Below are positions 1 to 64,000 of a DNA stretch of 64,000 bases, one piece after another; positions within the stretch are counted from its first letter, which is position 1, and each line of letters begins with the position of its first letter. The position numbers were made by a program, and so were the translations under genes. The DNA lies in contig OX597838.1 of assembly GCA_951406725.2 (NCBI GenBank), positions 10,106,001-10,170,000 on the forward strand, written 5' to 3'. The notes under the pieces are model-generated. The model was given only the letters and a program-made list of their open reading frames with translations, did not search any database and had not been told where the DNA came from. Source of the stretch: Octopus vulgaris (Eukaryota).

Positions 1-990
1 TAAATTAATTGTATTAGTGAAGGGAGTGCATGTCAATAGAAATATGATAACTAGCGTAAAAAAAAAAATATCTTTACCAACATTAGCAAAACCAGTGGGT
101 TTTTTTTTCTATGCTATTCCTTGTGTAAACCCACTACAGTTTAGAAATCACTAACATTGACTGTATGGCTTTTTTAAACACCTTGTTGTCTCCCTTTATG
201 TGCTGAGTTTATTTCAGTGATGTGTTTCCTTGGGCCACAGACACTGATGTATGGCTTCAGTACTGTTTAACTGATCTAAGATGAATCTGTTCCGGGATAG
301 GATGCCAGCCTATATAGCAAGTAACATCCTCAGACAAACTTGTACCAATTCCTGACGGCTCTAAGGTCTATAGAATTCTTGTGTTATGTTCAGAAACACA
401 AATAAGTATTTGTATCTATTACGATTGATGGTTTGTTAGCCAGTTGTCTTACACCTAGTCACTTGACCAATGTGTTTACACAACCCTTAAATAACGATTT
501 CTTTAACCAAACATGAAATAGGGTTAGACTGACCACACAATAGAACTGTATTCAGCCATGTTCCTCTTTCACGTTCTTATCATTGTCGTTTAACATCCAC
601 TCTTCCATGCACAGGTCAGAATTCCCTTTTTTTCTTCTTCTTCTTTGAGACAGCTTTTCTATGACCAGATGCTCTTCCTGTTGCCAACCTCACCTGTTCC
701 CAAACCTGATAATATTTCCTCGTGGAAGACTGGAAACAAACCTCACCTGTTGTATGTTGGTGATACACTTTTACAATCATAAAATGATGTCACGGCATGG
801 TCACACACACATAATGAGCTTCTTTCAGATTCCATCAACTAGATGCATTCACAAAGACATGGGACCCTGACAGGTGCTACTAATCTGCATCAGAGTAGAC
901 CTGGGAAAAATAGTGGCTAAGAAACAGTCCCACATGCCACAAAACCTTGGAACTTCTGACACCAGTGCCCCGCTACCAGATGCAGTTTAA

Positions 991-1208
991 CCCTTTCGTT
1001 ACCATATTTTTGAGATGTTCTGTGTTTCTTTCAATTCATTTTAAATATAACAAAGAATTTAGTAAAATAACTTAGTTATCATTCAGCTAGTGTTAGGAAG
1101 ATACATTGTGACTAAGGTTTGGCAGAAGATTTTAATTCAGAACTTTTGCAAACAAGACATTTGTATTCAGAGCCAGAGGCAGTTTCAGCCAGGTTGGTAT
1201 CGAAAGGG
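991..1208. mobile_element. piggyBac-type MITE, family P1
   Basis: TTAA on both sides; TIRs CCCTTTCGTTACCA ... TGGTATCGAAAGGG; second copy in the opposite orientation at 24136-24357. Confidence 0.85.
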
Positions 1209-1667
1209 TTAAAACCATACCCATTAGACTTAATTGTTAATGCTAAGTGAGTTATGGTTGTAGAAGTGAAATGGCACAAATGGAATAATGGGTGCTTGGA
1301 ATTCAGATTCTCTCAGTGGTTCTGTTCTTCTTTTTGTCTCTAGTTTGTAGTTTATAATATCTGAGAAAAGACTTCTCTCTACCCTGTCAACATCAAGTAC
1401 TGTATCCACTTCATTCTGAATATCCCAGTCTGTTTGGTTGTAAGTAGATACCAGAGTGTGAAATTCCTTCAACTCTGCAGCTTGTGTGAGTGACATAAAT
1501 AATAGTTTTGTTAGTTTTAGGTTCTGGGTATAGGTTCTCTTGTAGCCCTGATACATGAATAGATTGTGCTCCACAATGGAATCATATTTCAGTATGGACA
1601 TCATGGAATATGATACCATTTGTGGGTGTGTGTGTGTGTACACACCTGTGCTTATCCCTCTATTATA

Positions 1668-2883
1668 TTAGGTTGTCAAGAAAGTTCTTGCGGCTTTTAA
1701 CCTTCAAATTCAGATGCGCATATCTCAGCTCAAACAAAACTTTATTAATCGAAATAAACACCATCAGAATCAACACTTGCCAACGCAAAACGAGTTTATT
1801 TATGCCAGTAGCATACAAATCTGGTGACGAAGTCGTTGAAGTTGTGTTTGGCATCGTCTTGGTTTTTTAAGCATTTCTCACTCAGGAAGTTGTTGAGATG
1901 CTTGAAAAAGTGGTAGTTGGTAGGCGAGAGGTCTGGTGAGTATGGCAGGTGAGGCAGAGTTTCGTAGCCCAATTTGTTCAACTTCTGCAAGGTCAGTTGT
2001 GTGGCATGCGACCGAGCATTGTCGTGAAGAATTGGTCCTTTTCTATTGACCAATGCTGGTTGTTGTTATCAGAGTTTCTTATGCATTTTGTCCATTTGCT
2101 GACAGTACTTCACTGTAATGGTTTCGCCTGGATCCCAAAAGTTGTGATGGATGAGACTGGCTGCAGACCACCAAACAGTCACCATGACCTTCTTTTGGTG
2201 CGACTCTGACTTTGGGAAGTGCTGTGGAGCTTCGTCAACGTCCAACCACTGAGCTGAGCATGGCTGGTTGTCGTAAAGAATCCACTTTCCATCGCAAGTC
2301 ACAGTCCGGTGAAGAAACAGGTTTTTTTTTGCTTTGGTTGGCGTTCAATTCGTGTGGCACCCATTTCTCAAGTATTTTTGTTTCCCAATCTCTTTCAAGT
2401 GGTTGGAAATTGTCGTATACATTACGTCTAATTCAGAAGTAAGTAGTGCATGGATTGGCTTCGACTGAGGCTCTTAGTTGATCATTGTCAGCATCCAATA
2501 GCCGACCACTATGCTTATCATCTTCAAGATTCTCGTCACTGCTACGAAATTTCTTGAACCACCATTGTGCTGTTCGTTCATTAGTGGTTCCTGGGCCAAA
2601 GGTATTGTTAATAACGTGTTTCAGGTGTTTCAGTAGCTTTTCGGCCTAGCTTGAACTGGAATAAGAAAATTATGCGAATTTGCTTTTTGTCCATGTTGTA
2701 TTCAACATTCTGGAAAAAATGGCCTAATTATTCAAAAAGAAAAAGAGTAACACAATTAGATAGAGCAAAAAATGGGTTTTAAAATGATATATACAGTCAA
2801 AGTAATTTAATGAAAATTAATTTGAAAATATATCATTTAAAACCAAACTTTAAAATTCCGCAAGAACTTTCTTGACAACCTCA
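1668..2883 (-). mobile_element. Near full-length decayed mariner transposon, Hsmar1-like (cecropia subfamily)
   Basis: TA flanks; 26-bp TIRs TTAGGTTGTCAAGAAAGTTCTTGCGG / CCGCAAGAACTTTCTTGACAACCTCA; frameshifted transposase pieces MDKKQIRIIFLFQFKLGRKATET, INNTFGPGTTNERTAQWWFKKF, TCDGKWILYDN, HDNARSH, YSPDLSPTNYHFFKHL. Confidence 0.93.
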
Positions 2884-3364
2884 TACTTTAGCCTTCAACA
2901 CCTGGCATAAAACTCTCTCTCTCTCTCTCTCTAATCAAATCCCACTCTGTCAAGAAGACTTTCTTTGTCCTGTCTTTATTTTGTGCTGCAATTCATTATA
3001 CCTCACCCGTGCTAGTGTCGTGAAAAATGCACCCAGTACACAGTGTAAAGCAGTTTGCTTTAAGATGGGTATCAAGCTATAGAAACCATGCCAAAGCTGA
3101 CATTGAGGCCCGGCTCAGCTCTGCAGCTCATTAAATCCCATCAAACAATCCAAAATATCGCAGACAGACATTAAATAATTATCATGATGATGTATAATAA
3201 AAAACCGAGTCTTAGACAACTTGTGTTGATCTGCAGTGTCAGCAGGTAATCGTTTAGTGAAGTTTGAAATTTTGGGAGTGACATTTTAAGTTAAACTCTT
3301 GGCCAGAGAGTTTTGAATAAACCACCTGACTTTTCATCTCACCCGCAACGTATTTTATAGTATA

Positions 3365-3618
3365 CAGCAAATCCCTCGTTATATCACGGTTCACCTATTG
3401 TGGTTTATTATTTAAGCTTATGTCGATTCCTCCATGGTATCGTTTTGCATTTATGATAAAATAAATACATACAAATTATAAAAATAATAATAAAAAAATA
3501 TGGAATACTGATAAAAAAAATTATAGAGTATGATACTGTTTCTACTTTGCAGATTTTGACCTATCGCGGCGGGGTGGGGTATTGAAACATAGTACCCGTG
3601 ATAGTTGAAGGATTACTG
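3365..3618. mobile_element. pogo/Tigger-like MITE
   Basis: TA-flanked, ends CAGCAAATCCCTCG ... GAAGGATTACTG; related copy at about 50074-50301. Confidence 0.7.
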
Positions 3619-4461
3619 TACTCCACAGTTGTTAATCTGCTGAAATGATAGATAATTGTAGCAGTAATTGCACAACCAACTCATCAGGCAGCATATTGTG
3701 TAGCCATGAGATTATCATTGTACTGTGTACATAGAGGTTTCCTGATCACTTGATAGCGACTGCATAAATAAAAAAGCCAACAGCGAGGGAGACACAATTG
3801 AGTTCTACTATTTTGGCATAATAAACAACTGCTTCTGAGTATCAATTTGTGATAAGCCCTTCGTATCTGTTGGCTCAGCAGTTCTGGAAGCTCTATCTTC
3901 TTTTAAGTAATTCCCAGTAACTGAAAAGTGTCTGAGAATTCCACAAGATAAAAGAGATCTTAGATAAAATTTGATAAATATTTATTAAAAGTTATCCATT
4001 TTCAACATAACATTTTACTTGTTTCAGTCCCTGGAGTATTGTCCTATTGGAGCACTAACTTAAGAGTTTAGTCGATCAAATCGGCCCTAGTACTATTTTT
4101 ATTATTATTATTATTTTTAAGTGCATTATTTATTTATTCTATTGGTTCTTAAGCCAATCTGCTAAGTTACAAGGGCATAAACAAACCTACACCGGTTAAG
4201 AAGCAGTGGTGAAGGACAGGCACGTGCACACTTCGTATGTATGTATCTGTCTGTGACGAGGTTTTATATTTTGCTTTTTTCTGTTACATTCTCTCTTCAA
4301 AATAATTTCATTTAATCTCAGTCTCTCATGAAAATTAATTTGCTGGGAATTATCCATTAAATAAAGATACGAATGGGTTCCAGAACGGCTGGCCACACAC
4401 ATCCGAAGTTATTTATCTCAAAGTCTTTGTTGACTTTTCTTACTACTATACGTGTCCAATA

Positions 4462-4831
4462 GGCGCAGGAGTGGCTGTGTGGTAAGTAGCTTGCTTAGTT
4501 CTGGGTTCAGCCCCACTGCGTGACATCTTGGGCAAGTGTCTTCTGCTATAGCCTCGGGCCGACCAAAGCCTTGTGAGTGGATTTGGTAGATGGAAACTGA
4601 AAGAAGCCCGTCGTATATATACGTGTGTGTCTGTGTTTGTCCCCCTAGCATTGCTAGACAACCGATGCTGGTGTTTATGGCCCCGTAACTTAGCGGTTCG
4701 GTAAAAAATGACCGATAGAATAAGTACTAGGCTTACAAAGAATAAGTCCTGGGGTCGATTTGTTCGACTAAAGGCGGTGCTCCAGCATGGCCCACAGTCA
4801 AATGACTGAAACAAGAAAAAGAGTAAAAGAG
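4462..4831 (+). mobile_element. tRNA-derived SINE, family A
   Basis: Head GGCGCAGGAGTGGCTGTGTGGTAAG (A box), GGTTCAG B-box-like motif, CTTGGGCAAGT core, internal TA/TG microsatellite, tail GCTCCAGCATGGCC...GACTGAAACAAG(TAAAAGAG)n; more than 15 copies in the window. Confidence 0.9.
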
Positions 4832-5169
4832 CCTTTTACATCTAGACACCCCTATTGGAAAGAAAATATAATTAAGTAAAGGAGAAAAAGAAATCCGTAG
4901 AAATACTGTCGGTTCCAGGGAGATAACTCTGTAACTTCCAACTTTTACTTTAATTAGTTTAGAAATGTGATGACGGATTCTGGTGCATTCTGTAGTTTAA
5001 CTTTGATAGCTTTGGATGTTATTTAAATGGCTAGTGTGGTTCTATTCCGCGGTGTAATTACTTCAGTTTCAACACACTGTCCGAGGTCAAATCACTTCCC
5101 GGACAAGTACAACTCCGAAATTATAGTAAATATATTTCTGGAGCATTCGAGATACTTCCAAGTCAAAAA

Positions 5170-5797
5170 GAAGCTACATGTTCACGACGCTTTCTCCAAA
5201 AGTGTACTTTCTCGTCAAATAACTAAAACTAGCTACACTTAAAGAATGTGGAGTTAACTTGTGTGGAACGACGATTAACTAATGCAGTTGTGGTTACACG
5301 TCGGAGCAGGGTGCAAACTAAATGTTGCCTTTCATATTATTTGTGAATGCACTCTGCTTGCGTGATTGCGCTAACAATGTTTATTCCCACAACAAAAACA
5401 AACGTGTTTTTAAGACAATCGGTCCTTGATGCGTCCCTCAACTGCCCTTACAATCAAAATCCATTACTCCCAAGTGGTTTGTCTGCAATAATAAATTTGT
5501 CATCGGCCAGTTTTAAAAAAAAAGACATTTATTAATCAAATATCTTGACAAGGGAAGCAACTCTTGGATGTGCTTGTATATTAAGCTTCTCTCTGATTTA
5601 TTTACTTACTCTTTTACTGCGGCCATGCTGGAGCACCGCCTTTAGTCGAGCAAATCGAACCCGGGACTTACTCTTTGTAAGCCCAGTACTTATTCTATCG
5701 GTCTCTTTTGCCGAACCGCTAAGTAACGGGGTCATAAACACACCAGCATCGGTTGTCAAGCAATGCTAGGGGGACAAACATATACACACACACACAC

Positions 5798-5860
<63 letters not shown>

Positions 5861-6460
5861 TATATACGATGGGCTTCTTTCAGTTTCCGTCTACCAAATC
5901 CATTCACAAGGCTTTGGTCGGCCCGAGGCTATAGCAGAAGACACTTGCCCAAGGTGCCATGCAGTGGGCCTGAACCTGGAACCACGTGGTTGGTAAACAA
6001 GCTACTTACCACACAGCCACTCCTGCGCCTACAAGTACTTACAATATGTTCATGGCCCTTTCTCCCAAGATGTACTTTTGTGAACTGCTAAAACTAGAAT
6101 GAAAGAATGTGAAGTTAACTTGTGAAACGAGGATTAATTAATGCAGTTTTGGTTACGTAGGAGCGGTGTGCATATTAATTGTTGCCTCCCATAGAACATT
6201 CGTATAATCATTTGTAAAGGAATGTGGTTTTGTGGTTAAGGTAACTGCACTAATAATGTTTATTCCCTCCCGCCCCAACTGAAGCGAACAGGTGTTTTTG
6301 GAGCAATTCTCAATTGCCCTTACAGCCGAAATCCATTACTCGAAGAATTGAAATAAAACCAATGACATCATCGGCCAATTATAAAACTCGTTTATAAGTG
6401 ACAAAGGGAAGCAACTCTTTGTTGTGTTTGTCTATTAGCTTTTTCTCTCCGTGATTTGTT
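5170..6460 (+). repeat. Diverged local tandem duplication of about 430 bp (about 5170-5605 vs 6030-6460) with a SINE at the junction
   Basis: Co-linear shared blocks, e.g. AAAGAATGTG(G/A)AGTTAACTTGTG, AATGCAGTT, AATGTTTATTCCC, AAATCCATTACTC, CATCGGCCA, AAGGGAAGCAACTCTT. Confidence 0.8.
5608..6029 (-). mobile_element. SINE family A
   Basis: Reverse complement of the family A consensus, with a central (TA)n. Confidence 0.9.
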
Positions 6461-6543
6461 ACTGCAAGCCTGTTTGTACTCAACTAACAGGCAACAACCA
6501 GAACATTTTATCTTTTATCTATTTCAGTCATTAGACAAGGTAT

Positions 6544-6808
6544 GGTGCTGCTGTAGTTTATAGCCCCAGGAAGACATCTCCTCCAGCTGGCTATTGACAT
6601 ACTGTCTGTGCAAAGGGAAATCATTGTTCCCATCTCCAGCCTGATGCGATACACACGGACCCAGGTTTCTGAGCAGTAACCCGTCATCAGCACGTGACAA
6701 TCAGTGGCTAGGGATGAGAAGTGATATTTCCTTTTGCAAATATTGATAGTGTGCACACTAGCCAGCTGGAGGAGATGTCTTCCTGGGGCTACAAGCTAGA
6801 GTAGCATC
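6544..6808. mobile_element. Small inverted-repeat element (50-bp arms) carrying a hammerhead motif; probable Penelope-like relic
   Basis: Arms 6544-6593 and 6759-6808; the inner 33 bp are perfectly complementary (TAGCCCCAGGAAGACATCTCCTCCAGCTGGCTA). Confidence 0.7.
6652..6696 (-). ncRNA. Minimal type I hammerhead ribozyme motif
   Basis: Minus strand CACGTG-CTGATGA-CGGGTTACTGCTCA-GAAAC-CTGG-GTC-CGTGTG; canonical core, GUC site, 6-bp stem I with two G-U pairs, C-A mismatch at the base of stem II. Confidence 0.65.
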
Positions 6809-6990
6809 ATCCCATATGGGTCAACCACATTTAGGTGGCAAATATACTTCACAATATATATGTATGTGTGTGTGTGTGTATATATATATGTGTATATATG
6901 TATGTATATATAAATAAAATGTTTCTATTTCTTGACTAATGTTTGCTCTGCACTAATCCCTTTTTTTTCTCTCTTTGTTTTTATGAACAG

Positions 6991-7738
6991 GAAGAAGATT
7001 GCTGATCATATTGATGAATTCCATCAAGCACCACTGAAGATTGTTGTAGATAAAAACTTCAAGAAATACCAAATGGTATTTCCTTCACTGGGTGCCAGCA
7101 GAGAAAAGTTCCGTAGTAAGGGCATGACAGACATGTACCGTCACCGAAGAGCAAGTGGCAGTACCAGAAACAAAGTTATCAACCTTGACGACTCCGATGA
7201 TTCTGACGACTCCGAGTCGACGTCTGACTGGCGGCCTTCCTCCGAGAGCGATGACGATGATTACATCACACGATACTGCTGTTGTTATTGTTCGATGCGA
7301 ACACATGACTATGAGCGCTTCCGTAAGCATATTGCTAAACATTCCAGAAGCTGTGAGGAGCTTCAGTGTCAGAGCTGCTCATACCGTACGCATGATACGT
7401 ACAAGTTTGAGCATCACCTCAAGAAGCATCCAAGGGAGCATTTTTGTGGCTACTGCAACTTCTCGTCGATGCAAGAGTCCTTTGTGCAGCTGCATGTTCG
7501 GCGATTGCATCCAAAAAAACCAATTCAGATTCATAGTCGTAGCAAAGCTGCTGCAGCCAGCAACAGGACTCTGCCATCTGCGGTGGTGCCAGCCAATTTC
7601 AATGTGCGTGTTGTTCTTAAAGACTTCCTGGCACTTGACACTCTGGAATTTGATTCCTTAATGAAAGCCAATTTCATTCACAGCATTGATCTTGAAGACA
7701 TTGTTCTTGAAGAAGATAAACTGTTGTCTGTATTGTGA
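6991..7738 (+). CDS. Terminal coding exon of a C2H2 zinc-finger protein (acidic/Ser-rich tract plus three C2H2-type fingers)
   Basis: Polypyrimidine tract and CAG acceptor ending at 6990; about 248 open codons to TGA at 7736-7738; fingers CCYC..HIAKH, CQSC..HLKKH, CGYC..HVRRLH; higher GC than the flanks. Upstream exons not identified. Confidence 0.88.
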
Positions 7739-7878
7739 TCTCTCCATCACTCCTCCTCCTCACCCTCCTCCTCCTCTCTGAAGAAGAGGGGTGGTTTTAA
7801 CAAACAAACAAACAAACACACCCTTTCCTAGCCCCTCCCCCCTGCTGTACATAGTACCATTGGTTGATAATGTAGCCA

Positions 7879-7884
7879 AATAAA
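7879..7884 (+). promoter_or_regulatory. Candidate polyadenylation signal (alternative AATAAA at 9319-9324)
   Basis: AATAAA about 140 bp after the stop codon. Confidence 0.35.
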
Positions 7885-8932
7885 AGTCTAGACAAATACT
7901 ATAACCAAGATGGAGAAAAATAAGAAAACAAAACAAAAAAACAAAACTTGGTTGGCTGATGAACTTACAAAAAAAATTTTTTTTTTTTTAAACCTGTGTT
8001 TTATTTTTCAAATTCTTCTGTGAAGAATTAGTGGCCGTTTGCTTCAATAAGATTAGGAAGAATCTGAGCAGGAACCAGCAACCTTGAAATGGTTCTTAAT
8101 GTGATTCCTTTCCATTGGAATGTAATTTGAAGTTTAAAGTTCTGAATCTCTCTCACCGTGGCATGTGGTCTTTAACTGGTGTCACAAAGCTTAAGTTAAA
8201 ACAGTTTCCTCCTGTGACATTTGTTAATTAAGGACCAGCTTCTTTACTTCAAACATCCTGGTTTTCATCCTACCCTCCCATCCACCCACCCACCAACTGT
8301 AAACACGTTTGCGCCTGTGCACAGAACGCACTTGCATCCACCCGTCAATTCTCCTCCCAGAATCCTGTTCTGGGCTTGAGACATTACAGGTGATCGATCA
8401 TCAATATGTGTGTCACCTGTAGTGTTGATTGGTGAAAATTGTCATCATACCTTAAGTTTGGAACAAGGGAGAAGTAATAACGACACCTTGCCCCACACCC
8501 CAATCCTGACCCATGCATGTACCAGCCCTGTTGAGACAGGCACCAAGACCCACCTTTAAACCTGATAAAAACCCATTTTGAAGATATCATTAAAAGAAAT
8601 GAAAACACCAAAAGGCATTCATTTAAAGCTGTTAAATGTCTGCGTGTGTGTATGTGTATATATATATGTATCACACACTTGTATATTAGTGCACATACAT
8701 GGGTACATATATATGTATGTATATACACATATGTGTGTATATGCACATATATTCATGTATATGTGTGTATATGCACATAAATTCATGTATATGCACATAT
8801 ATGCATGTATATATAAATGTGTGTGTGTGTGTGTATATATATAATGATACTGAATATGTATGTGTGATGTTATGTATATATCAGGCATGTAAGTATGTAG
8901 ATAGGTGTGATGTTATGTATATTTGGCACCAA

Positions 8933-8968
<36 letters not shown>

Positions 8969-9719
8969 AGATATTAATGGCTGCGAGGTTAAGGTGCTAG
9001 ATTTACAGACCAGATGGTCGTGTGTTCAAACCTTGCTAGTGCAGCCATTGTACTGTTGTGCTGCTCCTGGGCAAAGGCAAAGCAGAGCAAACAATGAATA
9101 GAGCTCCGCTTGTTCCCGTGTTTTTTTGCCTGACTTAATTTTAAACAGGTCCCTACTACCTGATTCACTGTTTGAGTGGTTAGTGGTAAGGAAGGGCAAA
9201 ACATCTGTAGGTGTGAAAAATAATTTGCTCCAACAAAAAAAAAAAATCCATCCCACCCATAAAAGCATAGAAAACGAAAAAAAAAAAAATCACAAAAAAA
9301 TGGATGTAAAACAGCAACAATAAAAATGTTATTAAAACCGTCGCGTCACAAAAAAAAAAAACAAGATTTTGGACTTGCTTGTACCTCATTCCAGGTCATA
9401 ACAGCACATCGTAATATTTCCAAGACCCCGTTCCCATGGTTTTTCTATCTTCCTTTTATATTACTTTGTTTTGTTAAAAAATTTTTTTTCTAGGTCACAG
9501 TTAAAAAGTAAGGAAGGTTGGAAAAGACAAAACTTTTTTTGTCCTGTTTTAATATGAAAGAATTTACTGTGTGTACCAGACCTTGGCCATCTTGATGAAA
9601 ATAACTGATTATTGTTGTTCTCTAGCCCCGAACAAGACCTCAACCGATACATGCTGTGATCAAAAGTGTTCCAAACTTGACTGTCCCAATTTGTCTTCTC
9701 TTTCAGATGTTTTATGTCT

Positions 9720-10760
9720 ACGTATACCTTATCCAAAATGTTCTCCGACACCACCATCACTCCCTTTTTTTTTCAAATATGGTAAAGTATGACATGAAGA
9801 TGCAGGGATTTGCTTGCTATTTCTAGCATTTCAAGACTAGGTGTACCTTAAACAGAAAATTGGAGTTTAGGAGGAAAGAACGTTTTGGATATTAACATGG
9901 TAAAGTGTGATATGAAGGCACAAGGATTCGCTTTCTATTTCCAGCAGTTCAGGACAAAGTGTACCTTATCCAAACTGTTCTTTCCTCCCTGCTCCTATAT
10001 TTGTTTGCTATTTTTAGCAGTTCAGGATGAAAGTCAAATTATTTATTAACAATGGAGGCAGTATTAATACAGAGAGGTGATATTTGTCCCCGTTTCAATG
10101 TGGATGTTCTGTTGGGACAAACCCTCATGTTGGCTTTTGGTGTCAAATGCACTCTTGCTTATCACTACCAGGGAGATAGATTCCCACCACTTCCACCGAC
10201 AAAACCAACAGGATCATGTGATTTCAACCTTCCTTGGTCTTGTCAGTGATAGATGCTCAACAACTAGAGAGAGAGATAGCAGCAATTCATCTCCGCTAAT
10301 GATATATGGAATAACAGTGCCGGAACAGATGCTGGTATCACCACTCCAATTTTTGGTTTTAATATGGTAAAGTGTGATATGAGGGCACAGGGACTTGTTT
10401 GCTAATTCTAGCAGTTCAAGACTAGGTGTACCTTATCCAAACTGTTACAGGGATTTGCTTGCTATTTTGTAGCAGTTCAGGACAAGGTGTACCTTACCCA
10501 AAGTGTCCTTTCTTTCCCATTCCAATTTTTGTTTTTAACATGGTATGGTGTGACATGGCAAACTGGCAGAATCGTTGGCATGCCAAGGTCAGCTTTGCCT
10601 CTCGCATCCTTTCAAGGCCAATAAAAGAAGTACCAGTTGAATACTGGAGTTGATATAAGCGACTTACACCCTCGCCTGAAATTGCTGGCCTTGTGCCAAA
10701 ATTTAAAAACCAACACAGTAAGGAGTGGACACTGATTTATTTGCTATTTTTAGCAGCTCA
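9720..10760 (+). repeat. Degenerate dispersed tandem repeat (about 6-7 partial units)
   Basis: Recurring TGGTAAAGTGTGATATGA..GCACA.GGA.TTG.TTGCTATTT.TAGCAGTTCAGGAC.AGGTGTACCTTATCCAAA. Confidence 0.75.
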
Positions 10761-11387
10761 GTAACACCCTCCACTCCATACATGCTCTTTTGTTCATGTG
10801 ACCTACGGAGATGGATGTTTTTGTGTGTGTGTGCACGCACGCATGCACCTGAATCAGCTTTTGTTAATGTTTTGTTATACTAAAAACTTTTTCTTTTATA
10901 TGAAAACAGGTTTTTGCAGTTTATGATTATGACTACGACTACCGTGAAAAACCTTATGAACTCCATTTATTGAGTGTTGTGAAAGTTCTTTACTGCACTG
11001 GTTTAAATCCTAAACTTGCTTGAAAGCACATTTAAGATGGTATTGTTTGGAGTGGGTGTCAAAAACTGAAAACTAAGAACTGCTCTGTGCAAGAAACAAA
11101 GTTTGGCCTCATTTTAGAAAGAAGTTCCTGTGTGCATTTAATGCCTTTTCTTCCTTCAGTTTTTGAGCTTAACCCCCATGTCTGTTCAAAGCAGTTTCAT
11201 ATGGTCTGCAATAATAGCTTCCAATTTATTCTGGTGGTTGAGAAAAATTGGTTACGTGTATCATATATGGTGCATGATACCAGGGAAATATGCCCCCTGT
11301 GTATCACATGGGGTAACAATACAGGACAGGTAAAGGATTGCTGTCAGTTACCCCAAGCAGTGAGTTAGAATTGAAGGATTATTATTG

Positions 11388-11740
11388 AGGCAGCAAAATG
11401 CAATGAACGGCTTAGAACCATTAACACGCTTGGAGAAAAGCAAGCATTTCATCCATCTCCACGTTCTGAGTTCAAATTCCACCAAAGTTGACTTTGTCTT
11501 TCATCCTTTCGGGATAAAATAAGTAGCAGTCAAGTACTGAAGTTGATACAATCAACTTTGCTTCCCCTCAAAAGCTACCGAGCCCTCTACCAAAATTTGA
11601 ACGCATTATTTAGGCAGCAACCTGGGAGAATCATTGCAGCATTGGATAAAATGCTTCGCAGTATTTTTCACCGTTTTATAATCTGGGTGAAGTCATCTTG
11701 GGAGCAGTAAAATACAGCAGCAGTCAAGTGCTGTGGTGTC
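11388..11740 (+). mobile_element. Two adjacent degenerate SINE family C copies
   Basis: GTTCTGAGTTCAAATTCC..GACTTTG.CTTTCATCCTTTCGGGATAAAATAAGTA. Confidence 0.65.
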
Positions 11741-12197
11741 AGAGCTACCAACCGTTCCTGTCACCCTCAATAAGAAACCATCATTTGATACTATTTGTTA
11801 GGCCAGACATTTATATTCTCATCAATATATGTGGAAATATTTGTGTGTAATCAACTCAACTGTATTCAATCAAACTCGGCAGGTGAAAGGACAACAGGTC
11901 AAGAAAAAAAAATGTCCTGCAATAGTTATTTTCATAATTTTTATATGAACTAAACTGCATTTTGTTAAAATCTCTAGTTAAAAAGCTAAGCAAAACTATT
12001 AATTTGGCTTAGTCTATTCAAGGTACAAAAAGAAAAGGGAGGGCAACCCTGAACTGCTTGGGTTAAGGGTGGAGAAACTGTTTTTCAATCAGCCACATTT
12101 GATTGGAAACCAGGTGTTTCAAGCTCAGCCTTTATATCATCAAATTTCATAGTTTTATTTATATATCATGTAAAGTCTTGTTTTTGTATAGCACATA

Positions 12198-12493
12198 CTA
12201 GCAGTATTGCTCAGGTTTGTAAGGGAAATAACTATATAAGCATTTTTAGAGAGTTACTTCCCTTATATAACCCGAGCAAAAATCATTAAAAATGCAGAAA
12301 ATGATGGTGAATTTTTTGTTAAATCGTAGACTCATCGTAGACGCGTGCTAATACCCAGAAGGGCTTGATATGAATGACGACTATAAGATACCCGCTTTTG
12401 GTTAAACTGCACGGCAAAATGCGGGAGTAGTTAGGAATCTATATCGGAGGAGACAGAGTCTCACACACACAACTTCAATTTTATATATAAAGA
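12198..12493 (-). mobile_element. Non-autonomous Helitron
   Basis: Minus strand starts TCTTTATATATAAAA and ends CTAG followed by T; homologous to 24604-24998 and 38761-39263. Confidence 0.8.
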
Positions 12494-13110
12494 GGAGAGA
12501 TAGTGATGCAGATAAACATGATTAAGCTTGATCTTATAATAATTTTGCTTGTTCCTTTGTTACTTAGCCCATTCATAACACTTCTACGTGATTAGCTGAA
12601 GGGAGAGGTGGTGGTGATTGAAACGTTTTTTTTTTTTTTTTTAACTAAGTTTTTTTTCCCCCTCTGTTACTTAGTCCATCTGAAACACTTTCACATGATT
12701 AGTTGAAGGGAAAATCAAAGAGCAAAAGAAAGTGTTGTGTATCAAGTCTATAAAATTGTGCATAAAGTATATAAAATCTATTAAGTAATCATTGTATTCC
12801 AATTTCCTTAACTTTTCAAAGATTAGCAAGGTGAGCGACTATCTTTTGATACAGACACAACACAGGCTACACTTTCAGGTTTTTTTGAATAACGTTTTCA
12901 GAAATAACCCAATAAGTTTACCATTAATTCTGTGAAATAGTCACAGGTCCCACTAGTATATATAAACATAGGTACTTATAGATACATACAACTAAATATA
13001 TTCAGAAGATAAGCGCACACACACAACAGAAGTAAATAGATCCTTTATAATCATTGAAATTCATTTAAATCTGAAATTATACGATCAAATTATTGTTATA
13101 ATGTGAAGAT

Positions 13111-14040
13111 TTAATATTTAGTAGACATGCCCTTTGCATTATTCGATGCAAGGACCCTATTAGGCATGTTACTGGTCAGATGACAAATATTCTCTTGAGG
13201 GATGTCATACCAGGTTTCATGAAGTAATCTCACAAGATCTGGCTTCGAAGATGCTTTCTTGTTCTTTTTAAAAAGTGTCCAGTCCATTATGTCCCAGAGG
13301 TGTTCAATAAGGTTCATATCTGGTGACTGGCTTGGCTAGGGAAGCTTTTTAATGCCATTCTCGTCCAACAAATCTTGGGTCATTTTAGCCATGTGACAAG
13401 GAGCCCCATCTTTCATAAATAAAAAGTCTTCTTTAATCATTTCACTACTGGAGAAGATTGGAAAGACTCCTTTCTGCAACATGGACACATATTTATCTGA
13501 GTTTATGTTTCCCTCACATTCCACCAGTTCTAATCAACCACTGTTCTAAATTGCTCCCCAGACCATCACAGAATAGCTGTTTCATTGTTGGCTGCAATCT
13601 TTTCACATCAAATTCTTTGATCACAGAGTCTCCAGACCCACACTTGACCATTGGACTCAGAAAATATGACAGCGTCCCAAAATGCTAGTGGCCTCTCCAC
13701 CATTTCACTGGCCCAATCTTTTCTCCGCTTGATCTTGGCTGGTCGAAGAAGTGGCTTCCTTCCTGCTGCTCTGCCATATTAACCAAGTTTGTGGAGATAC
13801 CTGACATCAACTTGTTCTGTGTCAGACGCCTTGCAACGAGATTATCCTCCACACTTGTCTAAGCAAAGAGAAGGGTCCTGTCAGAGAGCCCTGGTTGTAG
13901 TGATGTGGACTCCTTTCCCTCTCAGGTGACTTGCACAATCACTCTATTAACAGTAGAAAGCATTTTACGCTATGTCCACCTTCAGAATGACCCACAACAC
14001 GGCCTCTTTGAAATTCAGACAGTTTCAGGGCTTCTTTTGT
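13111..14040 (-). mobile_element. Decayed Tc1-like transposase (DD34E type)
   Basis: Fragments EGNINSDKYVSML, FMKDGAPCH, PSQSPDMNLIEHLWD, NMPNRVLASNNAKG; stops and frameshifts. Confidence 0.85.
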
Positions 14041-14062
14041 ATATGACATAATTAAACAGTTA

Positions 14063-14570
14063 CATCATCATCATCATTGTTCGACCGTTGGTTGAGACAA
14101 TGGAATTTACCATGTTACACCAGACTTCACGGTCCATCATAGCATTACAGAGGTCCTGTTGCTAGATGTCTGTATCCCTGGAGATTACATCAGGGTAGGA
14201 GAGTGTGCGCCCTCTGGTGTTGCGAGTAGATGGCTTCCAGAGGAGAAGAGTAGAAATTACCTCTTTTTCAGCTCTACAACAATGTCCAGCAAACTGGACT
14301 CTTCTACCTTTCACAAGAGATGATACAGGTGGTAGTTTCCCATATATTTGCATTTTGAGCTCTCATAAGGAGAGTGTAGGTTCCATTCAACCGCCTCTCA
14401 AGCTTCTTTGATAACGTCCAGGTTTCTGAGCCATATAGTAGAATTGGTTCGACTGTGGCTTTGAAGATTTCAAGTTTGAAGTCTCTACTTAGATTTGATG
14501 ACTAGATCTTATGCATGTCATTACAGGCTGACCAGGCCATACCCTTTCTAGTAAGAAAATCTTTTCCAGT
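14063..14570 (-). mobile_element. 5'-truncated RTE-clade LINE 3' end
   Basis: KGRRVQFAGHCCRAEKE..GRTLSYPDVISRD and (GAT)n tail; near-identical to 61050-61308. Confidence 0.8.
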
Positions 14571-14785
14571 TACATATAGAACCGCAAACATAAAAATGTC
14601 AATTAAATCCAAAATAGAAACCTCTACAAGTTAGAATAAACATAAAACGATGGTTTATGGGGTGTCTATTTACTTCTGTTGTAATGCAAAAACCAAGCAT
14701 CTTCTGTATTTTTATGCTCTAAGTAAATTTACACATCTATCTCACTATCTACATGATTATATGTGTACCGGTATATATGACTATA

Positions 14786-15711
14786 TTGGGTCATCTGATA
14801 AATAATGCGTCTATTTTTTAATATTTTATTCTTCAAAATTAAGATGAAGTTATTTTTTAAATCTAAAATATACTCTCCATTTTCTACAATGCTCTCCCAT
14901 CTATCTGGTAGACTTGCAAGGCCCTTCTTCCAAAATTCACTTGTCTGCGATGAAAAATACTCCTCCAGTGCTGTTCTCACCTCGTCTACAGAATTCATAT
15001 TTCTTCCATCCAAATGATTTTGAAGACTGCGCAATAAATGATAGTCAAATGGGGCAGTGTCCGGCAAATATGGTGGGTGGGGCATTGTTTCCCATTCAAA
15101 CTGCTCCAGAAAAGGTTCGTCTATGAGACAGGACATCAAAGAAGAGCACATATTCACTCTCTCTGTGTGATTAGACTCAGAAAGTTTGCAAGGAACCCAT
15201 TGCCCCAATTTTCTGGCTTTTCCAATGGCAAGCAGATGTTGATGAATGGTTGAATGACCAAAACCCAAGCTTCTCTGCTGGTTCCTCAACAGATATGATG
15301 GAATTTTGTTCCACCTGGCTTTGCAGTATGTCTTCATCAAGCTCTACAGATATTCCAGGACAAGGCTCGTCTTCTAGGCTGTAGTTTCTGGCTTGGAATT
15401 TCTGTTGACACTGGCTTACGCTTATTGTGCGATCCCCATATGCTGCATTCATATTCCTCGTAGTTTCTGTTGAATTGTTGCTTTTATTGAAATCATAAAG
15501 CAAAATATGCTCCTTTGTCACTTCCATTATAGCTTTGGAAAAGATAACTGTTAAAATCGAACTGCACTCTTCAAAACTGGCACTAAGAATAAGGACACGT
15601 TAAAATTACTACCTGCTTTTATATCAAGTTGATGCAGGTAGTTGATCCTGTCCCCCTCCGACTTTTAGGTCATGCAATTGAAAAAACTGCATTATTTATG
15701 GAATGACTCAA
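14786..15711 (-). mobile_element. Internally deleted mariner element
   Basis: TA flanks; TIRs TTGGGTCATCTGATAAATAATGC / GCATTATTTATGGAATGACTCAA; MEVTKEHILLYDF, GQWVPCKL, PHPPYLPDTAPFDYHL; middle of the catalytic domain missing. Confidence 0.88.
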
Positions 15712-15757
15712 TATGTTTTATATATATATATATACACACACACACGTGTGTATCTAT

Positions 15758-16072
15758 GAAGGCACATGGCTTAGTGGTTAGGGCATTCGGCTCACAATTG
15801 TGAGTTCAGTCCCTGGCAACGCATTGTGTTCTTGAGCAAGACACTTTATTTCACGTTGCTCAAGTCCACTCAGCTGTCAAAAATGAGTAGTGCCTGTATT
15901 TCAAAGGGCCAGCCTTGTCACACTCTGTGTCATGTTGAATCTCCCTGAGATCTATGTTAAGGGTACACGTGTCTGTGGAGTGCTCAGCCACTTGCACGTT
16001 AATTTCACCAGCAAGCTGTTCCATTGATCGTATCAGGTGGGACCCTCATCACCGTGACCGAAAGAGTGCTCC
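15758..16072 (+). mobile_element. tRNA-derived SINE, family D
   Basis: Head GGCACATGGCTTAGTGGTTAGGGC; tail shared with 52177-52566 (TTTCAAAGGGCC..GTTAAGGGTACACGTGTCTGTGGAGTGCTCAGCCAC). Confidence 0.8.
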
Positions 16073-16384
16073 TATCTGTATATATATATATATATAATTA
16101 TGTTTTATATATCAAGCCTAATCATGTTTATCTACCTCCTCGCTATCTCCATAGCTCACCTGGATTTTCCTTACAGCCCATGGAACTAGTCCTCTCTAAA
16201 GACCTCGGAGTTTAAGTTAAATCATTTGAGCACAACTGTGTTTTCTGTATTGAGCATTTCCAGCTCTCACTTATTGAGTCTATGTATATATATTGTGTGT
16301 GTGTGGGGGGGTGCATACTGGCTTGGAAAAATCTGCATAGAAATGAGCTAACAAATATATATTCTAGCATCAATTAAACAATTA

Positions 16385-16782
16385 CTCTTTTACTTGTTTC
16401 AGTCATTTGACTGCGGCCATGCTGGGGCACCGCCTTTAGTCGAGCAAATCGACCCCGGGACTTATTCTTTTTGTAAGCCCAGTACTTATTCTATCGGTCT
16501 CTTTTGCCGAACCACTAAGTGACGGGGACGTAAACAAACCAGCATCGGTTGTCAAGCAATGCTAGGGGGACAAACACAGACACACAAACATACACACACA
16601 TATATATATATATATATACATACATATATACGACGGGCTTCTTTCAGTTTCCGTCTACCAAATCCACTCACAAGGCATTAGTTGGCCCGGGGCTATAGCA
16701 GAAGACACTTGCCCAAGATGCCACGGTTCTGAACCCAGAACCATGTGGTTGGTTAGCAAGCTACTTACCACACAGCCACTCC
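16385..16782 (-). mobile_element. SINE family A
   Basis: Family A consensus on the minus strand; more degenerate A fragments follow in 16880-17695. Confidence 0.88.
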
Positions 16783-17696
16783 TAGCACTATGACCCAGCA
16801 ACGCCGGGTCATATGTACACATTCCTCAATGCTTCAACATTTGCCTCTGAATACATTTAAATAACACACACACATGATTAAGAAACTTCCTAACCATATC
16901 TGGTTCAAGCCCAGTGTGTGGCACATTGGCCAAGTGTCTTCCACTGTAGCCCCAGGTTATCTGAGTCTTTATGAGTGGATTTGGTAGACGAGAACTGGAA
17001 GAAGGCCAATGTGTATATGTGAAATATGTCTTTTATCTTGTTTTAATCATTGGACTGCAGCCATTTTGGGGCCACCTCCTTAAAGGGTTTGGTCAAACAA
17101 ATCAACCCCAGGACTTACATTTGTAAGTCTGAAACTCTATCAATCTCTTTTGCTGACCCACTAAGAAAATATAAACTAACATCGGTTGTCAAGCAGTGGT
17201 GGGGACCAAATGCAAAGACAGACATTCACATGCAATGGGGCTTCTTTCGGTTTCCATCTACGAAATCCACTTGCAAAGCTTTTTGTCTGTTGAGCTGTAG
17301 TAGAGAACACTTGACCGAGGTGTCATGCAGTAGTGTTGTGAAACAAACTTCTCATCACATAATATATATATGAGCTGTGCAGTGGGATTGAACCCGAGAC
17401 CAGAGGAATGGAAAGCAAGCTTCTTTAAACCTCAGCCATGTCTGCACCTATTATTTATGCAGAACAAAGGTGTAAAACTGTATTCTTTTGCTTTAGTCAA
17501 AGAAATCGACCCCAGGACTTATTCTTTGTAAGCTTGGTACTTATTCTATCGGTTACTTTTGCTGAATCACTAAGTTAGAGGGTCGTAAACACACCAACAT
17601 TGGTTATCAAGTGATGCTGGAAGGGGTGGACAAGCAAAGGCACACACAGATATATACATACATATATGACGGGCTTCTTCCAGTTTCCATCTACCT

Positions 17697-17960
17697 GTAT
17701 TTCATCACATGACCGACCAAGCTGTCAGATGTTGCACATCACTGGCCTCAATGTGTTTTGCATGGTTTCAGCCTTCAAATGATGCCAACCCACTGGCTTC
17801 ACAAGCAGGCCAACATTCCCCCCTAATCAAAAGGGGGACTGGAGCAATATGAGATGAAGTGTTTTGCTCAAGAACATGCCGTGCCATCCAATCAGGGAAT
17901 TGAACCCGTGATCTAGTGATCATGAGTGCAACAGCCTAACCACTAGGCCATGTGCCTTCA
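17697..17960 (-). mobile_element. tRNA-derived SINE with a family D-like head
   Basis: Minus strand GAAGGCACATGGCCTAGTGGTTAGG...GGGTTCAATTCCC..TTCTTGAGCAAAACACTT. Confidence 0.7.
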
Positions 17961-18224
17961 CATGAAATTCATAATGACCACTAAATTTATTTCTGAAGTC
18001 ATCTGTAGTTAGCCTCTACAACTTAGTTGAGCTGAAGAGCAAAAGGCCCTGGTTCCATTCTGGGTTTTGGCATGTTTGGGTTCCGTTTTGACCTTATAAT
18101 CAATATTCTTATATTGGGAGTGGGATGATAGAAGCAGGTTTCCTTTTTCTCAATTACAAATATATTGGCAAGTAATCATCACTACAACAAGATATATATA
18201 GATATATCACACATTCATTACATC

Positions 18225-18256
<32 letters not shown>

Positions 18257-18259
18257 CAA

Positions 18260-18567
18260 AGGTAGGTAATAATCTTGAACACCAACTGCCTCTGACGACT
18301 TGTGTCATATGTCACAAAACTTGTAAGATAATATCTGGACTTAGAAGACATGTGCTAGTCCACAAAAACATTCCTTCAGAATCTGATTCCAAAGGACAAA
18401 GATACAGAAGATACTAGAATAATATCTGTCCCTTGTGTTTGAAACCCTGTCAGTCAGCAGCTGGTCTTAAAAGTCATCTAAGGGCTCATTACCAGAGGGA
18501 TTGTGCTGTGTGATGGGGTGTGTGTTGATGGGACAGCCATCATTTGTCAAGAGGAAGCAGTCATCAC
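18260..18567 (+). mobile_element. Probable RTE-like LINE 3' end with two C2H2 fingers, interrupted by an in-frame stop
   Basis: CVICHKTCKIISGLRRHVLVH, TAG at 18415-18417, then in frame CPLCLKPCQSAAGLKSHLRAH; short 3' tail ending GCAGTCATCA. Confidence 0.55.
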
Positions 18568-20124
18568 AGGTGTAAACAAGGTGCGTTCAAAAAGTACCCG
18601 ACTGTTTTTTCTTGCCAAAACTAATGGGCACGGGCAAAATTCCTTTGGGTGGGGAGCGATGAATGTAAAAACAATAAAATAAATGGGTTTATTTGTGAAA
18701 TACAGTTGTGATTTGAATTTGCTACAGAAAGTGGTCTGTGTTTGTGGTGGGAAGTGGGGTCTCAAGGAATGTTGCCAAGCGACAGCATCCTGAAAACATT
18801 TGGGGACCACTGATCTGGGGCAATGACTTGTGGTGCATTATACAATTGTTTCCGTAAGCAGGCGATATTTTTATTCCATTTCTCATACAATGTTATGAAA
18901 ATCATCGTGTTATATAATACATGCCATACTTCAGAATACATGGAAATATGTAATAATAAACCTATGGTCCATTCGCTTCCTCAGATGTCATGATTTGAAG
19001 GTAGGGCCCTACGAATTTCAGTGTGTCACGATATGTACATCAGGTGGACCCCAAAAAGCTTTCACTTGATATCTCCTCTAAGTTTTGAGACAATCTTAAT
19101 ACAAGGGTATAGGGGTAGATCAAAATAAAGTCCAGTTAAATTTATCTTACATCAAAGCATTAACAGTAAAACTACAGCCTGCCGTTTAATGATTTTTATG
19201 GCAATGACAGGGGACTAGCAAAGGAAGTTTACTCTACGAATTCACTGGCGCCTTTACCCTACAATCCCATCTCAATGATGCCCCCAATCGACAAACAAAA
19301 ATACACTCGAAAATGAATTAGCATCCGCATTCTCTCCCATAATTACGATGCTAAAATAACCGCACACATACTATATATATTATACATATAGACACACGCA
19401 TATGGATATATATATATAAACACATACAAGTTCATGCACACACACACACATTCCTCTACCCACATAAGTCGCACAAAAATTGCAATGCCAAGATGTATAT
19501 ATGTATGTATGTATGTATGATACATACATATGAACACTTGTTCACACACGTATATGTGTATATATATATATATATGTGTGTGTGTATGTATATATACAAA
19601 CGTATATATACATAATTAAAGACCCACACATATGCTGTACTCATCAAATGCAAAATAAGTTTATAAATACCAGGATTCACACACAAACCTAGGCTTCTTT
19701 GTATGTATACACACATACATGCCTGCATACATATACACAACTATATACACACACACACCCTCGTACATGCACAGTTACACATAAATACATGACTAATACG
19801 AAACCGTTTTATTTCTACTTAGAAATATCTAGTTTCAATGTCATCATAATTGCCCACACGTTTAAAAATACACACCCAAATATTCACTCATATGTACATA
19901 CATAGACACACAGCCATATATATATATACATACATATATTGCCCTATATATACCCACGCATACACATAAGCACATAAATTTATATCATGTTCGCTAAACA
20001 TAAAAGATATGTTGATATACGCAAGAATTCTCATATATATATATATATATATAGTTAATCCAAACATGAAAACACGAGGACGTGGAAAAGTATAGTATTA
20101 TTGGACGCTCAGGAAAGAAGGAGG

Positions 20125-20159
20125 GTTTAACATTTCGAGCGGAGCTCTTCGTCAGAAAC
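20125..20159 (-). ncRNA. Minimal hammerhead variant with an extra base after A9 (Penelope-type)
   Basis: Minus strand GTTT-CTGACGA-A-GAGC-TCC-GCTC-GAAATGTT-AAAC; stem III is one transition away from palindromic ACGT. Confidence 0.6.
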
Positions 20160-20323
20160 ATAGGAAAAGGAAAGATCCAAAGAACGGAAGACGGAGGAAA
20201 AAACAAAATCGCCAACAGTACACACGCGGTATATAGTGATAGAAATGGTAAGACAACAAAAGAATGAAAGAGACCTCGATATTATGTAAATAGAGGAATT
20301 TATCTGTAAATGTAATATGTGAC

Positions 20324-20406
20324 AATTATTTGGTAGCCATGATAAAACTCCGAGTTTCCACCCCGTCATCCGAATCTCGGAGTTTTATCATGGCTACTGA
20401 ATAATT
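20324..20406. repeat. Short foldback (about 31-bp arms) with a degenerate hammerhead-like centre
   Basis: GTAGCCATGATAAAACTCCGAG ... CTCGGAGTTTTATCATGGCTAC; minus strand centre CGGATGA-CGGGGTG-GAAAC-TCGGA-GTT. Confidence 0.75.
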
Positions 20407-20421
20407 ATCACATATTACATT

Positions 20422-20572
20422 TATATATATATATACACACACACACACATATATATATATATACACACACACACACATATATATATATACACACACACAC
20501 ACACATATATATATACACACACACACACATATATATACACACACACACACACATATATATACACACACACAC

Positions 20573-20603
<31 letters not shown>

Positions 20604-20612
20604 TATATATAT

Positions 20613-20643
<31 letters not shown>

Positions 20644-20965
20644 CACACACACACATATATATATACACACACACACATATATATATATACACACACACAT
20701 ATATATATACACACACATATATATATACACACACATATATATATACACACACATATATATATACACACACACATATATATACACACACACATATATACAC
20801 ACACACACATATATATACATACACATATATACATACATACACATATATACATACATATATATACACACATATATATACATACACATACATACATACATAC
20901 ATATATATATACATACATATATACACATACATATATATATACATACATATATATACACACATACA

Positions 20966-20997
<32 letters not shown>

Positions 20998-20999
20998 CA

Positions 21000-21033
<34 letters not shown>

Positions 21034-21433
21034 CATACATACATACATATACATACATATACATACATACATATACATACATATACATACATACATATAT
21101 ATACATACATACATATATATATACATACATATATATATATACATACATATATATATATATATACATACATACATATATATATACATACATACATATATAT
21201 ACATACATACATATATATATATACATACATATATATATATACATACATATACATACATACATACATATACATACATACATATACATACATACATATATAT
21301 ATATACATACATATATATATACACATACATATATATATACATACATATATATATACATACATACATATATACATACATACATATATACATACATACATAT
21401 ATACATACATACATACATACATACATACATACA

Positions 21434-21469
<36 letters not shown>

Positions 21470-21523
21470 TATACATACATACATACATATATACATACAT
21501 ACATACATATATACATACATACA

Positions 21524-21585
<62 letters not shown>

Positions 21586-21646
21586 CATATATACATACAT
21601 ACATACATATATACATACATACATATATACATACATACATATATAT

Positions 21647-21689
<43 letters not shown>

Positions 21690-21717
21690 CATACATACAT
21701 ATATTTATATACACACA
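20422..21717. repeat. About 1.3-kb compound microsatellite (TA)n/(CA)n/(TACA)n
   Basis: Seen directly; explains the stop-free 420-460 aa pseudo-ORFs. Confidence 0.97.
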
Positions 21718-22625
21718 CCATATATACTCGAGTAAAAGTCGACACCCTATTTTAGGCCAAAAATTTGGGAATTTTCCATGGACCCCCGTATAAAAGTCGA
21801 CCCTAGTATTTCACGAATAACTGGGACACAGTACCGTATTATCCTGTACATAGGAAATAACATTGTTACAAAACTGCGTGGGGCTACCTTACTGTAGCCT
21901 GCTCTAGAAGGAGAATACTTGATGCTTATAATGGAATGCTCTGTGCTTAATAGTAAAACACCATTTAATAGAGAGCACTAACACAGCTGTTGATGGGTGC
22001 CACATCACCATTACTAAAACGTATGCACAGGATATATTGCTAGCCTACTTACATCTTCAAGCACAATAAAGATATGCGTCATACGCTCGTTGTTTACACT
22101 GTGAGAAACGTGTTTCGCAGACAGCACAATTGGTGAACACTGGCAAACGTCACTGTCTGAATTCGTACAAAGACATGTTTTTATGAAGCCTAAAAATATT
22201 CAATTAATTGTTTGATCAGTGGTTCCCATGTGACCTTTCTATTTTCCTCATCTCCAAATACAATAAACGCATACGTCCTACGCTCGTCTTTTTACAAGGT
22301 GAGAAACGTGTTTCATTGACAACCTGCAACTTCTTTTTAAAAGAGAAAGTCTAACTATTCATAAGAGCTATGCAGTCTTGTTTATGGCTTTTGTTATTTA
22401 CTAGGACCTCTGTTTTGGTGCATAGAATTGGTAATATTCCTGTAGTTTATTGTGTTATTTTTTTGTTCGCTTAGAAATCAGTTGGGTTTCTGCTGCTGAT
22501 ACGGTAATTCGGGTTCTAACTTGAATTTCAGCTCTTCAAAAGTAGTATCCATGTAATAGTCGACCCCATGAATTTGCCCTTCAAAAATGATCTAAAAAAT
22601 TCGACTTTTACACAAGTATATACGG
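21718..22625. mobile_element. Non-autonomous pogo/Tc2-like DNA element
   Basis: TIRs CCATATATACTCGAGTAAAAGTCGA / TCGACTTTTACACAAGTATATACGG; subterminal AAGTCGACCC repeats. Confidence 0.75.
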
Positions 22626-22643
22626 TGTGTGTCTATATATACA

Positions 22644-23051
22644 GGCGCAGTAGTGGCTGTGTGGTAAGTAGCTTGTTTACCAACCACATGGTTCCGGGTT
22701 CAGTCCCACTGTGTGGCACCTTGGGCAAGTGTCTTCTACTATAGCCTCGGGCCGACCAAAGCCTTGTGAGTGGATTTGGTAGACGGAAACTGAAAGAAGC
22801 CCGTCGTATATATGTATATATATATATATATATATGCGTGTGTGTGTCTCTGTTTGTCCCCCTAGCATTGCTTGACACCATATGCTGGTGTGTTTATGTC
22901 CCCGTTACTTAGCGGTTCGGCAAAAGAGACCGAAAGAATAAGTACTGGGCTTACAAAAGAATAAGTCCCAGGGTCGAGTTGCTCGATTAAAAAGGCGGTG
23001 CTCCAGCATGGCCGCAGTCAAATGACTGAAACAAGTAAAAGAGAAAAGAGT
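22644..23051 (+). mobile_element. SINE family A, full length
   Basis: Complete head, core and tail. Confidence 0.9.
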
Positions 23052-23089
23052 ATATATATACATGCACGCACATAGATCGACACAAATAT

Positions 23090-23634
23090 ATATGGTTCCG
23101 GGTTCAGTCCCACCGTAAGGTTCATTGGCGTCCCCAAAGTCCATCCCCTCCTCACCGTGGTGGGGACGCTGGTAACGGGTAGTGTCAGAGCTATGCCGTC
23201 GGGAACTTCAGTTCCTGGTAGGGCCACCCAAGGCGGATTGGTCTGACACCGAGTGGTATTAGGGCCACAACCCAGCAGACGGGGCTCTGGTGAAAATCCT
23301 CAGAGTGTCTGTTTCGGCAACCGGCGGCTCCTCGGTCATTCTTTCTCTGTGTCTGTGGACAATCTGCGGCAAACAGGATGTCTCTACCTGCGGGATTGTT
23401 GGGGACCGCTTGTGAAATTCATATTCCCACGAAACTTCTTCCACTGCCATGGTTTGAGATGCCTCGAGGGTGGTAGAAGAAGCCGACTCAACCCACCCAG
23501 GGTGAATGTCGCCACAAGTGCAAGTAAGTAAGGCTCATTGGTCAAGCGTCTTCCCCTATAGCCTCAGACCAAAGACTTGAGTGGATTTGGATTTGGTAGA
23601 CGGAAACTGAAAGAAGCCAGTCATATATATATAT

Positions 23635-23706
<72 letters not shown>

Positions 23707-23915
23707 TTATGTGTGTCTATGTTTTTCGCTTGACAACCGATGTTGGGGTGTTTATGTCCCCGTAACTTAGCGGTTTGGCGAAAGAGACCGATAGAATAAG
23801 TACTAGGCTTACAAAGAATAGGTCCTGGTGTCGATTTCTTCGACTAAAATCTTTTAAGGCAGTGCTCCAGCATGACCGCAGTCAAATGACTGAAACAAGC
23901 AGAAGAATAAAAGAA
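23090..23915 (+). mobile_element. SINE family A split by a GC-rich insert of about 420 bp (about 23114-23538)
   Basis: Head piece TGGTTCCGGGTTCAGTCCCAC ends at 23113; the SINE resumes near 23540 (CAAGCGTCTTC..TATAGCCTC) and runs to the tail. Confidence 0.7.
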
Positions 23916-24135
23916 TGCACATCTTTTATCTGCCTCTCCATCTCTCCGTCCATTCATCAAACTCTCTCTTTCTCCATTGACCTTTCGACCAAGCCAACAA
24001 AATATCTCTCTATTTACCTAATCTATCTAGACCAAGCGTTGTTATTAGTCTCATATTATTATAATAAAGATAAAACACTATTACTAATCGTGAGTCATAG
24101 TTATTCGTTTCATCCCAGCTATAAAAATATATTAA

Positions 24136-24357
24136 CCCTTTCGTTACCAACCCAGCTGAAACCGGCTCTGGCTCTTTAGTACAAATGTCTGGTTTTCAAA
24201 AGTTCTGAATTAAAACCTTCCGCCAAACCTTAGTCACAATTTATGTCCCTAAATCTAGCTGAATGATAACTAAGTTTATTTTACTTAATTCTTTGTTATA
24301 TTTAAAATAATTGGGAGAAACACTGAACATCTCAAAATAAATTCAGTAACGAAAGGG
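24136..24357. mobile_element. piggyBac-type MITE, family P1
   Basis: TTAA flanks; CCCTTTCGTTAC / GTAACGAAAGGG TIRs. Confidence 0.85.
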
Positions 24358-24603
24358 TTAATATAGAATATACATATAAATATAGCCCGAAAATCTTAAA
24401 AGTAAAAAGTGATATTTTAAATTCTAAAGAGAAGATACTTTAAAGTCAAGTCACATAGTGTTAAAAAATAAATGTAATACAGAACACAGGATAAGGTAAA
24501 AGTGAATGTAAAGAATATCATATGATACCATAAAGAACGATAGAATTTTTAAAAGTGATTGACATGCATACATTACCGATTATAAGATGCAAATTATAGA
24601 ATA

Positions 24604-24998
24604 CTAGCAGTATCGCCCGGCGTTGCTCAGGTTTGTAAGGGAAATAACTATATAAGCATTTTTGGAGATGTAAAGTATAATAGCCATCTCAATATGGCTA
24701 ACCACAAAGGGGGGTGTTACTGTAGCTTTTTACGTTCTGAGATTTAATAATACATTTTTAGAGAGTTACTTCCCTTATATAATAGCAAAAAAATGCATTA
24801 AAAATGGGAAAAAATTATGGTAATTTTTTTTTTAAATCGTAGACTCATTGTAGACGCGCACTAATACCCAGAAGGGCTTGATATGAATCACGACTATAAG
24901 ATACCCGGTTTTGGTTACACTGCACCGCAAAATGTGGGAGTAGTTAGGAATCTAAATCGTAGGAGACAGACACACAACTTCACTTTTATATATAAAGA
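24604..24998 (-). mobile_element. Non-autonomous Helitron
   Basis: Minus strand A|TC ... GCAACGCCGGGCGATACTGCTAG|T; inserted at an AT dinucleotide with no TSD. Confidence 0.85.
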
Positions 24999-25551
24999 TA
25001 ACTATAAAGATACATTTTAAAATCTAGAAGTAAAATTATAAATGGAAGATACATAAAACAAATAATATAAGAATATAACGCATAAAATACAAAAGAAAGT
25101 AAAAGTGAGGGAAAAGAATATCGTATAAAATATAGGATACTTTTGATAAGGACAAAAGTAAGACAAGAAATTTCAAATTCAAGGAAAGTCTAAAAATTTT
25201 TGTAAGAGCTATGCGGTTTTGTTTATAGGTTTTGTTATTTACTAGGACGAGTGTTTTGATGCATAGAATTGATAATATTACTGTAATTCATTGAGTTTTT
25301 TGTTTTTATTCGCTTAGAGATCAGTTGGGTTTCTGCTGCTATTGTTAAGGAGAAAAGTAGGACAATTAAGAAATTTCAAATTCAAGTAAAGTCAGTGGAT
25401 TGTCTGGAATGTAGTCTGGGTCAAAAGTGTTGCATAAGTTCTTTTTCCATGAGATGAAGCGTACGTAGCATGGGGAAAAATATTGTTGAAAGGATAGAAT
25501 AAAAGATATAATGTAAAGGTTTTTTTTTTTTAAATATACAATCTAAAGAGA

Positions 25552-25821
25552 GCTTATAAGGAATATAGGATTAAGGTAAAAAGATTTAAGACAGGTACAG
25601 TGTAGAAATCTACTCAGAAGAAAGCACAGCCTATGGTTCTATGCGTGATCTTTAATCAAAGGAAATCACAGCTCACAGTCTGAGAGGGCTTATAAGGAAT
25701 ATAGGATTAAGGTAAAGAGATTTAAGACAGATACAGTGTAGAAATCTACTCGGAAGAAAGCACAGCTTATGGTTCTATGCGTGATCTTTAATCAAAGGAA
25801 GTCACAGCTCACGGTCTGAGA
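25552..25821 (+). repeat. Direct tandem duplication, unit about 136 bp, two copies
   Basis: GCTTATAAGGAATATAGGATTAAGG...TCACAGCTCAC(A/G)GTCTGAGA repeated with few mismatches. Confidence 0.9.
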
Positions 25822-26224
25822 TGTAGATGTAGTAAATGTGTTGTAAAGAAAAGTTCTCTTTTATGGGTGCCTCAGAAGTTCCTGATAGCGAGTGCCTCAC
25901 TGCAGAGCAGACAGTATCCTCCGCTGCCAGTATAAGGCATAGCACAAATGACAATGGACCAAGTGGTTGAGTAATTCTTGCCTTGTCGTTTAAGCTTGGA
26001 TACTGAAATAAAACCAGCCTTGCCTTCATGTCTAAAAGTATATAAGTGGTTTTGTAGTCGGACTTTAAAACTAGCAGAAGTTGCACTTATGTAATTATAT
26101 ATTTTTCCGCAAGTGAGGACAGAACATATGTAAACAACATCTGTTCAGTCTATTTACGTGTCCAAATGAACTCATCCCAAACCATTCATTTGGTCGATTG
26201 TGCCTTCAAACTATGACATGTGAG

Positions 26225-26480
26225 GATGCGAATGGACTACAAGATTATTATTACATATTTCCATATAGTTGGTTGGCATCCTTTTTGTCTCGGGAGACAA
26301 TGGAGTTGCGCATAAAATAGTCTAGTCCGGCTTTTACATTTAACGTCCTAATACATTTCCTGCTGTGGCTGTGTAGTCCTATCCTGGACAAACACTCCCT
26401 CTGGCTGGTGCCGCAAATGTAGCGAAGACTGTTCCTGGCTGGTTGTAATGTCATAGTTTCTTGTTGACGTCTTTTCTTGT
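26225..26480 (-). mobile_element. RTE-like LINE 3' fragment
   Basis: YICGTSQRECLSRIGLHSHSRKC zinc-finger-like C-terminus, similar to the RTE end near 29640. Confidence 0.6.
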
Positions 26481-27389
26481 CTTTCCATTTCTCCTCTCTC
26501 TCTCTGTCACTCCTTTGTGTTCCCTCTTTTATGGTACGTCTCTAGTCTCCACGGTTGCTGGCAGCTGCTTCCCAGTTGCTAATATTTATGTTGCAGGCAT
26601 TCATTTCCATATAGTATGGCATATATTACATAACATTGTATGAATTGCATAAGTATTATTGGTAGCACATACAAAGTGTTTTGTTTATAACACCCTGGGG
26701 AACATCCCTACACAACGCCGAGTGTTAAAGAACATGGAATGTCTCAGGCGGGGGTGAGACAACTCGCCCCGAAGGTAAACGAGAATGGTAAATATCGGTA
26801 TTTCGCTATCGTTTTTGTTCTTTAGTATCGTATACTTGACTCACCTCGGAACAAAATGAATCACTGATTTGAGGCATGTGTAAATAAAGTGAATTTGATA
26901 CATTGACGTGCACTGGCATAAGCACAAGTGAGATAAAATTAAATTTCAAATTAAAAACAGCTGTCTCTCTCTCTCTCACACACACACCAGACATATAAAT
27001 GTATGTTATTATAAGAGAGTTATAAAGGCAGCGAGCTGGCAGAATCGTTAAGTATCAACCAAGTACTGGAGTCGATGTGATCGACTTTCCCCATCTCCAA
27101 AAATTTGTGCCTATATTAGAAAGGATTATAAGAGGGTCATCAACAAAAAAAAATGAAACGCAAAAGCAATAACGACTTCTTTACTAAGTGCTACTGGTTA
27201 CTCGAATTGCACACGTTGACACAGAAACACTTCCTCTGCACAAAAGTACCACTGCCAAACTACGGAAGTATTATATATATATATAGGCATGAACAAATCA
27301 AAGCAGGTTGCGAAGCAGTGGAAACTAACACAAATGCGTATATACGCGCATTTATAGTGCGTAGAAGGTCATGTATGTATATACATACA

Positions 27390-27466
27390 ATATATATATA
27401 TATGTATAATGTATGTATATACGTACATTATATATATATATATATATAATCTATGTATATACGTAC

Positions 27467-27510
<44 letters not shown>

Positions 27511-27670
27511 CTATGTATATACGTACATTATATATATATATAATCTATGTATATACGTACATTATATATATATATATATATAATCTATGTATATACGTAC
27601 ATTATATATATATATATATAATGTATGTATATACGTACATTATATATATATATACACACACACACACACA
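27390..27670. repeat. Minisatellite [TAAT(C/G)TATGTATATACGTACATTA(TA)n], about 6 copies
   Basis: Fixed unit of about 24 bp separated by variable (TA)n. Confidence 0.9.
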
Positions 27671-28750
27671 TTTATACATATATTAATACTCACTTATAGT
27701 CTAGTGTTTTGAGAATTTATTCTTAATGTCGACTACCATATTTTTCACGGTACACCACGACACACCATATGAGTGACAGACAAGTATTTTTCTGCTCCTT
27801 AACTCTATTCTTGTATATTCCTTTGGAATTTATATTGAAGAATTGATGTTGCACATTATATTATATATATATATATATACACACACAGGCTCTGCCTTCT
27901 CTCTTTCTCACACACACACACACACCATCCGTCTCTGCTGATAACCCAATGAAGATGATTTAGCATGGCAAGTGTCTGCAATGTCAGAGCAGCGGTCATG
28001 TAACCTGGTAGTTGAAATGACCTCCAGATTAAGGCACCTGTAACTGTCACGATGATGGTGGTGACAATACGGTTGTTTGTGTATGTGTGCGTCTGCGTGA
28101 GAATCCACGTTTTCCTTTGTGAATTACTACTGAATATTATGTGTGTAAATGTTATTTATGGACGTGTTATTATTTCTTGGAGACTTGCAAATCATCAAGA
28201 CCTCTACACCTGTTGTCAGTAAAGCAATATTCTCACATAAGCTCCGGTCGGTAACAGCTTAGGCCACTGCAGATAATTAAACTGCCGTCCGATCACCTGC
28301 TGTAAAGTTGACTACATCATCTGTTCACTTTGCAGTGATAGAGTTCTTTGCCTTAACTGCTGCCGCTGCTGCACGCCAAGCGACAAACGTCCAGAGACCT
28401 TTTATTCGAAAACAAAGCCAACAGAAACGGCTCTGGCAGTTGATCTAATTTTAAATGTTTTACATTATTAGTTTGATTGAATCGAACTTCAAGCGGCTTT
28501 TATTGTTTATTGCTGACTTCCCATTTGAGAAACATCAGATGTTAATGGCAGTAGTTATGAAATATTGGGTCAGTTTATGTCAATATATGCATGCACAGAC
28601 GGTGCAAGTTTCGAGAAGCAACGTAAAGTTTCGCCGTTATTACAAAAGAAAAAAAGAAACAAAAACAAATTAATCACAGATATTTCGAATTCTGTTTTCT
28701 TGAATTTCACTCAAAGCGTTTGAATCGACGCTGTTTTAACGGATACTTAA

Positions 28751-28969
28751 CCCTTTAGTATTTAAACCAGCCATATCCAGCCAAAATATTTAATCTGTTT
28801 TATGTTCAAACTGACCAGATCCAGGCTCTCACACCTACCCTACAATGTTATTCTACATTAAGTAATTACACCATCAAGATCTTGAAGATATGAGATAATG
28901 CATGATTAATTCAAATCAATGTGTATCAATAAGCATTATGTTTGATAGAATAATCTGAACACTAAAGGG
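28751..28969. mobile_element. piggyBac-type MITE, family P2
   Basis: TTAA flanks; CCCTTTAGT / ACTAAAGGG TIRs; inverted sibling at 36218-36436. Confidence 0.85.
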
Positions 28970-29041
28970 TTAAAGTAAAAATATAAAATTCATGTCAAAA
29001 AGAAGCACAGACTGTTGGTTTTGTATGTTGTTTTTAATATC

Positions 29042-29746
29042 ACTATCATTGAAGCCATGCTACTGAAGTCCCGCCTCCGATGGTCAGGGCATGTCTCCAG
29101 AATGGAGAACCATCGCCTTCCTAAGATTGCCCTATTTGGCGAACTCTCCACTGGCCACCGTGTGAGAGGAGCTCCGAGAAAGCGCTACAAAGACTGCCTC
29201 AAGAAGTCTCTAACAGCATGTCATATTAACCACTCAATGTGGCAACTGGCAGAATCGTTAGCACGCCGGGCGAAATGCCTAGCAGTATTTCGTCTGTCGT
29301 TACGTTCTGAGTTCAAATTCCACCGAGGTTGACTTTGCCTTTCATCCTTTCAGGGGTCGATAAATAAAGTACCAGTTTCGCACTGGGGGTCGATGTAATC
29401 GACTTAATCCCTTTGTCTGTCCTTGTTTGTCCCCTCTGTGTTTAGCCCCTTGTGGGTAATAAAGAAACATATTAACCACCAATGCTGGTCAGACCTGGCT
29501 GTGGACTGTGATGTCTGGCACCACACGATCTTCAACGCAGTCAGCAAGTTTGAGGAACAAAGAGACGCGCTTAAAGACAAGAGACGCAGGAGGAAGGCGC
29601 GAGCCGCCTCTGACAGACCACACCGGATGTTACCTTCATCTGTGGACACTGCTCACGGACCTGCCTTTCCCGTATCGGACTTGTCAGACACATGACGTGG
29701 ACAGCCTTCCTGATCTTCATTCGCGAAGCCGAGCCATGATGATGAT
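29042..29746 (+). mobile_element. RTE-clade LINE 3' end interrupted by a SINE
   Basis: LRWSGHVSRMENHRLPKIALFGEL..RGAPRKRYKDCLKKSL; C-terminal CGHC..SRIGL..H; (ATG)n tail. Confidence 0.85.
29241..29467 (+). mobile_element. SINE family C nested in the RTE, with TSD
   Basis: CTGGCAGAATCGTTAGCACGCCGGGCGAAATG.., central GCCTTTCATCCTTTC.GGGGTCGATAAAT domain; TSD CATATTAACCAC(T)CAATG on both sides. Confidence 0.88.
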
Positions 29747-30148
29747 TTTTCGGTAGTCTAACTCAACGAGATCGTCTGGTAACCCGTGACCAGGTTGCTG
29801 AAATTGGTTTTTTACACCAAGTGAAACTATTGTGATTCGGTTGAGGAGTCTGAACGGTTACGTAGTGGTTAGGTTTTGAATCACCGTTACAATTCTTTAA
29901 CAAATTTGCCATGAGAACATGGGCATTTAGCACGAGCAATATTTCACAATATAACAAAACTGGTCTCAGTGGGTTTTTTCGGCTTCCTTACAGGACGTTG
30001 TCAACAGTGGCTGCTAGCTATTTATTGATGTTTTTAACACTGTTAGCTTGTTTTTACTTAATTTCTGATTTAGGTGGATAATTATGTGAAAAGTTTTTCG
30101 CAATTTCTTTCATAGTGGCATTTCAAGTTACTGGTTCTGTAATGACTA

Positions 30149-30500
30149 CATCATCATCATCATCGTTTAACGTCCGTTCTCCATGCTAGCATGGGTTGGA
30201 CGGTTCGACCGGGGGTCTGGGAAGCCAGAAGGCTGCACCAGGCTCCAGTCTTATCTGGCAATGTTTCTACAGCTGGATGCCCTTCCTAACGCCAACCACT
30301 CCGAGAGTGTAGTGGGTGCTTTTTACGTGTCACCCGCACAGGTGCCAGGCGAGGCTGGCAACGGCCACGGTCGGATTGGTGCATTCTACGTGCCACCGGC
30401 ACGGAAGCCAGTCGAGGCGGCGCTGGCATCGGCCATGATTCGGATAGTGCTTTTTACGTACCACCAGACCAGGGGTCCTGGCATCTGCCAGGTGCCAGTC
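30149..30500 (-). mobile_element. Retroposon family B with (GAT)n tail
   Basis: (CAT)n CGTTTAACGTCCG..CCATGCTAGCATGGGTTGGACGG..GGATGCCCTTCCTAACGCCAACCACTCC; siblings at 58403-58690 and 63070-63278. Confidence 0.8.
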
Positions 30501-30853
30501 ATGACTATGACAAATAAAGTAAAATAGGAGTGGATATTAAAAAGATACATTACAATTTTATATTAGGGTTTATTTGAAATATTTAAGGAACATCGTTTTC
30601 CCTTCCAGTAAAAGTAAGAAAATCTGTTCCCACAGCACTGCTGGTTTCAGTTCATACCCAATAAATAATTATAAAGCTTGAATTGTTTTTTTTTTATTTA
30701 ACTTTTATATTAGCTATGATAAAGAAGAACTCGTCCGACATATTTCTATGAGTCATACATGCAAAGGAATGCTGAAAAGTTCCTGGCTTTCGGTAAAAAA
30801 GTTGATGTTGCAAATTTTTCACAGACACTTGTAAACGAAACTTGTATCCTAAG

Positions 30854-31089
30854 CAGTGATTCTGAAAAAAAATTGCGGTGGGGGGCGTAGGATCCATTTT
30901 TTTCTTTCTTTTTTAGTGGGGCATGGCGCAGGAGTGGCTGTGTGGTAAGTAGCTTGCTAACCAACCACATGGTTCCGGGTTCAGAACCACTGCGTGGCAT
31001 CTTGGGCAAATGTCTTCTGCTATAGCCTCGGGCCGACCAATGCCTTGTGAGTGGATTTGGTAGACGGAAACTGAAAGAAGCCTGTCGTA

Positions 31090-31134
<45 letters not shown>

Positions 31135-31638
31135 AGTGTGGGTGTATATGTTTGTGTGTCTGTGTTTGTCCCCCTAGCATTACTTGACAACCGATGCTGG
31201 TGTGTTTACGTCCCCGTCACTTAGCAGTTCGGCAAAAGAGACCGATAGAATAAGTACTGGGCTTACAAAGAATAAGTAAGTCTCGGGGTCGATTTGCTCG
31301 ACTAAAGGCGGTGCTCCAGCATGGCCGCAGTCAGATGACTGAAACAAGTAAAAGAGAAAAAGAGTATGGAATTGTGAAAATCTTTTCCCACAGCAAACAC
31401 ACTACACCTATCCTTTAGCCTGGCCAAACTAACCCCTTCTGCCAAGCACCCTTTGTGAATTCTGTTTGCTACAGTATAGATCTATTCTAATGCCCTAGTG
31501 CGAATATTTCTTTAAGGAAAGTACATAATTATGAGATATTAAAATAAAGCTAATTTTTTTTTTCCAACCACTGGTGGGGCGTACATATTTCTGTAAAGTT
31601 ATAATGGGGCCTGGAGGATAATAGGTTGGGAAACACTG
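30854..31638. mobile_element. hAT-type MITE containing a nested SINE A
   Basis: Ends CAGTGATTC.. / AGGTTGGGAAACACTG; imperfect 8-bp TSD ATCCTAAG / GTCCAAAG (6/8). Confidence 0.55.
30925..31365 (+). mobile_element. SINE family A, full length
   Basis: Complete consensus. Confidence 0.9.
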
Positions 31639-31662
31639 GTCCAAAGTCTACCGATTCCAGTA

Positions 31663-32086
31663 TTCTCTCTCTTTTACTCTTTTACTTGTTTCAGTCATTT
31701 GACTGCGGCCATGCTGGAGCACCGCCTCCATTCGAGCAAATCGACCCCGGGACTTATTCTTTGTAAGCCCAGTACTTATTCTATTGGTCTCTTTTGCCAA
31801 ATCGCTAAGTGACGGGGACGTAAACACACCAGCATCGGTTGTCAAGCAATGCTAGGGGGACAAACACAGACACACAAACATATACACACACACACACATA
31901 TATATATATGTATACATATATACAACAGGCTTCTTTCAGTTTCCGTCTACCAAATCCACTCACAAGGCATTGGTCGGCCCGGGGCTATAGCAGAAGGCAC
32001 TTGCCCAAGATGCCACGCAGTGGGACTGAACCCCGGAACCATGTGGTTGGTTAGCAAGCTACTTACCACACAGCCACTCCTGCGCC
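31663..32086 (-). mobile_element. SINE family A, full length
   Basis: Complete consensus, reverse complement. Confidence 0.9.
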
Positions 32087-32856
32087 TATGAACGGTTTGT
32101 ATTAAAATGTGCTGTCGAGGCTAGACTAATAAAGCTGTGATCAGTCTCATCGCCTCTTCCACGCACACAAATGTTCGGCCCTCTTACCCCTGATATCAGT
32201 TTACTGATATACTTCTGCAACACTTGGCAACCATAAATTTCTCGAATCCCTCTTCCCACTACCTTTCCTGTCCTCAGTGCTAAAGTACAATGCCTCACTT
32301 TCGTTTAGACATGTTTCTGTTACTCATTGCTGTATTAAGGGCAGGTGATTCATCATCAAATAAAATGATAATAAATTATTGAGTTAATAGTTATATCAAT
32401 ATTGTTCTAAGCAGGCAAATGTGACAATGGCCAGAGTGAAAAGAAAAAACGTGATAAATGGTGGAAGATAAAGAAAGGAAGAGATATCGAATAATTTGTC
32501 ACTTTTAAGTGCGGGCAACACACAATAGCATGTTTTGAAAGAGAGTGATGAAAATGACATTCTAGAACGATATATCCGATATATCGATATATCCATATAT
32601 GCACTTTTATGTATCTACAGGGGTAGAATTTGAATGAGAAATATGTTGAGAAAATCAGTCCAAAACTAAATCAGGAGTGGAAATTAAAATGATTCGTTAC
32701 AATTTTATATTTGGGTTTACATGAAATACTTAGGGAGCACCTTTCTCCCTTCCCACAAAAATAAGGAAAGCTGGTTTCATTTCATACCCAGTAAATAATT
32801 ATAAAGCTTGAATTTTTTTTATTTAACTTCTATATTAGCTATGATAAAAAAAAAGA

Positions 32857-33421
32857 ACATTATTTCAGCCTAGCTGTCAGAGAAAAACCATTGTTCCACT
32901 GTGGGAAAAGTTCTGTTGCAGTGTTAATTTAAATTTGGCTTTGGTGGATCAAATCCACTTCATGCTTGCAAGATCCTCTACATATGTGAATCTTTGGCCG
33001 TTAATACGAAGGTGAGTCACATACACGAGAGAATGCTGAAAAGCTCCTGGTTTTGGGTAAAAGAAAATACAGGAGGATCGGTTAATTATGATTTTATTCA
33101 ACATATTCCGCTCTCAGATTTATACACTTATTGCAGCGGTCCTTCAGTTTTTTTAAGCCCTATGAAAGGGGCTCAGAAGGTTGGGCTCCCAACCAACTAT
33201 TTCGCGATACCCTTGAAGCCAGGAACTTTTCAGCATCCCTTCGTATTAACGGCCAAAGATTCACATATGTAGTGGATTTTGCAAGCATGAAGTGGATTCG
33301 ATCCACCATAGCCAAATTTAAATTAACACAGCAACAGAACTTTTCCCACGGTGGAACAATGGCTTTTCTCTGACAGCAGTTTTACATTTTCCAGATGCCT
33401 TCAGCTAGGCCGAAATAATGT
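32857..33421. repeat. Long inverted repeat (arms about 32857-33012 and 33238-33421) around a mariner-type MITE (about 33025-33245)
   Basis: Arms share ...AATTTAAATTTGGC..CCACTTCATGCTTGCAA..CATATGTGAATCTTTGGCCGTTAATACGAAGG; inner TIR GCTGAAAAG(C/T)TCCTGG. Confidence 0.88.
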
Positions 33422-34680
33422 CTTCACCACTTGACCCTTTCTAACCTCTTCTACTTCACCAAAAGCTAGAATAGAAATAACAAGACCACTAACTAAATCT
33501 ATTGTTCTCAATGGTATATCTATCCTTCTGGATAGTTATAAAAGCAAGCACATCCCAAGCAAAAGGCAGTTAGTCACAGTCGGTGACGACTCAACCAGGA
33601 AGTCACTCCGGTGACAACGAAGTCTGGCTGACCAGCTAGAACCTTGGTCAGAGGGAGAAATGAAGTTTACTGTCAGCAACTGTGAGACAACACCATACAA
33701 CTCTCACTAGCTCTAATTCTGTTCTCTTACAACATCATTCTATCTCTCTCTGTAATTACTACTAAACAATGAAGAGGACACAAACACAAACTTTACTTCG
33801 CATGCTTTTGGATTGATCAAAACCAGTTCGTCGAAGCAAGATATTGTAACGTAACGGTAAATAAATACTTTCTTAAAACTTCATGCATTGTTCATCTTTC
33901 ACATGCTACAACATGACGTTATAATAACAAATTTTTATCATTCCAACAGCTGACTCCGACATTTCATAATATTGTGTACCTAATCAATCTTACCTGCTAC
34001 AATTGGTAACTATACTCTAATAAAAACCTAACCGTTACACATATTAACAGTCAAAGAGCCGGATATGATTCGCGAGCTACGGTCTGGCCACCTCGTAAAT
34101 ACACACATACATGTAAGCATGTCTATGTGAGTGTGTGCGTCTTTGTGTTTCCCCGTGCCACCGCTTGACGATCAGTGTTGGTGTGTTTACATTCATGTAA
34201 CCATAGCAGTTTGGTAAAAGACAAAAAAAAACATAGAATACCAGACTTTAAAAATAAGTACTTATGTCGATTTGTTCGATTAAAACCTTTCAAGGCTGTG
34301 CCCCAGCATGGCCGCAGTGCAATGCCAGAGACCAGTAAATGAGAAAAAATACTGCTGACCAATTTTGAAACTGAAACATAGCTCAGACTGAAAGTTAAAA
34401 TCTTGTATGAGATAATAAAATTTTGGGGCTTCAAACTACTTTTTTTTTTTTTACAACAAAATTTTTTCGTTTGAATATTCGAAATTGAATTTTTGATGTC
34501 TGGTTCAATCCTCGCAAGAAACAAACGAATGCCCACCATCACCAGACTGAGCGATTTTTAGATCATGTGTTTGATGACAATTCCATTTCCTGTAGTAACC
34601 TTTTAGCATTCAAATTACCCTGCCAAATGTAATACTTATATTTATTAACATGGTTTTGAATTAATCATGTATTAATCATC

Positions 34681-34744
34681 ACACTGCTGTTACCCTAGGG
34701 TAACAGCAGTGTCGTATTTGATCCCCGCTCTGGGATCAAATATG
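34681..34744. repeat. Perfect 32-bp palindrome followed by a 13-bp stem-loop
   Basis: ACACTGCTGTTACCCT|AGGGTAACAGCAGTGT then CGTATTTGATCCC-CGCTCT-GGGATCAAATATG. Confidence 0.9.
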
Positions 34745-35496
34745 TCGTTGCAGGCATTGTTGTCAGAATACTAACTTTTAGTTTTTTGTTTCAGGTCCTG
34801 AGCGCATTGGGAAGCTCAGAACATTAAGGGCCAAACAAATATCGCAAGGCCGCTAAAAGTCCCGCCAGTTCACCAACCTTGATTGATACTCGTTTTTATC
34901 GACCCCCACAAAAGGATGAAAATGTAAAGCTGACTTCAGTAGGATTTGAACTTAGGGCACAGAATCGGAAAAAAAATTACCAGAAAGACAGTACCCTATC
35001 CAACTCTTTAACAATTCAGCCAGCTCACTGCCTTCTGAAGAGGGAAAAATAGCCGAAAATTAATATCGCTTTCAATATGTTTTATCTTTTACTTCTTTCA
35101 GTCACTGGAATGCGACCATTGTGGGGAAACCGCCTTGAAGAATTTAGTCAAACAAATCGACCCCAGTACTTATTTTTAATATCTGGTACCTATTCTATCG
35201 GTCTCTTTTGCCGAACCGCTTGACTTCAGGGACGTTAACAAACCAACATTGGTTGTCAAGCGAAGTGGGAGTAAACACACACATGCACACACCCACACAC
35301 ACGTCTTCCACACTTTTCGCCGACCAAATTCACTCAGAAGGCATTGGTTAGCTCTGGGTTATAGAAAAACACATTCTCAAAGTGTTGCGCAGTGGGACTG
35401 AACTTGAAACCACATCGTTGCAAAGCGAGCTTCTTAACTACACACAGATAGAGATATAAGCCGGACGATTTGTTTGTTAATTTTACCGTAGATTGT

Positions 35497-35724
35497 TACT
35501 CTTTACTCTTTTTTACTCTTTTACTTGTTTCAGTCATTTGACTGCGGCCATGCTGGAGCACCGCCTTTAATCGAGCAACTCGACCCCGGGACTTATTCTT
35601 TTGTAACCCCAGTACTTATTCTATCGGTCTCTTTTGCCGAACCGCTAAGTAACGGGGACATAAACACACCAGCATCGGTTGTCAAGCAATGCTAGGGGGA
35701 CAAACACAGACACACAAACACACA

Positions 35725-35767
<43 letters not shown>

Positions 35768-35862
35768 GACGGGCTTCTTTCAGTTTCCGTCTACCAAATC
35801 CACTCACAAGGCATTGGTCGGCCTGGGGCTATAGCAGAAGACACTCGCCCAAGGTGCCACGC
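35497..35862 (-). mobile_element. SINE family A lacking its head (older degenerate copy at about 35085-35440)
   Basis: Family A consensus, reverse complement. Confidence 0.85.
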
Positions 35863-35869
35863 AGGTATG

Positions 35870-36060
35870 GCTTTCGAAATTCGATTTGCTTTATCTCCTC
35901 TTAGTTCTAACAATTGTTTTTGACATGTCACGGCAACTTCTGCAACATTTGCAGTTAAAATATTCACCATCCACTCATATGGCTCCAGGTTTGGAATATC
36001 ACTGAATCCTTTTTGTTATTTCTCCATATCCATTTTAAGTTCATTGAGTTAACAACTAAA
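35870..36060 (-). pseudogene. Possible hAT (Charlie/Buster-type) transposase remnant
   Basis: Hand translation LNELKMDMEK*QKGFSDIPNLEPYEWMVNILTANVAEVAVTCQKQLLELRGD resembles the hAT C-terminal RF.D..W..NPF..QE.LIEL pattern. Confidence 0.35.
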
Positions 36061-36217
36061 CATTCCAATCTCTTCTGCAGTTTTACAGCAGCTTAAATTC
36101 TATAATAATTCTTTGAACCAAAAAGTCTCAATCCATTGATTTCTGAGCACACAAAGACAAAAAAAAAACAAACTATTAGTGCATTTCGCATTCAAAGTTT
36201 AAAAATTAACGTTTTAA

Positions 36218-36436
36218 CCCTTTAGTGTTCTGATTATTCAATCAAACATAATGCTTATTGATTCCCATTGATTTGAATTAATCATGCATTATCCCATATC
36301 TTCAAGATCTTGATGGTGTAATTACTTAATGTAGAATAACATTGTAGGGTAGGTGTGAGAGCCTGGATCTGGTCAGTTTGAACATAAAACAGATTAGCTA
36401 TTTTGGCCAGATATGGCCGGTTTAAATACTAAAGGG
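36218..36436. mobile_element. piggyBac-type MITE, family P2
   Basis: TTAA flanks; CCCTTTAGT / ACTAAAGGG. Confidence 0.85.
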
Positions 36437-38760
36437 TTAAAGTTAGAAAAAAATATGTATAAAATATGTAAAGGCGGTGCTCCAGCATGGCCACAGTCAA
36501 GTGACTGAAACAACTAAAAGAGTAAAGAGTATATAGAAAATTATTACTCACCTCGTTTTATTAATCATACTTTTGTGTAAACCCAATTATGAATAATACG
36601 TTTTGAAGATGCTCTCAAGTATTAATATAGATTTTCTGAAGCTTTAAATTGTATTTTAAGGAATCCGTGAAATACTGACAGACTCTTTGTGGGGCGTCAT
36701 TTTGAGAACTTCTGCTGCAAATTGATGAAATTTATGTCCTGAAAAAATGACGGAAAAAAAGTTTTATTTTTTTTTAAATAAATAAAGAAATTTTTTTTTT
36801 CAGTTAAGTACAATATTGGCTCCTTACAGGTGCAAATTAATTTCACTGAATTTTTTTTTAAATGTTTGCCAAATATCAACCTCATTTTCAGTGTCAAGAA
36901 ACAATACATTTGCACATAATTCAACAAAAACGCGCCAAGCACCCACTGAGAACTGGGACCTCACGAATTTGTGTAAGAGTAACTTGATTAATTGATCATT
37001 AATGTTCTTGCACAGCTGTCAAACTATTCTGTCATTAGGCTTGATCTTATTTATAGCCCTAATTATTAAGTTCAATTATGAATGAAGACTTACACTTAAA
37101 TTATTTTCCTACAAGATGTTGCCTGCGTACAACACAATAGATACACAAAACGTTTTGGCTTTAACTTCGTACGCCTGTAGGATACAAAATAATCAGTTTC
37201 TGTAGTTTTAAGGTTTTTCACGTCATGCTACTAAAGTGCTGAAAACCATTCACTCCGCTTCGGCTTTGGATCAAGTGTCATGATGAATTTACCGAAGAGT
37301 TGACGTACCAATATTAAAAAAAAAAAAGACAGTCGTCACCTACAATGCAGCTCTCATCAACATGCTCGAGAATCTAAAAGGCCAGGAACATAAAAAAAAA
37401 CACGACCTCTTTCAACTTAATTAAAGTCAATAAACTAGAAATTGAAACTTTGATAACTGCATCATATGTTGACACATCAATAGCATACATCAATATTCCC
37501 TGCAGTCCAGGGTGAGGGGTTACGAGGCTTGACTGAAAAGTCCATAGTTTGACAGTGAAGGAGTGATGCTAGAGCTGTGAAACAGGAAGAGCATCCAGCC
37601 ATACAAAATTTCTCCAACCCTGGAGATGTTTTTTTTTCTTTTCTAGGTTTTTTTCCGATTCACTCGCCAACGACTCCTTTTTCTGAAATCAGAGGCGGGG
37701 TGAGCCGGAGATTCTCGGAGTTATTTGATCATTCCTTACGTTACATGTGCTATGATTCGAAGCGATCGTACTTTTGTTTTGTGGAATGAGGTTTGGTGAT
37801 ATATGCAAAAAGTATAATTGTTATACTGGACCGAAAAGTTGGATGAAATAAAGCCACATGATTGAATTTAGAAACAACAAAAAATTAATTAAACCTTGCA
37901 GAATTTATTTTTGATATTTTTAAAACATTTTATTCAGAAGGCAACATAATAATTTTTCAATCATCTACTGCCCGACACTCCAGAAGTCGAAGGGCGAGGG
38001 AAATGCAAGAAAAAAACGCAGGGCAGGCGCCAATCTAGGCCCGTCGCTAAGGGGTTATACTGCACGGCACTGCCCCCTCGCTGTTCAGTGGTGCGCCCTC
38101 AAATTTACAATGATATACTTATTTCGAAACTCCCCTTTAGCATTATTACAAATTTGTACCCACCCAGAAAATTCTGAAACACTCCAGGACACCAAAGTCT
38201 GGCGACGGGCCTGCTCCAGTCTCGCAGACAACGAAATGCCGTGGAGACACAAGAGCAACGACTTCAGTTTGAAACAACCTGGCAAACCCGCTCGAGGAAA
38301 CAAGTGACACCAAAACAGAAACAATGGACTGAAGCCGATAGACAAGTCCGCTTGAGAGAACAAGTGTTAAAAGAAGAAAGGCAGCCAGAAATGCCCACTC
38401 CTGAAAAAAAGAAACATCAGAGTAAAAACAAGTCAGGTTGGGATTTAGACCCCTTTCTCGTGAAGAGTAGCGACTAGCTGCCTTTAACTACGATCTTGGC
38501 AGATGGGCATTACGACAGATGCCAATAGGTGCTTTATGAATAGATTTAAGCACAATGCAGACCGCGGTGAAGGCCAGCCGAGCGATTGCTGGCTTGCTTG
38601 CAACACACACCTCCCTGTTTTTCATTCAGAAGCTATTGAATGATAACACGAGGACACAGTTGAAATCATCTGCTCCGTGAACCGCAAAGAGGAATCCAAC
38701 TTAAGCTGTTGTTTTAACAATAACAAAACAAAAACAACCCACCGCATATGCCTTTACACA

Positions 38761-39263
38761 TCTATATATATAAAACTGAAGTTGTGTGGTGTCTGTCTCC
38801 TACGATTTAGATTCCTAACTACTCCCACATTTTGCGGTGCAGTTTAACCAAAACCGGGTATCTTATAGTCGTCATTCATATCGAGCCTTTCTGGGTATTA
38901 GCGCGCGTCTAAGATGAGTCTACGATTTTTAAAAAAATTACCATAATTTTTTTCCATTTTTAATGCATTTTTTTTTGCTATTATATAAGGGAAGTAACTC
39001 TCTAAAAATGTCTACGATGAGTCTACGATTTAAAAAAAATTTACCATAATTTTTTCCATTTTTAATGCATTTTTTTTGCTATTATATAAGGGAAGTAACT
39101 CTCTAAAAATGTCTACGATGCGTCTACGATTTAAAAAAAAATTACCATCATTTTTTCCATTTTTAATGCATTTTTTTTGCTATTATATAAGGGAAGTAAC
39201 TCTAAAAATGCTTATATAGTTATTTCCCTTACAAATCCAAGCAACGCCGGGCAATACTGCTAG
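38761..39263 (+). mobile_element. Non-autonomous Helitron with an internal tandem repeat (about 100 bp, three copies)
   Basis: A|TCTATATATA ... GCAACGCCGGGCAATACTGCTAG|T; triplicated GATGAGTCTACGATTT...GGGAAGTAACTCTCTAAAAATG. Confidence 0.88.
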
Positions 39264-39639
39264 TATCTGAATGAATGTATATCGTTTCTGTCGCCGAGGT
39301 TTCCGTTACGACGTTAATTTAACCTCAAACCTGACTTTGCCGCGCATCTTTCGCTGATTTGTAAGTCAGCTATTTTCATAGAGTATGATTTGTGACGGAA
39401 GCCAAAAATATTATATGGTGAGGATTTCTTGTAAAAATCACAATTTCTTTCGTCTGCAAAGAAATTTGAAGATCACAAATATAGGAATGCTTTAACAGCA
39501 AATATCGTCCTGTCGAGGAATGCTGGGTGAAACTTATACGTGACACTTCAGAAATAGAAGTATTTAGTTTCGGATACTGTTTCTGATTTGTATGCATTCT
39601 TTTTAAAGACCATCTGTATTCAGTGGAGCAAATAATAAT

Positions 39640-40465
39640 GATTTTAAATTTTGGTACAAAACCTGAAATTTGGGCGAGGGGGACAGTCAATAACATCGAC
39701 CCCAGTACTTGACTGGTGTTGTAGACAATGGGCAACGTTGATTGTTCAAGTTTGTTGTGATGATTACATAACAACTGGTACTTATTTTATCGACCCAGAA
39801 ATGATGAAAGGCAAAGTCGACTTCGGCGGTGTTTGAACTCCCGTCACGTGGAGGACGGATCCGGCCATCGTCCGAGTACATCGTGAAGTTCGCCCCGCCT
39901 CCTTCCTTTGGCCGGGAAGGACAGGCAGTTTAGGCAGTTCTTCTCTGAAAAGGAAAGTGAGGCTGGAGAGATAGGTGCTGTCACCCTGTAAGTTTGTTGA
40001 AAGGTGGGTGAATGAAGAAAGAATGGCCCGTGTGAATGGGGCCTGCTCTAAGTATGTGCCTGTTGGCCGAATGGAATAAGGAGAGGGGTGTTTACCTGAG
40101 GTGCCTTGGTGTTAGGTGGCCCAAAGTGTGTGAGGATCCTTTGGTCACCTCTTGGTGGAACTCCCCACTACTGGGGAAGTACATTGTACACAGTATTTCG
40201 TCGGTCGCTACATTCTCAGTTCAAATTCCGCCGAGGTCGACTTTGCCTTTCATCCTTTCGGGGTCGATAAATTAAGTACCAGTTGCATACTGAGATCGAT
40301 CTAATCGACTGGCCCCCTCCTCCAAAATTTCAGGCCTTGTGCCTAGAGTAGAAAGGATTATTATTATTATTATTATTATCATTATTAGTATTATTAAGGC
40401 GGCGAGCTGATAGAATCACTAGTATTCCGGGCAAAATGCTTAGTGGTATTTCGCCCGTCGCTACA
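39640..40465. mobile_element. Cluster of SINE family C fragments (about 39640-39840 minus; 40195-40360 and 40398-40465 plus) around an unidentified GC-rich segment
   Basis: GATGAAAGGCAAAGTCGAC and GTCGACTTTGCCTTTCATCCTTTCGGGGTCGATAAATTAAGTACCAG motifs. Confidence 0.7.
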
Positions 40466-41613
40466 ATATGACACCAAGAAAATGTAATTGTATACCTATT
40501 GTAAAAACTATTCACCGGTAGAGCAATAACAATAAAACTAGTATAGATAACAATCATACAATTGTTCATAAGGTTACTTATCTATACTTGTTTTTACCTA
40601 CTGAAAATAGTAATAGTAGTACAATGCAAATAATTGTAGTACCTCCTGTAGTGATGAATATCCCATGCAATGCTTATATAATTTTATAATCTAATTTAAT
40701 ATACTAATTAATTCAAAAATATGTGTAGCGAGACTAATTTCACAATTGCAAGATTTAGACTTAAATAGTCTGAAAAGGGCTCCACGGGTCAAGTCTCTAA
40801 TGACTGGTCAGGCCACCTGTCTGGTGACGCTGAAATACCTTGTCGAAATTGGGTTGGTTTAGTTTTACGCGGGAATCGGAGTGCGTATTCAATCGGAGTG
40901 CGCAATAGACCCCACCAAACGCAATAGACCCCACCAAACACAGCAAATTCTAAATGTTCGTCTGAGCCATTTTTTTTTTTTTTGTAAATAGATAGCATGA
41001 AGCTTTTCATTTTAGCAGAGGGAAAAGAGTTTGTTTTCACATTATTTTTGTTCTTGTTGAAGCACGTGTAACCAAGTTCGACTGAGCTGAGACGTCAAAT
41101 GTCTATGGAATGTTCTACTGACAACATTCTTCGTGGTGTATTCATTTCGTTGGCTGCTGTATAATTTTATTTAGCTGCAGAATAAAAATATCCCTGTTAA
41201 CTGCACAGCTCGTCTTTGCTACTATTTCCACCGTTTTATATGCAACTCATGGGAAGCAAAATTTTGTTTTAAGAGAGCCAGAGACACTTCCTTCCAGTTA
41301 AATATGCAATCACTTGATATTGAACACCTAATTCAGTTTTCAACTTATTTTTTAAATATTCTTTTTATATATAGCTATGTCTGTATATGTGTATCTCTGT
41401 AAATGGAATATAAACATTATTATTCTATTGTGTGTGTGTGTGTGTGAATATGCGTATCTATTTCTATAGATACGCATATTGTATTTGTAGATCCATTATT
41501 TAGGCAGAATGGTATACATGTAAGATTCCAATACCTTGTGAGTAAAATCCAATAGTATTTAAAATTGCTCATTCCAAGTATAGAGTTTGTACACAGTGCA
41601 ATCGAATCAAGGG

Positions 41614-41671
<58 letters not shown>

Positions 41672-41770
41672 GAATGGAGTTGAACGACGAATTAACAAAA
41701 TGTGAATTTGCTACCCAGGTATCGGTTAACCGAATTATCCATAACAAGATAATTCATTCAACTACTCAAA

Positions 41771-41802
<32 letters not shown>

Positions 41803-41866
41803 ATGGCGGTGCCCCAGCATGGCCACAGCTCATGAGCTGAAACTAGAATCAATCAATCAATCAATC

Positions 41867-41933
<67 letters not shown>

Positions 41934-41986
41934 ATATATTTATATATATATATTTATATATATATTTATATATATATTTATATATA

Positions 41987-42027
<41 letters not shown>

Positions 42028-42088
42028 CATCTGCGTGAGTGAATGTATATTTATGTGTGCATGTTAAATGTACGTGTGTGTATGTATA

Positions 42089-42986
42089 CGAGGTGTAGTC
42101 AAAAAGTATCCGACATTTGGCCCAAAACAAGTAATATTAAAAAACTCACCGTTCTGATTTAGTCTCCTTCAAAATATTCTCCTTGGGAACCTACACACTT
42201 CTGCCAACGTTCCGGTCACTGCTGGAAACATTTATGGAAATCACTGTTTGGGGGATGCTGTAGAGCTGTGCCGTCGAATTTTGCTTAAGTCCTCCCTTCA
42301 CTGAAATCCCCCTTTGAATGTTTTTTTGAGCTTTGGGAACAGCCAAAAGTCACACAGAGTCAAGTCTTGGGAGCAGGAAGCCTGATGAAACAAGTGGTGT
42401 GTTTTGCTTGACAAGGAAGGCTTGGACGACGTGGCCGGAATGAACTGAGCGAATCGAACTGGTTGAACTGACCCATAACTGATTCCAACTTCGGCAACAA
42501 TCACCTCAATAGTCACACGACGGTCTTCATAGACTATTCCTTAAACCTTTGCAAACATTTCGTAGTTTCTGCTTGTCGATGGTCTGCCGCAACGTGGCTC
42601 ACTGTCCATTGAGGTGCGGCTATTTTGAACTGAGTGTACCACTCCTTTATTTGTGTTTTTTCTCGTAGCATCATCTCCAAAGGCCTTCCGAATCTTCTCG
42701 ATAGTCTGGGCTTGCGTATGACCAAGTTTTTGACAGAATTTGATACAGAATATTTGCTCAATGAACTCGGCCATCTTGACTAAAAAAGAAAAATCGCACA
42801 GTACACCCTTCACGTCTGTACTCAACCCGTCTCTGAGGGCGAATGGCGCAACCTACGAACACGAAATTTCTTGCGCATGCTCGGGAAAGACGCGGCCACC
42901 TATGACCCCCATGCGGGTTTTGCTCACGCCTTGTTATTTTGTGCCAAAAAAAAAATCAAGGTCGGACACTTTTTGACTACACTTAG
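42089..42986 (-). mobile_element. Internally deleted mariner element (irritans-like)
   Basis: TA flanks; TIRs CGAGGTGTAGTCAAAAAGTATCCGAC / GTCGGACACTTTTTGACTACACTTAG; EQIFCIKFCQKLG, GRPSTS, SQDLTLCDFWLFPKLK. Confidence 0.88.
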
Positions 42987-44091
42987 TATGTGTGTGTCTG
43001 CCGAGTTTCGGTGGGAAAAACAGGGCTCGTGGGGTCGGCAATCCTGATGTTCCCACTTCATGTGTCGTTCTTATATTGTGTTGTAAAAATTTGTGTATCA
43101 TTCGAATTTCATCGATTTTGTCTTCGATTTCATGTAATATTTTTAAAGATCATTTATATGTAAATTTCATCCGTGTCTCATGACCCCAAATCATGATGTG
43201 TTGTCCCCCTCTTCGTTAGCCCTTTGTGGGTAATAAAGAAATCACTTAGTATGTGTGTGTGTGTGTGTATTATACACACATATATACATATATATTATAC
43301 ACGTATATGTGTGTGTGTAACTGTGTGCGTATGTATGTGTGTATGTATGTATATATATATATACACGCGCGCGCGCACACTAGCAATGCACCTCAGCGTT
43401 GCCCGAGTGTTATGACCTACAGCCGCATTGTATTATTTGTTCCTTTCTTACAGGTAGAGTCGGCACACGCGGAGTTTGGAACAAACAACTCTTCTTTATA
43501 GACATGTTTTTCGATCATTTTCTGATGAACAACGAACGTTGCAGCTGCCGTCAACCGAAATCGGTCACAAGTCTGTGTTTGGCCCCGGGGATATAATAGA
43601 AGGCACTACTTGCCCGAGGTACCATGCAGGAGGACTGAACGTGGAACCATGTGGTTGGGAAGCAAACTTCTCAAACACACAATCATTCATGCACCTAATG
43701 TGTGTGTGTGTGTGAGTGTGTGTGTGTGTGAGTGTGTGTGTGTGAGTGTGTGTGTGTGTGAGTGTGTGTGTGTGTGTTGGTTTGCATTTGTTGTTAAATC
43801 GAGTATTGTGTCCCACTAAGTCTTTAAGTTAGCAGATCATCAAGCAGAGATCTATAAAATAAATTCTAGATTGAAATACGTACTGTGGTCAGTATGATCA
43901 ATTGAATTTTTTAAAGTGATAACCCATCATGGCGACAGTCGCAAGACTAAACCCAGTAAAATAAAGACTAAACCCAGTAAAATAACGTTTAAAGACTTAA
44001 TAGCTTCAAATTTAAGGCAATGGATTACTAACCACAAGATAATGAGTTTAAAAATTCGTATTGAACTTCCACTCTATAAGATAACACTATA

Positions 44092-44660
44092 CCAGATCTG
44101 ATCAATAAGTATCCGGACTGTTGCCATAGTAACGAAACTAAAGCACGCAGAGTGAAGCTACTTGGCACAGATCGACCTTGAACTCTGATGTGTATGTGCA
44201 CTAAGTTTTAACATTCTAGATCACTTTCGCTGTTTACAGCAGTGCTTGGAAGGAACGTGTGTAGTGTGTGATCGTCGCATTGTTCATGACACAAAAAAAC
44301 TGTCATGGCGATACCTGCTCAGAGGCCTACGCAAAGATGCAGAAAGTGTATGGAGAGGAGTGTATGAGCTGCAGACAGGAGTACGAGTAGTTCTGACATT
44401 TCCAAGACGGCCGTTAAAACGTCGATATTGACGAACGTTCTGGGAGACCCGCAACTAGCAAAACTGAGAAAAACATCGCAGATGTGCGTGCAGCTGTGAG
44501 GGGAAATCGTCAAGTCACCATCCGCGAGTTATCAGAGGATATGTAGATTAGTTACGGTTCAGTTTAGTCCATTATCATTGAAGATTTGTGTATGAGACAC
44601 GTGTCTTCCAAGTTTGTGCCAAAACTACTTTCAGCTGACCAAAAAGACACTCGGGTGTTG
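44092..44660 (+). mobile_element. 5' part of a decayed mariner element
   Basis: TIR-like GATCTGATCAATAAGTATCCGGAC; HTH-region fragments ending HVSSKFVPKLLSADQK (WVPK-equivalent linker). Confidence 0.7.
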
Positions 44661-44746
44661 AAAACTTTGCATAGGTCTCTGAGAAGGTATCGCCAAGCTT
44701 TTGGCAAAATTTTATGCTGATTCTCTGCCCAACTTACTTTGTCATG

Positions 44747-45198
44747 GTCAATATAGAAAAAATGAGATCCTATAGAAAAAATTAAATATAAGATAAAAAC
44801 ATATACCAATGATTAAGTAATGTGCAAAGTAATACTTAAAACGTATATATTTAGTAAAATGACTACACGTGTTTCGTGGTTATATTTAAGAAATGATAAC
44901 AGTAAAATCAATTCAATATAAATATAGCCACACTTCAGGTCAAAGATAAAAATACTAAAAATAATTATCTTTATTATTTTATTATTATATTATTTTAATC
45001 TTTGACCTGAAGAGTGGCTATAGTTATATTGAATTGATTTTACTGTTATCATTTCTTAAATATAACCACGAAACACGTGTAGTCATTTTACCAAATATAT
45101 ACGTTTTATTTATTATTTCGTACATTACTTAATCATTGGTATGTGTTTTTATCTTATATTTAATTTTTTTCTATATAATCTAATTTATTCTATATGAC
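44747..45198. mobile_element. AT-rich foldback element (arms about 210 bp) with a hammerhead in each arm; Penelope-like relic
   Basis: Arms reverse-complementary with few mismatches; centre near 44970. Confidence 0.8.
45003..45085 (+). ncRNA. Type I hammerhead ribozyme, canonical core
   Basis: TGAC-CTGAAGA-GTGGCTATA[loop]TATAACCAC-GAA-ACACGTGT-A-GTCA; palindromic stem III, GUA site at 45079-45081; the mirror copy at 44860-44942 (minus) has A9 to U. Confidence 0.75.
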
Positions 45199-45266
45199 AT
45201 ACTTTAATTTTTTCATTGTTGAATTGATAAAAAGTGGGTTTTTTTCTAATTTATTTATATATATAT

Positions 45267-46224
45267 AATTTGAACAGTCAGATAAGATATGAGAATTTCG
45301 AGTAAATATTGGGGTTAGTGTCAATTTGCGGTCTTTATTATTAACACTTTGATATTACCAATCTTATCAGCGATAAGTGTTTAACTATTGTTTAGATAAA
45401 TTGAGCGGAAAAGTAACAGGTAGAAAACTGTGTCGCTTGAGATAGCGACAAACAACAACCTACTCGTTCACATATATGTGTCATATATCTTTACCTTTTG
45501 ACCGACAGATTAAAAAAATAATCTTTTGTAACTAAATACTTTCAAACTTTGGACACTGGTAGAATGTGTCGTATAGCATTTTTGAGGGGAAAAAAAACTT
45601 ATATTTACGAAGTTATTTCACGTTAAAGTTGTTGTATTTCGGTAATTTCAACCAATCAATGACGTGCATTCAGCTGAATAAAATTACTGGCGTTGTTTGT
45701 CAGCAACAACTATCGGCGGTGTATTTTTCGTTTGTCACTGTTATTTATTTATGACATCGTTGAAATTGCCGAAATGCAAGAAATTAAACAACAAATAACT
45801 TACAAACTACAGAATTTTCTCAAGAAAGCCAAGAGAAAAAGACGTTTTATAAACACATTCTACCAGTATACGAAGTTTAAAAGTGTATAGTTACAAAGAA
45901 ATTATTTTAAAAATCTGCCGGTCAAAGCGAAAAGATCCCATATATGTGTGCGAGTGTGTTGTTTGTCGTAGTTGTTTTTGTTGTACAGGTGGTGGTGGTG
46001 TGGTGTGGTGATAGATCAGCGAATGGTTAAGCTATCGTCATCTTATCAACTCAGGCGACATTGTTTTCTACCTGTTACTTTTCCTCTCTGTTTATCTCAA
46101 TAGTTAAACACTTATCTCTAGTAAGACTGGTGATATCTAAGTGTTAGTCAGAACAACCGAAAATTGATACCAAACCCCATTCATACACGAAATTCTCATA
46201 TCTCATTATCTAACTGTTCAAATT
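45267..46224. mobile_element. Nested foldback: diverged outer inverted arms (about 45267-45478 and 45939-46224) around an inner long-TIR MITE (about 45486-45937)
   Basis: Outer GATATGAGAATTTCG / CGAAATTCTCATATC and AAGTAACAGGTAGAAAAC / GTTTTCTACCTGTTACTT; inner TTTGACCG.CAGAT..CTGGTAGAATGTG / CACATTCTACCAG..ATCTGCCGGTCAAA. Confidence 0.8.
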
Positions 46225-46827
46225 CCACAAGTCTAACGTTCATATAAAAATAGACGTAAATTATTAACTGATGACGGGATACGAAACCATTTTTTTCTTT
46301 TTTCTTTTTATAATAAAATTGTTTTTAAAAACAATTTTATCTATCTTTCGCCCAGTTTCTTGTCGACCCAATTGATTGATTGCTTGTCTTATCTGTAGGG
46401 TCAAACGTCCTCATCTCTTCACCTATATTTCACCCATACAAAAATATCTTGTTCGTCAATTATTTAATCTATCGCCTTTTCGTGTTCTGTGCTTATAGAC
46501 GTACGATCACGTAACTCCATGCCTTCCTGTCCCTTATACGACTTAGTACCTTACGGTGTCGGTCTGAAACCAACTACTAAGCTCACAGAGTCTCTTCTCC
46601 CTCTCTTTCTCTGCCTCCCATGGCTCATTCTTTATTTCAGTTTCCAGATATCATCACTGTCTGTTCGTAGCTTTGTCTTCTTATCTCATCCAATGAATAG
46701 AACTCTGTTGTCTTATGTTGTTAAGCGGTTTCCTAGCGATTTCTCCTCGTTTTTGGACACCAGTATTTATTACTCTCAGTATCCCCCCCTCTCTCTCTCT
46801 CTCTGCTTATCTATCTATCTCTATAGC

Positions 46828-47022
46828 AGCGGTCCCCAACCTTTACTAGGGTCAAGTGGTGAAGACATTATTTCGGCCTAGCTAAAGGCATCTGGAAAAT
46901 GTAAAACTGCTGTCAGAGAAAAAAACCATTTTCCACCGTGGGAAAAGTTCTGTTGCGGTGTTAATTTAAATTTGGCTATGGTGGATCGAATCCACTTCAT
47001 GCTTGCAAGATCCACTACAGAT
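46828..47022 (+). mobile_element. hAT-like terminus plus a segment homologous to the 32857-33437 arms
   Basis: CAGCGGTCCCCAACCTTT start; GGGTCAAGTGGTGAAGACATTATTTCGGCCTAGCT.. matches the reverse complement of 33270-33437. Confidence 0.6.
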
Positions 47023-47314
47023 GTAATCCATTTCCTCATCACTCATCGCCGAGCCAATCGTTTCGTTTTTGCTTCTTTCCAAATGTGTGCATATGTTTGT
47101 CTTGATGGATTCTATTGGAAAATTTTGAAGCTCAAATATTGCAAATTTTATATCAAGCATTGTTATTCTCAACAATTCTTAGGCATTCATTTAAACAATT
47201 TTCCCCTCTGTTTTCACCTCAAGGGTTTACATAATAGGATGAGGTTTTCTCCACACACATTTTCACACAAACTTTACCAACTCAACATATATTCCATTTG
47301 TTTAGTGTTAATAT

Positions 47315-48945
47315 AACTGCTGATAACCGGATCTGTCCCACGCGTGACAACAGCTGTTCGATGAAGCTCCACAGGTCAGTAATGCGTGGACACTGGACGA
47401 GTGCATGCAGGACGGTTTCATCGCCCTGCGCACACCTCGGACAGGTCAGTCTGACAGCACTTCCATGTCTGCAGAGCTTGTCTCGAACCGACAGAGCTCC
47501 CCGGTAGCACTGCCAGTCTAGGGGTTTCTGAAAATTATCCATAAGCCCTGACCCGAAAGTCCAACGGAAAAGACCACTTAGCTGATCCCTCTCGACGCCC
47601 AGAGTTTCCCCAGGTACGTCGTCGCTCTTTTCACTAATCCTCTATAGAACAGCAGAGTGGAACTTCCACCGACCACGTTGTCCGACTGATAGAAGGCCGT
47701 GAGCGCTTGCCGACACTCCAGGTGCCAGGCGCCAGATACCCTTTCTTGGTCTGCGCTTGACCCAGGACTGTAGTTCCATCAATGGGACGAGCTGTGGATA
47801 GTCCCGTTTGTCGAACGGCGACCATACCTGCTCACCGTTAAGGAAACGCTAGAGATGTCGCAGCCTCAGTGCATGTCTGCGCGTCATTAACCACGGCATG
47901 CCCAGTCCTCCACTTAGCGGTTGTTGAGAGTAGATGGATCGTCCGACAAGCGGGACACGTCCTTTCAATAGAAAGTGGAAGAGCAAACGCACCAACTTTA
48001 TCAGGCACGAAGTGGAGCAAGGGATAGCGGTCAGGTGGTAGTAGAGGACGGAAGCGATGTATGCATTCGCCACTTGCGGCCGACCCTGCAGGAATACTTC
48101 CTCTCTGCCCATTTCTGGGTGAGATTGGCTGCCCTGCTCGTTACCTCCCCACTGTTTTTGTCCACCTGGAGGTCTGGACCAAACCAGACCCCGAGCGACT
48201 TAACCGGTCCTTCTGTCCAGCGCCTTATAACGCTGTCGGTTGGCATGGACCTACTTCACCAGGTACCGAGCGGCAGGCCCACCGACTTCTCCTGGTTGAT
48301 CTTTGCTCTTGTCACCGCTTCGTACTCCCTTAGAGCTGTGCCGATCACCTTGATTTCCGAGATGCTCAACACTATTACGGTGCCGTCGTCCGTGTAAGCC
48401 AACACGAACCTTCCGCATCCTAGGTGACGCAGAATACCCCTCGAAACATCCAGCTTCCGCAGCAATGGCTCGAGAGGCAGTACGTGCAGAAGAGGTGCGA
48501 GTGGGCAGCCTTGACGGATCGAGCGAGCGATGCTAAACGATTCCGAAAGGTGGCCATTTACTTTCACCACCAAGCAGACGTTACTGGACATCGCAGCGAT
48601 CCAGCCCCTGAAAACTGAATCGAAACCCGCTGCCGCAAGAACAGCCTCCAATTATTGGTGGTCGACCCTATCAAAAGCTTTCGGCTGATCCAAATTTATC
48701 AGGGCTCCACCCATACCAGGTTTCTTGCCCACTCTCTCTATGATATAGCGCGTGAGGTGAAGGCTGTGGTGGAGAGTTCTGTTTGGGGTAGCGCATGTCT
48801 GCGCGTCACCAACTAACTTATCGACGACAACCGCTAACCTCTTCGCTAAGACACAGGCCAAAATTTAATAATCTGTATTCAGCAGAGTTATAGGTTTAAA
48901 ATGATCAATTTTGCCCCCTTGTTCGGGTCCTCCCTTAATAGCACC
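47315..48945 (-). mobile_element. L1/Tx1-like LINE ORF2 remnant (reverse transcriptase plus C-terminal Zn motif)
   Basis: DQPKAFDRVDH, SIRQGCPLAPLL, AYTDD, INQEKS, GGLGMP, CPRCAQGDETVLHALVQCP; GC-rich and frameshifted. Confidence 0.9.
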
Positions 48946-49716
48946 ACCTTGGTTTGATAGAGGTGTGGTCGCTATTTCTTAAATGTATATAAAAAAAAAG
49001 TCTTCGCTGTGAGACAACGAATAATGTGTATACATCGTCTGGTTTGTTTTCGTTTGATAGTTTCTGAATGCAGGCGGTTTATATATACTGTTAATTCACA
49101 TAGATTACGTACATGCATACGTGCAGACAGATATTAACATAGATTAGAATTTGATGTAGAAACTGAAATAGTATAATGAATAAGGGAGGAAAAAAAGATA
49201 GATATAAAAGTGTAGAAAGGAGAAATAGAGGGAGAGTGCGGTTTAACAAAGGCGAATCAAATGTAGCTATCATCACGGACGCATAATTTTGAGAGGTCCT
49301 TGAGTTAAGTATTTGGAAAACGGTTGAAGCATTGTCTTCGTTTTTGCACGAGCACTACAAAACACTCAGATAAACATAGTGTTCTGTCTATGAGGACACT
49401 GTTATAAACAATTATATCGCAGTTTAAACTATTTTAACACTTAAGTTGTTTATCTTGCTTTTAGCTTGTTTATCACAACAGATGTTGGAAGTTATCAATG
49501 AGGATTTTTGTCTCTTAAACTCGAAATCTCTCCAAATTTTGATGATCTTTAACCAATTAGTTTTTTTATTTTTTTATTTTTATCACATAAAGAATGTATT
49601 TAAACCGATTTCTTTCACTCCAACTGTTTTTAAAATAAATAAACCAAGTAGCATAGCGTGTGGCGTCAGGACCGCAGACGACCGTTACCTTATAAATATA
49701 TATACATATATATATA

Positions 49717-49999
49717 CTTTATTTAAAGCAGCAGAAAATTCAACAAAATCTGTTACTCTGAGTTTCTCGTTGCCGTTCATCAGACAGTTTTTTCTAGCAA
49801 AAACTGTTACTCTGAGTTTCTCGTTGCCGTTCATCAGACAGTTTTTTCTAGCAAAAACTGTCTGATGAACGGCAACGAGAAACTCAGAGTAACAGATTTT
49901 GTTGAATTTTCTGCTGCTTTAAATAAAGCATATTACTCTACCACTGGTATTTGAGTACTCTTTTTTTCCACCTTGTTTCACATTTATGTGTTTACTCCG

Positions 50000-50001
<2 letters not shown>
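49717..50001. mobile_element. Penelope-like foldback with three hammerhead copies (palindrome 49717-49928)
   Basis: Near-perfect inverted arms; exact 54-bp duplication at 49750-49803 and 49804-49857. Confidence 0.8.
49858..49895 (+). ncRNA. Minimal type I hammerhead motif (two more tandem copies on the minus strand, 49750-49846)
   Basis: CTGT-CTGATGA-ACG-GCAA-CGA-GAA-ACTCAGAGT-A-ACAG; GNRA loop on stem II, GUA site, A-A mismatch at 10.1-11.1. Confidence 0.7.
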
Positions 50002-50073
<72 letters not shown>

Positions 50074-50076
<3 letters not shown>

Positions 50077-50301
50077 AATCCCACGGTTCACCATATCGCG
50101 GTTCACCTGTCGTGGTTTATTATTTTAGCTTACGTCGATTCCTCTATGGGGTTGTTTTGCATTTATAATAAAATAAATGTATACAAATCATAAAACTAAT
50201 TTTAAAAAAACTATACAGTACAGTACTGTTTCTACTAATCGGATTTTCACCTTTCGCGGGGTCTTTTGGAACGCATACCTGCAATAGTCGAGGGATTACT
50301 G
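50074..50301. mobile_element. pogo/Tigger-like MITE
   Basis: Homologous to 3365-3618; ends CGAGGGATTACTG. Confidence 0.7.
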
Positions 50302-50381
50302 TGTGTGTGTGTATACATACATATATCCATCCATCCATCCATCCATCCATCCATCCATCCATCCATACATACATACATACA

Positions 50382-50417
<36 letters not shown>

Positions 50418-50431
50418 TATATATAGGTGCA

Positions 50432-50736
50432 GGTGTCTTCTACTATAGCCTCCGGCCGACCAAAGCCTTGTGAGTAGATTTGGTAGACGGAAACTGAAAG
50501 AAGCCCGTCGTATGTATATATGTGTGTGTGTGTTTGTGTTTGTGTGCCTGTATTTGTCCCCCCAACATCGCTTGACAATCGATGGTGGTGTGTTTACGTC
50601 CACGTAACTTAGTGGTTCGGCAAAAGCGATCGATAGAATAAGTACTAGGCTTCCAAAGAATAAGTCCTGGGGTTGATTTGCTCGACTAAAGGCGGTGCTC
50701 CAGCATGGCCGCAGTCAAATGAGAGTAAAAGAGAGT
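50432..50736 (+). mobile_element. SINE family A, head missing
   Basis: Core and tail present. Confidence 0.85.
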
Positions 50737-50747
50737 ATATATATATA

Positions 50748-50980
50748 CAGGGTTGGCCAAAAGTCAGCCGACAGTAAACCAAAACCATTTAATTCCAAGA
50801 TTTATTTATGTTTACCAACTGAATGAATTTAAGAAAAGCATCTAAAAATGAAACATCATGGAAATTGTTTAAATCGAAGTCCTTCTTGAGCGACGCATTT
50901 TTCCATTCGAGTCAATACAGAATTACAGAGAGTATTAATGGAATTTTGATTTACTGTCGGGTGGCTTTTGGCCTACCTTG
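50748..50980. mobile_element. Tc1/mariner-type MITE
   Basis: TIRs CAGGGTTGGCCAAAAGTCAGCCGACAGTAAA / TTTACTGTCGGGTGGCTTTTGGCCTACCTTG. Confidence 0.75.
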
Positions 50981-51004
50981 TGTATGTATGTGTGTGTGTA
51001 TGTA

Positions 51005-51048
<44 letters not shown>

Positions 51049-51105
51049 AAATAAAAAAAAAAGGGAAAATACGCACACTTACATAGTTTTAATATAATTT
51101 TTAAT

Positions 51106-51140
51106 ATATCGACCGGTTTCGCTATCGCTATTCATGATAT
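51106..51140 (-). ncRNA. Minimal type I hammerhead motif with an A3-U8 core
   Basis: Minus strand ATATC-ATGAATA-GC-GATA-GC-GAA-ACCGGT-C-GATAT; all three stems pair; GUC site. Confidence 0.6.
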
Positions 51141-51189
51141 TATGTTTTACTTATCTGAATATATATTTTTTCTTAAGAAGAAATTTTGT

Positions 51190-52840
51190 CCATGTTGTGT
51201 GGGATGAAATTCATGATTAGGATCATTATCAGTGAAAACCTGCTGATCTTATATAAGTGCCAACACTTTAGCAATAATATTTGTAATCAATTTAAGTGTT
51301 GCAGAAGGAGCTTCCATTATCCTATCTGTATTTTCAGCTTGTTCTTTTTCTAGCGGCATCATTAGATAAACTTTCTTTCTTGGACACAAGCAACTCAGTC
51401 ACGTCATCCTCTATGACTTCTTCAAATCCTACATCCTTTGCATGTGTCACTGTATCTTTCCGAATTTGATGTAGATTTCCTGCTTGAGGAAAACTTGTAA
51501 TGTCACGGATACAGTCTGGCCATATATTTTTCCAAGCACTTTTCAAAGTTAAAGGCTTCATTTTATCTCGTGACTCATCTGTATTACCCACAATAACCAT
51601 TATGTCGAATTTCTTTTAGAAATCTCTAACTGTACGTTTATGCTGCCTGTCAATTGCTTTCATAAATTGTTTGAAAGCTTTCTTCATATATTGTACCTTG
51701 AAGTTAGCTATCACACTGTGATCTATTGACTGGAACAAGGAGGTTGTATCCTTGGGGATATATTCTACTCTCACATTATCAGAAATATCATCTAATTTCA
51801 CTGGGTGGCTCAGTGCATTGTCTAAACGAAGCAATTCTTTGTTGGAAATATATCTGTCTCTGTACCCTTCAAATGCAGGACAAAAAGCATTTGTAAGCCA
51901 TGCTTAGAAAAAAAAACTTATGTCTTCTTATTTGAACACCAAACCAGAAATAGATTCATTTTGAGTAACCTTTGAAAGCCTTAGATTTTCAGAATCATAT
52001 ACGAGTAGGGGCTTTAATTTCATATCACCAGCGCCATTTCCTCCCAAAAGAAGAGTCAGACGATTTTCGAAAGCTTTAAATCCTGGTATTGATTCCCCTT
52101 CTCAAGAAATTAAAGTTCTGGCAGTCATACACATTTCCAGAACAGTACAGTTTCATCAACGTTGTACATTTGCTTTGGAGGCGCAATGGCCCAGTGGTTA
52201 GGGCAGCAGACTCGCAGTCATAGGATCGCGGGTTTCGATTCCCAGACCGGGCGTTGTGAGTGTTTATTGAGCGAAAACACCTAAAAAAGCTCCATGAGGC
52301 TCCGGCAGGGGATGGTGGTGATCCCTGCTGTACTCTTTCACCACAACTTTCTCTCACTCTTACTTCCTGTTTCTGTTGTACTTGTATTTCAAAAGGGCCG
52401 GCCTTGTCACTCTCTGTGTCACGCTGAATATCCCCGAGAACTTACGTTAAGGGTACACGTGTCTGTGGAGTGCTCAGCCACTTACACGTTAATTTCTCGA
52501 GCAGGCTGTTCCGTTGATTCGGATCAACCGGAACCCTCGTCGTCGTAACCGATGGAGTGCTTCCCAACATTTGCTTGATGTGTACCCCCCCTTTCAGCAA
52601 CCGTTTTCTTCAGTTGCTCAGGATAATTAGTAGCAGCCTCCGTATTAGCGCTTCCAGTTTCACCAGTCATTTTTATGCTGTGCTAATTCATGCGCTTTGT
52701 AAACCTTTCAAACCAACTTTTACTAGCCAAAAGGGGTTTTTCACTATAAGTTTCACCTTCCTTTTTCTGTAAATCGTATAAACTTTTGGCTTTTTTCATT
52801 CTTTGTCTTTTCTTTTTTATTACCATCGTGTTTATCGGCA
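51190..52840 (-). mobile_element. Decayed Tigger/pogo (CENP-B/DDE_1) transposase
   Basis: LRLDNALSHP, EYIPKDTTSLFQSIDHSVIANFK, TLKSAWKNIWP, VGFEEVIEDDVTELL; its 3' part recurs at about 54405-54662. Confidence 0.85.
52177..52566 (+). mobile_element. SINE family D inserted in the Tigger element
   Basis: tRNA-like head GGAGGCGCAATGGCCCAGTGGTTAGGGC..GGTTTCGATTCCC; TSD ACATTTGCTT. Confidence 0.88.
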
Positions 52841-52889
52841 CATTACACTGATTCTGACCCTCGAGTCATACACCCAAGATTCGTTACCT

Positions 52890-53302
52890 ATTTCTTTATT
52901 ACCCACAAGGGGCTAAACACAGAGGGGACAAACAAGGACAGACATAGGGATTATGTCGATTACATCGACCCCAGTGCGTAACTGGTACTTAATTTATCGA
53001 CCCCAAAAGGATGAAAGGCAAAGTCGACCTCGGCGGAATTTGAACTCAGAACGTAAAACAGACGAAATACCTATTTCTTTACTACCCACAAGGGGCTAAA
53101 CACAGAGGGGAAAAACAAGGACAGACATAGGTATTATGTCGATTACATCGACCCCAGTGCGTAACTGGTACTTAATTTATCGACCCCGAAAGGATGAAAG
53201 GCAAAGTCGACCTCGGCGGAATTTGAACTCACAACGTTACGGCAGAAGAAGTACCGCAAAGCATTTCGCCTGGTGTGCTAACGCTTCTGCTAGCTCGCCG
53301 CC
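52890..53302 (-). mobile_element. SINE family C with a tandemly duplicated 3' portion (about 182 bp)
   Basis: Two near-identical copies from TATTTCTTTA..CCCACAAGGGGC to GGAATTTGAACTCA; TSD GA(T/A)TCGTTACC. Confidence 0.88.
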
Positions 53303-53619
53303 TTGAATCGTTACCACACAGCCACTCCCGCACCTATTACTATTAAACTGTTAGCGATTTAAAAACTACACAATCCGAGTTTCCATAAGAGCGAAATTAC
53401 AGACAGAATCCTGAAATTAATGGTTATACTTTACAATTTCTGTAAGCGAAATCACGTAACCTGAAACAACTGTAACGTGGTCGACACTTATATATAGATT
53501 TGACTCAGATTAACAATGTGTGGGCGAACGATTGTAGTGGCCTGGTCAAATTTCCTACAACTGTTAATACGGCCAACCAGTGGCATAAAAATGCACCATC
53601 TGTGTCTGGAAAATAATAT

Positions 53620-53831
53620 ACTCTTTACTCTCTTTTACTCGTTTCAGTCATTTGACTGCGGCCATGCTGGAGCTCCGCCTTTAGTCGAGCGACTCGACCC
53701 TGGGACTTATTCTTTGTAAGCCCAGTACTTATTCTATCGGTCTCTTTTGCCGAACCGCTAAGTGACGGGGACGTAAACTCACCAGCATCGGTTATCAAGC
53801 AATGCTAGGGGGACAAACACAGACACACACA

Positions 53832-53885
<54 letters not shown>

Positions 53886-54048
53886 TACGACGGGCTTCTT
53901 TCAGTTTCCGTCTACCAAATCCACTCACAAGGCTTTGGTCGGCCCGAGGCTATAGTAGAAGACACTTGCCCAAGGTGCCACACAGTGGGACTGAACCTGG
54001 AATCATGTGGTTGGTTAGCAAGCTACTTACCACACAGCCATTCCTGCT
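53620..54048 (-). mobile_element. SINE family A
   Basis: Full consensus, reverse complement. Confidence 0.9.
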
Positions 54049-54404
54049 CCTGAGGCTGTTGCATGTATGTTAACTCTCTCAGACCTGGGCCCTTCTGTGT
54101 ACCTTTACCATTTACCTGGGCCCTTCTGTGTACCTTTACCATTTACCTGGGTTCCTGAGCGAAAATATAAATAGTTGCATATAAAACTCAAGAATAACGA
54201 TTGCAAGCAATTTAAAGGGCAGAATCACGCAAAAATTCGGGAAAATAACAATAATGGGCCTTTCTCTCAACAACTGCATTTGTTAGGCAAACTAATGGAC
54301 AGAATCACAGAAAAATTTTGGAGAATAACAATAATAGATCTATCTTTCAACTACCGTATTTGTTCACCTGAATCATTACTTTCCTCGCCAGTTTAAACCA
54401 GTTT

Positions 54405-54662
54405 TGTCCATGTTGTGTGGGATGAAATTCATGATTAGGATCATTATCGGTGAAAACCAGCTGATCTTCTATAAGTGCCAACACCTTAGCAATAATATTT
54501 GTAATCAATTTGAGTGTTGCAGAAGGAGCTTCCATTATCCTATCTGTATATTCAGCTTGTTCTTTTTCTAGCGGCATCAGCTCCTCATTAGATAAACTTT
54601 CTTTCTCGGACACAAGCAACTCAGTCACATCATCCTCTATGACTTCTTCAAATCCTACATCC
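54405..54662 (-). mobile_element. Second Tigger-like 3' fragment
   Basis: Near-identical to 51185-51435. Confidence 0.8.
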
Positions 54663-54989
54663 TCTCATTACTGGCGTAAATGTAAACTCTTGTCCGAAGA
54701 ATAAATATCATCGATAATTTCCTCAACTGCAAAGAGTCTGGGCCTTCGTCGTTTACAAGATGAAGTGTTGGATTCATCACATTCTCGTTTCATTGCAAAA
54801 TCGAATTATTTTTTCCTATAAAAAAAAAAAAAATAGACAACAACTATGGGGGACACTATTATCAATGAGTTATAAACACATTTGTCTACAAAGCTGCAAC
54901 GGGATCAGTTGTCTAATTTTAGTATTTTATCTTAATTCCCAATTTAGCGGGAATCCAGCAATGATCCCGTTTAAGTTATTCCTGCTATA

Positions 54990-55154
54990 GGCGCAGGAGT
55001 GGCTGTGTGGTAAGTAGCTTGCTAACCAACCACATGGTTCCAGGTTCAGTCCCACTGCGTGGCACCTTGGGCAAGTGTCTTCTGCTATAGCCTCAGGCCG
55101 ACCAATGCCTTGTGAGTGGATTTGGTAGACGGAAACTGAAAGAAGCCTGTCGTA

Positions 55155-55207
<53 letters not shown>

Positions 55208-55388
55208 ATGTGTGTTTGTGTGTGTGTTTGTCCCCCTAGCATTGCTTGACAACCGATGCTGGTGTGTTTACGTCCCCGTCACTTAGCGGTTCGGCAAAAG
55301 AGACCCGGGGTCGATTTGCTCGACTAAAGGCGGTGCTTCAGCATGGCCGCAGTCAAATGACTGAAACAAGTAAAAGAGTAAAAGAGTA
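54990..55388 (+). mobile_element. SINE family A
   Basis: Full head and tail with a small internal deletion. Confidence 0.9.
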
Positions 55389-56000
55389 TAGTGGGAATAC
55401 GGCTTGATATGGTTAAGGCATAAAAAATAGGTTCAAATAAGCAGACGAAAGAATTCATAGTTACGGAGATTTCATTTGATAAGTTTCAAATTCTGGAAGT
55501 GATAATTTCTGTATGCTATGCAGACATAGCAATCTGACAAGTAGTTTGCTAGCCAGAGTGTTGTGTTGCTTCTTGAAGTGGCTTTGGGTATATTTTTAAC
55601 TCAATAACAGGGACTTAAAAGTTTTGATCGTGTCCACTCTAAGAATGATATGCGTGTGAAGTTGTTTTGTTTTTGAAGCAGCTGTCAAGTATCCTCTTCT
55701 GGTTTCATGAGTTAAGTGGTGACAGAGTGTAATTGTCTGGATGTATGTTGTAATTTGGAGAGGGGGAATGGGTAGGTTTGGGATATCAATGGAATTTAGC
55801 CTATGAAATATTTTAGTGAAACTTGCAAGAGCACAGTGAGGACAGATAGGAACCTTCAAAGGCGCCTCAAAATGATTCTGAGGGACAATTTGCTCGACTG
55901 TGTCACAAGTGAAGAGTTTCTAAGAAGTGCAATGTCACAGCCACAAGAGATTGTAGCACAACACTGATTCTGCCTAGCTAGATACATTCTCCATCTAACG

Positions 56001-56246
56001 CAGTGGTTCTCAGCCAGTTTTTGCCTGTGGATTCCTTCGATTCCTGTTTTACTCAGGTGGACCCCATAGCCGTTCGATGCTTTAAAAAATCCTATTATAT
56101 CTTTATGATCCTATATTATTAAGAATTGTGTAAAAAAAATAATTTTTTAATATTTTGTGCTTTGTAAAAGTATAACCAATTTATCCCACAAATCTTATAT
56201 GTACCCCCTCCCCAAGAGTCATGTAGACCCCAGTTGAGAACTCCTG
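56001..56246. mobile_element. hAT-type MITE
   Basis: CAGTGGTTCTCAGC / GTTGAGAACTCCTG; 8-bp TSD ATCTAACG / ATCTAACA (7/8). Confidence 0.75.
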
Positions 56247-56317
56247 ATCTAACAAATCATTGGCATTCATTAGCTGGTACTTGTGTACCAGCTAATGGCA
56301 GGTATAAAAGGAGATAA

Positions 56318-56705
56318 GGCGGCGAGCTGGCAGAAATGTTAGCACGCCAGGCGAAATGCTTAATCGTCAGATTAAATAAGTACCAGTTACGCACTGGGGT
56401 TGATGTAATCGACTTAATCCGTTTGTCTGTCCTTGTTTGTCCCCTCTACGTTTAGCCCCTTGTGGGCAATTAAGAAATAGATATATATATATTACTTTCT
56501 AGTTGAGGTGAAATGCCTGAAATATTTGGGGGGTGGGAGAGGATGATAGTCGATTACATCGACCCAAGTGCTCAACTGGTACTTTTTTTATCGACCCTGA
56601 AAGAATGAAAGGCAAGGTCGAGCTTGGTGGAATTTGAAAGCAGAACGTAAAACCAGAAGAAATATTGCTAAACATTTTATCTCGTGTGCTGTCAGCTCGT
56701 CCCCT
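56318..56705. mobile_element. Two SINE family C copies tail-to-tail (56318-56480 plus; about 56520-56705 minus)
   Basis: GGCGGCGAGCTGGCAGAA head; TCGACCC.GAAAG.ATGAAAGGCAA in the second copy. Confidence 0.7.
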
Positions 56706-56934
56706 CAGATAATCCATTTTAATAAAAGAAGGGACAAGTCAAAATTTCGAGAAATAATTGGGGTTTTTTTCAGATTGGGTATTATCATTATTATTATCAT
56801 TATCATTTATGGTTTCTTTTCATTATAACTTTATGTCAGCTGCCTTAGTACTGGGCATCCTCCAGGGGCCAAGAGTAACAAGGGCACTTTTGTTTTGCCA
56901 TGCATGCTAAAATTATCGCCACATTTATTCCATT

Positions 56935-57485
56935 TTAGATGGAGAGTGCTTTCCGTAGTCTATGGGCTGTCCCCATCAAGGTTATCTTTTGTAGTTCGTG
57001 GAGATTGGAGTTACCAGGGAGTTGCTTAATATACTCCTCAGCTCCCTTCTTTATCATTCCCAACTCACCAATTACTACTGGTATTATCGTAGTACTTAGC
57101 TTCCACGTTTTTGTGATTTCAATTTGCAGATCTTTATAGTGAGAAAGCTTTTTGTATTTGTCTTCTTGAGACATTTTGATCTTGTGGGACAGACATATCT
57201 ATTACCAGATAAGTTCCTCTGTTGTTATCCTTGATCACAATGTCTGGTCAATTTTTCTGTCTTGTTTGTATTGGGAAGTTCCAAGGGACGGTGATCCTCT
57301 GGACGGTGCCTGTACCACTTATCATGGGATTTAATTTTGTAGCATTCCAGTGGATGTACTGCCCTAGTCTGTCATGTCTTACAAGGGACCCCTTTCCAGT
57401 GAGGACTGGGCAGCCAGAAACAACACAATCAATTGTCTCTGTGAATGTTCTGCAAATTCTGCATGAGGGGTTGGATCCATCTTTT
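56935..57485 (-). mobile_element. RLE-bearing non-LTR retrotransposon 3' fragment (R4/Dong-like)
   Basis: Cys motif, RHD, PDIV..D, KKLSHYKDLQIEITKTWKL..IPVVIGELG restriction-like endonuclease motifs. Confidence 0.8.
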
Positions 57486-58208
57486 GTTGTTGTTTTGTGA
57501 TTGTGTTGGTATGTGCATGTTTGTGTGTGTGTGTTAATTGTTAAAAATATTTATTTTTCAATAATATGTTTTAGTTACCACAGTAACAAAAAGCACATTA
57601 TTGAAAATATTCTATGGTGGCTTTGTTTCATTCGTCAACAATAGTAAATTCTGCAATAAAAACAAACTTTCTCCATGTTTCTATGCAGCCAGAAATATGG
57701 TTCTTTGTCTCATTATTCAATAAACAGCTGTCAAACAAACAAACAAACAAACCTCTTAAAGGAAAAACAAAACAAAACAAAACAACCCTTCCTAAACCTC
57801 CCCATACAAAAAGTCAAAACAACAGGTGGCCAGACATCTCAACTCCCAAGTCCACTTATTCTTGTCCAAACCCTAGACACAAGGAAGCAATTTATTATAA
57901 ATATTTGAAATCTGGATATTTTTCAACAGCTGACATCCTTCACACACACACACACACAAATGAATACACACACACACACACAAATGAATACACACACACA
58001 CACACACACACACACAAATGAATACACACACACACAAATGAACGCATATAAGATGAAGACAAGTAACAAAATTCCCACGTAGCAGGGTTGATAATTAAGA
58101 GATTCCTCTTACATTAAACAATTGGTAGTCTTGTTGACCCACAAATAAAAAATATCTATTCACCAACAGTGTTGAGCGCTCAAACTCAATGTTCAATATT
58201 AGTGTATA

Positions 58209-58240
<32 letters not shown>

Positions 58241-59070
58241 GGCACAGGTGTGGCTGTGTGGTAAGAAGCTTGCTTCCCAACCACATGGTTCTGGTTTCAA
58301 TCCCTCTGTGTGGTACATTAGGCAAGTGTCTTCTACTATAGCCTCAGGCCAACCAAAGCTTTCTGAGTGGAAACTGAAAGAAGCCTATTGTGTATATATA
58401 TATCATCATCATCATTTAGCATCCGCTTTCCATGCTAGCATGGGTTGGACGGTTCAACTGGGGTCTGTGAAGCCAGAAGGCTGCATCAGGCCCAGTCTGA
58501 TCTGGCAGTGTTTCTACGGCTGGATGCCCTTCCTAACGCCAACCACTCCGTGAGTGTAGTGGGTGCTTTTTACGTGCCACCCGCACAGGTGCCAGACGAG
58601 TCTGGCAAACGGCCACGAACGAATGGTGCTTTTACGTGTCACCGGCACGGGGGCCAGGCGAGGCTGGCAACGGCCACGAACGGATGGTGCTATATATATA
58701 TTAGAAAATATAAGGTACTCAGAAATCTGGATGGTTTTATATTTACAGATTTTTATTAATATGTCACATGTTTTTATAAATGATATATTAGTGCTTGCAT
58801 CCACTCTAGTAGATTCTTCAGATATGTATGTATATGTATATATTTATGTGCATGTGTGTGTATCGTGCCTGTATTAGTACTGCCACCATCACTTGACAAC
58901 CTATTTTAGTGTGTTTATGTCCCCGTAACTTAGCAGTTTGGTAAGGAGAGTGATAAATTAAGTGCTTGGCTTACAAAGAATATGTCCTGGGGTCAATTTC
59001 TTTGACTAAAAAACCCTTAAAGGTAGTGTTCCAGCATGTCTGCAGTCAAATGAATGAAACAAGTAGAAGA
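58241..59070. mobile_element. Degenerate SINE A (+) interrupted by retroposon family B (58403-58690, minus)
   Basis: A head at 58241, A tail at about 58890-59070; B (CAT)n start at 58403. Confidence 0.7.
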
Positions 59071-59186
59071 ATATATATATATAAATGTATATATATATAT
59101 ATATATATATATAATAAATGTATATATTTCGTTTGGGGATTAGGTTTGCAAGATTCTTTATGTGAATTTGTGTGTTGAAGCAAATT

Positions 59187-59462
59187 CTGTTGTGCCAGGG
59201 GAGAGTCATTCTGTTTTGGTGCCTTGTAATTTAACATACTCATTGGTAAAATTTCCACTTAATTCTTTCTTATTTTTCTAAAATTTTTGTTGCATCTTGC
59301 AACCTTTTCAATAGTTTTGACACAAAACTATTGAAAAGGTTACAAGATGCAACGAAAATTTTAGAAAAAAAAAATATAAAAAAGAAATAAGTGGAAATTT
59401 TACCAGTGAGTGTGTTAAATAATAAGACACCAAAAGAGAATGACTCTCTTCTGACACAACAG
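59187..59462. mobile_element. Foldback element (arms about 135 bp) with a hammerhead-like centre
   Basis: GAGAGTCATTCT..GGTAAAATTTCCACTT..CCTTTTCAATAGTTTTG-ACA-CAAAACTATTGAAAAGG..AAGTGGAAATTTTACC..AGAATGACTCTC. Confidence 0.8.
59328..59364 (+). ncRNA. Hammerhead-like variant with a U3-A8 core
   Basis: CTA-TTGAAAA-G-GTTAC-AAGAT-GCAAC-GAA-AATT-T-TAG; stem I only 3 bp. Confidence 0.4.
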
Positions 59463-59484
59463 TGTATATTTATATATATATATA

Positions 59485-59643
59485 GGTACAGGAGTGGCTG
59501 TCGTAAAAAGCTTGCTTCCCAACCACATGGTTCCAGGTTCAGTCCCATTGTGTGGTACCTTGGGCCAGTGTCTTCTATTATAACTTCAGGCCAACCAAAG
59601 CCCTGTGAGTGTATTTGCTTGGCGGAAACTGAAAGAAGCCTGT

Positions 59644-59678
<35 letters not shown>

Positions 59679-60061
59679 TCTTTACTCTTTTACTTGTTTC
59701 AGTCATTTGAATGCGGCCATGCTGGAGCACCGCTTTTAGTCGAGCAAATCGACCCCGGGACTTATTCTTTGTAAGCCCAGTACTTATTTTATGGGTCTCT
59801 TTTGCCGAACCGCTAAGTGACGGGGACATAAACACACCAGCATCGGTTATCAAGCAATGCTAGGGGGACAAACACAAACATATATATATAAATATATACG
59901 ACGGGCTTCTTTCAGTTTCCGTCTACCAAATCCACTCACAAGGCATTGGTTGGCCCGGGGCTATAGCAGAAGACACTTGCCCAAGATGCCACGCAGTGGG
60001 ACTGAACCCGGAACCATGTGGTTGGTAAACAAGCTACTTACCACACAGCCACTCCTGTGCC
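59485..60061. mobile_element. Inverted SINE A pair (head 59485-59645 plus; full copy 59677-60061 minus)
   Basis: Family A consensus in both orientations around (TA)n. Confidence 0.85.
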
Positions 60062-60136
60062 TATATATATATATATATGTATGTATGTACTTGTGTGCCT
60101 GTGTTTGTTACCACCATCGCTATGCGTCAAATTCAT

Positions 60137-60450
60137 CTAATGAATATAGTTGGTAGAATCATGTTGAGTACCTGAAACCAATATCATTTGAGCAGACAGT
60201 TTAAGTGCCGAACCGTATAGTAATTCTGCCAGGAAGTAACCGAGGTCTTCCTTAACAGCTGTACATAAACACAGTAACACAACTGGCAGGGCATCTACCC
60301 AATTCAGAATGTGCTGGTAAAACTGCTTTAAGCTGTCACTGAAAACATTCTGTCCTTCTGTTAGATGAATTTGACGCATAGTTAACAGGTCAGATAAGTC
60401 AGTAAAAAGACTAGATTCAAACTGACAACCTCTGTTGGTCATTATTGCCA
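60137..60450 (-). mobile_element. Gypsy-type integrase fragment
   Basis: TNRGCQFESSLF, WVDALPVVLL..TAVKEDLG..AELLYG..LKL. Confidence 0.75.
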
Positions 60451-60615
60451 TGGTAATGCACTAGAGGACATATTTTCTGAATGTAAACAAAGTGATTTAT
60501 AACTGTTAAGAAGAAAATCTCCAGAAAAGTTTATACTATATTTTGAATTCTTTATGAATACGTTGATAACACAACACAATACAAGGAATTCAAAAATTGT
60601 ATCACCACAGATATA

Positions 60616-60839
60616 TATTTCTTTACTACCCACAAGGGGCTAAACATAGAGGGGACAAACAAGGACAGACAAAGGGATTAAGTCGATTACATTGACCCCA
60701 GTGGGTAACTGGTATTTAATTTATCGACCCCGAAAGGATGAAAGGCAAAGTCGACCTTGGTGGAATTTGAACTCAGAATGTAACGACAGACGAAATACTG
60801 CTAAGCATTTCGCCCGGCGTACTAACGTTTCTGCCAGCT
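60616..60839 (-). mobile_element. SINE family C
   Basis: Full consensus, reverse complement. Confidence 0.88.
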
Positions 60840-61049
60840 ACACCTGTACCTATTGTTGTAAAAAAATCTATCTGCCTACCTATTTCTCACTAATAATTTC
60901 GACCCCCACCTTCTCTCTCTAGCGTGCGTGTTTTTCTTTTCCATTTCTTTCACCGATTCCACTATTCCTGTATCGTTTCTTTCTGTTTTCCTTTCTCCCC
61001 TTCCTCTCCCTTTCTATAGTTCTACGTTTGAGTTATTACTTCCCTTGAT

Positions 61050-61308
61050 GTGTCATCTCTTGTGAAAGGTAGGAGAGTCCAGTTTGCTGGACATTGTTGT
61101 AGAGCTGAAAAAGAAGTAATTTCTACTCTTCTCCTCTGGAAGCCATCTGCTCACAATACCAGAGGGCGCACACTCTCCTACCCTGATGTAATCTCGAGGG
61201 ATACAGGCATCCAGCAACAGGACCTCCGTAATGCCATGATGGACCGTGAAGTCTGGCGTAGCATGGTAAATTCCATTGTCTCGACCACGGTCGAACAATG
61301 ATGATGAT
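61050..61308 (+). mobile_element. RTE-clade LINE 3' end
   Basis: Same family as 14063-14570; (ATG)n tail. Confidence 0.8.
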
Positions 61309-62029
61309 GTAAGCGTAACACACGGAAAAGACAAACATGGGAAAGCAGAAAAATATTAGAAAGATGTTTGGATTTTGCATTGCGTTTGTACGAGTGGAGT
61401 CCGAGTCTCATCCAGAGAGCTCAAGAAACAGCAAGTTAGAAGTTCCAGTGGGCATAGTGACTGGAATGGTTGATAATTGCCATGTTTTGGAGGAAAGAAC
61501 ATAATTTGGTGAGAAGGATTTGTGTTTCAATGTTGTGCCTTGGGTCCATAAGAAGTGTTGTTTTAGAAAATGAGCTTCTGGTGATATGTAAAAAATTATT
61601 GTTCTGGAATTATAAAGACAGTATTTTTCATAGGATATGAGCAATGCCCACGAATACTATTTTCTGAATGTCTTCCATCTTTAGATTCCTGGGATTTGAG
61701 ATAAATAATAATTGGCCCTTTGCGTTATTATTCCCAGGGCATCTAAAACCATGGATAGTGTTTTAGTCTTGAGTTTCTTCATTTTGCCAATTTATATTTC
61801 ATGATTATTATTGGTAGATTCAACTTTGAACTTTGTTTCCATTTCTTGCTGAGTGTCTTCATGACACCTAGGGCAAAGAAAATCACTGTATACATTGGTA
61901 GGCCATTAAAATAAACACACTAGGTTGTTCATGCATAAAGTTATGTGATATGAAAAAAAGGGGAAAAAAGATACCAGGTAAATCTTTTGCACCTCTTGCA
62001 TGGGTAATAAACCAGGGATCATTCTCAAA

Positions 62030-63020
62030 TAGTTTTCAGTTCCTTTTTTGATCATTCCAAGTGCTCCTACAATCACTGGTACTGTATGTAACTGCCTTGA
62101 GATGCCACATTTTTATTAAATTACAATGAGCAAATCTTTATATGATCACAAGGAATGCTCACGTTGATCAATAAACAGATTTTATTGCTTTAGTCTTTCA
62201 TAACAATATCTGGTTCATTAGCCTTGGTGGTTCTGTCTATATGCACTGGAAAGTCCCTGAGAATCATTACATTTTCTTCTTCAGTTACAGCCCCAGGGTG
62301 GCGCTTATCCAATTTGTCAACAGCTTTGATTTTATAATGCCAACATATTAACCAGTGTAGATATTGACCAACTTTGTCATGTCTTGAGTTATACTCCATT
62401 GGGGCTAAAACCTTACATCCAGAGATTAAGTGATTTACTGTTTCAATCTCCTTGTTGCAGAATTAGCACTTTGGGTCTACTTCATGTTTCATCAAACTGG
62501 CTTACTCTTTTACTTGTTTCAGTCATTTGACTGTGGCCATGCTGGAGCACTGCCTTTAGTCGAGCAAATCGACCCCAGGACTTATTCTCTGTAAGCCTAG
62601 TACTTATTCTATTGGTCTCTTTTATCGAACTGCTAAGTTACGGGGACGTAAACACACCAGCATCGGTTGTCAAGCAATGTTGGAGGGACAAACACAGACA
62701 CACAAACAAATACACACACACACACACATATATATATACATATATATATAAATATACATGACGGGCTTCTTTCCGTTTCCGACTACCAAATCCACTCACA
62801 AGGCTTTGGTCAGACCAAGGCTATAGTAGAAGACACTTGCCCAAGATGCCACCCAGTGGGACTGAACCCGGAACCATGTGGTTGGTAAGCAAGCAACTTA
62901 CCACACAACAACTCCTATACCTGGTAATTCTGGGTCAATAAGCTTTGATCTTGAGCAGCTGAGATGAAAACTTCATTCCCTGCCTTTAGCCCTGAGCTCA
63001 ATAGCCAATGTTTGCCACAC
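62030..63020 (-). mobile_element. Second RLE-bearing (R4/Dong-like) LINE fragment, interrupted by SINE A (62504-62915, minus)
   Basis: YNSRHDKVGQYLHWLIC, DFPVHIDRTTKANEPDIV, PVIVGALG; LINE sequence continues at 62920-63010. Confidence 0.8.
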
Positions 63021-63069
63021 AGTTGTTATTATGGACCACACAGTTGTTATTATTAAGTGGCAGCTCTGT

Positions 63070-63278
63070 CTGGTACCTGTGCGGGTGACACGTAAAAAGC
63101 ACCCACTACACTCAAGGAGTGGTTGGCGTTAGGAAGGGCATCCAGCCGTAGAAACACTGCCAGATTTGACTGGGCCTGATGAAGCCTTCTGGCTTCACAG
63201 ACCCCAGTAGAACCGTCCAACCCATGCTAGCATGGAAAACGGACGCTAAACGATGATGATGATGATGATGATGATGAT
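63070..63278 (+). mobile_element. Retroposon family B 3' part
   Basis: GGAGTGGTTGGCGTTAGGAAGGGCATCCAGC..GCTAGCATGGAAAACGGACG.TAAAC(GAT)n. Confidence 0.85.
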
Positions 63279-64000
63279 GGCAAACATATAGTCAATTAAC
63301 ACAGATTAACAATTATTACAATCACAATATATAAAAACAATTGTTTTATTAATTAAACGGATTGCTTAAAACGGTAACAAAACACATTGAACATGAAAGA
63401 AAAACATTATGGACATTAGAACATTGAAAAATATTTCTAGAACTTAATAATGATCCATTGTCTGTGGAATGTAATAAATTGTTTGGCAACTTGCCCAGTA
63501 GAATTTTATATAAAGATTTTGTTCTGTTTTTTTTTTGTTTGTTTGTTTTTTTGCTTTTTTTAAACATGAAAGCTCTTACTCTCAGGCCTACAGTTATGTG
63601 CTTGTCCGTTCCCTTGCAGTAGAGCCATTTGAATGAATATTAAAAAATGCTAATTAAGACTTTTTTTTAAAAAATGCCATTATTGACAAATGTTTCGACG
63701 AAAAGGCAACACGCAACTGTTAATTTTAAAGAGTCAACAAGTGAAAAAGTTACGCAATGTTCAAACAGAAAAAATATCACAAAAGATAACGAGAAACAAG
63801 GAAACATTTAAATACAATGTACAATGGTCACTTGTAAAATGTTTTCTCAAACAACACATTAAAAAAATGGGGGGGGGGGGTTTAACAGAAATGTTTGTTT
63901 TTAACAGAAATATAAATAAACAATATTCAATTATCATTTTGTTGCTAACACCAAGATATGGGGAATGAAAATGGGGAGGAGGAAAAATAACTGACGATGC

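Follow-up and report, generated by a model that had tools for sequence, protein, structure and literature searches.

Minimal type I hammerhead ribozymes are known from the pseudo-LTRs (pLTRs) of Penelope-like elements (PLEs), where Cervera and de la Pena 2014 (PMC4209133) describe a short stem I, a palindromic stem III and frequently an extra base after A9. These motifs occur as thousands of solitary copies, with many families per genome, as opposite-strand pairs 100-700 bp apart and within terminal repeats around an RT+GIY-YIG frame; a U3-A8 variant has about 1300 matches in Schistosoma mansoni (PMC4209133). Covariation of C3-G8 to U3-A8 is also recorded for several natural hammerheads (Perreault et al. 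2011, PMC3088659). PAc, a Poseidon element of Anolis carolinensis, extends both DNA strands, starting RT at two internal sites, with the uncleaved RNA as template and AT-rich targets; a C3G/G8C double mutant partly rescues cleavage, and ribozyme mutants show no impaired insertion in vitro (PMC11167929). Non-LTR retrozymes have been proposed to originate from PLEs and to depend on them (PMC7229834; bioRxiv 10.64898/2026.07.22.740005).

The window analyzed here is a 64,000-nucleotide stretch of the Octopus vulgaris genome in which a sequence-only reading had listed six hammerhead sites (S1 to S6); a further family, S7, lies outside it. As a group, the hammerheads studied here show the features given above for those of PLE pLTRs, although not every family shows each of them, and the general picture of PLE hammerheads, dimers, U3-A8 cores and inverted copies is already published. 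Yet A3-U8 and G3-C8 cores are absent from the descriptions in PMC4209133, its searched text names no cephalopod, and related families here, unlike those it describes, differ at positions 3 and 8. In the relevant parts of PMC3088659 the named variant is U3-A8 only, in rare single examples and not in high-copy families. Compared by features, the octopus families appear to resemble PAc in having the ribozyme near the ORF start and two RT start sites that lead to an optional tail, and in the extension of both DNA strands, the AT-rich targets and the uncleaved RNA template, whereas the PAc core is C3-G8 and its G3-C8 form an engineered rescue (PMC11167929). The reading of short head-to-head foldbacks as products of two-strand priming is ours and does not come from the passages on PAc (PMC11167929).

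Hammerhead sites in the window

All six sites, with their cores and stem III palindromes, were present where they had been reported (Table 1), with N3 at 6690(-) in S1, 20155(-) in S2, 45007(+) in S3, 51135(-) in S5 and 59331(+) in S6, and at 49783(-), 49837(-) and 49862(+) in the three S4 copies. The type I three-way junction (NUGANNA, GAAA, UH; open at stem I) was found at all six sites and in the family majorities, and stem III is palindromic in all sites, reading ACGT in the S2 family majority and ATGT in its window copy. An extra base after A9 and a G10.1-C11.1 pair occur together in S2, S6 and S7, and the pair occurs without the extra base in S3 and S5; S1 and S4 deviate. In these two, stem II is flanked on either side by an unpaired base, with an extra base before G12. 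Stem I has only 3-4 bp in S2 and S6. The architectures had been called minimal, which does not suit S3 with its stem II region of 56 nt and about 14 bp; the S3 motif does stand in both arms, as claimed, but one copy is altered, and the left-arm copy of S6 was missing from the earlier list. Foldbacks had been seen at four of the six sites and these are S1, S3, S4 and S6, the S2 and S5 insertions being single-armed.

Table 1. Hammerhead motifs, host insertions and a PLE remnant in the window (window coordinates)
Feature	Position	Strand	Basis or remark
S1 two-armed insertion, ~356-nt retrozyme-like unit	6546..6855	.	ribozyme in minus arm; plus arm consists of inverted sequence from further downstream and lacks it
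S1 type I hammerhead, C3-G8, 6-bp stem I	6652..6696	-	predicted cut between 6658 and 6657
S2 short insertion, TA run at end	20053..20230	-	3119 first-look candidates
S2 minimal hammerhead, C3-G8, extra A after A9, GUU triplet	20125..20159	-	family majority and descriptor
Remains of a decayed GIY-YIG endonuclease from another Penelope-like element	25893..26156	-	iE 8e-9, profile of S4-protein homologues
S3 head-to-head foldback	44751..45266	.	arm ends about +189 and +260 from N3; 1707 first-look candidates
S3 left-arm copy, A9U, predicted defective	44860..44942	-	sequence
S3 hammerhead with C3-G8 core and GUA triplet; stem II long (56 nt), stem III a palindrome	45003..45085	+	family majority and descriptor
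S4 head-to-head insertion in TA run, 54-nt internal duplication	49712..50001	.	arms end about +70 and +140
S4 hammerhead, third copy, tandem with second	49750..49787	-	descriptor
S4 hammerhead, second copy	49804..49841	-	descriptor
S4 hammerhead, C3-G8, 2-bp stem II, GCAA loop	49858..49895	+	descriptor
S5 5'-truncated 3' end of RT+GIY-YIG Penelope-like element	51060..51216	-	1423 first-look candidates
S5 minimal hammerhead, A3-U8 core, GUC triplet	51106..51140	-	predicted cut between 51111 and 51110
S6 head-to-head foldback	59125..59462	.	arms end about +193 and +127
S6 left-arm copy, G12A, predicted defective	59278..59314	-	sequence
S6 minimal hammerhead, U3-A8, extra G after A9, UUU triplet, 3-bp stem I	59328..59364	+	family majority and descriptor

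The prospect that these are chance matches in AT-rich, repeat-rich DNA is negligible. A descriptor tuned on the six sites themselves gave eight Watson-Crick (WC) and no non-WC matches in the window against 0.10 and 0.15 in 20 shuffles; this tuning speaks for chance, as do the short stems I of S2 and S6 and the silence of Rfam, and an earlier, stricter descriptor recovered S5 alone. However, an independent test on 20 arbitrary 10-kb stretches (200 kb) gave 14 WC cores, seven of them from one tandem array, and one non-WC core, against means of 0.30 WC (maximum 4) and 0.83 non-WC (maximum 5) in 60 shuffles. The reversed sequence of the retrieved loci (987 kb) gave 0 WC and 4 non-WC matches, and five of seven decoy cores gave none, the remaining two giving 2 WC/3 non-WC and 1 WC/2 non-WC. 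Moreover, the motif at each site is the one that most members of its family carry, and every family has about 800 or more candidates. On the window shuffles together with the 200-kb, reversed-sequence and decoy tests, the chance reading was rejected. Rfam hammerhead models gave no match at gathering score in seven loci, nor any at E<=5 in the window among the matches listed (150 of 179). An Rfam match does not define the hammerhead class, and minimal forms are found by descriptors. Judged from sequence, each of the six sites holds a type I hammerhead motif and belongs to a high-copy repeat family of its own.

Penelope-like frames linked to S4, S5 and S6

The reading of the sites as PLE-type type I hammerheads is supported, and S4, S5 and S6 are linked to coding frames. 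The S4 family (3912 exact 20-mer matches, control 0) includes an intact 727-aa frame between same-strand ribozymes spaced 3365 and 3362 bp. Direct pseudo-LTRs in partial tandem were seen for S4 at two loci (L156 and L157) and, in the stretches examined, for neither S5 nor S6. The S4 frame gave no direct Pfam match; its homologues share Pfam PF28514/PF26215 with those of the S5 protein, and one carries GIY-YIG. With its protein assigned via these homologues, S4 comes from the terminal repeats of a Penelope-like element that is intact.

In 25 of 30 loci chosen by protein alone, the S5 ribozyme lies on the same strand about 300 nt behind the frame. One S5 frame (L166) matched GIY-YIG above the cut-off and RVT_1 just under it (E 1e-6), and the best 40 of the 1423 first-look candidates were at 96-100%. 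By this linkage S5 is a terminal-repeat piece of a coding Penelope-like element with RT and GIY-YIG. S6 has 4580 exact 20-mer matches (control 0), and its longer copies, at L269, at L254 and in the duplicated group L261/L263-266, show it behind a GIY-YIG frame. This link covers the GIY-YIG part only, and on this ground S6 is likewise a terminal-repeat piece of a coding Penelope-like element. Thus the features of EN+ PLEs (a single ORF with RT and C-terminal GIY-YIG, linked to a ribozyme) are found in S5, via homologues in S4 and for the GIY-YIG part in S6. Cys-rich linkers, a character bearing on Neptune/Nematis versus Penelope/Poseidon placement, are visible in all three frames.

The search for linked Penelope ORFs therefore succeeded for S4, S5 and S6, but no consistent link appeared for S2, S3 and S7 in the 25, 25 and about 30 loci sampled. 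The earlier statement that the window holds no Penelope RT/GIY-YIG ORF has to be amended, since a decayed GIY-YIG remnant, not linked to the six sites, is present (Table 1).

S1 as a retrozyme-like unit

S1 (1698 first-look candidates) follows another pattern. At one locus (L109) the sequence 3' of the cut site repeats 356 nt upstream, and the unit is homologous to a 359-nt tandem array at another (L193; score 96 vs 31+/-6, ribozyme excluded). Retrozymes are expressed as circular and linear monomer RNA; for S1 a circular fold is predicted at -100.6, against -87.7+/-5.0 in shuffled sequence, and an extended stem I with internal loop is predicted in one copy (L115). The unit shows what defines non-LTR retrozymes, a non-coding length of about 200-400 nt from cut site to cut site, and by these marks S1 is a retrozyme-like, non-coding unit of about 356 nt. 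Both S1 and the L193 array resemble the published non-LTR retrozymes in being AT-rich non-coding units of about 350 nt that have type I hammerheads with a stem I of 6 bp at their borders, as far as these are described in PMC7229834 and bioRxiv 10.64898/2026.07.22.740005. Unlike them, the S1 copies retrieved are truncated and often inverted, and two tandem cores occur in none of 25 S1 loci.

Covariation of the core 3-8 pair

Family-majority cores were C3-G8 in most families, U3-A8 in S6 and in a sister element of S5 (69% identical over 631 aa), A3-U8 in S5 and G3-C8 in S7 (6,746 exact 17-mer matches). The covariation noted across families is real and, with the G3-C8 family, wider than first seen. 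That position 3 always complements position 8 holds for the family majorities but not for decayed copies: 10 of 47 descriptor matches in flanks were non-WC, and seven of these ten bystanders are mutated copies of WC families. All 23 distinct S5 rows carry A3-U8, and five switch a stem I pair from A-U to G-C. Between S6 and S7, eight of the ten letters from N3 are identical, positions 3 and 8 alone differing, and a stem II pair is also switched (U-A/C-G); homology beyond the ribozyme is modest (z 4.4, 1/200 shuffles, best of 28 pairs). Compensatory stem changes are therefore present both within and between families. They represent few events, inherited by many copies.

That a tertiary core pair persists in four different letter combinations speaks for selection on the catalytic fold, and the swaps among C-G, U-A, A-U and G-C across families likely reflect a self-cutting fold kept under selection. 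In MFE predictions for dimers of ten sequences, the exact double hammerhead was obtained for S5 alone and partially for the S5 sister and S4; the expected fold was absent in the other seven, and in S7 a G3-U17 wobble extended stem I in a way that would block the core. In the part of the literature covered, we met no natural hammerhead with an A3-U8 or a G3-C8 core. As a serious possibility, though somewhat short of an expectation, this one animal genome may hold thousands of copies for each 3-8 WC pair, S5 (A3-U8) and S7 (G3-C8) being the first natural, selected and cleavage-competent examples, reached in two separate Penelope-like lineages beside U3-A8 relatives. If so, catalysis by PLE hammerheads would be under selection although the inserted RNA is uncleaved. 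Searches that fix C3-G8, or permit U3-A8 only, miss whole families of thousands of copies. The S6/S7 and S5/sister pairs are natural matched pairs for direct assay.

Two-armed insertions and their origin

Arms were head-to-head in 24 of 25 S4 pairs, 29 of 29 S6 pairs (a count biased by retrieval mostly with a foldback query) and 10 of 10 S7 pairs, pairs within one locus not being independent. Mostly one arm is short and the other long (72/142 in S4, ~132/~190 in S6 and ~125/~185 in S7), and centres span 6-5378 nt in S4, up to full-length arms, 10-88 nt in S6 and 16-50 nt in S7. All three families show the pattern described for PLEs in PMC8557442, in which a 5'-truncated copy stands inverted at the 5' end and one end may carry a tail; the fixed internal structure and equal arms of MITE-like elements are absent from them. 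None of 29 bystander copies starts at the cut site and 22 contain the core. Certain centre distances recur, 25 nt in 6 of 23 S4 pairs and 20 nt in 14 of 29 S6 pairs, which is also compatible with recopying of foldbacks.

We consider it probable that the window samples six high-copy families, with S4-S6 as coding Penelope-like terminal-repeat pieces and S1 as a retrozyme-like one, whose parent RNA is predicted to self-cleave as a dimer and whose scattered genomic copies are likely inert by-products. The palindromic stem III would pair between two copies, with G12 as the base and the 2'-OH of residue 8 as the acid; because these groups would do the chemistry, residue 8 could be any base that pairs with residue 3. 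Selection on a few source elements would have preserved the 3-8 pair and the stems while their letters changed. For insertion, the element endonuclease would nick both strands of a TA-rich target, and RT would prime on each strand at either of two start points that lie downstream of the ribozyme and 60-70 nt from each other, yielding a short and a 'tailed' arm. RT would copy uncleaved RNA, often as far as an RNA 5' end that lies 10-25 nt ahead of the core, and the two cDNAs would join head-to-head.

The sequence-only reading saw instead non-autonomous foldback families, and dedicated ones, transposing as foldbacks with a Penelope-like enzyme in trans, would explain why short copies vastly outnumber long ones and why centre distances recur. 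S1 is indeed non-coding, though as a retrozyme-like unit rather than a foldback family; no ORF link emerged for S2, S3 and S7 in the loci sampled, and S7 or S3 might be a non-autonomous derivative of a terminal repeat. Yet S4, S5 and S6 run on into coding frames, the centres of S4 vary up to full-length arms, the unequal arms follow the PLE 'tail' pattern, S2 and S5 are single-armed in the window, and the RNA read through a foldback is predicted to have 75-92% of its bases paired and to bury the ribozyme in a long duplex. Dedicated foldback families are accordingly improbable, and the head-to-head arms, variable centres and short plus 'tailed' arms point to likely products of two-strand insertion.

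Hammerheads of PLEs cleave poorly in vitro, and in the sole reconstituted system they were dispensable for insertion. A3-U8 and G3-C8 motifs, perhaps all of them, might keep the hammerhead fold as a structural signal for an element protein, for instance to be bound by it or to halt it close to the 5' end of the RNA, with negligible cleavage in vivo. This would agree with copies that derive from uncleaved RNA, none of the 29 bystanders beginning at the cut, with the poor in vitro cleavage of PLE minimal hammerheads (PMC4209133) and, for the anole element, with normal insertion of the mutants, the lack of RNA reads ending at the cut and the only partial rescue by engineered G3-C8 (PMC11167929, in the parts that report these assays). 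But a signal gives no clear reason to retain a tertiary 3-8 pair across four letter combinations, and G5, A6, A9, G12-A14, U16.1 and a non-G at 17 are also kept, the descriptor permitting G17 giving a single isolated match. We regard a purely structural role as unlikely, at roughly one chance in a few, and favor dimer self-cleavage in the parent RNA. As genomic evidence, the two-armed, head-to-head, one-tailed insertions support priming on both strands from internal start sites of RT. Their tail of 60-70 nt is longer than the 30-40 nt given for described PLEs in the relevant part of PMC8557442.

Hammerhead sites and their frequency

The six hammerhead sites of the window (families S1 to S6, in window order) all read as the sequence-only reading had described them; that observation is confirmed and its interpretation is partly supported. 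The minimal architecture assigned to every site does not extend to S3, whose stem II is long. Both arms of S3 had been taken as ribozymes, and the left copy is predicted to be defective (A9U). The single S6 site stands as described, accompanied by a second, unlisted left copy (G12A).

The genome comprises 2.8 Gb in 227 contigs, and the window has 38% G+C and is rich in microsatellites and repeats. Counts were made with a type I descriptor (stem I of at least 3 pairs, NUGANNA, stem II, GAAA, palindromic stem III and UH) in which one unpaired base was allowed, not required, at each flank of stem II. It superseded a first descriptor, with a short stem II and no extra base, that detected S5 alone. 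The window held 8 matches, all Watson-Crick at core positions 3 and 8 (6 C-G, 1 U-A and 1 A-U), against 0.10 Watson-Crick and 0.15 non-Watson-Crick matches in window shuffles (n=20). Because the descriptor was tuned on window sites, 20 arbitrary 10-kb stretches (200 kb) provide the fair test. These independent stretches gave 14 Watson-Crick matches (13 C-G, 1 G-C) and 1 non-Watson-Crick match, against 0.30 and 0.83, respectively, in 60 shuffles, so that the Watson-Crick motif is indeed more frequent than in shuffled sequence. The 14 matches come from 7 insertions, one tandem array contributing 7 of the matches, and therefore the strict density is closer to one insertion per 30 kb; decayed copies raise it beyond this figure. 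Densities and family counts are rough, the sample being 200 kb.

Reversed sequence of all loci compared (987 kb) gave 0 Watson-Crick and 4 non-Watson-Crick matches. Decoy triplets replacing UGA gave 0 matches in five of seven cases and, in the remaining two, few matches with no Watson-Crick bias. In the flanks of the compared loci, 37 of 47 bystander matches were Watson-Crick, and mutated copies of Watson-Crick families made up 7 of the 10 others. Rfam scans of the window (among the matches listed) and of 7 loci found no hammerhead for these motifs.

First-look candidates numbered 1698 for S1, 3119 for S2, 1707 for S3, 1423 for S5 and 794 for S6, which are lower bounds and not copy numbers. 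Exact pattern matches genome-wide were 3912 for S4, 4580 for S6 and 6746 for S7, a family known only outside the window (17-mer for S7), with 0, 0 and 1 for the reversed patterns. The majorities of the families carry the cores, as anticipated, and the palindromes of S1 (ACCCGGGT) and S2 (ACGT) are better in the family majority than in the window copy. Further C3-G8 families with a stem II of 35-70 nt, like S3, lie in the flanks of L074, L093, L156, L170, L194, L196 and L050.

Features of the window and of the loci compared
Feature	Position	Strand	Remarks
274-aa open frame	6914-7738	+	several C2H2-like zinc-finger motifs; weak Pfam match, E 0.033
Decayed GIY-YIG remnant	25893-26156	-	a ~150-nt tandem duplication follows; behind the remnant no ribozyme was detected
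S7	L199:8250-8292 = G000:C3:110008250-110008292	-	high-copy G3-C8 hammerhead, absent from the window
Intact 753-aa RT+GIY-YIG element, S5 sister	L219:909-3860 and L220 (G000:C4:153218800-153223000; C1:9000600-9004800)		many near-identical copies
L193 array	L193:2200-4600 = G000:C1:20002200-20004600	five +, two -	seven C3-G8 hammerheads, head-to-head

Variation of the 3-8 core pair

The claimed covariation of positions 3 and 8 was borne out: C-G, U-A and A-U occur in the window and G-C outside it, and decayed copies can break the pair. C3-G8 is the core of most families. All 23 distinct S5 rows, drawn from loci picked by protein, carry A3-U8, and in one S5 subfamily (5 rows) a stem I pair changed from A-U to G-C, a single event with many heirs. 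When S5 was compared with contigs from four sequencing runs, which carry four different organism codes, the ribozyme was covered and none of the 40 differences listed fell at position 3 or 8. The S5 sister (69% identity over 631 aa) shows a U3-A8 core, the same ACCGGT palindrome and one extra A before stem III (2 copies read).

S6 has U3-A8 and S7 has G3-C8; the S7 hammerhead has stems I and II of 7 and 5 bp, respectively, and a loop that varies. Over the ten positions that start with N3, these two families are identical except at 3 and 8. They also show a U-A/C-G pair swap in stem II, paired changes in stem I, common arm lengths and a modest downstream alignment (z 4.4, 1 of 200 shuffles), and S7 is probably related to S6. 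Constancy within S6 and S7 is circular because positions 3 and 8 were part of the pattern that selected most of their rows; the difference between the families is not affected by this. Bystander copies of S7 kept G3-C8 in 4 of 6 cases, the other two being mutated. Since the S5 and S6 proteins are little alike (only 33%, over 48 aa), two separate departures from C3-G8 seem likely, each beside a U3-A8 relative; the switches may have run in either direction. The idea that the residue 5' of the predicted cut (N17) avoids pairing with N3, prompted by the available text of PMC3884650, agreed with 4 of 4 non-C3 families and was set aside, with a chance probability of about 0.2.

Penelope-like element (PLE) hammerheads, their abundance, their opposite-strand pairs and U3-A8 are already known: the accessible parts of PMC4209133 describe abundant minimal hammerheads in PLE terminal repeats, in opposite-strand pairs and with a U3-A8 variant, and those of PMC3088659 describe natural U3-A8 hammerheads. 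In the available text of the literature examined, G3-C8 appears elsewhere only as an engineered mutant. A search with core-pair terms and for cephalopod hammerheads returned no natural A3-U8 or G3-C8; priority is uncertain, with relevant papers outside that search. An octopus repeat annotation (2026) reports 31 recently active Penelope-like families, and the word ribozyme is absent from its available text (PMC13282606).

Links to coding elements

The search for linked Penelope frames was successful in three families, with a PLE-like frame in S4, RT plus GIY-YIG in S5 and a GIY-YIG frame only in S6; the window itself, in which no such frame had been visible, holds a decayed PLE endonuclease remnant. 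In S4, locus L156 has an intact 727-aa frame between two ribozymes that lie on the same strand at a distance of 3365 bp, and an inverted head-to-head copy is also present. The 727-aa protein had no match in Pfam and none in a PDB sequence search. It is similar to the S5 sister protein (E 4e-6) and contains a YRDD motif, and its homologues share their Pfam families with homologues of the S5 protein; bivalves are among the named sources of homologues of the element proteins. Among S5 loci chosen by protein similarity alone, the ribozyme lay about 300 nt behind the frame on the same strand in 25 of 30; four of the others had no ribozyme and one had an inverted copy only. One S5 locus (L166) encodes 635 aa with RVT_1 and GIY-YIG. 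Upstream sequence of longer S6 copies runs into a GIY-YIG frame (L269, L254 and one duplicated group). L261 and L263-L266 (G000:C1:8.65 Mb; 206.6-206.9 Mb) represent one S6 insertion copied with its host region and are therefore not independent insertions; the host region presumably contains macro-domain-like exons.

No ORF link was found for S2, S3 or S7 among the loci compared. Fragments of PLEs that lie close to copies of S2 and S3 vary in strand or place. For S7, three candidates were rejected: an opposite-strand GIY-YIG piece in L230 (S7 was present in 0 of 7 other loci of that protein), two same-strand copies 6.3 kb apart with no PLE frame between them, and a 700-nt upstream stretch common to L226 and L228 that is another repeat.

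S1 adjoins a PLE frame in L109, a single case that was not counted as a link. In this locus the sequence after the cut site is found again 356 nt upstream, and the 356-nt unit is homologous to the 359-nt tandem array of L193 (score 96 versus 31+/-6, ribozyme left out). The unit layout is that of non-LTR retrozymes as described in the available text of PMC7229834. The L193 array, related to S1, is a young candidate non-LTR retrozyme, with a predicted fold of its circle at -117 versus -93+/-5 for shuffled sequence.

Foldback origin and proposed mechanism

The proposal of non-autonomous foldback families was not supported in that form, as S4-S6 continue into coding frames, centres vary and arms are unequal. 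Two-armed copies are head-to-head in 24 of 25 pairs for S4, 29 of 29 for S6 and 10 of 10 for S7, usually with one arm short and the other long (72/142 nt from N3 in S4, ~132/~190 in S6 and ~125/~185 in S7). Many short arms start 10-25 nt upstream of the core, and S4 arms end in TA repeats. None of 29 bystander copies (one locus counted twice) begins at the cut site, and the core is present in 22. We propose that two cDNAs would join head-to-head at the 5' end of the RNA. The foldbacks match an anole element for which extension of both strands, two internal RT start sites and uncleaved RNA are described (PMC11167929, in part), and the inverted copies and tails known for PLEs (PMC8557442, in part). 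Two points count against this proposal: sampling of S6 favoured foldbacks, and certain centre distances recur, which might also be due to recopying of existing foldbacks. Centres vary in size, the smallest having a few bases and the largest reaching full length.

According to the available text of PMC8495972 and PMC6155905, G12 acts as the base and the 2'-OH of residue 8 as the acid in hammerhead catalysis; these sources and PMC11167929 describe C3-G8 as a Watson-Crick pair and C3G as partly rescuing G8C. PLE hammerheads with a palindromic stem III act as dimers, weakly (PMC4209133, PMC6765202, in part). The computed minimum-energy dimer of S5 is a double hammerhead, 8 kcal/mol below two monomers; the S5 sister and S4 come near this structure and the others do not. 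Genomic copies are likely inert: mutations are present in many of them, and for foldback transcripts the predicted share of paired bases is 75-92%. Cleavage would take place in RNA transcribed from source elements, where the element's protein would probably aid it, and selection on these elements would maintain the 3-8 pair.

Other features of the window

S1 lies just upstream of the 274-aa frame, which is probably a host exon. Adjoining S2, a short foldback (20306-20423) holds stem III and downstream sequence of another hammerhead family, its 3' part, without the CUGA core. Positions 15988-16069(-) and 52478-52560(-) are copies of one common repeat; an A3/G8 hammerhead-like match in its L003 copy is weak, has no stem III and is probably due to chance. 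The frames at 14729-15599(-), 42541-42852(-), 47282-48651(-) and 28979-29332(+) we take, by their look, to be decayed fragments of mariner-type transposases and of LINE reverse transcriptases.
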